Shown here: positions 1 through 64,000 of the stretch, piece after piece
How the letters are laid out: each line of letters begins with the position of its first letter
How positions within the stretch are numbered: the first letter of the stretch is position 1
Assembly: GCA_964016885.1 (NCBI GenBank)
Contig: OZ024740.1
Span: 319,982,001 to 320,046,000, forward strand
From: Eledone cirrhosa
Taxonomy: Eukaryota
Direction: 5' to 3'
DNA: 64,000 bases
Made by a program: the position numbers and the translations under genes
Notes under the pieces: generated by a model
Told to the model about the DNA's origin: nothing
Databases searched by the model: none
Seen by the model: the letters and a program-made list of their open reading frames with translations, nothing else

Positions 1-728
1 CATCAACACCACCACCCCAACATCAATATTACCACCACCACCGCCACCACCATCACCACCATTACTATCATCAACGCCACCGCCACCACCACCACCACAA
101 CCAAAACCACCACCACCCCCAAATCAATACCACCACCACTACCGCCACCACCATCACCACCACCACAACCACCACCACCACCACCACCATCCACCACCCA
201 CCATCACCATCAATACTACCACAAACAGTTCCATCACCATCACCACATCCATAAAAACACCACCTGTTACTTACCGTCAACATCACTAATAGCACACTGT
301 GTCCACCTCCACCACCACCACTAATAGTACCCCGTCACCACCTGCACCACGACCACTAATAGCACCCCGTCACCACTTCCACCACCACCACTAATAGCAC
401 CCCGTCACCACCTCTACCACCACTACTAGCACCACCACCGCCACTGATAGCACCCCGTCACCACCTCCGTCACCACCACTAGCACCACCACCGCCACTAA
501 TAGCACCCCGCCACCACCTCCGTCACCACCACTAGCACCACCATCACCACTATTAGCACCCCGTCACCACCTCCACCACCACCACTAGCACCACCACCAC
601 CACTACTAGCACCCCGTCACCACCTCCACCACCAACACTAGCACCACCACCACCACTAATGGCACCCCGTACCCCATTACGACCATCCCACCGTCATCAC
701 CATCAGTAACCCCACCACCAACACCATC
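1..728. repeat. CAC/ACC-rich low-complexity tract containing a 35/56-bp minisatellite (about 283-680)
   Basis: Degenerate (CAC)n. Anchor CTAATAG(C/T)ACCCCGTCACCAC recurs at 321, 356 and 391 (35-bp period), then alternates with TAGCACCACCACCGCCAC inserts. Confidence 0.9.
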
Positions 729-754
729 AGAAACGAGAGAGCAATAAATCTGAT

Positions 755-917
755 CATTCGACCTGCTAGAAATAGCGATCAAATCCCACTCGAATATCGC
801 GCTGTCGTATTTACAAAAAGACAAGGTAAAGAATGCCAGAAAAAGATAATATGGTCATGGCTAGTCATAAAATGATCGTAGGTTTACTGGTCACAAATAA
901 CCTAGGGCTAAACAACA
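755..917 (+). mobile_element. Remnant of an interspersed octopus SINE-like retroposon (body and 3' end), continuous with the first satellite monomer
   Basis: TTCGACCTGCTAGAAATAGC..CAAATC.C.CTC.AA..ATGGTCATGGCT..TGATCGTAGGT..ACCTAGGGCTAAACAACA follows, from memory, the motif order of a common Octopus repeat ending in GACCTGGGGCTAAACAACAAC. Not verified by search. Confidence 0.6.
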
Positions 918-3900
918 CTATTGATGGTCATGGCTGGTCTTAAAATGATCGTGATCGTAGGTTTACTGGTCACAAGTAAACTAGGGCTAAACAACACTAT
1001 TGATGGTCATGGCTGGTCTTAAAGTGATCGTGATCGTAGGTTTACTGGTCACAAGTAAACTAGGGCTAAACAACACTGTTGATGGTCATGGCTGGTCTTA
1101 AAATGATCGTGATCGTAGGTTTACTGGTCACAAATAACCTAGGGCTAAAGAACACTATTGGTGGTCATGGCTGGTCTTAAAATGATCGTGATCGTAGGTT
1201 TACTGGTCACAAGTAACCTAGGGCGAAACAACACTATTGATGGTCATGGCTGGTCTTAAAATGATCGTGATCGTAGGTTTACTGGTCACAAGTAACCTAG
1301 GTCTAAACAACACTATTGATTATCATGACTGGTCTTAAAATGATCGTGATCGTAGGTTTTACCGGGCACAAGTAGCCTAGGGCTAAACAACACTAATGAT
1401 GGTCATGGCTGGTCTTAAAATGATCGTGATCGTAGGTTTACTGGTCACAAGTAACCTAGGGCTAAACATCACTATTGGTGGTCATGGCTGGTCTTAAAAT
1501 GATCGTGATCGTAGGTTTACTGGTCACAAGTAAACTAGGGCTAAACAACACTATTGATGGTCATGGCTGGTCTTAAAATGATCGTGATCGTAGGTTTACT
1601 GGTCACAAATAACCTAGGGCTAAAGAACACTATTGATGGTCATGGCTGGTCTTAAAATGATCGTGATCGTAGGTTTAAAGTGTCACCAATAACCTAGGGC
1701 TAAACAAAACTATTGATGGTCATGGCTGGTCTTAAAATAATCGTGATCGTAGGTTTAAAGGGTCACCACTAACCTAGGGCTAAACAACACTATTGATGGT
1801 CATGGCTGGTCTTAAAATGATCGTGATCGTAGGTTTAAAGGGTCACCACTAACCTAGGGCTAAACAACACTATTGATGGTCATGGCTGGTCTTAAAATGA
1901 TCGTGATCGTAGGTTTAAAGAGTCACCAATAACCTAGGGCTAAACAAAACTATTGATGGTCATGGCTGGTCTTAAAATGATCGTGATCGTAGGTTTACTG
2001 GTCACAAATAACCTAGGGCTAAACAACACTATTGATGGTCATGGTTGGTCTTAAAATAATCGTGATCGTAGGTTTAAAGGGTCACCACTAACCTAGGGCT
2101 AAACAACACTATTGATCGTCATGGCTGGTCTTAAAATGATCGTGATCGTAGGTTTGAAGGGTCACCACTAACCCCGAGCTAAACAACACTATTGATGGTC
2201 ATGGCTGGTCTTAAAATGATCGTGATGGTAGCTTTACTGGTCACAAGAAACCTAGGGCTAAACAACACTAATGATGGTCATGGCTGGTCTTAAAATGATC
2301 GTGATCGTAGATTTACTGGTCACAAATAACCTAGGGCTAAACAACACTATTGATAGTCATCGCTGGTCTTAAAATGATCGTGATCGTAGGTTTACTGGTC
2401 ACAAGTAACCTAGGTCTAAACAACACTATTGATTATCATGACTGGTCTTAAAATGATCGTGATCGTAGGTTTTACCGGGCACAAGTAGCCTAGGGCTAAA
2501 CAACACTAATGATGCTCATGGCTGGTCTTAAAATGATCGTATGTTTTCTGGTCACAAGTAACCTAGGGCTAAATAACACTATTGATGGTCATGACTGTTC
2601 TTAAAATGATCGTGATCGTAGGTTTACTGGTCACAAATAACCTAGGGCTAAACAACACTATTGATGGTCATGGCTGGTCTTAAAATGATCGTGATCGTAG
2701 GTTTACTGGTCACAAATAACCTAGGGCTAAAGAACACTATTGATGGTCATGGCTGGTCTTAAAATGATCGTGATCGTAGGTTTGAAGGGTCACCACTAAC
2801 CTAGGGCTAAACAACACTATTGATGGTCATGGCTGGTCTTAAAATGATCGTGATGGTAGGTTTACTGGTCAAAAGAAACCTAGGGCTAAACAACAGTAAT
2901 GATGGTCAAGGCTGGTCTTAAAATGATCGTGATCGTAGATTTACTGGTCACAAATAACCTAGGGCTAAACAACACAATTGATAGTCATCGCTGGTCTTAA
3001 AATGATCGTGATCGTAGGTTTACTAGTCAAAAGTAACCTAGGGCTAAACAACACTATTGATGGTCAGCGCTGGTCTTAAAATGATCGTGATCGTAGGTTT
3101 ACTGGTCACAAGTAACCTAGGGCTAAACAACACTATTGATGGTCATGGCTGGTCATAAAATGATCGTGTGTTTACTGGTCACAAGTAACCTAGGGCTAAA
3201 TAACACTATTGATGGTCATGGCTGGTCTTAAAATGATCGTGATGGTAGGTTTACTGGTCACAAGTAACCTAGGGCTAAACAACACTATTGATGTTCATGG
3301 CTGGTCTTAAAATGATCGTGATCGTAGGTTTACTGGCCACAAGTAACCTAGGGCTAAATAACACTAATTATCGTCATGGCTGGTCTTAAAATGTTCGTGA
3401 TCATAGGTTTACTGGTCACAAATAACCTAGGGCTAAATAACACAATCGATGGTCATGGCTGGTCTTAAAATGATCGTGATCGTAGGTTTACTGGTCACAA
3501 ATAACCTAGGGCTAAGCAACACTATTGATGGTCATAACTGGTCTTAAAATGATCGTGATCGTAGGTTTACTGGTCACAAATAACCTAGGGCTAAAGAACA
3601 CTAGTGATGGTCATGGCTGGTCTTAAAATGATCGTGATCGTAGGTTTGAAGGATCACCACTAACCTAGGGCTAAACAACACTATTGATGGTCATGGCTGG
3701 TCTTAAAATGATCGTGATGGTAGGTTTACTGGTCACAAGAAACCTAGGGCTAAACAACAGTAATGATGGTCAAGGCTGGTCTTAAAATGATCGTGATCGT
3801 AGATTTACTGGTCACAAATAACCTAGGGCTAAACAACACTATTGATAGTCATCGCTTGTCTTAAAATGATCGTGATCGTAGGTTTACTAGTCACAAGTAA

Positions 3901-6900
3901 CCTAGGGCTAAACAACACTATTGATGGTCAGCGCTGGTCTTAAAATGATCGTAGGTTTACTGGTCACAAGTAACCTAGGGCTAAACAACACTATTGATGG
4001 TCATGGCTGGTCTTAAAAGGATCGTGATCGTAGGTTTACTGGCCACAAGTAACCTAGGGCTAAACAACACTATTGATGGTCATGGCTGGTCTTAAAATGA
4101 TCGTGATGGTAGGTTTACTGGTCACAAATAACCTAGGGCTAAACAACACTATTGATGGTCATGGCTGGTCTTAAAAGGATCGCGATCGTAGGTTTACTGG
4201 GTCAAAACTAACCTAGGGCTAAACAACACTATTGATGGTCATTGCTGGTCTTAAAATGATCGTGATCGTAGGTTTAAAGGGTCACCACTAACCTAGGGCT
4301 AAACAACACTATTGATGGTCATGGCTGGTCTTAAAATGATCGTGATCGTAGGTTTACTGGTCACAAATAACCTAGGGCTAAACAACACTATTGATGGTCA
4401 TGGCTGGTCTTAAAATGATCGTGATCGTAGGTTTACTGGTCACAAATAACCTAGGGCTAAAGAACACTTTTGATGGTCATGGCTGGTATTAAAATAATCG
4501 TGATCGTAGGTTTAAAGGGTCACCACTAACCTAGGGCTAAACAACACTATTGATCGTCATGGCTGGTCTTAAAATGATCGTGATCGTAGGTTTGAAGGGT
4601 CACCACTAACCTAGGTCTAAACTACACTATTGATGGTCATGGCTGGTCTTAAAATGATCGTATGTTTACTGGTCACAAGTAACCTAGGGCTAAATAACAC
4701 TACTGATGGTCATGGCTGGTCTTAAAATGATCGTGATGGTAGGTTTACTGGTCACAAGTAACCTAGGGCTAATCAACACTATTGATGGCCATCGCTGGTC
4801 TTAAAATGATCGTGATCGTAGATTTACTGGTCACAAATAACCTAGGGCTAAACAACACTATTGATGGTCATGGCTGGTCTTAAAATGATCGTATGTTTAC
4901 TGGTCACAAGTAACCTAGGGCTAAATAACAATATTGATGGTCATGGCTGGTCTTAAAATAATCGTGATGGTAGGTTTACTGGTCACAAATAACCTAGGGC
5001 TAAACAACACTATTGAAGGCCATGGCTGGTCTTAAAAGGATCGTGATCGTAGGTTTACTGGTCACAAGTAACCTAGGGCTAAACAACACTATTGATGGTC
5101 ATGGCTGGTCTTAAAATGATCGTGATCGTAGGTTTACTGGTCACAAGTAATCTATGTCTAAACAACACTATTGATTATCATGACTGGTCTTAAAATGATC
5201 GTGATCGTAGGTTTTACCGGTCACAAGTAGCCTAGGGCTAAACAACACTAATGATGGTCATGGCTGGTCTTAAAATGATCGTGATCGTAGGTTTACTGGT
5301 CACAAATAACCTAGGGCTAAAGAACACTTTTGATGGTCATGGCTGGTATTAAAATAATCGTGATCGTAGGTTTAAAGGGTCACCACTAACCTAGGGCTAA
5401 ACAACACTATTGATCGTCATGGCTGGTCTTAAAATGATCGTGATCGTAGGTTTGAAGGGTCACCACTAACCTAGGTCTAAACAACACTATTGATGGTCAT
5501 GGCTGGTCTTAAAATGATCGTATGTTTACTGGTCACAAGTAACCTAGGGCTAAATAACACTATTGATGGTCATGGCTGGTCTTAAAATGATCGTGATCGT
5601 AGGTTTGAAGGGTCACCACTAACCTAGGTCTAAACAACACTATTGATGGTCATGGCTGGTCTTAAAATGATCGTATGTTTACTGGTCACAAGTAACCTAG
5701 GGCTAAATAACACTATTGATGGTCATGGCTGGTCTTAAAATGATCTTGATCCTAGGTTTACTGGTCACAACTAACCAAGGGCTAAACAACACTATTGATG
5801 TTCATGGCTGGTCTTAAAATGATCGTGATCGTAGGTTTAAAAGGTCACAACTAACCTAGGGCTAAACAACACTATTGATAGTCATCGCTGGTCTTAAAAT
5901 GATCGTGATCGTATGTTTAAAGGGTCACAACTAATCTAGGGCTAAACAACACTATTGATGGTCATCGCTGGTCTAAAAATGATCGTAGGTTTACTGGTCA
6001 CAAGTAACCTAGGGCTAAACAACACTATTGATGTTCATCGCTGGTCTTAAAATGATCATGATCGTAGGTTTACTGGTCACATGTACCCTAGGGCTAAACA
6101 ACACTATTGATGGTCATGGCTGGTCTTAAAATAATCGCGATCGTAGGTTTACTGGTCACAAGTAACCTAGGACTAAACAACACTAATGATGGTAATGGCA
6201 GGTCTTAAAATGATCGTGATCGTAGGTTTACTGGTCACAAATAACTAGGGCTAAACAATACTATTGATCGTCATGGCTGGTCTTATAATAATCGTGATCG
6301 TAGGTTTAAAGGGTCACAACTTACCTAGGTCTAAACAACACTATTGATGGTCATGGCTGGTCTTAAAATTATCGTGATCGTAGGTTTACTGGTCACAAGT
6401 AACCTAGGGCTAAACAACACTATTGATGGTCATGGCTGATCTTAAAATGATCGTGATCGTAGGTTTACTGGTCACAAGTAACCTAGGGTTAAACAACACT
6501 ATTGATGGTCATGGCTGGTCTTAAAATGATCGTGATCGTAGGTTTACTGGTCACAAGTAACCTATGGCTAAACAACACTAATGATGGTCATGGCTGGTCT
6601 TAAAATGATCGTCAATCGTAGGTTTACTGGTCACAAGTAACCTAGGACGAAACAACACTATTGATGGTCATTGCTGGTCTTAAAATGATCGTGATCGTAG
6701 GTTTACTAGTCACAATTAACCTAGGGCTAAACAACACTATTGATGGTCATGGCTGGTCTGAAAATGATCGTGTTCGTAGGTTTACTGGTCACAAATAACC
6801 TATGGCTAAACAACACTATTGATGGTCATGGCTTGTCTTAAAATGATCGTTATCGTAGGTTTACTGGTCACAAGTAACCTAGGGCTAAACAACAGTAATG

Positions 6901-9900
6901 ATTGTCCTGGCTGGTCTTAAAATGATCGTGATCGTAGGTTTACTGGTCACAAATAACCTAGGGGTAAACAACAATATTGATGGTCATGGCTGGTCTTAAA
7001 ATGATCGTGATCGTAGGTTTACTGGTCACAAGTAACCTAGGGCTAAACAACAGTAATGATTGTCCTGGCTGGTCTTAACATGATCGTGATCGTAGGATAA
7101 CTGGTCACAAATAACCTAGGGCTAAACAACACTATTGATGGTCATGGCTGATCTTAAAATGATCGTGATCGTAGGTTTACTGGTCACAAGTAACCTAGGG
7201 TTAAACAAAACTATTGATGGTCATGGCTGGTCTTAAAATGATCGTGATCGTAGGTTTACTGGTCACAAGTAACCTATGGCTAAACAACACTAATGATGGT
7301 CATGGCTGGTCTTAAAATGATCGTCAATCGTAGGTTTACTGGTCACAAGTAACCTAGGACGAAACAACATTATTGATGGTCATTGCTGGTCTTAAAATGA
7401 TCGTGATCGTAGGTTTACTGGTCACAATTAACCTAGGGCTAAACAACACTATTGATGGTCATGGATGGTCTTAAAATGATCGTGTTCGTAGGTTTACTGG
7501 TCACAAATAACCTATGGCTAAACAACACTATTGATGGTCATGGCTTGTCTTAAAATGATCGTGATCGTAGGCTTACTGGTCACAAGTAACCTGGGCTAAA
7601 CAACACTATTGATGGTCATGGCTGGTCTTAAAATGATCGCGATGGTAGGGTTACTGGTCACAAGTAACCTAGGGCTAAACAACACTATTGATGGTCATGG
7701 CTGGTCTTAAAATGATCGTGATCGTAGGTTTACTGGTCACAAATAACCTAGGGCTAAACAACAATATTGATTGTCATAGCTGGTCTTAAAATGATCGTGA
7801 TCGTAGGTTTAAAGGGTCACAAGTAACCTAGGGCTAAACAACACTATTGATGGTCATGGCTGGTCTTAAAATGATGGTGATCGTAGGTTTACTGGTCACA
7901 AGTAACCTAGGTCTAAACAACACTAATGATGGTCATGGCTGGTCTTAAAATGATCGTGATCGTAGGTTTACTGGTCACAAGTAACCTAGGGCAAACAACA
8001 GTAATGATGGTCATGGCTGGTCTTAAAATGATGGTGATCGTAGGTTTACTGGTCACAAGTAACCTAGGTCTAAACAACACTAATGATGGTCATGGCTGTT
8101 CTTAAAATGATCGTGATCGTAGGTTTACTGGTCACAAATAACCTAGGGCTAAAGAACACTATTGATGGTCATGGCTGGTCTTAAAATAATCGTGATCGTA
8201 GGTTTAAAGGGTCACAACTAACCTAGGGCTAAACAACACTATTGATCGTCATGGCTGGTCTTAAAATGATCGTGATCGTAGGTTTGAAGGGTCACCACTA
8301 ACCTAGGGCTAAACAACACTATTGATGGTCATGGCTGGTCTTAAAATGATCGTGATGGTAGGTTTACTGGTCACAAGAAACCTAGGGCTAAACAACAGTA
8401 ATGATGGTCAAGGCTGGTCTTAAAATGATCGTGATCGTAGATTTACTGGTCACAAGTAACCTAGGGCTAAACAACACTATTGATGGTCATGGCTGGTCTT
8501 AAAATGATCGTATGTTTACTGGTCACAAGAAACCTAGGGCTAAACAACACTATTGATAGTCATCGCTGGTCTTAAAATGATCGTGATCGTAGGTTTACTA
8601 GTCACAAGTAACCTAGGGCTAAACAACACTATTGATGGTCATGGCTGGTCTTAAAATTATCGTGATCGTAGGTTTACTGGTCACAAGTAACCTAGGGCTA
8701 AAGAACACTAGTGATGGTCATGGCTGGTCTTAAAATGATCGTGATCGTAGGTTTACTGGTCACAAGTAACCTAGGTCTAAACAACACTATTGATTATCAT
8801 GACTGGTCTTAAAATGATCGTGATCGTAGGTTTTACCGGTCACAAGTAGCCTAGGGCTAAACAACACTAATGATGGTCATCGCTGGTCTTAAAATGATCG
8901 TGATCGTAGGTTTACTGGTCACAAGTAACCTAGGGCTAAACATCACTATTGATGGTCATCGCTGGTCTTGAAATGATCGTGATCGTACGTTTGCTGGTCA
9001 CACGTAACCTAGGGCTAAACAACACTATTGATGGTCATGGATGGTCTTAAAATGATCGTGATCGTAGGTTTACTGGTCACAAGTAACCTTGGGCTAAACA
9101 ACACTATTGATGTTCATGGCTGGTCTTAAAATGATCGTGATCGTAGGTTTACTGGTCACAAATAACCTAGGGCTAAACAACAATATTGATGGTCATGGCT
9201 GGTCTTAAAATGATCGTGATCGTAGGTTTACTGGTCACAAATAACCTAGGGCTAAACAACAATATTGATGGTCATGGCTGGTCTTAAAATGATCGTGATC
9301 GTAGGTTTAAAGGGTCACAACTAACCTAGGGCTAAACAATACTATTGATGGTCATGGCTGGGCTTAAAATGATCGTGGTCGTAGGTTTACTGGCCACAAG
9401 AAACCTATGGCTAAACAACACTATTGATGGTCATGGCTGGTCTTAAAATGATCGTATGTTTACTGGTCACAAGTAACCTAGGGCTAAATAACACTATTGA
9501 TGGTCATGGCTGGTCTTAAAATGATCGTGATGGTAGGTTTACTGGTCACAAGTAACCTAGGGCTAATCAACACTATTGATGGCCATCGCTGGTCTTAAAA
9601 TGATCGTGATCGTAGATTTACTGGTCACAAATAACCTAGGGCTAAACAACACTATTGATGGTCATGGCTGGTCTTAAAATGATCGTATGTTTACTGGTCA
9701 CAAGTAACCTAGGGCTAAATAACAATATTGATGGTCATGGCTGGTCTTAAAATAATCGTGATGGTAGGTTTACTGGTCACAAATAACCTAGGGCTAAACA
9801 ACACTATTGATGGCCATGGCTGGTCTTAAAAGGATCGTGATCGTAGGTTTACTGGTCACAAGTAACCTAGGGCTAAACAACACTATTGATGGTCATGGCT

Positions 9901-12900
9901 GGTCTTAAAATGATCGTGATCGTAGGTTTACTGGTCACAAGTAACCTAGGTCTAAACAACACTATTGATTATCATGACTGGTCTTAAAATGATCGTGATC
10001 GTAGGTTTTACCGGTCACAAGTAGCCTAGGGCTAAACAACACTAATGATGGTCATGGCTGGTCTTAAAATGATCGTGATCGTAGGTTTACTGGTCACAAA
10101 TAACCTAGGGCTAAACAACAATATTGATGGTCATGGCTGGTCTTAAAATGATTGTGATCGTATGTTTACTGGTCACAAGTAACCTAGGGCTAAACAACAC
10201 TATTGATGGTCATGGATGGTCTTAAAATGATCGTGATCGTAGGTTTACTGGTCACAAGTAACCTAGGGCTAAACAACACTATTGATGTTCATGGCTGGTC
10301 TTAAAATGATCGTGATCGTAGGTTTACTGGCCACAAGTAACCTAGGTCTAAACAACACTAATGATGGTCATGGCTGGTCTTAAAATGATCGTGATCGTAG
10401 GTTTACTGGTCACAAGTAACCTAGGGCTAAACAATACTATTGATGGTCATGGCTGGTCTTAAAAGGATCGCGATCGTAGGTTTACTGGGTCACAAGTAAC
10501 CTAGGGCTAAACAACACTATTGATGGTCATGGATGGTCTTAAAATGATCGTGATCGTAGGTTTACTGGTCACAAGTAACCTAGGGCTAAACAACACTATT
10601 GATGGTCATTGCTACTCTTAAAATGATCGTGATCGTAGGTTTACTGGCCACAAGAAACCTAGGGCTAAACAACACTAATGATGGTCATGGCTGGTCTTAA
10701 AATGATCTTGATCCTAGGTTTACTGGTCACAACTAACCAAGGGCTAAACAACACTATTGATGTTCATGGCTGGTCTTAAAATGATCGTGATCGTAGGTTT
10801 AAAAGGTCACAACTAACCTAGGGCTAAACAACACTATTGATAGTCATCGCTGGTCTTAAAATGATCGTGATCGTATGTTTAAAGGGTCACAACTAATCTA
10901 GGGCTAAACAACACTATTGATGGTCATCGCTGGTCTAAAAATGATCGTAGGTTTACTGGTCACAAGTAACCTAGGGCTAAACAACACTATTGATGTTCAT
11001 CGCTGGTCTTAAAATGATCATGATCGTAGGTTTACTGGTCACATGTACCCTAGGGCTAAACAACACTATTGATGGTCATGGCTGGTCTTAAAATGATCGT
11101 GTTCGTAGGTTTACTGGTGACAAATAACCTATGGCTAAACAACACTATTGATGGTCATGGCTTGTCTTAAAATGATCGTGATCGTAGGCTTACTGGTCAC
11201 AAGTAACCTAGGGCTAAACAACACTATTGATGGTCATGGCTGGTCTTAAAATGATCGCGATGGTAGGGTTACTGGTCACAAGTAACCTAGGGCTAAACAA
11301 CACTATTGATGGTCATGGCTGGTCTTAAAATGATCGTGATCGTAGGTTTACTGGTCACAAATAACCTAGGGCTAAACAACAATATTGATTGTCATAGCTG
11401 GTCTTAAAATGATCGTGATCGTAGGTTTAAAGGGTCACAAGTAACCTAGGGCTAAACAACACTATTGATGGTCATGGCTGGTCTTAAAATGATGGTGATC
11501 GTAGGTTTACTGGTCACAAGTAACCTAGGTCTAAACAACACTAATGATGGTCATGGCTGGTCTTAAAATGATCGTGATCGTAGGTTTACTGGTCACAAGT
11601 AACCTAGGGCAAACAACAGTAATGATGGTCATGGCTGTTCTTAAAATGATCGTGATCGTAGGTTTACTGGTCACAAATAACCTAGGGCTAAAGAACACTA
11701 TTGATGGTCATGGCTGGTCTTAAAATAATCGTGATCGTAGGTTTAAAGGGTCACAACTAACCTAGGGCTAAACAACACTATTGATCGTCATGGCTGGTCT
11801 TAAAATGATCGTGATCGTAGGTTTGAAGGGTCACCACTAACCTAGGGCTAAACAACACTATTGATGGTCATGGCTGGTCTTAAAATGATCGTGATGGTAG
11901 GTTTACTGGTCACAAGAAACCTAGGGCTAAACAACAGTAATGATGGTCAAGGCTGGTCTTAAAATGATCGTGATCGTAGATTTACTGGTCACAAGTAACC
12001 TAGGGCTAAACAACACTATTGATGGTCATGGCTGGTCTTAAAATGATCGTATGTTTACTGGTCACAAGAAACCTAGGGCTAAACAACACTATTGATAGTC
12101 ATCGCTGGTCTTAAAATGATCGTGATCGTAGGTTTACTAGTCACAAGTAACCTAGGGCTAAACAACACTATTGATGGTCATGGCTGGTCTTAAAATGATC
12201 GTGATCGTAGGTTTACTGGTCACAAGTAACCTAGGGCTAAAGAACACTATTGATGGTCATGGCTGGTCTTAAAATGATCGTGATCGTAGGTTTACTGGTC
12301 ACAAGTAACCTAGGTCTAAACAACACTATTGATTATCATGACTGGTCTTAAAATGATCGTGATCGTAGGTTTTACCGGTCACAGGTAGCCTAGGGCTAAA
12401 CAACACTAATGATGGTCATCGCTGGTCTTAAAATGATCGTGATCGTAGGTTTACTGGTCACAAGTAACCTAGGGCTAAACATCACTATTGATGGTCATCG
12501 CTGGTCTTGAAATGATCGTGATCGTACGTTTACTGGTCACACGTAACCTAGGGCTAAACAACACTATTGATGGTCATGGATGGTCTTAAAATGATCGTGA
12601 TCGTAGGTTTACTGGTCACAAGTAACCTTGGGCTAAACAACACTATTGATGTTCATGGCTGGTCTTAAAATGATCGTGATCGTAGGTTTACTGGTCACAA
12701 ATAATCTAGGGCTAAACAACAATATTGATGGTCATGGCTGGTCTTAAAATGATCGTGATCGTAGGTTTACTGGTCACAAATAACCTAGGGCTAAACAACA
12801 ATATTGATGGTCATGGCTGGTCTTAAAATGATCGTGATCGTAGGTTTAAAGGGTCACAACTAACCTAGGGCTAAACAATACTATTGATGGTCATGGCTGG

Positions 12901-15900
12901 GCTTAAAATGATCGTGATCGTAGGTTTACTGGCCACAAGAAACCTAGGGCTAAACAACACTATTGATGGTCATGGCTGGTCTTAAAATGATCGTATGTTT
13001 ACTGGTCACAAGTAACCTAGGGCTAAATAACACTATTGATGGTCATGGCTGGTCTTAAAATGATCGTGATGGTAGGTTTACTGGTCACAAGTAACCTAGG
13101 GCTAATCAACACTATTGATGGCCATCGCTGGTCTTAAAATGATCGTGATCGTAGATTTACTGGTCACAAATAACCTAGGGCTAAACAACACTATTGATGG
13201 TCATGGCTGGTCTTAAAATGATCGTATGTTTACTGGTCACAAGTAACCTAGGGCTAAATAACAATATTGATGGTCATGGCTGGTCTTAAAATAATCGTGA
13301 TGGTAGGTTTACTGGTCACAAATAACCTAGGGCTAAACAACACTATTGATGGCCATGGCTGGTCTTAAAAGGATCGTGATCGTAGGTTTACTGGTCACAA
13401 GTAACCTAGGGCTAAACAAAACTATTGATGGTCATGGCTGGTCTTAAAATGATCGTGATCGTAGGTTTACTGGTCACAAGTAACCTAGGTCTAAACAACA
13501 CTATTGATTATCATGACTGGTCTTAAAATGATCGTGATCGTAGGTTTTACCGGTCACAAGTAGCCTAGGGCTAAACAACACTAATGATGGTCATGGCTGG
13601 TCTTAAAATGATCGTGATCGTAGGTTTACTGGTCACAAATAACCTAGGGCTAAACAACACTATTGATGGTCATCGCTGGTCTTAAAATGATCGTGATCGT
13701 ATGTTTACTGGTCACAAGTAACCTAGGGCTAAACAACACTATTGATGGTCATGGATGGTCTTAAAATGATCGTGATCGTAGGTTTACTGGTCACAAGTAA
13801 CCTAGGGCTAAACAACACTATTGATGTTCATGGCTGGTCTTAAAATGATCGTGATCGTAGGTTTACTGGCCACAAGTAACCTAGGTCTAAACAACACTAA
13901 TGATGGTCATGGCTGGTCTTAAAATGATCGTGATCGTAGGTTTACTGGTCACAAGTAACCTAGGGCTAAACAATACTATTGATGGTCATGGCTAGTCTTA
14001 AAAGGATCGCGATCGTAGGTTTACTGGGTCACAAGTAACCTAGGGCTAAACAACACTATTGATGGTCATGGATGGTCTTAAAATGATCGTGATCGTAGGT
14101 TTACTGGTCACAAGTAACCTAGGGCTAAACAACACTATTGATGTTCATGGCTGGTCTTAAAATGATCGTGATCGTAGGTTTACTGGCCACAAGTAACCTA
14201 GGTCTAAACAACACTAATGATGGTCATGGCTGGTCTTAAAATGATCGTGATCGTAGGTTTACTGGTCACAAGTAACCTAGGGCTAAACAACACTATTGAT
14301 GGTCATTGCTACTCTTAAAATGATCGTGATCGTAGGTTTACTGGCCACAAGAAACCTAGGGCTAAACAACACTAATGATGGTCATGGCTGGTCTTAAAAT
14401 GATCTTGATCCTAGGTTTACTGGTCACAACTAACCAAGGGCTAAACAACACTATTGATGTTCATGGCTGGTCTTAAAATGATCGTGATCGTAGGTTTAAA
14501 AGGTCACAACTAACCTAGGGCTAAACAACACTATTGATAGTCATCGCTGGTCTTAAAATGATCGTGATCGTATGTTTAAAGGGTCACAACTAATCTAGGG
14601 CAAACAACACTATTGATGGTCATCGCTGGTCTAAAAATGATCGTAGGTTTACTGGTCACAAGTAACCTAGGGCTAAACAACACTATTGATGTTCATCGCT
14701 GGTCTTAAAATGATCGTGATCGTAGGTTTACTGGTCACATGTACCCTAGGGCTAAACAACACTATTGATGGTCATGGCTGGTCTTAAAATAATCGCGATC
14801 GTAGGTTTACTGGTCACAAGTAACCTAGGGCTAAACAACACTAATGATGGTCATGGCAGGTCTTAAATTGATCGTGATCGTAGGTTTACTGGTCACAAAT
14901 AACTAGGGCTAAACAATACTATTGATCGTCATGGCTGGTCTTATAATGATCGTGATCGTAGGTTTAAAGGGTCACAACTTACCTAGGGCTAAACAACACT
15001 ATTGATGGTCATGGCTGGTCTTAAAATTATCGTGATCGTAGGTTTACTGGTCACAAGTAACCTAGGGCTAAACAACACTATTGATGGTCATGGCTGATCT
15101 TAAAATGATCGTGATCGTAGGTTTACTGGTCACAAGTAACCTAGGGTTAAACAACACTATTGATGGTCATGGCTGGTCTTAAAATGATCGTGATCGTAGG
15201 TTTACTGGTCACAAGTAACCTATGGCTAAACAACACTAATGATGGTCATGGCTGGTCTTAAAATGATCGTCAATCGTAGGTTTACTGGTCACAAATAACC
15301 TATGGCTAAACAACACTATTGATGGTCATGGCTTGTCTTAAAATGATCGTTATCGTAGGTTTACTGGTCACAAGTAACCTAGGGCTAATCCACACTATTG
15401 ATGGCCATCGCTGGTCTTAAAATGATCGTGATCGTAGGCTTACTGGTCACAAGTAACCTAGGGCTAAACAACACTATTGATGGTCATGGCTGGTCTTAAA
15501 ATGATCGCGATCGTAGGTTTACTGGTCACAAGTAATCTAGGGCTAAACAACACTATTGATGGTCATGGCTGGTCTTAAAATGACCGTGATCGTAGGTTTA
15601 CTGGTCACAAGTAACCTAGGGCTAAACAACAGTAATGATTGTCCTGGCTGGTCTTAACATGATCGTGATCGTAGGATAACTGGTCACAAATAACCTAGGG
15701 CTAAACAACACTATTGATGTTCATGGCTGGTCTTAAAATGATCGTGATCGTAGGTTTAAAAGGTCACAACTAACCTAGGGCTAAACAACACTATTGATAG
15801 TCATCGCTGGTCTTAAAATGATCGTGATCGTAGGTTTAAAGGGTCACAACTTACCTAGGGCTAAACAACACTATTGATGGTCATGGCTGGTCTTAAAATT

Positions 15901-18900
15901 ATCGTGATCGTAGGTTTACTGGTCACAAGTAACCTAGGGCTAAACAACACTATTGATGGTCATGGCAGATCTGAAAATGATCGTGATCGTAGGTTTACTG
16001 GTCACAAGTAACCTATGGCTAAACAACACTATTGATGGTCATGGCTGGTTTTTAAATGATCGTCAATCGTAGGTTTACAGGACACAAGTAACCTAGGGCT
16101 AAACAGCACTATTGATGGTCATTGCTAGTCTTAAAATGATCGTGATCGTAGGTTTACTGGTCACAAGTAACCTAGGGCTAAACAACACTATGGTTGGTCA
16201 TGGTTGGTCTTAAAATGATCGAGATCGTAGGTTTAAAGGGTCACAACTAACCTAGGGCTAAACAACACTATTGATGGTCATGGCTGGTCTTAAAATGATC
16301 GTGATCGTAGGTTTACTGGTCACTAGTAACTTAGGGCTAAACAACACTATTGATGGTCATCGCTGGTCTTAAAATGATCGTGATCGTAGGTTTACTGGTC
16401 ACAAGTACCCTAGGACTAAACAACACTATTGATGGTCATGGCTGGTCTTAAAATGATCGAGATCGTAGGTTTAAAGGGTCACAACTAACCTAGGGCTAAA
16501 CAACACTATTGATGGTCATGGCTGGTCTTAAAATTATCGTGATCGTAGGTTTACTGGTCACAAGTAACCTAGGGCTAAACAACACTATTGATGGTCATGG
16601 CTGCTCTTAAAATGATCGTGATCGTAGGTTTGAAGGGTCACCACTAACCTAGGGCTAAACAACACTATTGATGTTCATGGCTGGTCTTAAAATGATAGTG
16701 ATCGTAGGTTTACTGGTAACGAGTAACCTAGGGCTAAACAACACTATTGATGGTCATGGCTGGTCTTAAAATGATCGTCAATCTTAGGTTTACTAGTCAC
16801 AAGTAACCTAGGGCGAAACAACACTATTGGTTGTCAATGCTGGTCTTAAAATGATCGTGATCGTAGGTTTACTGGTCACAAGTAACCTAAGGCTAAACAA
16901 CACTAATGATGGCCATGGCTGGTCTTAAAATGATTGTGATCCTAGGTTTACTGGTCACAAATAACCTAGGGCTAAACAACACTATTGATGGTCATTGCTG
17001 GTCTTAAAATGATCTTGATGGTAGGCTTGCTGGTCACAATTAACCTAGGTCTAAATAACACTATTGATGGTCATGGCTGGTCTTAAAATGATCGTGATCG
17101 TAGGTTTAGCGGTGACAAGTAACCTAGGGCTAAACAACACTAATGATGGTCATGGCTGGTCTTAAAATGATCGTGATCGTAGGTTTACTGGTCACAAATA
17201 ACCTAGCGCTAAACAACATTATTGATGGTCATCGCTGGTCTTAAAATGATCGTGATCGTAGGTTTACTGGTCACAAGTAACCTAGGGCTAAACAACACTA
17301 TTGATGTTCATGGCTGGTTTTAAAATGATCGTGATCATAGGTTTACTGGTCACAAGTAACCTAGGGTTAAACAACACTATTGATGGTCATGGCTGGTCTT
17401 AAAATGATGGTGATCATAGGTTTACTGGTCACAAGTAACCTAGGGCTAAACAGTACTATTGATGTTCATGGCTGGTCTTAAAATGATCGTGATCATAGGT
17501 TTACTGGTCACAAGTAACCTAGGGTTAAACAACACTAATGATGGTCATGGCTGGTCTTAAAATGATCGTGATCGTAGGTTTAAAGTGTCACAACTAACCT
17601 AGGGCTAAACAACACTATTGATGATCATGGCTGGGCTTAAAATGATCGTGATCGTAGGTTTACTGGCCACAAGAAACCTAGGGCTAAACAACACTAATGA
17701 TGGTCATGGCTGGTCTTAAAATGATCTTGATCCTAGGTTTACTGGTCACAACTAACCTAGGGCTAAACAACACTATTGGTGTTCATGGCTGGTCTTAAAA
17801 TGATCGTGATCGTAGGTTTAAAAGGTCACAACTAACCTAGGGCTAAACAACACTATTGATAGTCATCGCTGGTCTTAAAATGATCGTGATCATATGTTTA
17901 AAGGGTCATAACCAATCTAGGGCTAAACAACACTATTGATGGTCATCGCTGGTCTAAAAATGATCGTAGGTTTACTGGTCACAAGTAACCTAGGGCTAAA
18001 CAACACTATTGATGTTCATCGCTGGTCTTAAAATGATCATGATCGTAGGTTTACTGGTCACATGTACCCTAGGGCTAAACAACACTATTGATGGTCATGG
18101 CTGGTCTTAAAATAGTCGCGATCGTAGGTTTACTGGTCACAAGTAACCTAGGGCTAAACAACACTAATGATGGTAATGGCAGGTCTTAAAATGATCGTGA
18201 TCGTAGGTTTACTGGTCACAAATAACTAGGGCTAAACAATACTATTGATCGTCATGGCTGGTCATATAATGATCGTGATCGTAGGTTTAAAGGGTCACAA
18301 GTAACCTAGGGCTAAACAACACTATTGATGGTCATGGCTGGTCTTAAAATGATCGTGATCGTAGGTTTACTGGTCACAAGTAACCTAGGGTTAAACAACA
18401 CTATTGATGGTCATGGCTGGTCTTAAAATGATCGTGATCGTAGGTTTACTGGTCACAAGTAACCTATGGCTAAACAACACTAATGATGGTCATGGCTGGT
18501 CTTAAAATGATCGTCAATCGTAGCTTTACTGGACACAAGTAACCTAGTGCGAAACAACACTATTGATGGTCATTGCTGGTCTTAAAATGATCGTGATCGT
18601 AGGTTTACTGGTCACAATTAACCTAGGGCTAAACAACACTATTGAATGTCGTGGCTGGTCTCTAAAATGATGGTGTTCGTAGGTTTACTGGTCACAAATA
18701 ACCTATGGCTAAACAACACTATTGATGGTCATGGCTTGTCTTAAAATGATCGTGATAGTAGGTTTACTGGTCACAAGTAACCTAGGGCTAATCAACACTA
18801 TTGATGGCCATCGCTGGTCTTAAAATGATCGTGATCGTAGGTTTACTGGTCACAATTAACCTAGGGCTAAACAACACTATTGAATGTCATGGCTGGTCTC

Positions 18901-21900
18901 TAAAATGATCGTGTTCGTAGGTTTACTGGTCACAAATAACCTATGGCTAAACAACACTATTGATGGTCATGGCTTGTCTTAAAATGATCGTGATCGTAGG
19001 TTTACTGGTCACAAGTAACCTAGGGCTAATCAACACTATTGATGGCCATCGCTGGTCTTAAAATGATCGTGATCGTAGGCTTACTGGCCACAAGTAATCT
19101 AGGGCTAAACAACACTATTGATGGTCATGGCTGGTCTTAAAATGATCGCGATCGTAGGTTTACTGGTCACAAGTAACCTATGGCTAAACAACACTATTGA
19201 TGGTCATGGCTGGTCTTAAAATGATCGTGATCGTAGGTTTACTGGTCACAAATAACCTAGGGCTAAACAACACTATTGATGGTCATAGCTGGTCTTAAAA
19301 TGATCGTGATCGTAGGTTTAAAGGGTCACAAGTAACCTAGGGCTAAACAACACTATTGATGGTCATGGCTGGTCTTATAATGAAGGTGATCGTAGGTTTA
19401 CTGGTCACAAGTAACCTAGGGCTAAACAACACTATTGATGGTAGCCTAGTCTTAAAAGGATCGTGATCGTAGGTTTACTGGTCACAAGTAACCTAGGGCT
19501 AAACAATACTATTAATGGTCATGGCTGGTCTTAAAATGATCGTGATCGTAGATTTACTGGTCACAAGTAACCTAGGGCTAAACAACACTATTGATGGTCA
19601 TGGCTGGTCTTAAAATGATCTTGATCATAGGTTTACTGGTCACAAATAACCTAGGGCTAAACAACACTATTGATGGTCATGGCTGGTCTTAAAATGATCG
19701 TGATCGTAGGTTTAAAGGGTCACAACTAACCTAGGGCTAAACAACACTATTGATGGTCATGGCTGGTCTTAAAATGATCTTGATCCTAGGTTTACTGGTC
19801 ACAACTAACCTAGGGCTAAACAACACTATTGATGTTCATGGCTGGTCTTAAAATAATCGTGATCGTAGGTTTAAAAGGTCACAACTAACCTAGGGCTAAA
19901 CAACACTATTGATAGTCATCGCTGGTCTTAAAATGATCGTGATCGTATGTTTAAAGGGTCACGACTAATCTAGGGCAAAACAACACTATTGATGGTCATC
20001 GCTGGTCTAAAAATGATCGTAGGTTTACTGGTCACAAGTAACCTAGGGCTAAACAACACTATTGATGTTCATTACTGGTCTTAAAATGATCATGATCGTA
20101 GGTTTACTGGTCACATGTACCCTAGGGCTAAACAACACTATTGATGGTCATGGCTGGTCTTAAAATAATCGCGATCGTAGGTTTACTGGTCACAAGTAAC
20201 CTAGGGCTAAACAATACTATTGATCGTCATGGCTGGTCTTAAAATGATCGTGATCGTAGGTTTAAAGGGTCACAACTTACCTATGGCTAAACAACACTAT
20301 TGATGGTCATGGCTGGTCTTAAAATGATCGTGATCGTAGGTTTACTGGTCACAAATAACCTAGGGCTAAACAACACTATTGATGGTCATGGCTGGTCTTA
20401 AAATGATGGTGATCGTAGGTTTACTGGTCACAAGTAAACTAGGGCTAAACAACACTATTGATGGTCATGGCTGGTCTTAAAATGAACGTCACTCTTAGGT
20501 TTACTAGTCACAAGTAACCTAGGGCGAAACAACACTATTGGTTGTCAATGCTGGTCTTAAAATGATCGTGATCGTAGGTTTACTGGTCACAAGTAACCTA
20601 AGGCTAAACAACACTAATGATGGCCATGGCTGGTCTTAAAATGGTTGTGATCCTAGGTTTACTGGTCACAAATAACCTAGGTCTAAACAACACTATTGAT
20701 GGTCTTGGCTGGTCTTAAAATGATCGTGATCGTAGGTTTAGCGGTGACAAGTAACCTAGGGCTAAACAACACTAATGATGGTCATGGCTGGTCTTAAAAT
20801 GATCGTGATCGTAGGTTTACTGGTCACAAATAACCTAGCGCTAAACAACACTATTGATGGTCATCGCTGGTCTTAAAATGATCGTGATCGTAGGTTTACT
20901 GGTCACAAGTAACCTAGGGCTAAACAACACTATTGATGTTCATGGCTGGTCTTAAAATGATCGTGATCATAGGTTTACTGGTCACAAGTAACCTAGGGTT
21001 AAACAACACTATTGATGGTCATGGCTGGTCTTAAAATGATGGTGATCGTAGGTTTACTGGTCACAAGTAACCTAGGGCTAAACAACACTATTGATGGTAG
21101 CCTAGTCTTAAAAGGATCGTGATCGTAGGTTTACTGGTCACAAGTAACCTAGGGCTAAACAATACTATTGATGTTCATGGCTGGTCTTAAAATGATCGTG
21201 ATCATAGGTTTACTGGTCACAAGTAACCTAGGGTTAAACAACACTAATAATGGTCATGGCTGGTCTTAAAATGATCGTGATCGTAGGTTTACTGGTCACA
21301 AATAACCTTGGGCTAAACAACAATATTGATGGTCATGGCTGGTCTTAAAATGTCGTGATCGTAGGTTTAAAGTGTCACAACTAACCTAGGGCTAAACAAC
21401 ACTGTTGATGATCATGGCTGGGCTTAAAATGATCGTGATCGTAGGTTTACAGGCCACAAGAACCCTAGGGCTAAACAACACTAATGAGCGTCATGGCTAG
21501 TCTTAAAATGATCTTGATCCTAGGTTTACTGGTCACAACTAACCTAGGGCTAAACAACACTATTGATGTTCATGGCTGGTCTTAAAATGATCGTGATCAT
21601 AGGTTTACTGGTCACAAGTAACCTAGGGCTAAACAACACTATTGATGTTCATGGCTGGTCTTAAAATGATCGTGATCGTAGGTTTAAAAGGTCACAACTA
21701 ACCTAGGGCTAAACAACACTATTGATAGTCATCGCTGGTCTTAAAATGATCGTGATCATATGTTTAAAGGGTCACAACTAATCTAGGGCTAAACAACACT
21801 ATTGATGGTCATCGCTGGTCTAAAAATGATCGTAGGTTTACTGGTCACAAGTAACCTAGGGCTAAACAACACTATTGATGTTCATCGCTGGTCTTAAAAT

Positions 21901-24900
21901 GATCATGATCGTAGGTTTACTGGTCACATGTACCCTAGGGCTAAACAACACTATTGATGGTCATGGCTGGTCTTAAAATAATCGCGATCGTAGGTTTACT
22001 GGTCACAAGTAACCTAGGGCTAAACAACACTAATGATGGTAATGGCAGGTCTTAAAATGATCGTGATCGTAGGTTTACTGGTCACAAATAACTAGGGCTA
22101 AACAATACTATTGATCGTCGTGGCTGGTCTTAAAATGATCGTGATCGTAGGTTTAAAGGCTCACAAGTAACCTAGGGCTAAACAACACTATTGATGGTCA
22201 TGGCTGGTCTTAAAATGATCGTGATCGTAGGTTTACTGGTCACAAATAACCTAGGGCTAAACAACACTATTGATGGTCATGGCTGGTCTTAAAATGATGG
22301 TGATCGTAGGTTTACTGGTCACAAGTAACCTAGGGCTAAACAACACTATTGATGGTAGCCTAGTCTTAAAAGGATCGTGATCGTAGGTTTACTGGTCACA
22401 AGTAACCTAGGGCTAAACAATACTATTGATGGTCATGGCTGGTCTTAAAAGGATCGTGATCGTAGGTTTACTGGTCACAAGTAACCTAGGGCTAAACAAT
22501 ACTATTGATGGTCATGGCTGGTCTTAAAAGGATCGTGATCGTAGGTTTACTGGTCACAAGTAACCTAGGGCTAAACAACACTATTGATAGTCATGGCTGG
22601 TCTTAAAATAATCGTGATCGTAGGTTTACTGGTCACAAATAACCTAGGGCTAAACATCACTATTGATGGTCATCGCTGGTCTTAAAATGATCGTGATCTT
22701 ATGTTTACTGGTCACAAGTAACCTAGGGCTAAACAACACTATTGATGGTCATGGCTGGTCTTAAAATGATGGTGATCGTAGGTTTACTGGTCACAAGTAA
22801 CCTAGGGCTAAACAACACTATTGATGGTAGCCTAGTCTTAAAAGGATCGTGATCGTAGGTTTACTGGTCACAAGTAACCTAGGGCTAAACAATACTATTG
22901 ATGGTCATGGCTGGTCTTAAAAGGATCGTGATCGTAGGTTTACTGGTCACAAGTAACCTAGGGCTAAACAATACTATTGATGGTCATGGCTGGTCTTAAA
23001 AGGATCGTGATCGTAGGTTTACTGGTCACAAGTAACCTAGGGCTAAACAACACTATTGATAGTCATGGCTGGTCTTAAAATAATCGTGATCGTAGGTTTA
23101 CTGGTCACAAATAACCTAGGGCTAAACATCACTATTGATGGTCATCGCTGGTCTTAAAATGATCGTGATCTTATGTTTACTGGTCACAAGTAACCTAGGG
23201 CTAAACAACACTATTGATGGTCATGGCTGGTCTTAAAATGATCGCGATCGTAGGTTTACTGGTCACAAGTAATCTAGGGCTAAACAACACTATTGATGGT
23301 CATGGCTGGTCTTAAAATGACCGTGATCGTAGGTTTACTGGTCACAAGTAACCTAGGGCTAAACAACAGTAATGATTGTCCTGGCTGGTCTTAACATGAT
23401 CGTGATCGTAGGATAACTGGTCACAAATAACCTAGGGCTAAACAACACTATTGATGTTCATGGCTGGTCTTAAAATGATCGTGATCGTAGGTTTAAAAGG
23501 TCACAACTAACCTAGGGCTAAACAACACTATTGATAGTCATCGCTGGTCTTAAAATGATCGTGATCGTAGGTTTAAAGGGTCACAACTTACCTAGGGCTA
23601 AACAACACTATTGATGGTCATGGCTGGTCTTAAAATTATCGTGATCGTAGGTTTACTGGTCACAAGTAACCTAGGGCTAAACAACACTATTGATGGTCAT
23701 GGCAGATCTGAAAATGATCGTGATCGTAGGTTTACTGGTCACAAGTAACCTATGGCTAAACAACACTATTGATGGTCATGGCTGGTTTTTAAATGATCGT
23801 CAATCGTAGGTTTACAGGACACAAGTAACCTAGGGCTAAACAGCACTATTGATGGTCATTGCTAGTCTTAAAATGATCGTGATCGTAGGTTTACTGGTCA
23901 CAAGTAACCTAGGGCTAAACAACACTATGGTTGGTCATGGTTGGTCTTAAAATGATCGAGATCGTAGGTTTAAAGGGTCACAACTAACCTAGGGCTAAAC
24001 AACACTATTGATGGTCATGGCTGGTCTTAAAATGATCGTGATCGTAGGTTTACTGGTCACTAGTAACTTAGGGCTAAACAACACTATTGATGGTCATCGC
24101 TGGTCTTAAAATGATCGTGATCGTAGGTTTACTGGTCACAAGTACCCTAGGACTAAACAACACTATTGATGGTCATGGCTGGTCTTAAAATGATCGAGAT
24201 CGTAGGTTTAAAGGGTCACAACTAACCTAGGGCTAAACAACACTATTGATGGTCATGGCTGGTCTTAAAATTATCGTGATCGTAGGTTTACTGGTCACAA
24301 GTAACCTAGGGCTAAACAACACTATTGATGGTCATGGCTGCTCTTAAAATGATCGTGATCGTAGGTTTGAAGGGTCACCACTAACCTAGGGCTAAACAAC
24401 ACTATTGATGTTCATGGCTGGTCTTAAAATGATAGTGATCGTAGGTTTACTGGTAACGAGTAACCTAGGGCTAAACAACACTATTGATGGTCATGGCTGG
24501 TCTTAAAATGATCGTCAATCTTAGGTTTACTAGTCACAAGTAACCTAGGGCGAAACAACACTATTGGTTGTCAATGCTGGTCTTAAAATGATCGTGATCG
24601 TAGGTTTACTGGTCACAAGTAACCTAAGGCTAAACAACACTAATGATGGCCATGGCTGGTCTTAAAATGATTGTGATCCTAGGTTTACTGGTCACAAATA
24701 ACCTAGGGCTAAACAACACTATTGATGGTCATTGCTGGTCTTAAAATGATCTTGATGGTAGGCTTGCTGGTCACAATTAACCTAGGTCTAAATAACACTA
24801 TTGATGGTCATGGCTGGTCTTAAAATGATCGTGATCGTAGGTTTAGCGGTGACAAGTAACCTAGGGCTAAACAACACTAATGATGGTCATGGCTGGTCTT

Positions 24901-27900
24901 AAAATGATCGTGATCGTAGGTTTACTGGTCACAAATAACCTAGCGCTAAACAACATTATTGATGGTCATCGCTGGTCTTAAAATGATCGTGATCGTAGGT
25001 TTACTGGTCACAAGTAACCTAGGGCTAAACAACACTATTGATGTTCATGGCTGGTTTTAAAATGATCGTGATCATAGGTTTACTGGTCACAAGTAACCTA
25101 GGGTTAAACAACACTATTGATGGTCATGGCTGGTCTTAAAATGATGGTGATCATAGGTTTACTGGTCACAAGTAACCTAGGGCTAAACAACACTATTGAT
25201 GGTAGCCTAGTCTTAAAAGGATCGTGATCGTAGGTTTACTGGTCACAAGTAACCTAGGGCTAAACAGTACTATTGATGTTCATGGCTGGTCTTAAAATGA
25301 TCGTGATCATAGGTTTACTGGTCACAAGTAACCTAGGGTTAAACAACACTAATGATGGTCATGGCTGGTCTTAAAATGATCGTGATCGTAGGTTTAAAGT
25401 GTCACAACTAACCTAGGGCTAAACAACACTATTGATGATCATGGCTGGGCTTAAAATGATCGTGATCGTAGGTTTACTGGCCACAAGAAACCTAGGGCTA
25501 AACAACACTAATGATGGTCATGGCTGGTCTTAAAATGATCTTGATCCTAGGTTTACTGGTCACAACTAACCTAGGGCTAAACAACACTATTGGTGTTCAT
25601 GGCTGGTCTTAAAATGATCGTGATCGTAGGTTTAAAAGGTCACAACTAACCTAGGTCTAAACAACACTATTGATAGTCATCGCTGGTCTTAAAATGATCG
25701 TGATCATATGTTTAAAGGGTCATAACCAATCTAGGGCTAAACAACACTATTGATGGTCATCGCTGGTCTAAAAATGATCGTAGGTTTACTGGTCACAAGT
25801 AACCTAGGGCTAAACAACACTATTGATGTTCATCGCTGGTCTTAAAATGATCATGATCGTAGGTTTACTGGTCACATGTACCCTAGGGCTAAACAACACT
25901 ATTGATGGTCATGGCTGGTCTTAAAATAGTCGCGATCGTAGGTTTACTGGTCACAAGTAACCTAGGGCTAAACAACACTAATGATGGTAATGGCAGGTCT
26001 TAAAATGATCGTGATCGTAGGTTTACTGGTCACAAATAACTAGGGCTAAACAATACTATTGATCGTCATGGCTGGTCATATAATGATCGTGATCGTAGGT
26101 TTAAAGGGTCACAAGTAACCTAGGGCTAAACAACACTATTGATGGTCATGGCTGGTCTTAAAATGATCGTGATCGTAGGTTTACTGGTCACAAGTAACCT
26201 AGGGTTAAACAACACTATTGATGGTCATGGCTGGTCTTAAAATGATCGTGATCGTAGGTTTACTGGTCACAAGTAACCTATGGCTAAACAACACTAATGA
26301 TGGTCATGGCTGGTCTTAAAATGATCGTCAATCGTAGCTTTACTGGACACAAGTAACCTAGTGCGAAACAACACTATTGATGGTCATTGCTGGTCTTAAA
26401 ATGATCGTGATCGTAGGTTTACTGGTCACAATTAACCTAGGGCTAAACAACACTATTGAATGTCGTGGCTGGTCTCTAAAATGATGGTGTTCGTAGGTTT
26501 ACTGGTCACAAATAACCTATGGCTAAACAACACTATTGATGGTCATGGCTTGTCTTAAAATGATCGTGATCGTAGGTTTACTGGTCACAAGTAACCTAGG
26601 GCTAATCAACACTATTGATGGCCATCGCTGGTCTTAAAATGATCGTGATCGTAGGTTTACTGGTCACAATTAACCTAGGGCTAAACAACACTATTGAATG
26701 TCATGGCTGGTCTCTAAAATGATCGTGTTCGTAGGTTTACTGGTCACAAATAACCTATGGCTAAACAACACTATTGATGGTCATGGCTTGTCTTAAAATG
26801 ATCGTGATCGTAGGTTTACTGGTCACAAGTAACCTAGGGCTAATCAACACTATTGATGGCCATCGCTGGTCTTAAAATGATCGTGATCGTAGGCTTACTG
26901 GCCACAAGTAATCTAGGGCTAAACAACACTATTGATGGTCATGGCTGGTCTTAAAATGATCGCGATCGTAGGTTTACTGGTCACAAGTAACCTATGGCTA
27001 AACAACACTATTGATGGTCATGGCTGGTCTTAAAATGATCGTGATCGTAGGTTTACTGGTCACAAATAACCTAGGGCTAAACAACACTATTGATGGTCAT
27101 AGCTGGTCTTAAAATGATCGTGATCGTAGGTTTAAAGGGTCACAAGTAACCTAGGGCTAAACAACACTATTGATGGTCATGGCTGGTCTTATAATGAAGG
27201 TGATCGTAGGTTTACTGGTCACAAGTAACCTAGGGCTAAACAACACTATTGATGGTAGCCTAGTCTTAAAAGGATCGTGATCGTAGGTTTACTGGTCACA
27301 AGTAACCTAGGGCTAAACAATACTATTAATGGTCATGGCTGGTCTTAAAATGATCGTGATCGTAGATTTACTGGTCACAAGTAACCTAGGGCTAAACAAC
27401 ACTATTGATGGTCATGGCTGGTCTTAAAATGATCTTGATCATAGGTTTACTGGTCACAAATAACCTAGGGCTAAACAACACTATTGATGGTCATGGCTGG
27501 TCTTAAAATGATCGTGATCGTAGGTTTAAAGGGTCACAACTAACCTAGGGCTAAACAACACTATTGATGGTCATGGCTGGTCTTAAAATGATCTTGATCC
27601 TAGGTTTACTGGTCACAACTAACCTAGGGCTAAACAACACTATTGATGTTCATGGCTGGTCTTAAAATAATCGTGATCGTAGGTTTAAAAGGTCACAACT
27701 AACCTAGGGCTAAACAACACTATTGATAGTCATCGCTGGTCTTAAAATGATCGTGATCGTATGTTTAAAGGGTCACGACTAATCTAGGGCAAAACAACAC
27801 TATTGATGGTCATCGCTGGTCTAAAAATGATCGTAGGTTTACTGGTCACAAGTAACCTAGGGCTAAACAACACTATTGATGTTCATTACTGGTCTTAAAA

Positions 27901-30900
27901 TGATCATGATCGTAGGTTTACTGGTCACATGTACCCTAGGGCTAAACAACACTATTGATGGTCATGGCTGGTCTTAAAATAATCGCGATCGTAGGTTTAC
28001 TGGTCACAAGTAACCTAGGGCTAAACAATACTATTGATCGTCATGGCTGGTCTTAAAATGATCGTGATCGTAGGTTTAAAGGGTCACAACTTACCTATGG
28101 CTAAACAACACTATTGATGGTCATGGCTGGTCTTAAAATGATCGTGATCGTAGGTTTACTGGTCACAAATAACCTAGGGCTAAACAACACTATTGATGGT
28201 CATGGCTGGTCTTAAAATGATGGTGATCGTAGGTTTACTGGTCACAAGTAAACTAGGGCTAAACAACACTATTGATGGTCATGGCTGGTCTTAAAATGAA
28301 CGTCACTCTTAGGTTTACTAGTCACAAGTAACCTAGGGCGAAACAACACTATTGGTTGTCAATGCTGGTCTTAAAATGATCGTGATCGTAGGTTTACTGG
28401 TCACAAGTAACCTAAGGCTAAACAACACTAATGATGGCCATGGCTGGTCTTAAAATGGTTGTGATCCTAGGTTTACTGGTCACAAATAACCTAGGTCTAA
28501 ACAACACTATTGATGGTCTTGGCTGGTCTTAAAATGATCGTGATCGTAGGTTTAGCGGTGACAAGTAACCTAGGGCTAAACAACACTAATGATGGTCATG
28601 GCTGGTCTTAAAATGATCGTGATCGTAGGTTTACTGGTCACAAATAACCTAGCGCTAAACAACACTATTGATGGTCATCGCTGGTCTTAAAATGATCGTG
28701 ATCGTAGGTTTACTGGTCACAAGTAACCTAGGGCTAAACAACACTATTGATGTTCATGGCTGGTCTTAAAATGATCGTGATCATAGGTTTACTGGTCACA
28801 AGTAACCTAGGGTTAAACAACACTATTGATGGTCATGGCTGGTCTTAAAATGATGGTGATCGTAGGTTTACTGGTCACAAGTAACCTAGGGCTAAACAAC
28901 ACTATTGATGGTAGCCTAGTCTTAAAAGGATCGTGATCGTAGGTTTACTGGTCACAAGTAACCTAGGGCTAAAGAATACTATTGATGTTCATGGCTGGTC
29001 TTAAAATGATCGTGATCATAGGTTTACTGGTCACAAGTAACCTAGGGTTAAACAACACTAATAATGGTCATGGCTGGTCTTAAAATGATCGTGATCGTAG
29101 GTTTACTGGTCACAAATAACCTTGGGCTAAACAACAATATTGATGGTCATGGCTGGTCTTAAAATGTCGTGATCGTAGGTTTAAAGTGTCACAACTAACC
29201 TAGGGCTAAACAACACTGTTGATGATCATGGCTGGGCTTAAAATGATCGTGATCGTAGGTTTACAGGCCACAAGAACCCTAGGGCTAAACAACACTAATG
29301 AGCGTCATGGCTAGTCTTAAAATGATCTTGATCCTAGGTTTACTGGTCACAACTAACCTAGGGCTAAACAACACTATTGATGTTCATGGCTGGTCTTAAA
29401 ATGATTGTGATCATAGGTTTACTGGTCACAATAACCTAGGGCTAAACAACACTATTGATGTTCATGGCTGGTCTTAAAATGATCGTGATCGTAGGTTTAA
29501 AAGGTCACAACTAACCTAGGGCTAAACAACACTATTGATAGTCATCGCTGGTCTTAAAATGATCGTGATCATATGTTTAAAGGGTCACAACTAATCTAGG
29601 GCTAAACAACACTATTGATGGTCATCGCTGGTCTAAAAATGATCGTAGGTTTACTGGTCACAAGTAACCTAGGGCTAAACAACACTATTGATGTTCATCG
29701 CTGGTCTTAAAATGATCATGATCGTAGGTTTACTGGTCACATGTACCCTAGGGCTAAACAACACTATTGATGGTCATGGCTGGTCTTAAAATAATCGCGA
29801 TCGTAGGTTTACTGGTCACAAGTAACCTAGGGCTAAACAACACTAATGATGGTAATGGCAGGTCTTAAAATGATCGTGATCGTAGGTTTACTGGTCACAA
29901 ATAACTAGGGCTAAACAATACTATTGATCGTCGTGGCTGGTCTTAAAATGATCGTGATCGTAGGTTTAAAGGCTCACAAGTAACCTAGGGCTAAACAACA
30001 CTATTGATGGTCATGGCTGGTCTTAAAATGATCGTGATCGTAGGTTTACTGGTCACAAATAACCTAGGGCTAAACAACACTATTGATGGTCATGGCTGGT
30101 CTTAAAATGATGGTGATCGTAGGTTTACTGGTCACAAGTAACCTAGGGCTAAACAACACTATTGATGGTAGCCTAGTCTTAAAAGGATCGTGATCGTAGG
30201 TTTACTGGTCACAAGTAACCTAGGGCTAAACAATACTATTGATGGTCATGGCTGGTCTTAAAAGGATCGTGATCGTAGGTTTACTGGTCACAAGTAACCT
30301 AGGGCTAAACAATACTATTGATGGTCATGGCTGGTCTTAAAAGGATCGTGATCGTAGGTTTACTGGTCACAAGTAACCTAGGGCTAAACAACACTATTGA
30401 TAGTCATGGCTGGTCTTAAAATAATCGTGATCGTAGGTTTACTGGTCACAAATAACCTAGGGCTAAACATCACTATTGATGGTCATCGCTGGTCTTAAAA
30501 TGATCGTGATCTTATGTTTACTGGTCACAAGTAACCTAGGGCTAAACAACACTATTGATGGTGATGGCTGGTCTTAAAATGATCGTGATCGTAGGTTTAC
30601 TGGTCACGAGTAACCTAGGGCTAAACAACACCATTGATGGTCATGGCTGGTCTTAAAATGATCGTGATCGTAGATTTACTGGTCACAAGTAACCTAGGGC
30701 TAAACAACACTATTGATGGTCATGGCTGGTCTTAAAATGATCGTGATCGTAGGGTTACTGGTCACAAATAACCTAGGGCTAAACAACACTATTGATGGTC
30801 ATGGCTGGTCTTAAAATGATCGTGATCGTAGGTTTAAAGGGTCACAACTAACCTAGGGCTAAACAACACTATTGATGGTCATGGCAGGTCTTAAAATGAT

Positions 30901-33900
30901 GGTGATCGTAGGTTTACTGGTCACAAGTAAACTAGGGCTAAACAACACTATTGATGGTAGCCTAGTCTTAAAAGGATCCTGATCGTAGGTTTACTGGTCA
31001 CAAGTAACCTAGGGCTAAACAACACTTTTGATGGTAGGCTGATCTTAAAAGGATCGTGATCGTAGGTTTACTGGTCACAAGTAACCTAGGGCTAAACAAT
31101 ACTATTGATGGTAATGGCTGGTTTTAAAAGGATCGTGATCGTAGGTTTACTGGTCACAACTAACCTAGGGCTAAACAATACTATTGATGGTGATGGCTGG
31201 TCTTAAAATGATCGTGATCGTAGGTTTACTGGTAACAAGTAACCTAGGGCTAAACAATACTATTGATGGTCATCGCTGGTCTTAAAAGGATCGTGATCGT
31301 AGGTTTACTGGTCACATGTAACCTAGGGCTAAACAATACTATTGATGGTGATGGCTGGTCTTAAAATGATCGTGATCGTAGGTTTACTGGTCACAAATAA
31401 CCTAGGGCTACACAACACTATTGATGGTCATGGCTGGTCTTAAAATGATCGTGATCGTATGTTTACTGGTCACAAGTAACCTAGGGCTAAACAACACTAT
31501 TGATGGTGATGGCTGGTCTTAAAATGCTCGTGATCGTAGGTTTACTGGTCACAAGTAACCTAGGGCTAAACAATACTATTGATGTTCATGGCTGGTCTTA
31601 AAATGATCGTGATCATAGGTTTACTGGTCACAAGTAACCTAGGGTTAAACAACACTAATGATGGTCATGGCTGGTCTTAAAATGATCGTGATCGTAGGTT
31701 TACTGTTCACAAATAACCTTGGGCTAAACAACAATATTGATGGTCATGGCTGGTCTTAAAATGTCGTGATCGTAGGTTTAAAGTGTCACAACTAACCTAG
31801 GGCTAAACAACACTGTTGATGATCATGGCTGGGTTTAAAATGATCGTGATCGTAGGTTTACTGGCCACAAGAACCCTAGGGCTAAACAACACTAATGATG
31901 GTCATGGCTGGTCTTAAAATGATCTTGATCCTAGGTTTACTGGTCACAACTAACCTAGGGCTAAACAACACTATTGATGTTCATGGCTGGTCTTAAAATG
32001 ATCGTGATCATATGTTTAAAGGGTCACAACTAATCTAGGGCTAAACAACACTATTGATGGTCATGGCTGGTCTTAAAATGATCGTGATCATATGTTTAAA
32101 GGGTCACAACTAATCTAGGGCTAAACAACACTATTGATGGTCATGGCTGGTCTTAAAAGGATCGTGATCGTAGGTTTAAAAGGTCACAACTAACCTAGGG
32201 CTAAACAACACTATTGATAGACATCGCTGGTCTTAAAATGATCGTGATCATATGTTTAAAGGGTCACAACTAATCTAGGGCTAAACAACACTATTGATGG
32301 TCATGGCTGGTCTTAAAAGGATCGTGATCGTAGGTTTACTGGTCACAAGTAACCTAGGGCTAAACAACACTATTGATGGTCATGGCTGGTCTTAAAATGA
32401 TCGTGATCGTAGGTTTACTGGTCACAAATAACCTAGGGCTAAACAACACTATTGATGGTCATCGCTGGTCTTAAAATGATCGTGATCTTATGTTTACTGG
32501 TCACAAGTAACCTAGGGCTAAACAACACTATTGATGGTGATGGCTGGTCTTAAAATGATCGTGATCGTAGGTTTACTGGTCACAAGTAACCTAGGGCTAA
32601 ACAACACCATTGATGGTCATGGCTGGTCTTAAAATGATCGTGATCGTAGATTTACTGGTCACAAGTAACCTAGGGCTAAACAACACTATTGATGGTCATG
32701 GCTGGTCTTAAAATGATCGTGATCGTAGGGTTGCTGGTCACAAATAACCTAGGGCTAAAAAACACTATTGATGGTCATGGCTGGTCTTAAAATGATCGTG
32801 ATCGTAGGTTTAAAGGGTCACAACTAACCTAGGGCTAAACAACACTATTGATGGTCATGGCTGGTCTTAAAATGATCGTGATCGTAGGTTTAAAGGGTCA
32901 CAACTAACCTAGGGCTAAACAACACTATTGATGGTCATGGCAGGTCTTAAAATGATGGTGATCGTAGGTTTACTGGTCACAAGTAACCTAGGGCTAAACA
33001 ACACTATTGATGGTAGCCTAGTCTTAAAAGGATCCTGATCGTAGGTTTACTGGTCACAAGTAACCTAGGGCTAAACAACACTATTGATGGTAGGCTGATC
33101 TTAAAAGGATCGTGATCGTAGGTTTACTGGTCACAAGAAACCTAGGGCTAAACAATACTATTGATGGTAATGGCTGGTTTTAAAAGGATCGTGATCGTAG
33201 GTTTACTGGTCACAACTAACCTAGGGCTAAACAATACTATTGATGGTCATGGCTGGTCTTAAAAGCATCGTGATCGTAGGTTTACTAGTCACAAATAACC
33301 TAGGGCTACACAACACTATTGATGGTCATCGCTTGTCTTAAAATGATCGTGATCTTATGTTTACTGGTCACAAGTAACCTAGGGCTAAACAACACTATTG
33401 ATGGTGATGGCTGGTCTTAAAATGATCGTGATCGTAGGTTTACTGGTCACAAGTAACCTAGGGCTAAACAACACTATTGATGGTAGTTTGATCTTAAAAG
33501 GATCGTGATCGTAGGTTTACTGGTCACAAGTAACCTAGGGCTAAACAATACTATTGATGGTCATGGCTGGTCTTAAAAGCATCGTGATCGTAGGTTTACT
33601 AGTCACAAATAACCTAGGGCTACACAACACTATTGATGGTCATCGCTTGTCTTAAAATGATCGTGATCTTATGTTTACTGGTCACAAGTAACCTAGGGCT
33701 AAACAACACTATTGATGGTGATGGCTGGTCTTAAAATGATCGTGATCGTAGGTTTACTGGTCACAAGTAACCTAGGGCTAAACAACACTATTGATGGTAG
33801 GTTGATCTTAAAAGGATCGTGATCGTAGGTTTACTGGTCACAAGTAACCTAGGGCTAAACAACACTATTGATGGTAGGTTGATCTTAAAAGGATCGTGAT

Positions 33901-36900
33901 CGTAGGTTTACTGGTCACAAGTAACCTAGGGCTAATCAACACTATTGATGGTAGCCTGGTTTTAAAAGGATCGTGATCGTAGGTTTACTGGTAACAAGTA
34001 ACCTAGGGCTAAACAATACTATTGATGGTCATCGCTGGTCTTAAAAGGATCGTAGGTTTACTGGTCACAAGTAACCTAGGGCTAAACAACACTATTGATG
34101 GTAGCCTGGTTTTAAAAGGATCGTGATCGTAGGTTTACTGGTAACAAGTAACCTAGGGCTAAACAACACTATTGATGGTCATGGCTGGTCTTAAAATGAT
34201 CGTAGGTTTACTGGTTACAAGTAACCTAGGGCTAAACAACACTATTGATGGTAGCCTAGTCTTAAAAGGATCGTGATCGTAGGTTTACTGGTCACAAGTA
34301 ACCTAGGGCTAAACAATACTATTGATGGTCATGGCTGGTCTTAAAAGGATCGTGATCGTAGGTTTACTGGTCACAAGTAACCTAGGGCTAAACAATACTA
34401 TTGATGGTCATGGCTGGTCTTAAAAGGATCGTGATCGTAGGTTTACTGGTCACAAGTAACCTAGGGCTAAACAACACTATTGATAGTCATGGCTGGTCTT
34501 AAAATAATCGTGATCGTAGGTTTACTGGTCACAAATAACCTAGGGCTAAACATCACTATTGATGGTCATCGCTGGTCTTAAAATGATCGTGATCTTATGT
34601 TTACTGGTCACAAGTAACCTAGGGCTAAACAACACTATTGATGGTGATGGCTGGTCTTAAAATGATCGTGATCGTAGGTTTACTGGTCACGAGTAACCTA
34701 GGGCTAAACAACACCATTGATGGTCATGGCTGGTCTTAAAATGATCGTGATCGTAGATTTACTGGTCACAAGTAACCTAGGGCTAAACAATACTATTGAT
34801 GGTCATGGCTGGTCTTAAAAGGATCGTGATCGTAGGTTTACTGGTCACAAGTAACCTAGGGCTAAACAACACTATTGATAGTCATGGCTGGTCTTAAAAT
34901 AATCGTGATCGTAGGTTTACTGGTCACAAATAACCTAGGGCTAAACATCACTATTGATGGTCATCGCTGGTCTTAAAATGATCGTGATCTTATGTTTACT
35001 GGTCACAAGTAACCTAGGGCTAAACAACACTATTGATGGTGATGGCTGGTCTTAAAATGATCGTGATCGTAGGTTTACTGGTCACGAGTAACCTAGGGCT
35101 AAACAACACCAGTGATGGTCATGGCTGGTCTTAAAATGATCGTGATCGTAGATTTACTGGTCACAAGTAACCTAGGGCTAAACAACACTATTGATGGTCA
35201 TGGCTGGTCTTAAAATGATCGTGATCGTAGGGTTACTGGTCACAAATAACCTAGGGCTAAACAACACTATTGATGGTCATGGCTGGTCTTAAAATGATCG
35301 TGATCGTAGGTTTAAAGGGTCACAACTAACCTAGGGCTAAACAACACTATTGATGGTCATGGCAGGTCTTAAAATGATGGTGATCGTAGGTTTACTGGTC
35401 ACAAGTAAACTAGGGCTAAACAACACTATTGATGGTAGCCTAGTCTTAAAAGGATCCTGATCGTAGGTTTACTGGTCACAAGTAACCTAGGGCTAAACAA
35501 CACTTTTGATGGTAGGCTGATCTTAAAAGGATCGTGATCGTAGGTTTACTGGTCACAAGTAACCTAGGGCTAAACAATACTATTGATGGTAATGGCTGGT
35601 TTAAAAAGGATCGTGATCGTAGGTTTACTGGTCACAACTAACCTAGGGCTAAACAATACTATTGATGGTGATGGCTGGTCTTAAAATGATCGTGATCGTA
35701 GGTTTACTGGTAACAAGTAACCTAGGGCTAAACAATACTATTGATGGTCATCGCTGGTCTTAAAAGGATCGTGATCGTAGGTTTACTGGTCACATGTAAC
35801 CTAGGGCTAAACAATACTATTGATGGTGATGGCTGGTCTTAAAATGATCGTGATCGTAGGTTTACTGGTCACAAATAACCTAGGGCTACACAACACTATT
35901 GATGGTCATGGCTGGTCTTAAAATGATCGTGATCGTATGTTTACTGGTCACAAGTAACCTAGGGCTAAACAACACTATTGATGGTGATGGCTGGTCTTAA
36001 AATGCTCGTGATCGTAGGTTTACTGGTCACAAGTAACCTAGGGCTAAACAATACTATTGATGTTCATGGCTGGTCTTAAAATGATCGTGATCATAGGTTT
36101 ACTGGTCACAAGTAACCTAGGGTTAAACAACACTAATGATGGTCATGGCTGGTCTTAAAATGATCGTGATCGTAGGTTTACTGGTCACAAATAACCTTGG
36201 GCTAAACAACAATATTGATGGTCATGGCTGGTCTTAAAATGTCGTGATCGTAGGTTTAAAGTGTCACAACTAACCTAGGGCTAAACAACACTGTTGATGA
36301 TCATGGCTGGGTTTAAAATGATCGTGATCGTAGGTTTACTGGCCACAAGAACCCTAGGGCTAAACAACACTAATGATGGTCATGGCTGGTCTTAAAATAA
36401 TCTTGATCCTAGGTTTACTGGTCACAACTAACCTAGGGCTAAACAACACTATTGATGTTCATGGCTGGTCTTAAAATGATCGTGATCGTAGGTTTAAAAG
36501 GTCACAACTAACCTAGGGCTAAACAACACTATTGATAGACATCGCTGGTCTTAAAATGATCGTGATCATATGTTTAAAGGGTCACAACTAATCTAGGGCT
36601 AAACAACACTATTGATGGTCATGGCTGGTCTTAAAAGGATCGTGATCGTAGGTTTACTGGTCACAAGTAACCTAGGGCTAAACAACACTATTGATGGTCA
36701 TGGCTGGTCTTAAAATGATCGTGATCGTAGGTTTACTGGTCACAAATAACCTAGGGCTAAACAACACTATTGATGGTCATCGCTGGTCTTAAAATGATCG
36801 TGATCTTATGTTTACTGGTCACAAGTAACCTAGGGCTAAACAACACTATTGATGGTGATGGCTGGTCTTAAAATGATCGTGATCGTAGGTTTACTGGTCA

Positions 36901-39900
36901 CAAGTAACCTAGGGCTAAACAACACCATTGATGGTCATGGCTGGTCTTAAAATGATCGTGATCGTAGATTTACTGGTCACAAGTAACCTAGGGCTAAACA
37001 ACACTATTGATGGTCATGGCTGGTCTTAAAATGATCGTGATCGTAGGGTTGCTGGTCACAAATAACCTAGGGCTAAACAACACTATTGATGGTCATGGCT
37101 GGTCTTAAAATGATCGTGATCGTAGGTTTAAAGGGTCACAGCTAACCTAGGGCTAAACAACACTATTGATGGTCATGGCTGGTCTTAAAATGATCGTGAT
37201 CGTAGGTTTAAAGGGTCACAACTAACCTAGGGCTAAACAACACTATTGATGGTCATGGCAGGTCTTAAAATGATGGTGATCGTAGGTTTACTGGTCACAA
37301 GTAACCTAGGGCTAAACAACACTATTGATGGTAGCCTAGTCTTAAAAGGATCCTGATCGTAGGTTTACTGGTCACAAGTAACCTAGGGCTAAACAACACT
37401 ATTGATGGTAGGCTGATCTTAAAAGGATCGTGATCGTAGGTTTACTGGTCACAAGTAACCTAGGGCTAAACAATACTATTGATGGTAATGGCTGGTTTTA
37501 AAAGGATCGTGATCGTAGGTTTACTGGTCACAACTAACCTAGGGCTAAACAATACTATTGATGGTCATGGCTGGTCTTAAAAGCATCGTGATCGTAGGTT
37601 TACTAGTCACAAATAACCTAGGGCTACACAACACTATTGATGGTCATCGCTTGTCTTAAAATGATCGTGATCTTATGTTTACTGGTCACAAGTAACCTAG
37701 GGCTAAACAACACTATTGATGGTGATGGCTGGTCTTAAAATGATCGTGATCGTAGGTTTACTGGTCACAAGTAACCTAGGGCTAAACAACACTATTGATG
37801 TTAGGCTGATCTTAAAAGGATCGTGATCGTAGGTTTACTGGTCACAAGTAACCTAGGGCTAAACAATACTATTGATGGTAATGGCTGGTTTTAAAAGGAT
37901 CGTGATCGTAGGTTTACTGGTAACAAGTAACCTAGGGCTAAACAATACTATTGATGGTCATCGCTGGTCTTAAAAGGATCGTGATCGTAGGTTTACTGGT
38001 CACAAGTAACCTAGGGCTAAACAACACTATTGATGGTAGCCTAGTCTTAAAAGGATCGTGATCGTAGGTTTACTGGTCACAAGTAACCTAGGGCTAAACA
38101 ATACTATTGATGGTAATGGCTGGTCTTAAAAGGATCGTGATCGTAGGTTTACTGGTCACAAGTAACCTAGGGCTAAACAATACTATTGATGGTCATGGCT
38201 GGTCTTAAAAGGATCGTGATCGTAGGTTTACTGGTCACAAGTAACCTAGGGCTAAACAACACTATTGATAGTCATGGCTGGTCTTAAAATAATCGTGATC
38301 GTAGGTTTACTGGTCACAAATAACCTAGGGCTAAACATCACTATTGATGGTCATCGCTGGTCTTAAAATGATCGTGATCTTATGTTTACTGGTCACAAGT
38401 AACCTAGGGCTAAACAACACTATTGATGGTGATGGCTGGTCTTAAAATGATCGTGATCGTAGGTTTACTGGTCACGAGTAACCTAGGGCTAAACAACACC
38501 ATTGATGGTCATGGCTGGTCTTAAAATGATCGTGATCGTAGATTTACTGGTCACAAGTAACCTAGGGCTAAACAACACTATTTATGGTCATGGCTGGTCT
38601 TAAAATGATCGTGATCGTAGGGTTACTGGTCACAAATAACCTAGGGCTAAACAACACTATTGATGGTCATGGCTGGTCTTAAAATGATCGTGATCGTAGG
38701 TTTAAAGGGTCACAACTAACCTAGGGCTAAACAACACTATTGATGGTCATGGCAGGTCTTAAAATGATGGTGATCGTAGGTTTACTGGTCACAAGTAAAC
38801 TAGGGCTAAACAACACTATTGATGGTAGCCTAGTCTTAAAAGGATCCTGATCGTAGGTTTACTGGTCACAAGTAACCTAGGGCTAAACAACACTTTTGAT
38901 GGTAGGCTGATCTTAAAAGGATCGTGATCGTAGGTTTACTGGTCACAAGTAACCTAGGGCTAAACAATACTATTGATGGTAATGGCTGGTTTTAAAAGGA
39001 TCGTGATCGTAGGTTTACTGGTCACAACTAACCTAGGGCTAAACAATACTATTGATGGTGATGGCTGGTCTTAAAATGATCGTGATCGTAGGTTTACTGG
39101 TAACAAGTAACCTAGGGCTAAACAATACTATTGATGGTCATCGCTGGTCTTAAAAGGATCGTGATCGTAGGTTTACTGGTCACATGTAACCTAGGGCTAA
39201 ACAATACTATTGATGGTGATGGCTGGTCTTAAAATGATCGTGATCGTAGGTTTACTGGTCACAAATAACCTAGGGCTACACAACACTATTGATGGTCATG
39301 GCTGGTCTTAAAATGATCGTGATCGTATGTTTACTGGTCACAAGTAACCTAGGGCTAAACAACACTATTGATGGTGATGGCTGGTCTTAAAATGCTCGTG
39401 ATCGTAGGTTTACTGGTCACAAGTAACCTAGGGCTAAACAATACTATTGATGTTCATGGCTGGTCTTAAAATGATCGTGATCATAGGTTTACTGGTCACA
39501 AGTAACCTAGGGTTAAACAACACTAATGATGGTCATGGCTGGTCTTAAAATGATCGTGATCGTAGGTTTACTGGTCACAAATAACCTTGGGCTAAACAAC
39601 AATATTGATGGTCATGGCTGGTCTTAAAATGTCGTGATCGTAGGTTTAAAGTGTCACAACTAACCTAGGGCTAAACAACACTGTTGATGATCATGGCTGG
39701 GTTTAAAATGATCGTGATCGTAGGTTTACTGGCCACAAGAACCCTAGGGCTAAACAACACTAATGATGGTCATGGCTGGTCTTAAAATGATCTTGATCCT
39801 AGGTTTACTGGTCACAACTAACCTAGGGCTAAACAACACTATTGATGTTCATGGCTGGTCTTAAAATGATCGTGATCGTAGGTTTAAAAGGTCACAACTA

Positions 39901-42900
39901 ACCTAGGGCTAAACAACACTATTGATAGACATCGCTGGTCTTAAAATGATCGTGATCATATGTTTAAAGGGTCACAACTAATCTAGGGCTAAACAACACT
40001 ATTGATGGTCATGGCTGGTCTTAAAAGGATCGTGATCGTAGGTTTACTGGTCACAAGTAACCTAGGGCTAAACAACACTATTGATGGTCATGGCTGGTCT
40101 TAAAATGATCGTGATCGTAGGTTTACTGGTCACAAATAACCTAGGGCTAAACAACACTATTAATGGTCAACGCTGGTCTTAAAATGATCGTGATCTTATG
40201 TTTACTGGTCACAAGTAACCTAGGGCTAAACAACACTATTGATGGTGATGGCTGGTCTTAAAATGATCGTGATCGTAGGTTTACTGGTCACAAGTAACCT
40301 AGGGCTAAACAACACCATTGATGGTCATGGCTGGTCTTAAAATGATCGTGATCGTAGATTTACTGGTCACAAGTAACCTAGGGCTAAACAACACTATTGA
40401 TGGTCATGGCTGGTCTTAAAATGATCGTGATCGTAGGGTTGCTGGTCACAAATAACCTAGGGCTAAACAACACTATTGATGGTCATGGCTGGTCTTAAAA
40501 TGATCGTGATCGTAGGTTTAAAGGGTCACAACTAACCTAGGGCTAAACAACACTATTGATGGTCATGGCTGGTCTTAAAATGATCGTGATCGTAGGTTTA
40601 AAGGGTCACAACTAACCTAGGGCTAAACAACACTATTGATGGTCATGGCAGGTCTTAAAATGATGGTGATCGTAGGTTTACTGGTCACAAGTAACCTAGG
40701 GCTAAACAACACTATTGATGGTAGCCTAGTCTTAAAAGGATCCTGATCGTAGGTTTACTGGTCACAAGTAACCTAGGGCTAAACAACACTATTGATGGTA
40801 GGCTGATCTTAAAAGGATCGTGATCGTAGGTTTACTGGTCGCAAGTAACCTAGGGCTAAACAATACTATTGATGGTAATGGCTGGTTTTAAAAGGATCGT
40901 GATCGTAGGTTTACTGGTCACAACTAACCTAGGGCTAAACAATACTATTGATGGTCATGGCTGGTCTTAAAAGCATCGTGATCGTAGGTTTACTAGTCAC
41001 AAATAACCTAGGGCTACACAACACTATTGATGGTCATCGCTTGTCTTAAAATGATCGTGATCTTATGTTTACTGGTCACAAGTAACCTAGGGCTAAACAA
41101 CACTATTGATGGTGATGGCTGGTCTTAAAATGATCGTGATCGTAGGTTTACTGGTCACAAGTAACCTAGGGCTAAACAACACTATTGATGGTAGGCTGAT
41201 CTTAAAAGGATCGTGATCGTAGGTTTACTGGTCACAAGTAACCTAGGGCTAAACAATACTATTGATGGTAATGGCTGGTTTTAAAAGGATCGTGATCGTA
41301 GGTTTACTGGTAACAAGTAACCTAGGGCTAAACAATACTATTGATGGTCATCGCTGGTCTTAAAAGGATCGTGATCGTAGGTTTACTGGTCACATGTAAC
41401 CTAGGGCTAAACAATACTATTGATGGTGATGGCTGGTCTTAAAATGATCGTGATCGTAGGTTTACTGGTCACAAATAACCTAGGGCTACACAACCCTATT
41501 GATTCTCATGGCTGGTCTTAAAATGATCGTGATCGTATGTTTACTGGTCACAAGTAACCTAGGACTAAACAACACTATTGATGGTGATGGCTGGTCTTAA
41601 AATGCTCGTGATCGTAGGTTTACTGGTCACAAGTAACCTAGGGCTAAACAACACTATTGATGGTAATGGCTGGTCTTAAAATGCTCGTGATCGTAGGTTT
41701 ACTGGTCACAAGTAACCTAGGGCTAAACAATACTATGGATGGTCATGGCTGGTCTTAAAATGATCGTGATCGTAGGTTTACTGGTCACAAATAACCTAGG
41801 GCTACACAACACTATTGATGGTCACGGCTGGTCTTAAAATGATCGTCAATCGTAGGTTTACTGGTCACAAGTAACCTAGGGCGAAACAACACTAATGATG
41901 GTCATGGCTGGTCTTAAAATTATCGTGATCGTAGGTTTACTGGTCACAAGTAACCTTGGGCTAAACAACACTATTGATGTTCATGGCTGGTCTTAAAATG
42001 ATCGTGATCGTAGGTTTACTGGTCCCAAGTAACCTAGGACTAAACAACACTAATGATGGTCATGGCTGGTCTTAAAATGATCGTCAATCGTAGGTTTACT
42101 GGTCACAAGTAACCTAGGGCGAAACAACACTATTGATGGTCATTGCTGGTCTTAAAATATTCGTGATCGTAGGTTTACTCGTCACAATTAACCTAGGGCT
42201 AAACAACACTATTGATGGTCATGGCTGGTCTTAAAATGATCGTAATCGTAGGTTTACTGGTCGCAAGTAGCCTAGGGCTAATCAACACTATTGATGGCCA
42301 TCGCTGGTCTTAAAATGATCGTGATCGTAGGCTTACTGGTCACAAGTAACCTAGGGCTAAACAACACAATTGATGGTCATGGCTGGTCTTAAAATGATAG
42401 TAATCGTAGGTTTACTGGTCACAAGTAACCTAGGGCTAATCAACACTATTGATGGCCATCGCTGGTCTTTAAATGATCGTGATCGTAGGCTTACTGGTCA
42501 CAAGTAGCCTATGGCTAAACAACACTATTGATGGTCATGGCTGATCTTAAAATGATCGCGATCGTAGGTTTACTGGTCACAAGTAACCTAGGGCTAAACA
42601 ACACTATTGATGGTCATGGCTGGTCTTAAAATGATCGTGATCGTAGGTTTACTGGTCACAAATAACCTAGGGCTAAACAACACTATTGATGGTCATGGCT
42701 GGTCTTAAAATGATCGTGACCGTAGGTTTAAAGGGTCACAACTAACCTAGGGCTAAACAACACTATTGATGGTCATGGCTGGTCTTAAAATTATTGTGAT
42801 CGTAGGTTTACTGGTCACAAGTAACCTAGGGCTAAACAATACTATTGATGGTCATGGCTGGTCTTAAAAGGATCGTGATCGTAGGTTTACTGGTCACAAG

Positions 42901-45900
42901 TAACCTAGGGCTAAACAACACTATTGATGGTAGCCTGGTCTTAAAAGGATCGTGATCGTAGGTTTACTGCTCACAAGTAACCTAGGGCTAAACAACACTA
43001 TTGATGGTCACGGCTGGTCTTAAAATGATCGTGATCGTAGGTTTACTGGTCACAAGTAAGCTAGGGCAAAACAACACTAATGATGGTCATGGCTGGTCTT
43101 AAAATGATCGTGATCGTAGGTTTACTGGTCACAAGTAACCTAGGGCAAAACAACACTAATGATGGTCATGGCTGGTCTTAAAATTATCGTGATCGTAGGT
43201 TTACTGGTCACAAGTAACCTAGGGCTAAACAACACTAATGATGGTCATGGCTGGTCTTAAAATGATCGTCAATCGTAGGTTTACTGGTCACAAATAACCT
43301 ATGGCTAAACAACACTATTGATGGTCATGGCTGGTCTTAAAATGATCGTAATCGTAGGTTTACTGGTCACAAGTAACCTAGCGCTAATCAACACTATTGA
43401 TGGCCATCGCTGGTCTTAAAATGATCGTGATCGTAGGCTTACTTGTCACAAGTAACCTAGGGCTAAACAACACTATTGATGGTCATGGCTGATCTTAAAA
43501 TGATCGCGATCGTAGGTTTACTGGTCACAAGTAACCTAGGGCTAAACAACACTATTGATGGTCATGGCTGGTCTTAAAATAATCGTGATCGTAGGTTTAC
43601 TGGTCACAAATAACCTAGGGCTAAACAACACTATTGATGGTCATGGCTGGTCTTAAAATGATGGTGATCGTAGGTTTACAGGTCACAACTAACCTAGGGC
43701 TAAACAACACTATTGATGGTAGCCTGGTCTTAAAATGATCGTGATCGTAGGTTTACTGATCACAAGTAACCTAGGGCTAAACAACACTATTGATGGTCAT
43801 GGCTGGTCTTAAAATGATCGTGATCGTAGGTTTACTGGTCACAAGTAACCTAGGGCTAAACAACACTATTGATGGTCATGGCTGGTCTTAAAATGATCGT
43901 GATCGTAGGTTTACTGGTCACAAGTAACCTATTGCTAAACAACACTATTGATGGTAGGCTGATCTTAAAAGGATCGTGATCTTAGGTTTACTGGTCACAA
44001 GTAACCTAGGGCTAAACAATACTATTGATGGTCATGGCTGGTCTTAAAATGATCGTGATCGTAGGTTTACTGGTCACAAGTAACCTAGGGCTACACAATA
44101 CTATTGATGGTCATGGCTGGTCTTAAAAGGATCGTGATCGTAGGTTTACTGGTCACAAGTAACCTAGGGCTAAACAACACTATTGATGGTAGCCTGGTCT
44201 TAAAAGGATCGTGATCGTAGGTTTACTGGTCACAAGTAACCTAGGGCTAAACAACACTATTGATGGTCACGGCTGGTCTTAAAATGATCGTGATCGTAGG
44301 TTTACTGGTCACAAGTAAGCTAGGGCAAAACAACACTAATGATGGTCATGGCTGGTCTTAAAATTATCGTGATCGTAGGTTTACTGGTCACAAGTAACCT
44401 AGGGCTAAACAACACTAATGATGGTCATGGCTGGTCTTAAAATGATCGTCAATCGTAGGTTTACTGGTCACAAATAACCTATGGCTAAACAACACTATTG
44501 ATGGTCATGGCTGGTCTTAAAATGATCGTAATCGTAGGTTTACTGGTCACAAGTAACCTAGCGCTAATCAACACTATTGATGGCCATCGCTGGTCTTAAA
44601 ATGATCGTGATCGTAGGCTTACTTGTCACAAGTAACCTAGGGCTAAACAACACTATTGATGGTCATGGCTGATCTTAAAATGATCGCGATCGTAGGTTTA
44701 CTGGTCACAAGTAACCTAGGGCTAAACAACACTATTGATGGTCATGGCTGGTCTTAAAATAATCGTGATCGTAGGTTTACTGGTCACAAATAACCTAGGG
44801 CTAAACAACACTATTGATGGTCATGGCTGGTCTTAAAATGATGGTGATCGTAGGTTTACAGGTCACAACTAACCTAGGGCTAAACAACACTATTGATGGT
44901 AGCCTGGTCTTAAAAGGATCGTGATCGTAGGTTTACTGGTCACAAGTAACCTAGGGCTAAACAATACTATTGATGGTCATGGCTGGTCTTAAAAGGATCG
45001 TGATCGTAGGTTTACTGGTCACAAGTAACCTAGGGTTAAACAATACTATTGATGGTCATGGCGGGTCTTAAAATGATCGTGATCGTAGGTTTACTGGTCA
45101 CAAATAACCTAGGGCTAAACAACACTATTGATGGTCATGGCTGGTCTTAAAATTATCGTGATCGTAGGTTTACTGGTCACAAGTAACCTAGGGCTAAACA
45201 ACACTATTGATGGTCATGGCTGGTCTTAAAATGATCGTGATCGTAGGTTTACTGATCACAAGTAACCTAGGGCTAAACAACACTATTGATGGTCATGGCT
45301 GGTCTTAAAATGATCGTGATCGTAGGTTTACTGGTCACAAGTAACCTAGGGCTAAACAACACTATTGATGGTCATGGCTGGTCTTAAAATGATCGTGATC
45401 GTAGGTTTACTGGTCACAAGTAACCTAGGGCTAAACAACACTATTGATGGTAGGCTGATCTTAAAAGGATCGTGATCTTAGGTTTACTGGTCACAAGTAA
45501 CCTAGGGCTAAACAATACTATTGATGGTCATGGCTGGTCTTAAAATGATCGTGATCGTAGGTTTACTGGTCACAAGTAACCAAGGGCTACACAATACTAT
45601 TGATGGTCATGGCTGGTCTTAAAAGGATCGTGATCGTAGGTTTACTGGTCACAAGTAACCTAGGGCTAAACAACACTATTGATGGTCATGGCTGGTCTTA
45701 AAATGATCGTGATCGTAGGTTTACTGATCGCAAGTAACCTAGGGCTAAACAACACTATTGTTGGTCATGGCTGGTCTTAAAATGATCGTGATCGTAGGTT
45801 TACTGGTCACAAGTAACCTAGGGCTAAACAACACTATTGATCGTCATGGCTGGTCTTAAAATGATCGTGATCGTAGGTTTACTGGTCACAAGTAACCTAG

Positions 45901-46130
45901 GCCTAAATAACACTATTGATGGTAGGCTGATCTTAAAAGGATCGTGATCTTAGGTTTACTGGTCACAAGTAACCTAGGGCTAAACAATACTATTGATGGT
46001 CATGGCTGGTCTTAAAAGGATCGTGATCGTAGGTTTACTGGTCACAAGTAACCTAGGGCTAAACAACACTATTGATGGTGATGGCTGGTCTTAAAATGAT
46101 CGTGATCGTAGATTTACTGGTCACAACTAC
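851..46130 (+). repeat. 79-bp tandem satellite array, about 45.3 kb, about 570 monomers, with higher-order repeats
   Basis: Consensus CTATTGATGGTCATGGCTGGTCTTAAAATGATCGTGATCGTAGGTTTACTGGTCACAAGTAACCTAGGGCTAAACAACA. Variants: 80 bp (TTTAAAGGGTCAC; period 80 at 1741/1821/1901), 73 bp (single GATCGT), 77 bp (GGTAGCCTAGTC). All head-to-tail in one orientation; I saw no insertion. Confidence 0.98.
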
Positions 46131-47841
46131 CTCCGCTGCCACAGTCATCATCCCCACGACAACCATCACCACTACCACCACAACCACCGCAACCATCACC
46201 ACTACCACCATAAACATCACAATTATCACCATCACCGCCACAACCAGCACCAACACCGCTTCCACCAACACTATCATCATTAACTCCGCCGCCACCTCCA
46301 CCACCACAGCCATTACAACCACCACTACCACCACAAACATAACCATCGCCACCCCCAACGCCGCCACCACAATCACTACCTCCACAACTATCACCCTCCC
46401 CACCAACATCACCACCATCACCACAACCATCACAATCATCACCATCACCGCCACCGCCAATACCACCACCACTACCACCACCACAAACATTATCACCATC
46501 ACTGCCGCCGCCACCACAACCATCCCCACCACCACCACTACCGCCACCACCACCACCACCGCCACCACCACACTTCACCATCACCAGCATTACCGCCGCC
46601 ACCGCCGCCACCAGCACAAACCAACACAGCAGCCACCGCCGCTACCACCACAACTAGCACCACCACCACAACCATCAGCATCAACAGCACCACTGCCACC
46701 ACCATCACCATCACCACCATCAACATAACCACCACCATCAATATCATCACCAGCAGAACAGCCACACCAGCCAACACCTGCACCAGCACCACCACCACCA
46801 ACACCATCATCACAAACCATCACAGCCGCCACTGCCAGCACCAGCACCAGCACCATCACCACCACCACAGCCGCCACCATTACAATCATCACAAACCACC
46901 ACAGCCGCCACCATCGCCACCACCACCATCACCATCATCACAAACCATCACAGCCGCTACTGCCAGCACCAGCACCACCACCAGCACCACCACTACAGCC
47001 GCCACAGTCGCCACAACCATCACAATCATCACAAACCACCACCACCACCACCACCACCACCACCACCACCACCACCATCATCACATACCACCACAGCCGC
47101 CACCACCAGCAACACCACCACAGCCGCCACCATCGCCACCACCACCATCACCATCACCATCATCACAAACCACCACAGCCGCCACCACCAGCACCATCAC
47201 CACAGCCGCCACCATCGCCACCACCACCACCACTATCACCATCATCACAAACCACCACAGCCGCCACCACCATCACCACCACCATCATCATCACCATCAT
47301 CACAAACCACCACAGCCGCCACCACCAGCACCACCACCACAGCCGCCACCATCACCACCACCATCACCACCACCATCACCACCACCATCACCACCACCAT
47401 CACCATCACCATCATCACAAACAAACCACAGCCGCCACCACCAGTACCACCACCACAGCCGCCACCACCAGCACCACCACCACAGCCGCCACCATCGCCA
47501 CCACCACCATCACCATCACCATCATCACAAACCACCACAGCCGCCACCACCAGCACCACCACCACAGCCGCCACCATCGCCACCACCACATCACCATCAC
47601 CATCATCACAAACCACCACAGCCGCCACCACCAGCACCATCACCACAGCCGCCTCCACTAGCACCATCACCACAGCCGCCTCCACCAGCACCACCACCAC
47701 AGCCGCCACCATCGCCACCATTACCATCACCATCACCATCATCACAAACCACCACAGCCGCCTACACCACCACCACCACAGCCGCCACCATCACCACCAC
47801 CATCACCATCACCATCATCACAAACCACCACAGCCGCCACC

Positions 47842-47874
<33 letters not shown>

Positions 47875-48045
47875 ACCATCACCATCATCACAAACCACCA
47901 CCAGCACCACCACCACCACCACCACCATCACCATCACCATCACCATCATCACAAACCACCACAGCCGCCACCACCAGCACCACCACCGCAGCCGCCGCCA
48001 CCACCACCACCAGCACCACCACCGCCAGCGCCGCCGCCGCCACCA
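46131..48045. repeat. CAC-rich low-complexity tract with degenerate minisatellite (anchor CATCATCACAAACCACCACAGCCGCCACCA, about 46805-47990)
   Basis: Trinucleotide-derived sequence with the same strand bias as the tract at 1-728. The anchor recurs many times at variable spacing. Confidence 0.9.
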
Positions 48046-48131
48046 TCAAGCAAGCTTTCAGACAGCTGAGTGACAACCATCTACGAAATTATGAAATGGC
48101 GCCAAGGCAACAACTCAGCTGAGAGCTAATT

Positions 48132-48211
48132 ACACCACCACCACCACCGCCACCAGCCTCCTCTTCTTCCTACATCTTTAACAACAACAACAACTAGAAC
48201 AACAACTACAA

Positions 48212-48242
<31 letters not shown>

Positions 48243-48320
48243 CACAGCATTAACTGCAGCAACAACAACAACCACTAGAGTTACCAACAATCATCCCAAC
48301 TTCCCCGACATCACCACAAC
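48132..48320. repeat. (CAC)n/(CAA)n/(CAG)n low-complexity tract
   Basis: Direct inspection. Confidence 0.8.
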
Positions 48321-48361
48321 CTTTCTTTACCATAACGGCATTAAGCACTACTTTGTTTTTG

Positions 48362-48512
<151 letters not shown>

Positions 48513-48730
48513 AGAAGTTTTTTTTTTCTCGAAAATTGAACGCATTCCTTTTAATGCACCGACACGATTTAATACACGCTAGTACATACACACTAACATT
48601 CACACGCGCACAGACAGACACCATGATATATATATATATATATATACTATATTATATTTTGAGAATAAACTCTCAGTCGTTTACAATAATTCAGCTCTAA
48701 GAAAAGGGGCATTTCCGAGCAGTTAAATAC

Positions 48731-49216
48731 ATTAAAATATATGATAAACACAAAACGTGCTTGCATTATAGTATATTGCTCCTTAACTGTAGAGCTGATC
48801 TTTAATCCCGCATAAACGGTTGTTATTTCTAGCACCGGGAATGCGGGACGGCTAATTTGGCCTGGCTGCACACGTGTAGTCAGACCTGCTAAATTTTTGA
48901 TGTGGAATATACTAATTTTACTGGGTTCCTGTTGATAAGCACAGAAGATTTGGATATTTCACTTTTTATTTCAATTCCATTTCGATTCTCTTTATTTTTC
49001 AATTCACGTACCACCGTTGCGAAACATATTTAGGTTTCGAGGTTCAAATTCATCTACGGAGCAGGTTTGGATTTTGAAATTTAAATTTGTCCAACCTTGT
49101 CTTTATTGACTTATATCGAGACAGACAAATTGTATTCACTTTAATTAGTTTATTTCATTAATAGCTAACTTTGTCTGTTGCAATGCAAACACGTTTTGTG
49201 TTTATCATATATTTTA

Positions 49217-49218
<2 letters not shown>
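48731..49218. mobile_element. Putative MITE / non-autonomous DNA element bounded by 37-bp inverted repeats
   Basis: 48731-48767 ATTAAAATATATGATAAACACAAAACGTGCTTGCATT is the reverse complement of 49182-49218 at 36/37 positions. No credible ORF lies inside. (TA)n tracts lie nearby on both sides. Confidence 0.55.
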
Positions 49219-49295
<77 letters not shown>

Positions 49296-49380
49296 GAGAG
49301 AGAGAGTAAGAGGAGTAGAGAGAAAGGTGGAGAGAGAAATGGGGAGAGAGATGGGGAGAGGGATATATATATAGATAGAT
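49217..49380. repeat. Compound microsatellite (TA)n(TG)n(GA)-rich ending in ATAGATAGAT
   Basis: Direct inspection; it abuts the LINE 3' end. Confidence 0.9.
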
Positions 49381-49614
49381 TTCTTTATTAGCCACAAGGG
49401 CGCAACAAGAAAAGGGGACAATACAAAGACATGCCGGGGATTTTACATACAGTCGTGTAAAAAATATAAAAACAAACAATTTCAACAATCGAAAACCCCA
49501 ATAGGGAGTAGGCGCCACAAATGGGTTGTTTAATACCCCGTCGATAGAACAACACTCAACTCCAGGGGCGTGTTATGCAAGTGCTCCTTTCTTCCTTTTG
49601 CTCTCTTCCTCAAC

Positions 49615-52600
49615 CTACAGGCTTATAAACAGAGAAGGCCCAATCACTCGGGCCATTTTCGCTTCATTCACCCACCTTTCAGTAAATTTACTGGGGTGCA
49701 ATGCCTCTCTCTCCACCCTGATTCTCCTTCTAAAGTGATACTTAAAGAAGGGAATCAATTGTTGTCCGGAGAGAAAGGCATCTGTCCTCAGTCCTCTCAA
49801 CCTCGTCCACCATATAACTTCTTTCACCATAGCCACCGTACAGAGGAAAACCGCCTCTCTTTCGTTTATGAAAGAGTCTGGCGGTTTGATCCTTACTATG
49901 GACTCGGCAGTCAACTGGATTTGTCCCATACGCGACAGCAGTTGTTCTGCATAGTTCCACAGGCCGCTTACGCCCGGGCAGTGTACAATTGCGTGCAGAA
50001 CTGTTTCAATGTCCTGCGCACATCTTGGACACGTCCTCTTCGAAGGATCCCTGCCAGGGCGTCCGTGCCTGTAGATCTTGTCACGAACTGGTAGAGCTCC
50101 TCGGTAGCACTGTCAGGCCAGGGACCTCTGGAAGTTGTCCATAGGTCCCGAACGGAAAGTCCTACCAAACAGACTAGTGAGCTCATCGTCTTCGACGCCC
50201 AGAGTCTCTCCGAGCACGTCGTCGCCCTTGTAACGTACAATCCCTCTATAGAATGTCGAAGTGGAGTCTCCACTGATTGCTGCGCCCGCTTGCAAGAGGA
50301 CTGTGAGCGCCTGGGCGCATTCAATGTGCCAGGCGCCCATCGTTTTCGGTCTTTTCTTCACCCAGGACTGCAGCTCCGTTAGCGAGACGAGCTGTGGGAA
50401 AGCCTGTCTCACAAACGGTGCCCACACCGGTTGGGGGTCGGTGAGGAATACCTGGAGATACCGCAGCCTCAGCGCATGTTTGCGCATCATCAGCCACGGC
50501 ATTCCCAGCCCTCCGTTGGAAGGGTGTTGACAGCAGACGGATCTCCTCACCAGCGGAGCCTGCTTCTTCCACAGAAACTGGAAGAGCATGCGTTCCATCT
50601 TGGCGAGGCGTTCACGGGGACAAGGCACGACAGTCAAGCGGTAGTAGATGACGGACGCTATGAAAGTGTTCGCCACCTCCGCTCGACCTTTCAAGGACAG
50701 TTTGCACTCTGCCCACTTCTGAGTGAGTGCAAAAACCTTGGCCGTGACCTCGTTCCAGTTTTTCTCCACCTGGAGGTCTGGACCGAACCAGACCCCGAGC
50801 AATTTCACCGGTCCGTCCGTCCAGCGTCCAACGACGCTGTCGGATGTCATCGGTTTGCCTCTCCACGTACCGAGCTGCAAACCGACAGACTTGTCTGGGT
50901 TTAGTTTTGCTCCCGTCAGCGTTTCGTATTCTTTCAGTAAGTTGCCGATCACCCCGATTTCCGAGGTGCTCGACACCATTACCGTTACGTCGTCGGCATA
51001 AGCCGACGCCGCTTTGCGCAGTCCCGGTTCTAGGGGGATGCCCTGCAACAGCTCCAATTTCCGCAGTAGTGGCTCCAGAGTCAATACATACAGAATGGAG
51101 GAGAGGGGGCATCCCTGTCGAATGGAACGCGTTATTGCGAACGGCTCCGATAGGTAGCCGTTCACCTTGACCCTCGAGCAGATGCTGGTGTGCATCGCCT
51201 CGATCCATCCTCTGAACACGGGACCGAAACTGGCCGCCTTGAGAACCGCTTCCAAGTATCGATGGTCGACCCTATCGAATGCCTTAGACTGATCCAAGTT
51301 GATCAGAGCCCCACCGAAGCCGCGTTTACTACCCACCCTCTCTATGATGTATCGCATGAGGTGGAGGTTGTCGTGTATGGACCTGGTCGGGATTGCACAC
51401 GTTTGCGCTTTCCCTACCAGGTTCTCGACGACAAGCGCCAACCTCGTCGCTAGCACCTTGGCCAAAATCTTTAACTCTGTGTTGAGCAGAGTTATGGGCC
51501 TGAAGTTGTTAATTTCGTCCCCCTTGTTCTCGTCTTTCCTGATCAGCCTTACTACGCCCTTGCCTGCAGAACTGGGAATTCTCCCGTTCTGCTGCCAATT
51601 GCAGTAGACGGCATGCCTATGTAATATTCGTAGGGTAGACCATCTAGACCGGGTGACTTGCGTTTCCCGCAGCGGCCCAGAGTGTCCCGTATCTCAGTGT
51701 CCGTGATCGGTCTTTCGCAGAACTCGGCGTCCGTGTTCGAGAGACGCGGCAGGCCGTCGAGGTATGAACTAAAGTCCATTGCCCCGTTCGGCTCACCGTC
51801 GTTCTGCTCAAACAGTCGCGCAAAGTGCCGCTGAAAGGCCGCGCACATTTGCTTGGGGTCAAGTAGCACGCGTCCGTTTTGGTCTTTCAAAGACCGAATC
51901 GTGGACTTGTTGCCACTTTTTGCCTCCGCCACTCGGGCCCAGCTGACAGCTTTCGCTCCTTCGTTTCCTAGAGCACGTGTTTTGCTTCTGACCACGCAGC
52001 CTTCGTGTTTCGCATCGAAGAACTGGTCCAGTGCCGTTCTCGACGCTAACACTCTAGCCGCGTTGCCACTTCTAAGTGCCTCCTCTACCTTGGCTACTAG
52101 TTCTCTTTCTATTCTGTTTTTCTCTAAGGCTAACTCTCTGCTATACCCTATCGATTCTATTCTAATTGCTTTCTTGAGAGTGTACTACCATCTATTGTTG
52201 ACGATGGCTCCCGTTAACTGTTGCTTGACTAGTCTACTTATCTGTTCACTGTAAGCTTTACGTGCCGGCAACGACACGTTCAGCTTCCAGTATCCGGGAC
52301 CCTATCTATGTATTCTATCACGGTTGACTAAGCAGACGACTAACTTGTGATCTGAATAAGCAACCATGTGCATTCGTGGACAGCTTAACATCTCTTTGTC
52401 CCTTTCTCTAATGAAGAACCTATCTAAATACGATCTAGATGTCCCACTGCGGTTTACCCACGTCCACTGTGGTGCAGTCGGGAAATCCAGTCGATACCTA
52501 TCGGCCAGTTGGAATTGGCCGATTAAAGTTTTGAGGCTGTTGCACCCCGCTCTACTGGGACATGCTCCCACATAGTCCCATCGTGCATCTAGGATACCAT

Positions 52601-53033
52601 TCCAGTCCCCCACTAAAAGTAAGGAGCGAGACGTTCCCAGAAAAGACTCTAGACGCTTAATGAAGTCTGGCCGTGATTGCGATTGCCCGGTCGGGGCATA
52701 AACGGCCACCAGTCTGAAGGCTCCACCTCCGATACTGTTCACGTCTAGGACTACCAGTCTACCCTCCGGGTCCAAGTGTACTTGCTGTACTCCGACGTCC
52801 AGGTTCTTCCGAAACATAACAGCCACTCCACCTCCACCTCCTGGCTGACAGAGAGATGCGTAGATCTCAAAGTCGTCGAAGATGGGGGTTAGTTGCTGCC
52901 TGTTGTGGATCCTGGACTCGGTGATGGCTATCACATCCATACTGTGTGACCTAAGGTCGTTTAAAAGTTGGCCCTGTTTCCAGGGCATCCCTAGGCCACG
53001 CACATTCACGGTTCCAACTCGTAAACCAGCCAT
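49615..53033 (-). pseudogene. LINE ORF2 (AP endonuclease, reverse transcriptase, zinc-binding C-terminus), disrupted
   Basis: APE 52302-53033 (TVNVRGL, ITES, YAP, GDWN, YLDRFF, SDHKLV). In-frame TAG at 52302-52304 and 52185-52187. Frameshifting lesion near 51605-51615. RT 50113-51600 with YADD at 50989-51000. In-frame TGA at 50113-50115, then CPRC..ETVLHAIVHC in the same frame to the stop at 49615. Confidence 0.93.
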
Positions 53034-53074
53034 GTTGGTGAAGAAAAGTTGGAGAAAAAGGACGAAAGGTGCAC

Positions 53075-54954
53075 TTACCTTTTCGTTTCCTGGAGATTGG
53101 GTTGTTCAATCTCCATTTGGGTGCTGGATGGGGTGTTGGGTGGGGTGGGGAAACCTTTCAACAGGACGCGGTTGATGGGTTTGTGGCAGGGGTTGCCCAC
53201 GTCCTGTGAAAATTTAATTTTTAGGTCTTTATAGGTTTCCATAGAAACCCTTATAAGTTTAAGGTGTGGAGACGATTCTGCCTTGACGAAAGTTTTGCCC
53301 TCCGTCTCCACCTTGGGGTTTTGGGAGATGACCTCCATCAAACTCTTGTTGTTTGTGTTGATGTATGCGTATTGTTGTTTGTGTTTTTGTTGTGTTGTTT
53401 TAGTTTGTTGTTCATCCGGGAGTTTTCTTTTTATGGTGGGTGCTTGTGTTTGGGGTGGTGTTGGTGCTGGTTTTGCTGATAGGGGTATGTTTGACTGTGG
53501 TGTTGTTTGTGTTGTTGTTTGTGTCTGTGGTTGTGTGTGGGTGTTGGTGATTGGAGTTTTGGGGGTTTTGTGGTGTCTCATTTTTTTGTTTTTTAGATTT
53601 CCGCGGTTCTCCCTCTTCTTCACTTAAAGAAGGAGAAGCAGCTTCATCCGTCGATGAATAATCATCGTCAGGTGTGTGGGGTAAGGGTATGTTGTGTGGT
53701 GGTGGTGGTGTTTCGGTATGTGTGTTTGTGGTAGTGTTTGATGGAGTGGGATGGATCGGGGATGTGTTCTTCGGGGGTGTTGTCTCTGTTTTTTCTGTTG
53801 TTGTTGGTTGAGTGTCTGTTTGTTTTGGTGTGGTTGCTCGTTTCGTCTGTCGTTGTACTTGTGGTGGTGGTGGTGGTTGTTTTGGTGTTGGTGTTGGTAA
53901 TAGCGTTTTTTTATGATGTTGTTGTTGTGTGTTTGTGGACAAGAGGCTTTTAGGTGAGCTGTGCTACCACAGCGAAAGCAATGAAATTTTCGTCCTTCCA
54001 CCGAAATGTTTATTTTGTTGTTATTATCAATAACGACCCTTTCGGGTATTTTGGAGATTCTCTCCGGTTTCATTTGCAACAGAATCTCCAAATCTGTGCC
54101 CGCCCACCTTTGTCGAATAGATTTTCGTATCGAAAGTATTATGTCTGTTTCTGGCTCTACGAAGCCAGCCAAGATCCACCAGATGTTAATGCTTGGAGGT
54201 ATGTTTTTTATTTTTATTTTTTGTGTCCTTTTCCCCATGTATGTAGGGAAAAAGGTGTATGCTTTTGACACTATTGGTGTCACAGAGTTTTTTGGGCGAG
54301 TGCCTCGCTTTTAAACAGTACGGAAACACTTCCGTACTGTTTTCCTCGCTGGAGAAAATCGACATTTGCTAGAATTTCCTTGAAAGAATCTTCTATATCT
54401 GCTTGATTAACAAATGTCGGTTTTCTTGACGAATTTGACACAGTCCTAAAAGTGACTGATCGGCGGTTTGTGTCTTCCTTTATTTCAAGGGGTGAGTTAA
54501 TTCTAAACCCACCTCTTTCTTCGAAAGTTACAAATTTTCTCCCTTGCTGGAGCATATCTCTTGCGTCGGAGATATCAAGATTTATAAAATCTTGTTTCTT
54601 GTTGACTGTGTCAGCGAAAGACATTTTCTTTTTTTGTGTGGTGTTGTTGTTGATGATGATATTATCGTTGTTGGAAACTTTATGTGTAGATGTATCTGTA
54701 GAGTTGTTGATATCTTTTTCATGTGTATGTATGTCAATGGGTTTTTTTGCTGTGTTTTCCTGTGTGTTATTGTTATTTTTCTCCGCTTCGGCGGTAGAAA
54801 TTGTAAAATTTTCAAATGTTAATATATTTTTTTCTTTTGTGACAGTTGTATCTATGGCGACGTCCATAGTAGCAGAAGCAGATATAACGTTAATATCTGC
54901 CTCTTTCTCTCTCTTTTCTCTATTAACGTTCTCCAGCGTTCTAGTGTTGCTCAA
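53075..54954 (-). pseudogene. LINE ORF1 (nucleic-acid-binding protein with CX2CX4HX4C knuckle and long Thr/Pro/Gln-rich tail), split by three frameshifts
   Basis: Overlapping pieces 54280-54954, 53624-54283, 53412-53942 and 53075-53623. Knuckle CFRCGSTAHLKASC at 53939-53980 is preceded by ISVEGRK. It sits directly upstream of ORF2 on the same strand. Confidence 0.82.
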
Positions 54955-55171
54955 GTTTTTTACTTTGTAAAATCTTATATTTTAAAACAAATTTTTAAAA
55001 TAGAATTTTCGCCCCTACAGGGGCAAAAAATGGGATTACCACCCACCTGACAATTCAGCTTGGGGGTTAATCTACAAAGTGTTGTGTTTTTTTTAAACAA
55101 TTAGATCGGTTTTTTGCATAGAAATTAACAAAAAACTTGCCGGCGATGTTCCACACGTCAGACAGAAAGAG

Positions 55172-55172
<1 letters not shown>

Positions 55173-55239
<67 letters not shown>
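55173..55239. repeat. (GATA)n microsatellite at the LINE 5' junction
   Basis: About 16 perfect GATA units. Confidence 0.97.
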
Positions 55240-55291
55240 TGATACTTACATATGAATTCACAGATAACATTGGTATATATCCACAGAACAG

Positions 55292-55511
<220 letters not shown>

Positions 55512-55917
55512 TGTGTTTAGTTTTACAAACCAGATAAAATGAACTCATTACATTAGAAAGATTCGTGGTAAGAAACCTTCAAGAGAGCTGAACAGCAGGT
55601 CTTCAGAAAAGAACCCGACCCCCACCAATCCAAGCGAGTGTTTTGGTCCTTAACTTCTTACATTCTAAGTGGGCCGGGCCACATCTAGGTTATGTCTCCT
55701 GGGTGACGTCCTCCTGAGATTTAACCTTTTTGATATCAGAGACTTGTCTATTTAAACCGTATGGAGATTTAGCTGGAACTCCTCTCCGTTGCCTAGTCTT
55801 TCCCAAGCCTTCATCAAGCCGGACCTTATTCCGATTTCATTGGCGTTAAACGACTGAGATTATAAGACTTCCTCCCAAACATGACACGAGTCCATCTCTG
55901 GCTTAGCCTCCAAATAC

Positions 55918-56000
55918 TGCTGGTGCTTATTTTCAGCTGAGTGGACTGAATCAAGGTGAAATGAAGTGTTTTGCTCAAAATCTCATTGCATCACTCGGTC
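55918..56000 (-). mobile_element. SINE fragment
   Basis: CAGCTGAGTGGACTG..GTGAAATGAAGTGTTTTGCTCAA resembles, from memory, the reverse strand of a cephalopod SINE core. Confidence 0.45.
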
Positions 56001-56163
56001 TAACAATCTGACCACACTGCCAAGCGCCTTCCTATGATTACATAAAGCAAAATATTATGTTTTATTAGCTGAAATGCCAATGTTAAGTGCATTTGCACGA
56101 AAATCATATCGCTTGAATCACAGTAGCTCCTCTCTTGATATATACACACACACACGCACGCAC

Positions 56164-56198
<35 letters not shown>

Positions 56199-56199
<1 letters not shown>

Positions 56200-56381
56200 T
56201 TGTTTCTACTTTAGGCACAAGGCCAGCAATTACCCAGTTGATTACTGGTACTTTATTTTATCGACCCCGTAAGGATGAAAGGCAAAGTCAACCTCGGCGG
56301 GATTTGAACTCAGATCGTAAAGGGACGTAACTATGCTGGAAAGCATGGCATCCGACCCTCTACCGATACTGCCAATCCACC
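56199..56381 (-). mobile_element. tRNA-derived SINE, nearly complete
   Basis: Minus strand: A box TGGCAGTATCGG, B box GAGTTCAAATCC, central GCCTTTCATCCTTACGGGGTCGATAAAATAAAGTACCAG (Meta-SINE-like domain, from memory), and 3' end GCTGGCCTTGTGCCTAAAGTAGAAAC. Confidence 0.8.
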
Positions 56382-56433
56382 AATAACACGCATATATATA
56401 TATTATTATTATATAAAGTACCAGTATTATTAT

Positions 56434-56491
56434 ATAAAGTACCTGTAATACACTGGGATAATTGCTGGCCTTGTGCCAAAAGTAGAAACAA
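56434..56491 (+). mobile_element. 5'-truncated 3' end of the same SINE family, opposite orientation
   Basis: AAAGTACCTGTAATACACTGGGATAATTGCTGGCCTTGTGCCAAAAGTAGAAACA is a close reverse complement of 56201-56254. Confidence 0.8.
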
Positions 56492-56744
56492 TTATTATAT
56501 AAATATATATATTATACATATACACACACACTCACACACATATATGTATATTAATACATACATGCGACAGTAAATAAGTTATAAACTCTGTCTTGGATAC
56601 GTTTATATATATGCTTGATTAATTGTAGTTATAGTTGTATTTGACCATAGCATATAGATATATATTTAATAGATGTGTATGTAAGCATGTGTGTGTGTGG
56701 ATCAAGTTTGTTCTTATAAATATGTATATGTGACAGTAGAATTG

Positions 56745-57020
56745 GCAAGACAAGAGCCATATTCCAGCACATGCATTGAATCTGTAAGTAAAACGGGAAT
56801 ATCAGTATTAAAATAAAAATCTAACTTTTAGTGCAAATATTTTGCCAGTAGTTCTGTATGGCAGTGAAAGATGGAAGATGGGAGCAATGGTGACTAAGAA
56901 TTTGGACACTTTTCACTAATATTGCCTATAGAAGAACTTCAAGGTCACATAGGAAGATAGTTCTATATGGCAGTGAGACGTGGAAGATAACAGAAATGGT
57001 GACTAATAAGCTAGACAAAT
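56745..57020 (+). pseudogene. Decayed RTE-clade LINE fragment (post-RT region) with internal duplication
   Basis: Translates NILPVVLYGSERWKMGAMVTKNLDTFH*YCL at about 56837-56929. A second copy, VLYGSETWKITEMVTNKLD, lies at about 56960-57016. LYGSETW is characteristic of RTE/BovB-like ORFs. Confidence 0.7.
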
Positions 57021-57453
57021 CAATGTTACTTGAGAAGACAAAACCACAAATTCTTCATCTCAAAGTATACTTCACCAGGCCAGATCTGTAGCTGACCTTC
57101 TACAAAGCTCAGCTGTTGACAAAATGGTGTACTACTTCCATATCCGTGACGGTATGTATCCAAGTAGGTCATCAAATTAAATAGCAGATTGATTCAACAA
57201 TGCGCTTTAGCAACGCTAGCTCATATTCAAGTTGTCCACAACCTCTCACTTTATCTCTCTCTCTATATATATATGGATATGTATATATATATGGGGTGGG
57301 GGTGTATGTGTGTGTTATGAAAATATTGGTATATAAAAAAATATATCAACTTACAAATAACCCTCAAGGTTCTTAAATTTCCAAACAGAGGGAACTCACG
57401 AGAAATTGTTATTGGTACAACAATTTAGATATCTTGTACAAAAGACATTATAC

Positions 57454-57454
<1 letters not shown>

Positions 57455-57533
<79 letters not shown>

Positions 57534-57546
57534 GTGTGTGTGTGTG
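57455..57546. repeat. (TA)n(TG)n microsatellite
   Basis: Direct inspection. Confidence 0.95.
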
Positions 57547-57618
57547 TTTTAGAGATTAAAGTTTAAGCAAAGAATCGCTGCTTTCACACTTTTACGAAAT
57601 CTTCATATATATATATAA

Positions 57619-57708
<90 letters not shown>

Positions 57709-57717
57709 CAGAGAGAG
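57619..57717. repeat. (GA)n microsatellite
   Basis: Direct inspection. Confidence 0.95.
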
Positions 57718-57894
57718 AATTATTAACAAAGATCGTTGATATTATGTCAACGGTCCCGGCCAATGAATCTGTTAAATTGCAGTAATGCAACTGCAACTAG
57801 CTGTTCAGAGTGCACACATTTTAGTTAATAGCAGGAACGGGGCTGTGTTTTGGTAGAGATAAAATTAAGTATATATATATATATATATACATAC

Positions 57895-58911
57895 ACACTC
57901 ACTGTTTTCAAAAATATGATAAACAACATAAACAATAACATACAATGCACAATGGAATCCAACTCCAAGGAATTAGCCTTCTTGGATATCCTTATTTTAA
58001 AAATAAGATGGGAAAATAGAAACAGACATCCTTTATAAACCCACGGACTCCAAACTCTACTTCCACTGCACATCAAGTCACCCAAAACATACAAAACTTA
58101 ACATTCCTTTTAACTTAGCCAAACGTATATGCACCATAGTATCAGATCCAACTAAACGAGAACAAAGACTAAATGAACTAAAAACACACTTACCTTAAGA
58201 GCCTTCCCACTTGACATAATTAATAACGGAATAGATAGAACAAAACACGTAAATTTTCATCCACTTAACGATCCAAAGCACAGAACCACAAACAACACCT
58301 TACCAAATGTATCCACCTTCAACCCCAGAAACACCGAAATATTCGACCAGCTACACAAAAACCTCCCCATTCTATTTAAAGATGAAAAGATGAAAAAAAT
58401 CCTAGAAACACACAAGATCATTAAAAGGAAAAGGCAACCCAAATCACTAAACCACATTCTTACGGCAACAAATATACACAAACCAATCTACAGCCTTACG
58501 GTAACAAAATGTGGAAGAACAAATTGTGGCACATGCCTATACTTAATTGAAGGACAAAATTTCGCGTTTAAAGATGACCAAACTTTTACAGGGAAAAACA
58601 ACTTCACTTGTAACTCAGAGAATCTGATCTATGTAATAACATGCGGTGGCTGTCGACATAACTATATAGGACAGGCGAGTGTGTCATTATGCAAAAGAAT
58701 GACCATCCATCGCCAACAAATCCGAGACGTAAACACAAGAAAAATCCCCTTAAGTACCCACATTACAGATTGTGGAGGAATGACCCTACCCAACTTTCAA
58801 ATCTCCCCCCCCCCCCCCCTTTATAAGTGCTCAGATTCTTTCACCCAACAACAAAATATAAATATAGAAAAACCATTTATTAACAAATTTAAACCAAAAT
58901 TAAATATGTAA
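57895..58911 (+). pseudogene. Penelope-like element remnant: RT C-terminus/thumb and GIY-YIG endonuclease, 5'-truncated and frameshifted
   Basis: NINNNIQCTME..ELAFLDILI; ETDILYKPTDS; SHPK..NIPFNLAKRICTIVSD; then ORF 58390-58911 with CGRTNCGTC, TCNSENLIYVITCGGCRHNYIGQ, KRMTIHRQQIR and the terminal FINKFKPKLN. Confidence 0.88.
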
Positions 58912-59009
58912 TCACCCCCATTAGATTATTCATAAGGACTTATTGATTTAAGCACATACACAGATACAGACAGATCGATACATTTGCACACATACACGTG
59001 CGTGTATGT

Positions 59010-59235
<226 letters not shown>

Positions 59236-59480
59236 TCACACATACGCACGCATACCCTCTAAAACAATATTCATAAAATAGAATTTCTTTTACAATTTTA
59301 TACTTTTGACAATCCCATATACCTCTCTCCCCTATAGCAATTGCCTCTAGCTTACATTTCCCCTCTTCGCCACCCCCATCTAAAGTCTTGATCAGTCCTT
59401 TAACAGAATTGAGATATCCACACATATATATAGAAAAATTTCCTCTCCCTAAAAATAATTTTGTCCTGTGAAAAGACACA

Positions 59481-59492
59481 ACTACCACCACC

Positions 59493-59530
<38 letters not shown>

Positions 59531-59548
59531 GACTACTACTACTACTAT

Positions 59549-59590
<42 letters not shown>

Positions 59591-59747
59591 CACCACCACC
59601 ACCACTACTAGTACTACGACTACTACGACTACTACGACTACTACTACTATTACTACTACTACTACCACCACCACCACCACCACTACTACGACTACTACGA
59701 CTACTACGACTACTACTACTACTAATACTAATACTACTACTACTACT
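59481..59747. repeat. (CTA)n/(CCA)n/(CGA) compound trinucleotide repeat
   Basis: Direct inspection; includes a repeated CCA-to-CTA block. Confidence 0.95.
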
Positions 59748-60076
59748 GTGACTACCTCTCTCTATATACAGTAAGGTTCCATATTCTCAAGAAGAAAGCT
59801 GAACAGACCTTCAACACTTAATTTTAAATTTTTTATTTTTACGTAATTCTTTTTAATTATTTTTAATTGTAATTTTAACATTTCATAAGATGGATTACAT
59901 CGAAACCAGTTATATTTTATATATTTTATATACATTATAAAATTCTTTTTTTTTTTTTAAATTGTTCCTCTCATTTTTTCAATAATGTCACTTTGACGGA
60001 TCAAAGAAGAAAAACAGATCCTTTAAATATTTGTCCGTGCTATTTCCAATTCAACTTCCTCTCTCTCTATGTATAA

Positions 60077-60784
60077 GGTATATGGTCTTTAAAGCGATGA
60101 AATACCGATGATGGTCGGAAGATCACTGATGAAGGACTAACTTTATTCATATGTAACCCATTTGCAACCACGCAGCACGTTTATTCTCATAATTACACAT
60201 ATATTTCCCCCTGCTGTGACTCGTCTATTTCGTTCTTACTGCTTCCTCTTTCTCTGTATCTTTACCCTCTCTAACAGTCACTCTCTCTGTTAGCCTCTTC
60301 CTCACCCTTCACTCACTCACTCTCTGTTACTACCTCTCCTCCTCCTCCTTCTTCCCGTTTGACCTGTGCGTAATTCTTTTCTTTCGCACCATTGGTCAGG
60401 CAGGTTCGCTTTTTTTTCTCTCTCTCGTCTACGATTTCACAGAACTTATGTTCACCGAATTCATGGACTGGACTCCTTCTTCCTCCCGTTTGACCTGTGC
60501 GGAATTCTTTCCTTGCTCACATTTCAACCAGGTTTGATGGTCTTTATTCTCTCTCGTTCACGATTTCACCGAACTTATATTCATGGAAATTTGGGACTTG
60601 ACTCGTTCTTCCTCACTTTTCGTTGCTTTACCATCTTTGTTTGTTTACACTCTCGCTGTTCCCTTTATTTACGTGTCCCAACGACTTTCTTTAGCCGTTT
60701 CTCGCACCAACCGGAGGTATATGGTCTTTAAAGCGATGAAATACCGATGATGGTTGGAAGATCACTGATGAAGGACTAACTTTA

Positions 60785-60791
<7 letters not shown>
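60077..60791. repeat. About 715-bp element with ~75-bp direct terminal repeats and an internal ~128-bp tandem duplication
   Basis: AGGTATATGGTCTTTAAAGCGATGAAATACCGATGATGGT(C/T)GGAAGATCACTGATGAAGGACTAACTTTATTCATAT at 60077-60152 and 60715-60791. TCCCGTTTGACCTGTGCG.AATTCTTT at about 60353 and about 60485. Confidence 0.75.
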
Positions 60792-60824
<33 letters not shown>

Positions 60825-63325
60825 TTTCCTCTTGAATTACTACAGATTCTGCTTCTCTGGGCTACTCACTGCATACTTCACTTCACACAGTCCCACCCTA
60901 ACCCAACACACTTGTTTCATCCCATCTTCACTGGTGTGTCTCACCTTCCCCACATACCACACTATATATATTTTCCCATACAAATGCACCCTGCCACATT
61001 GTGGTAACCCTCTGCAATTCCTTCCATATCCACATTTTTGTTGCTTTACGGGCGTTGACCAGCAGAAGTTCAAATTGAACAAACTTCTGTTTCCATTTTA
61101 CCATTATCAGACTAAGCATCAACTTTATTCTATATTATTAAAGTGAGTTATTTATTATCTCAACAGTTTAACTTGCTCTCCCCCTCCACACACACACACC
61201 TCTCCACCGCATTCTCACAGTCTTATATATATGTAGACGCCCACATTTTTAAAAACATTTTTAAATACAAATTTTTCACACGCATACATTTAAAACTATA
61301 TATATTTTTAAATGTATATTATTCCTTCATAGCTTCAGCCAGCCAACTACCAAAATGTATTAACCAATGAAATCAAACCTACAAATACACCGACCAATGA
61401 GAATAATTGGCACAAAAGGGAATGTGACTGTTTGAACCCTTACGAAGAATGATGTTCCATAATTCTCCATACTTTTATTTGTGTGTGTGTATCCCGGGTT
61501 CAATCGGGGGTCACCACAGTAAGTAAGGTACTCAATAATACATAGTTTTCAACTAGCAATAGCCACGCCTCGGATACAGAGTATAAATATTTAATATAGA
61601 AATGGCTTCTACAGAACTAGAACTGTTATATATATATATATAACTTTGATTGGTTTCAGCCAGTATTGACCCAGGCCATGTCTAACTTAATAGTACCACC
61701 TGGCGAAGTCTTTCAAATCAGGATTTGGAAACCATGGGCCCACTCGTGTAAACAGATTAATAAACATTAAGATTATTTTTCACATCTGAATTAATAACTA
61801 ATTAAGTGACTTATAGTGAGAGACAACAATAATTCATGTTTCATACCACTACAATTAACATTTATACACAAACACAACTGCAATAAAGTTACCCAGGAAG
61901 GATAAATTCCTAATAATGGGTTTTAATATCTTCAGTGAAACGCTTTATGAAGACAAATATCAATTTCGTGAAGATGACAAGGTAGAGGAGCATATGATGG
62001 GGGATCCGTGTGAAACTTTTAACAGGATAAGCCAATTGGTTTTCATTTTAGCATCAGGAAAGTTCCGGTGTCATTCGGTATTTTCTGCTAAACTCGAAAG
62101 ATTGCTCAAGTTCCTGGGAATCAAGTTTACAATGAAATAGTGGAAGACATCGGCTCTTTTATTGATGCCAAAATACAAACAAATACCTTTTTATTTGAAT
62201 CAAGTTCAGATAAAAATATCGGATGAACAAGAAATAGAAGAAATTAACAATCAAATGTGACCAATCAATTTTTTTCTGAAAAGTTGAATGAATTTGGAAA
62301 ATACATCGATTGCTTCATTCAATATTGTAATGTCACCTCACTGTTGAAAATTGATTGATTAATCAGAGATGATATTTTGATCAAATAGACAGATTCGTTT
62401 GAACAGGAAATTCTTCTGTTGTCAGAAGCAGCACTTTGTGTGAGCCCTCAGCAGCTACTATCTTCTACCACTTACACATCCGTTGAGGATAACCTCAGAC
62501 TTTTAGTAGATGTGCTTATTGCTTGAGAATCATCATTTGTTATACTTTGTTTGAAGAAGATGAATTGCGGGTTAAATGTTTGTTAAGAGACACTAGCGTT
62601 CGTAATATTACAAAGATATCTGAGCTCTCTTTCGTTTCATTCTCCAACAACTGACAACACGTCTACGACCATCTTTGGTGAAATAATTAGCAATGATGTC
62701 TCGGGGTTACTTTAGGTTTCAAGAACTAGCTTTTTAGCTGTTCTGGAATATCATATAACTTCCGAATATTCTTTAGACAAAGACAATCGTGGTTATGGCG
62801 GGGGGACTACTGTGTCTATACTGTGTCTATATATATACATATATCCGTATGTAGTTGACTGCCGAGAGAAAAGAGTACTCAATACCGAAGTAGAATTTAA
62901 ACATTCATTTTATTGAGGTTTGTTATTCTGGCGTTTCGCTTGCTGATGACCCTATGAGAAGCACATATATAGTTAACTGAAGAAAATCAAAAATTTGCTA
63001 ATCAATATATTTAAGCTCGATGAGTTCATGTCGTCCTCCGATAGAAATATAAAAGGGGTGAAGTTTAAGAATAGAAGAAAAGTTCACATATATAACACAG
63101 AGCATGTAAAATATATATTAAAAATGAAACATTCAATCGATGGACACATTCCCTTTTTCTGAGCTTGCCTTTTTTTAGGGTTCGAATTTGATACTCCTGA
63201 AGATCTACATCAATCAATGTTACTTAGCTAGGATCAATATATATATATATACATACATATACATATATGTATGTATAGTATATTTGGCAATATACCGTAT
63301 GTTTAATGTATATGTATGTATAACG

Positions 63326-63483
63326 TCCCCCTTTATTTACGTGTCCCCAACGACTTTTTTTAGCCGTTGTTCGCACCAACCTGAGGCATATGGCCCTTAA
63401 AGCGATGAAATGCCTGGGACGGTTGGAGGGTCACTGATGAAGGACTTACTTTTTCATATGCACCACCATTTGCAACGCGCAGC
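63326..63483. repeat. Third, more diverged copy of the 60-kb dispersed repeat
   Basis: CCCTTTATTTACGTGTCCC.AACGACTTT..AAAGCGATGAAAT..CACTGATGAAGGACT..CATAT aligns to 60660-60791. Its continuation CCATTTGCAAC..GCAGC aligns to about 60158-60176. Confidence 0.8.
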
Positions 63484-63504
63484 CATCATCATTATTATCA
63501 TATT

Positions 63505-63519
63505 TACACACACACACAC

Positions 63520-63577
<58 letters not shown>
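63505..63577. repeat. (CA)n(TA)n microsatellite
   Basis: Direct inspection. Confidence 0.95.
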
Positions 63578-63578
<1 letters not shown>

Positions 63579-63826
63579 GGGATAACAGGTTATCGTTATA
63601 GGCAGTCCACTTAGATGTAGTCCAGTTAGAGTACTCCGTGTAGTGGATGGTATTAACGTATGGCTTAGTTTGACTCAACAAGACGTTTCCATAGTGATGC
63701 TGCCAGTTCGCGGTGATTTCTATGTAGTTTATACTTGGAGTAATAATAATTCAAGAAAGAAGAGTGACATGGTTGGCTATACAATAAGGGCTTTATTCAC
63801 ATTGCTGGCAATTGTTTCTTTGATCT

Positions 63827-64000
63827 GGTAGGTCTAGAGTTCGCTACTCGCTTGATGGTTGCGTCAATCGATCTTTAATACTTTGTTTATAACCAGTCGT
63901 GCTAAAGTCATGCTCTGATGAAACGACTGGTTATAAACAAAGTATTGGAGATCGATTCGATTAACGCAACATCAAGCGAGTAGCGAACTCTAGACCTACC
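63827..64000. repeat. Long inverted repeat (arms of at least 74 bp, 22-nt spacer), truncated by the window end
   Basis: 63827-63900 is the reverse complement of 63923-64000 apart from a few substitutions and small indels. Pairing continues to the last base of the window. Confidence 0.93.

Follow-up and report, generated by a model that had tools for sequence, protein, structure and literature searches.

The tandem array and its surroundings

The window, meaning the whole 64,000-nucleotide stretch of Eledone cirrhosa DNA analysed here, contains one long satellite array. Tandem Repeats Finder returned it as a single array at 873–46126 (period 79, 574.3 copies, 91% matches), and parsing on a conserved 3′ motif resolved 574 whole monomers from 850 to 46073 plus one cut monomer, in agreement with the initial annotation, which had put the satellite at about 570 copies and 45 kb. 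To its left lies a short unique segment, hereafter the head. The features are:

1–732, plus strand: left flank, a degenerate (ACC)n tract with 35- and 53-bp minisatellite layers (Tandem Repeats Finder rows 31–656, 284–640 and 379–670)
733–849, plus strand: unique head, a dispersed-repeat remnant that putatively represents the upstream portion of the parent; its left limit is approximate
749–796, plus strand: multi-copy dispersed part of the head (52 reads, three runs, many starts, mixed loose ends)
763–778, plus strand: short hairpin with a GAAA loop at 769–772, four Watson-Crick pairs in the window
850–922, plus strand: monomer 1, 73 bp with a single GATCGT; the left boundary could be 847
900–917, plus strand: 3′ end of monomer 1, apparently matching, judging from tallies, an 18-letter piece of a head-bearing molecule
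923–46073, plus strand: monomers 2–574, about 90% pairwise identity, with recent block duplications
46074–46127, plus strand: last monomer, truncated to 54 bp; it lacks the original 3′ junction
46128–48045, plus strand: right flank, a degenerate (ACC)n tract oriented like the left flank (Tandem Repeats Finder row 46292–48045)
50113–51693, minus strand: reverse transcriptase of a non-LTR element (PF00078 match from 50116), with a weak zf-RVT match
52305–53105, minus strand: endonuclease of the same element (PF03372)

The whole monomers comprise 279 distinct sequences, most of them 79 bp long (393 monomers, against 110 of 80 bp, 36 of 77, 25 of 73 and 10 of 78), and their 3′ ends are a short AAC-type run. 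Mean pairwise identity is 90%, and the average monomer differs from the array consensus at 3.8 of 79 positions. Homogeneity varies along the array: an identical twin is present for 20% of monomers 1–41, 93–98% of monomers 206–369 and 56–66% of those at the right end. The left edge, where the initial annotation had placed the birth site, is thus the least homogenised part. Block copies are visible at several scales (67 monomers at lag 99 with 5 differences, 24 at lag 98 with none, 40 at lag 43 and 32 at lag 45), showing that growth proceeded through the copying of 43 to 100 monomers at a time, with the latest rounds in the centre. It also holds exact repeats of 2402 and 2013 bp, which may reflect very recent duplication or slight over-assembly.

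The trimer profiles of the two flanks correlate at 0.94, in one orientation. At the right end, the cut array keeps matching a monomer variant that occurs 57 times for a few bases into the flank (46127–46133), which suggests that the cut end was joined at a short shared sequence.

Several other elements lie further right. A near-complete, broken non-LTR retrotransposon, which we take to be Tx1-like, occupies 49480–55130 on the minus strand; the best named match of its reverse transcriptase is from Argonauta hians (66% identical over the whole query), which makes an octopod the likely host, and open frames upstream within the element may be its ORF1. The stretch at 56205–56385 (minus strand) presumably resembles a common octopus tRNA-type SINE and is unrelated to the array head. 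At 57900–58911 (plus strand) a decayed 244-aa open frame has no Pfam match but resembles, on visual inspection, a Penelope-type element at its end portion. Three dispersed copies of a 107-bp repeat (60038–60144, 60677–60783 and 63346–63452; 69–86% to the reference) are accompanied by a two-copy 129-bp tandem at 60342–60614. A palindrome at 63827–64000 reaches the window edge, with outer arms at 63827–63857 and 63970–64000 (31 nt, 100%) and inner arms at 63866–63900 and 63923–63957 (35 nt, 94%), and is possibly a MITE or fold-back element.

The head and its dispersed relatives

The segment at 735–850 has no second copy within the window, and the composition of the head differs from that of the flanks. 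It adjoins monomer 1 without a spacer. The unbroken passage from unique segment to monomer 1 claimed earlier therefore stands, with the start of the segment moved from 755 to near 733. The head is not a decayed monomer: its alignment score of 39 compares with a mean of 43.7 for 1000 shuffles (p 0.85). Nor did we retain a 51-codon open frame over the head as a gene, since it has no Pfam family, no homologue in a search that took in longer proteins only, and only weak Atlas matches.

To look for copies elsewhere, we aligned three RAD-seq runs of the same species label, none indexed as holding this stretch, to 701–922 at 80% likeness. The runs yielded 23, 23 and 10 aligned reads from 12.5, 12.8 and 12.6 million (37.9 million in total). 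Fifty-two of the 56 cover 765–780 and lie on 749–796, and the depth of these head reads is zero at 701–748 and 797–868 in all three runs. Most (46 of 56) are less than 90% alike to the window and none is at least 99% alike, and none of the reads aligned to 701–922 in the three runs comes from the locus itself. At place 777 the reads over the head have 12, 12 and 5 starts in the three runs, and all aligned reads continue into unlike sequence, with a loose-end agreement of 0.54–0.78; one loose-end consensus (4 reads) is similar to 732–739. Exact 17-letter matches are expected by chance 0.65 times in this much sequence. Fifty-two reads with many starts and unlike continuations place 749–796 in a dispersed family, as had been proposed for the unique segment. 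Dispersed multi-copy status, one of the attributes of a SINE, is established for these 48 positions of the head only.

The reads also report the family's letters. In the best-kept part, the head differs from them at about 6–7 of 37 places. Most reads carry A at 777 (44 of 52), T at 786 (23 of 39) and C at 788 (25 of 38), while G at 778 (22 of 52) and C at 779 (24 of 52) occur in under half; the three loose-end consensuses behind 795 all start with C. The initial annotation had put forward a common Octopus retroposon colinear with the unique segment plus the monomer, which differs from the window at seven places in 760–796. The read letters agree with this proposed element at six of these (777, 778, 779, 786, 788 and 796), the seventh (792) not being listed in the reads, which makes the proposed element credible. 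T at 762 and T at 777 are listed in the reads and absent from it. Background knowledge of an Octopus repeat agrees with the proposed element as well, which does not amount to a test.

With the dispersed-read letters at 777 and 778, the hairpin at 763–778 gains Watson-Crick pairs, reaching six; that it is a recognition stem-loop is a guess. The same hairpin word turned up in a Mycoplasmataceae MAG contig, JAITWZ010000011.1 (570–1010), where three intergenic units of about 60 bp downstream of a tRNA gene each carry a TATAAT-like site and then the GAAA-loop word of the head. These units may be a repeated small RNA gene, and we take the shared word to be a coincidence.

From the head to the monomer

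Whether the family runs on into the monomer is the weak point of the case. All 23 reads of one run (X1) cover 765–780, and their tallies show one further piece at 900–917, from which it appears that one X1 molecule carries the head and the 3′ end of the monomer without the middle found in the window. This piece is 18 letters long, its order and strand relative to the head are not given, and at this cut-off it could be a chance match; it ends at 917, the element end that had been predicted beforehand. No dispersed read of the three runs covers 797–899 at 80% likeness, which leaves two options for the monomer: a divergence of more than 20% from the family, or no relationship with it. Joints are tabulated from three reads upward, and none is listed. 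Because the proposed element was right at six of seven head places, the rest of it, running into the monomer, gains credibility. The claimed colinearity of monomer and dispersed element draws weak support from the X1 molecule ending at 917 and none from reads over 797–899. Taken together, these data suggest weakly that the family continues into the monomer, and the monomer is likely to derive from the 3′ end of a dispersed repeat, on the strength of one molecule and a proposed element that passed a partial test.

A fragment of a dispersed repeat might instead abut an unrelated satellite by chance, the monomer then not being derived from it. The halt of dispersed reads near 796, with none over 797–899, is what such a neighbourhood predicts, and the colinearity of head and monomer comes mostly from the element proposed beforehand. 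Chance neighbours are also common where repeats are: the parts of PMC13282606 covered here give 11.6% SINE and 12.9% LINE for the O. vulgaris genome, together about a quarter. Against a chance encounter stand the head and monomer end on one molecule, the success of the proposed element at six of seven head places and the lack of any spacer between head and monomer 1, and we consider it improbable.

Four reads of another run (X2) fall on 869–922, carry the array consensus letter at 897 and extend past the end of this segment, so the satellite exists in an independent sample. They bear on the possibility that misassembly produced the array or its junction. The exact 2402- and 2013-bp repeats would speak for this, as would the junction, spanned by no read of the three RAD-seq runs. 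An artefact would be hard to reconcile with these monomer reads and with 279 distinct monomers in graded variant layers, and we give it almost no credence. The array is real, on this evidence, and its copy number may be somewhat off.

Broader searches returned no full copy of the parent element from the collections or literature covered. A 17-mer of the head occurs at 13 loci in genome contigs and 40 in metagenome contigs of prokaryote and viral collections, none of which goes on to resemble head or monomer. With a second head pattern there was no viral locus and there were three bacterial chance loci, a two-motif monomer pattern had no match in three prokaryote and viral collections, and a plasmid collection held no match to head or monomer patterns. 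Octopod contigs were not found via the LINE protein or the 56205–56385 repeat motif. Exact head and monomer words gave only two unrelated primer matches in full texts and none in the supplements searched (4 of 8 files of PMC9115989, 1 of 2 of PMC4824008), and the element was not found in the portions available of PMC9115989, PMC4758252, PMC4824008, PMC5786205 and PMC11481361.

Monomer 1 and the growth of the array

Monomer 1 differs from the array consensus by four substitutions and a 6-bp gap, having one GATCGT where the consensus has two. Its nearest other monomer is four differences away, a distance reached or exceeded by only 3 of the 574 monomers. The left boundary of the repeat unit may be 847 or 850; judged by their letters, both fit the junction with the head. 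The single unit is as had been reported and is not special to monomer 1: the 73-bp single-unit form also occurs in 24 of the 573 other monomers, 8 of them among monomers 2–70, so the chance of finding it in monomer 1 is 4% overall and 12% near the left edge (8 of 69). An argument from the single GATCGT is weak for this reason. The internal 73-bp monomers fall into several groups that have alleles in common with long monomers and are mostly closer to those than to monomer 1, indicating repeated loss of one unit; the single-unit state is, by the look of these alleles, easily regained within the array. Monomers of 73 bp are more frequent towards the left (p 0.011, with identical monomers collapsed and monomer 1 left out), and the 77-bp type first occurs at monomer 237. 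The earlier proposal that the 6-bp duplication arose after seeding finds little footing here, since 24 internal monomers lack the duplication too and the parental state comes from the proposed element.

Our preferred explanation is that the array, which adjoins a dispersed-repeat remnant, was created on the spot when the terminal ~73 bp of that element were tandemly duplicated, the element itself being likely a 5′-truncated retroposon (a SINE or the end of a LINE); we regard this as probable. A retroposon copy would have inserted into an (ACC)n tract and then decayed. Long after insertion, slippage or misaligned repair would have produced head-to-tail copies of its 3′ end, and the upstream part would have stayed single at the left edge. 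A 6-bp slippage duplication may then have spread to most monomers and been lost again several times, as the array expanded, presumably by unequal exchange, in multi-kilobase blocks, and a later deletion probably took the original right end. We propose no function beyond that of passive, heterochromatin-type DNA. The late timing is suggested by the divergence of the head from its family (46 of 56 reads less than 90% alike) set against the closeness of monomer 1 to the consensus (4 of 73 positions); if the array has converted monomer 1, seeding could be older than it looks.

The same contrast bears on an earlier start, in which the first tandem copies were made at insertion, when the reverse transcriptase jumped back on the 3′ end of the RNA, and expanded later. 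Target-primed reverse transcription starts at the 3′ end of an element, and the repeat unit corresponds to the predicted 3′ end. Copies made at insertion should match the divergence of the head, being equally old, unless conversion erased that divergence; monomer 1 is only four substitutions from the consensus and the head has moved much further from its family. We therefore hold this version to be very unlikely.

The monomer might also come from a retroposon 3′ end in an array born elsewhere, this locus then being a daughter, produced by copying or recombination, that kept its leading unit. SINE-derived satellites of squamates occupy up to thousands of loci and commonly have a longer terminal unit, as far as the covered portions of PMC10702118 describe them. 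A daughter array would likewise account for the cut right end and for the distance to monomer 1, which has no gradient along the array (rho −0.015, p 0.73). It fits less well with matching flanks on both sides, with the scarcity of satellite reads (4, with 2 starts, among 37.9 million) and with the lack of any head read of at least 99% likeness; because RAD libraries sample unevenly, the low read count is a weak hint of few loci. On balance a daughter array is unlikely, and seeding in place remains the reading we prefer.

Nature of the parent and known retroposon-derived satellites

The parent had been called a SINE, and some attributes of the copy agree: it is short, about 185 bp, and non-coding. 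The AAC-type run closing the monomers and the one dispersed piece ending at 917 could mark a simple-repeat 3′ tail. Other attributes of a SINE are missing at this copy. There is no tRNA gene in or before the head, no Rfam match in 600–1200, and no A box or full B box for Pol III in 600–925, while the sequence upstream of 733 is of (ACC)n type. Without a tRNA head or Pol III boxes, and with (ACC)n upstream, the copy is at best a 5′-truncated retroposon, for which the SINE assignment is tentative; a truncated LINE 3′ end may fit the parent too. Neither head nor monomer matches the LINE in the window. No target-site duplication is visible; the flanks share only ACC-type words of up to 10 bp, and the right junction is cut.

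In squamates, a survey of 56 genomes described SINE-derived satellites sSat1–3 (Vassetzky et al. 2023; PMC10702118). In the parts of that paper covered, units measure 70–290 bp, arrays reach about 1,200 units at about 90% similarity with locus-specific subvariants, and in most loci the terminal unit is longer and follows the SINE up to its end; its authors left open whether such satellites are confined to squamates. The array described here is similarly long and homogeneous, its 574 monomers far exceeding the four middle monomers at least that mark such a satellite, and has a longer terminal unit, a unique head with dispersed homologues on monomer 1. Unlike sSat1–3, it belongs to another phylum, is known from one locus where such satellites have several, often subtelomeric, has as its unit the presumed 3′ terminal part of an element whose family is unnamed, and retains a head that has no tRNA region. 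The array works like a SINE-derived satellite, and its membership depends on the parent consensus. A seeded satellite with its parent attached is accordingly less unusual than the initial annotation held, the pattern being common in squamates as far as PMC10702118 was covered.

A molluscan parallel is PcH-sat of the limpet Patella caerulea, a 179-bp pericentromeric satellite that accounts for about 10% of the genome and whose monomer holds a SINE 3′ part (118 bp like Nin-SINE) without A and B boxes, according to the sections of PMC11121367 covered. Both are mollusc satellites with a SINE-type 3′ part as presumed source of the monomer. They differ in that the 45-kb array has its head in place, while an attached parent copy of PcH-sat is not described in those sections.

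Candidate parents are the octopus retroposon families. Octopus tRNA-derived retroposons were reportedly described by Ohshima and Okada in 1994. Two of them, OR1 and OR2, are named in the covered parts of PMC4824008 and PMC4758252 and belong to the likely host group, the comparison being by name alone. Among cephalopod SINEs with LINE-derived parts, the Ceph-SINEs of squid and cuttlefish, marked by a Ceph domain (CORE plus RTE 5′ part), are treated in the portion of PMC5786205 covered, and three exact words from head and monomer (exact words, no alignment) gave no match in its Ceph-SINE supplement. The O. vulgaris genome has 80 satellite families, and their origins are not described in the parts of PMC13282606 covered. 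In the literature searched, a scope that leaves most subscription journals and Repbase aside, we found no cephalopod SINE-derived satellite.

The principle of a satellite built from a retroposon tail is not new, being known in reptiles and a limpet. The starting point of a satellite is usually deduced from a loose likeness between monomer and transposon. With the presumed parent still adjoining the array, comparing this one locus between species allows tests of the initial duplication, of when it happened with respect to insertion and of the growth that followed. We tentatively suggest, giving it somewhat less than an even chance, that the window preserves the intact birthplace of a single-locus cephalopod satellite. 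The tail of a copy that had lain dead for millions of years would have been duplicated where it stood and expanded to 45 kb, and one could read, in order, the seed, the old layers on the left and the newest block duplications. If so, related octopods would keep an unexpanded copy between the same (ACC)n flanks, and the birth of the satellite could be dated directly. Such a locus would add cephalopods to squamates as carriers of SINE-type satellites that keep their head.

Follow-up and report, generated by a model that had tools for sequence, protein, structure and literature searches.

Passages of Vassetzky, Kosushkin and Ryskov (2023; PMC10702118) describe satellites of squamates (sSats) with a unit of ~70–290 nt that comes from any part of a SINE, in some of them from the 3', LINE-derived part. 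According to the same passages, the longest loci contain 320, ~950 and >1,200 units, homogeneity is ~90% or higher, and growth is ascribed to unequal recombination. Tandem dimers of transposable elements have been treated as seeds of satellites in part of the work of McGurk and Barbash (2018, PMC5932611), and tandem SINE arrays of 2–15 units are described for bivalves in sections of PMC11481361.

The second group of described systems comprises the 3' modules of stringent LINEs and their SINEs. Passages of PMC4176376 on ZfL2-1 and ZfL2-2 indicate that the reverse transcriptase (RT) of such LINEs recognises the cognate loop and requires the stem. In stringent LINE/SINE pairs, as described in parts of PMC4176376, PMC4824008 and PMC3747384, the tails are also found in a known LINE, lie at the 3' end of the element and have compensatory changes. 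In bivalves, CR1/L2 partners have a 3' stem-loop and repeat tails (sections of PMC4824008).

The window, i.e., the whole stretch of 64,000 nt of Eledone cirrhosa contig OZ024740.1 analyzed here, contains a long satellite array with a possible remnant of its parent at the left-hand side. The array and its surroundings have the following features:

1–735, plus strand: degenerate (CAC/CCA)n microsatellite of the left flank, 82% C+A
750–795, plus strand: conserved core of a dispersed multi-copy element (the parent copy), no head seen upstream
796–850, plus strand: presumed diverged body of the parent, probably continuous with the core, ending in the A-rich tract where the array unit begins
851–46,132, plus strand: 79-bp satellite array, ~574 units in one orientation, head-to-tail, ~45 kb
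851–917, plus strand: first unit (hairpin and AACAACA), which does not have the 6-nt TGATCG duplication present in the consensus unit
15,461–30,538, plus strand: largest internal duplication, 15,461–22,725 being repeated at 23,198–30,538 with an offset of 98–99 units, ~7.8 kb
30,146–41,403, plus strand: approximately three related blocks with offsets of 43, 55–57 and 98–100 units
45,323–45,348, plus strand: example of the consensus hairpin, -6.6 kcal/mol
45,349–45,361, plus strand: example of the tail remnant, GGGCTAAACAACA
46,133–48,050, plus strand: degenerate (CCA/CAC)n microsatellite of the right flank; the array stops just before it, within the 3' arm of the hairpin, and no tail follows

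Tandem Repeats Finder determined a period of 79 and 574.3 copies at 873–46,126, while sequence homologous to the unit extends from 851 to 46,132. The array was cut at an anchor, and the 574 anchors gave 573 complete units, which are the denominator of the unit counts below. No inverted units were found in the array. The consensus trimer has stops in all six frames, and a coding role was rejected on this ground. At the two CpG sites of the unit, transitions are not in excess of transversions within 851–46,132; passages of PMC9476566 report that octopus satellites have relatively higher methylation than transposons.

The array is similar to sSats in having a short unit that probably originates from an interspersed element and is present in at least four middle units (here, 79 bp and 573 units). 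In addition, both have an extended terminal unit on one side, which is represented here by the dispersed core at 750–795, the sequence between the core and the first unit (796–850) being unmatched at 80%. The homogeneity is also that of long sSat loci: the 573 units have a mean identity of 95.1% to the consensus and of 90.6% in pairwise comparison. In contrast to sSats, the host is an octopod, the parent is only presumed to be a SINE and has no tRNA head at the locus, the array unit is confined to the last ~70 nt and a tail remnant, and variants are arranged in multi-kb blocks, whereas sSats show di- or trimeric alternation. The array works like an sSat, and its membership in this group is conditional on a SINE parent. 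If the parent is a SINE, the distribution of SINE-derived satellites would extend from scaled reptiles to cephalopods.

As for the open literature, to which the search was confined (subscription journals, Repbase and Dfam being outside its scope), no description of an sSat-like case in octopus was found. The element is not named in the passages of PMC10700109, PMC12988792, PMC9795677 and PMC4758252 that were available, and motifs of the array had 0 occurrences in the supplements of PMC8967140, as well as in the searched part of the supplements of PMC9115989. In the papers themselves, the motifs had a single hit, which was unrelated.

The array is probably a satellite derived from the 3' end of a retroposon, with a parent that was likely SINE-like, and it appears to have grown by unequal recombination at the DNA level, the hairpin and the AAC remnant probably being inherited relics and not functional RT sites. 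The origin of the unit was assessed by comparing positions 705–945 of the window, at 80% likeness, with four of six sequencing runs (at most three samples, two studies). The core at 750–795, which is located 55 bp upstream of the first unit, was matched by dozens of contigs with differing neighbours; for 66 core-matching contigs in run X1 and 71 in run X2, position 777 is the sole difference from the window. RAD reads on 750–795 continue into unlike DNA in 100% and 91% of cases (23 reads each). The differing neighbours of the contigs, together with the RAD reads that run into unlike DNA, indicate that 750–795 belongs to a dispersed multi-copy element. No run record was found for 804–848 at ≥80%. 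Positions 873–945 are covered in the runs by satellite sequence, with head-to-tail joints in contigs of X1 and X2 and in two reads of X5; as these joints come from two studies, the tandem arrangement is not confined to the assembly. The runs contain a 0.10–0.13 share of the sampled words of the array, and may thus come from another individual or a close species.

A single contig of 1,284 nt, detected in two runs of one sample, aligns to 851–917 over 68 letters, of which 13 differ, with 3 gaps (~80%). Beyond 917, it continues with ATAACAGTCACCCA, including ATAACA, as a longer degenerate AAC-type tail, after which the core resumes at 761. The unit therefore exists in a non-array copy that has a longer AAC-type tail and adjoins the same core. 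All other dispersed records are <80% alike to the unit. The order in this contig is tail and then core, and no record joins the core to the unit in the 5'-to-3' direction. The first unit of the array lacks TGATCG and is equal in length to the match of the contig, as expected if 851–917 is the ancestral end. In a separate observation, the junction from 917 back to 761 suggests that the element also occurs in tandem, with a longer unit, elsewhere in the genome.

The initial annotation considered the unit to be the 3' module of a SINE/LINE family. The dispersed left flank and the non-array copy with its longer AAC tail agree with this, and the unit probably does correspond to the 3' terminus of a dispersed element. 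No tRNA head is present at this locus. The parentage proposed from sequence comparison is drawn from one contig with the tail-then-core order. ARAGORN found no tRNA gene, no Rfam families were matched in window positions 1–2,000, and no exact B box is present upstream or in the array, one look-alike with 1 mismatch being located at 777. As tRNA head, Rfam match and exact B box are all absent upstream, the label "SINE" for the parent is only presumptive. A Pol III transcript started at a lost head would run into TTTT at 1,357, one of 26 such sites. A second TGCTAGAAATA at 48,834 (minus strand) was rejected as another copy of the parent, since equally good scores were obtained with 82 of 100 shuffled cores.

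An abundant interspersed repeat of octopus presumably has a core of this kind, with a hairpin and an AAC tail behind it. A 1994 paper reportedly dealt with the octopus SINEs OR1, OR2 and OK. A pattern scan of JGI metagenomes gave 11 loci, which were judged to be due to chance and contained neither core nor unit between the anchors. Viral contigs showed 0 matches in both scans, GTDB genomes showed 0 matches, and no match was found among plasmids.

The course of events may be reconstructed as follows. A copy of the element would have come to lie within a CAC/CCA microsatellite, where its core survives at 750–795. The last ~70 bases would then have been duplicated between the AAC tail and the upstream A-rich tract by slippage or unequal exchange, a slip of the RT being possible for this step alone. 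The pattern of the array shows successive duplications, mainly with offsets of 43–100 units, presumably produced by unequal exchange; this expansion would have carried hairpin-intact and hairpin-broken units alike. Lastly, the tail of the last unit would have been lost at the right boundary.

Another possible beginning, which we consider rather unlikely, is that the RT of a partner LINE slipped or re-primed on the tail and generated the first dimer or oligomer, which was later enlarged by block duplication. The 3' boundary of the unit corresponds to the A-rich tail of the element and the 5' boundary to the A-rich tract of the parent, and a tail-to-core junction does occur in a dispersed contig. 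The CAC/CCA microsatellites on both sides could favour insertion by annealing of the tail, and passages of PMC5932611 attribute dimers of transposable elements to repeated insertion at preferred sites. However, DNA slippage fits the same boundaries equally well. In addition, no target-site duplication (TSD) was found at the boundaries of the array, where the only matches are CCA repeats of 6–7 nt away from the boundaries; the array thus differs from a direct TPRT product, which ends in a tail and is flanked by TSDs. The dispersed junction goes back to 761, away from the start of the array unit, so the dispersed form is not an oligomer of the 79-bp unit. As in the dimers of transposable elements and the SINE arrays of bivalves, retroelement sequence is arranged here head-to-tail, with the tail-to-core junction in one contig. 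Those cases are mostly whole-element or short, whereas a 79-bp fragment is repeated here ~574 times. Both CAC/CCA flanks (1–735 and 46,133–48,050) have the same orientation and sub-repeats of their own of 35–53 bp; a target preference of the parent or an expansion of its tail is possible.

Growth after seeding proceeded in blocks. Duplicated blocks include 447 of the 573 units, versus 0 in each of 20 shuffles of unit order. Identical units are adjacent in 9 of 733 pairs, and the longest identical run is 2. RT priming would be expected to leave runs of like neighbours, and both counts argue against it as the mechanism of growth. Identity peaks at offsets of 99, 98, 43, 45, 100, 57 and 55 units, and the duplicated blocks comprise 67, 41, 31, 25 and 23 units. 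Over 1,982 bp, the copies of the largest duplication (15,461–17,442 and 23,198–25,179) do not differ at all, so this duplication is either very recent or an assembly artefact; the near-identical block of 7.8 kb could be an assembly duplication. In the blocks of 30,146–41,403, a pair of 3,234 bp has 10 differences. The offsets vary along the array (11, 15, 19, 43, 45, 49, 55, 57, 98–100 and 110 units), blocks differ in divergence, and the best offset shifts, so the array does not have the single stable n-mer period of a regular higher-order repeat. The readable history of block duplications and the parent stub beside the array make this locus a clean example of satellite birth.

The initial annotation suggested that the array could have started by repeated re-priming of the RT or by template jumping, or by rolling-circle amplification. 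As a mode of growth, re-priming is not supported, given the kilobase-scale block duplications and an array end without tail or TSD. The rolling-circle version, in which circles of several kb were amplified and reinserted to give the blocks, is improbable. Blocks with offsets of 43–57 units do stand two to three times in a row; nevertheless, no period is common to the whole array, and the shifting offsets would be better explained by successive unequal exchanges than by one rolling circle, as would the different divergence of the blocks. Such mechanisms are reviewed in passages of PMC12628747.

According to the initial annotation, each monomer contains a hairpin followed by a (CAA)-type tail, as well as a second possible stem. 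The consensus does contain TAGGTT(T)AC-loop-GTAACCTA, then GGGCTAAACAACA, and the second stem GATGGTCAT/ATGATCGT. The extension of this arrangement to each monomer does not hold: the exact 26-nt hairpin occurs 198 times and the hairpin with tail 93 times. All eight pairs of the hairpin stem are intact in 253 of the 573 units and the outer six in 434; 222 units have a disrupted inner C-G pair, and the loop is unchanged in 391. The second stem has all eight pairs in 219 of the 573 units, and its variability exceeds that of the remaining positions (7.8% versus 4.2%, p 0.002). As for the tail, only AACAACA is present in the array, and AACAACAAC has 0 occurrences. The array resembles the modules of stringent LINEs and SINEs in that a short stem-loop precedes a short-repeat tail by a few bases, but differs from them in that its units are internal, the tail is cut to AACAACA, no covariation is seen in the array and no partner LINE is present in the window.

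The strength of the hairpin is at the chance level. The best hairpin of 26, 30 or 40 nt was equalled by 16%, 22% and 24% of 300 dinucleotide shuffles, respectively. The z-scores were +0.33, -0.12, -1.02 and -0.48 for RNA folding and +0.14, -0.25 and +0.14 for DNA folding. Four further stretches gave z-scores of -0.80, +0.80, +0.72 and -1.72, of which the first folds into an alternative structure; the last two interrupt the hairpin and do not test it. The chance-level strength of the hairpin, together with the lack of a record spanning 804–848, would suit a coincidence: a dispersed element with no relation to the unit, its core in the left flank being a mere neighbour, and a hairpin and tail that arose by chance. 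Such a coincidence is hardly probable, however, given that the non-array contig aligns over exactly 851–917 and adjoins the same core, and that the first unit lacks TGATCG and has the length found in the non-array contig.

In the folding models, the stem had a probability of 0.81 when hairpin and tail were folded by themselves and of 0.47 at the centre of a consensus 5-mer. In 5-mers of real units (60 sampled from 383 clean units), the median probability was 0.11, and 19 of the 60 exceeded 0.5. In modelled multimers, the stem is mostly out-competed by other folds.

Selection on the stem was assessed by several measures. Among the distinct substitution alleles of the stem, 4 of 27 keep pairing versus 4.3 expected, and a compensatory change was found in 1 copy. 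The covariation score was reached by 292 of 500 shuffles. RNAalifold predicted 0 pairs in the last 32 bases of 109 variants, a set that consists of distinct variants only and over-weights variants. On a parsimony tree built from 178 distinct units free of indels, the stem did not show a reduced number of changes per site (p 0.80 with eight pairs and 0.25 with the outer six), and none of stem, loop and tail shows a lower value (p 0.25–0.80). Distinct alleles are fewer at the outer six pairs than at base-matched sites (p 0.007 with all rows and 0.04 with the 387 rows free of indels, in 15 tests with no correction). The percentage of paired cells was reached by just 4 of 500 shuffles, although relatedness alone can raise this measure. 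The signal in the outer stem is a weak hint of stem constraint or of hairpin-templated repair. A maintained structure for RT recognition, as put forward in the initial annotation, is not borne out, as covariation is absent within the array and the stem is mostly out-competed in multimers.

It is very improbable that putative transcripts of the array, with their stem-loop and tail, would serve as a substrate or decoy of the RT or as a source of small RNA against the family: the probability of the isolated hairpin and tail, the 19 real units that exceeded 0.5 in a 5-mer, the outer stem intact in 434 units, the loop unchanged in 391 and the binding of 3' stem-loops by stringent LINE RTs (passages of PMC4176376) are in its favour, but they are opposed by the median stem probability of 0.11, the absence of covariation, a unit <80% alike to all but one dispersed record while RT recognition needs a cognate loop, the lack of an exact B box, with only the look-alike at 777, the TTTT at 1,357, and a sole LINE in the window with an unrelated 3' end. 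A putative transcribed, multivalent RT sponge or template, seeded by the RT, with a weakly selected outer stem and a satellite that would regulate the parent family, is likewise very doubtful and is retained as admissible because of the fewer alleles of the outer stem. At present, nothing in the array speaks for a new RT-related function, and its derivation from a retroposon 3' end with growth by unequal recombination remains the preferred reading.

The right-hand part of the window contains other elements, including the following LINE:

49,380–55,000, minus strand: near full-length, frameshifted LINE with a zinc-knuckle ORF1 region, APE endonuclease (Exo_endo_phos), RT (RVT_1) and zf-RVT

The best named match of this LINE was a protein of Argonauta hians (64%), and cuttlefish proteins showed 42–52%, in agreement with an octopod host. 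By its layout, we take it to be L1/Tx1-like. As a partner of the array it was rejected, since its 3' end is unlike the unit; no match to the unit scored above shuffles within 46,201–64,000 (score of 29 versus a shuffle mean of 28.8). In addition, a tRNA-derived SINE-like copy is located at 56,195–56,390 (minus strand). The one exact B box detected in the window belongs to this copy (56,311), and the tail of the copy does not resemble the array unit. An ORF of 244 aa at 58,177–58,911 (plus strand) encodes cysteine pairs and a YIG motif and has no Pfam match. Its motifs suggest what is presumably a Penelope-like GIY-YIG endonuclease. Finally, a short repeat is present in three related copies within 60,070–60,790 and 63,330–63,470, and two of these copies flank a two-copy tandem of 129 bp at 60,342–60,614.
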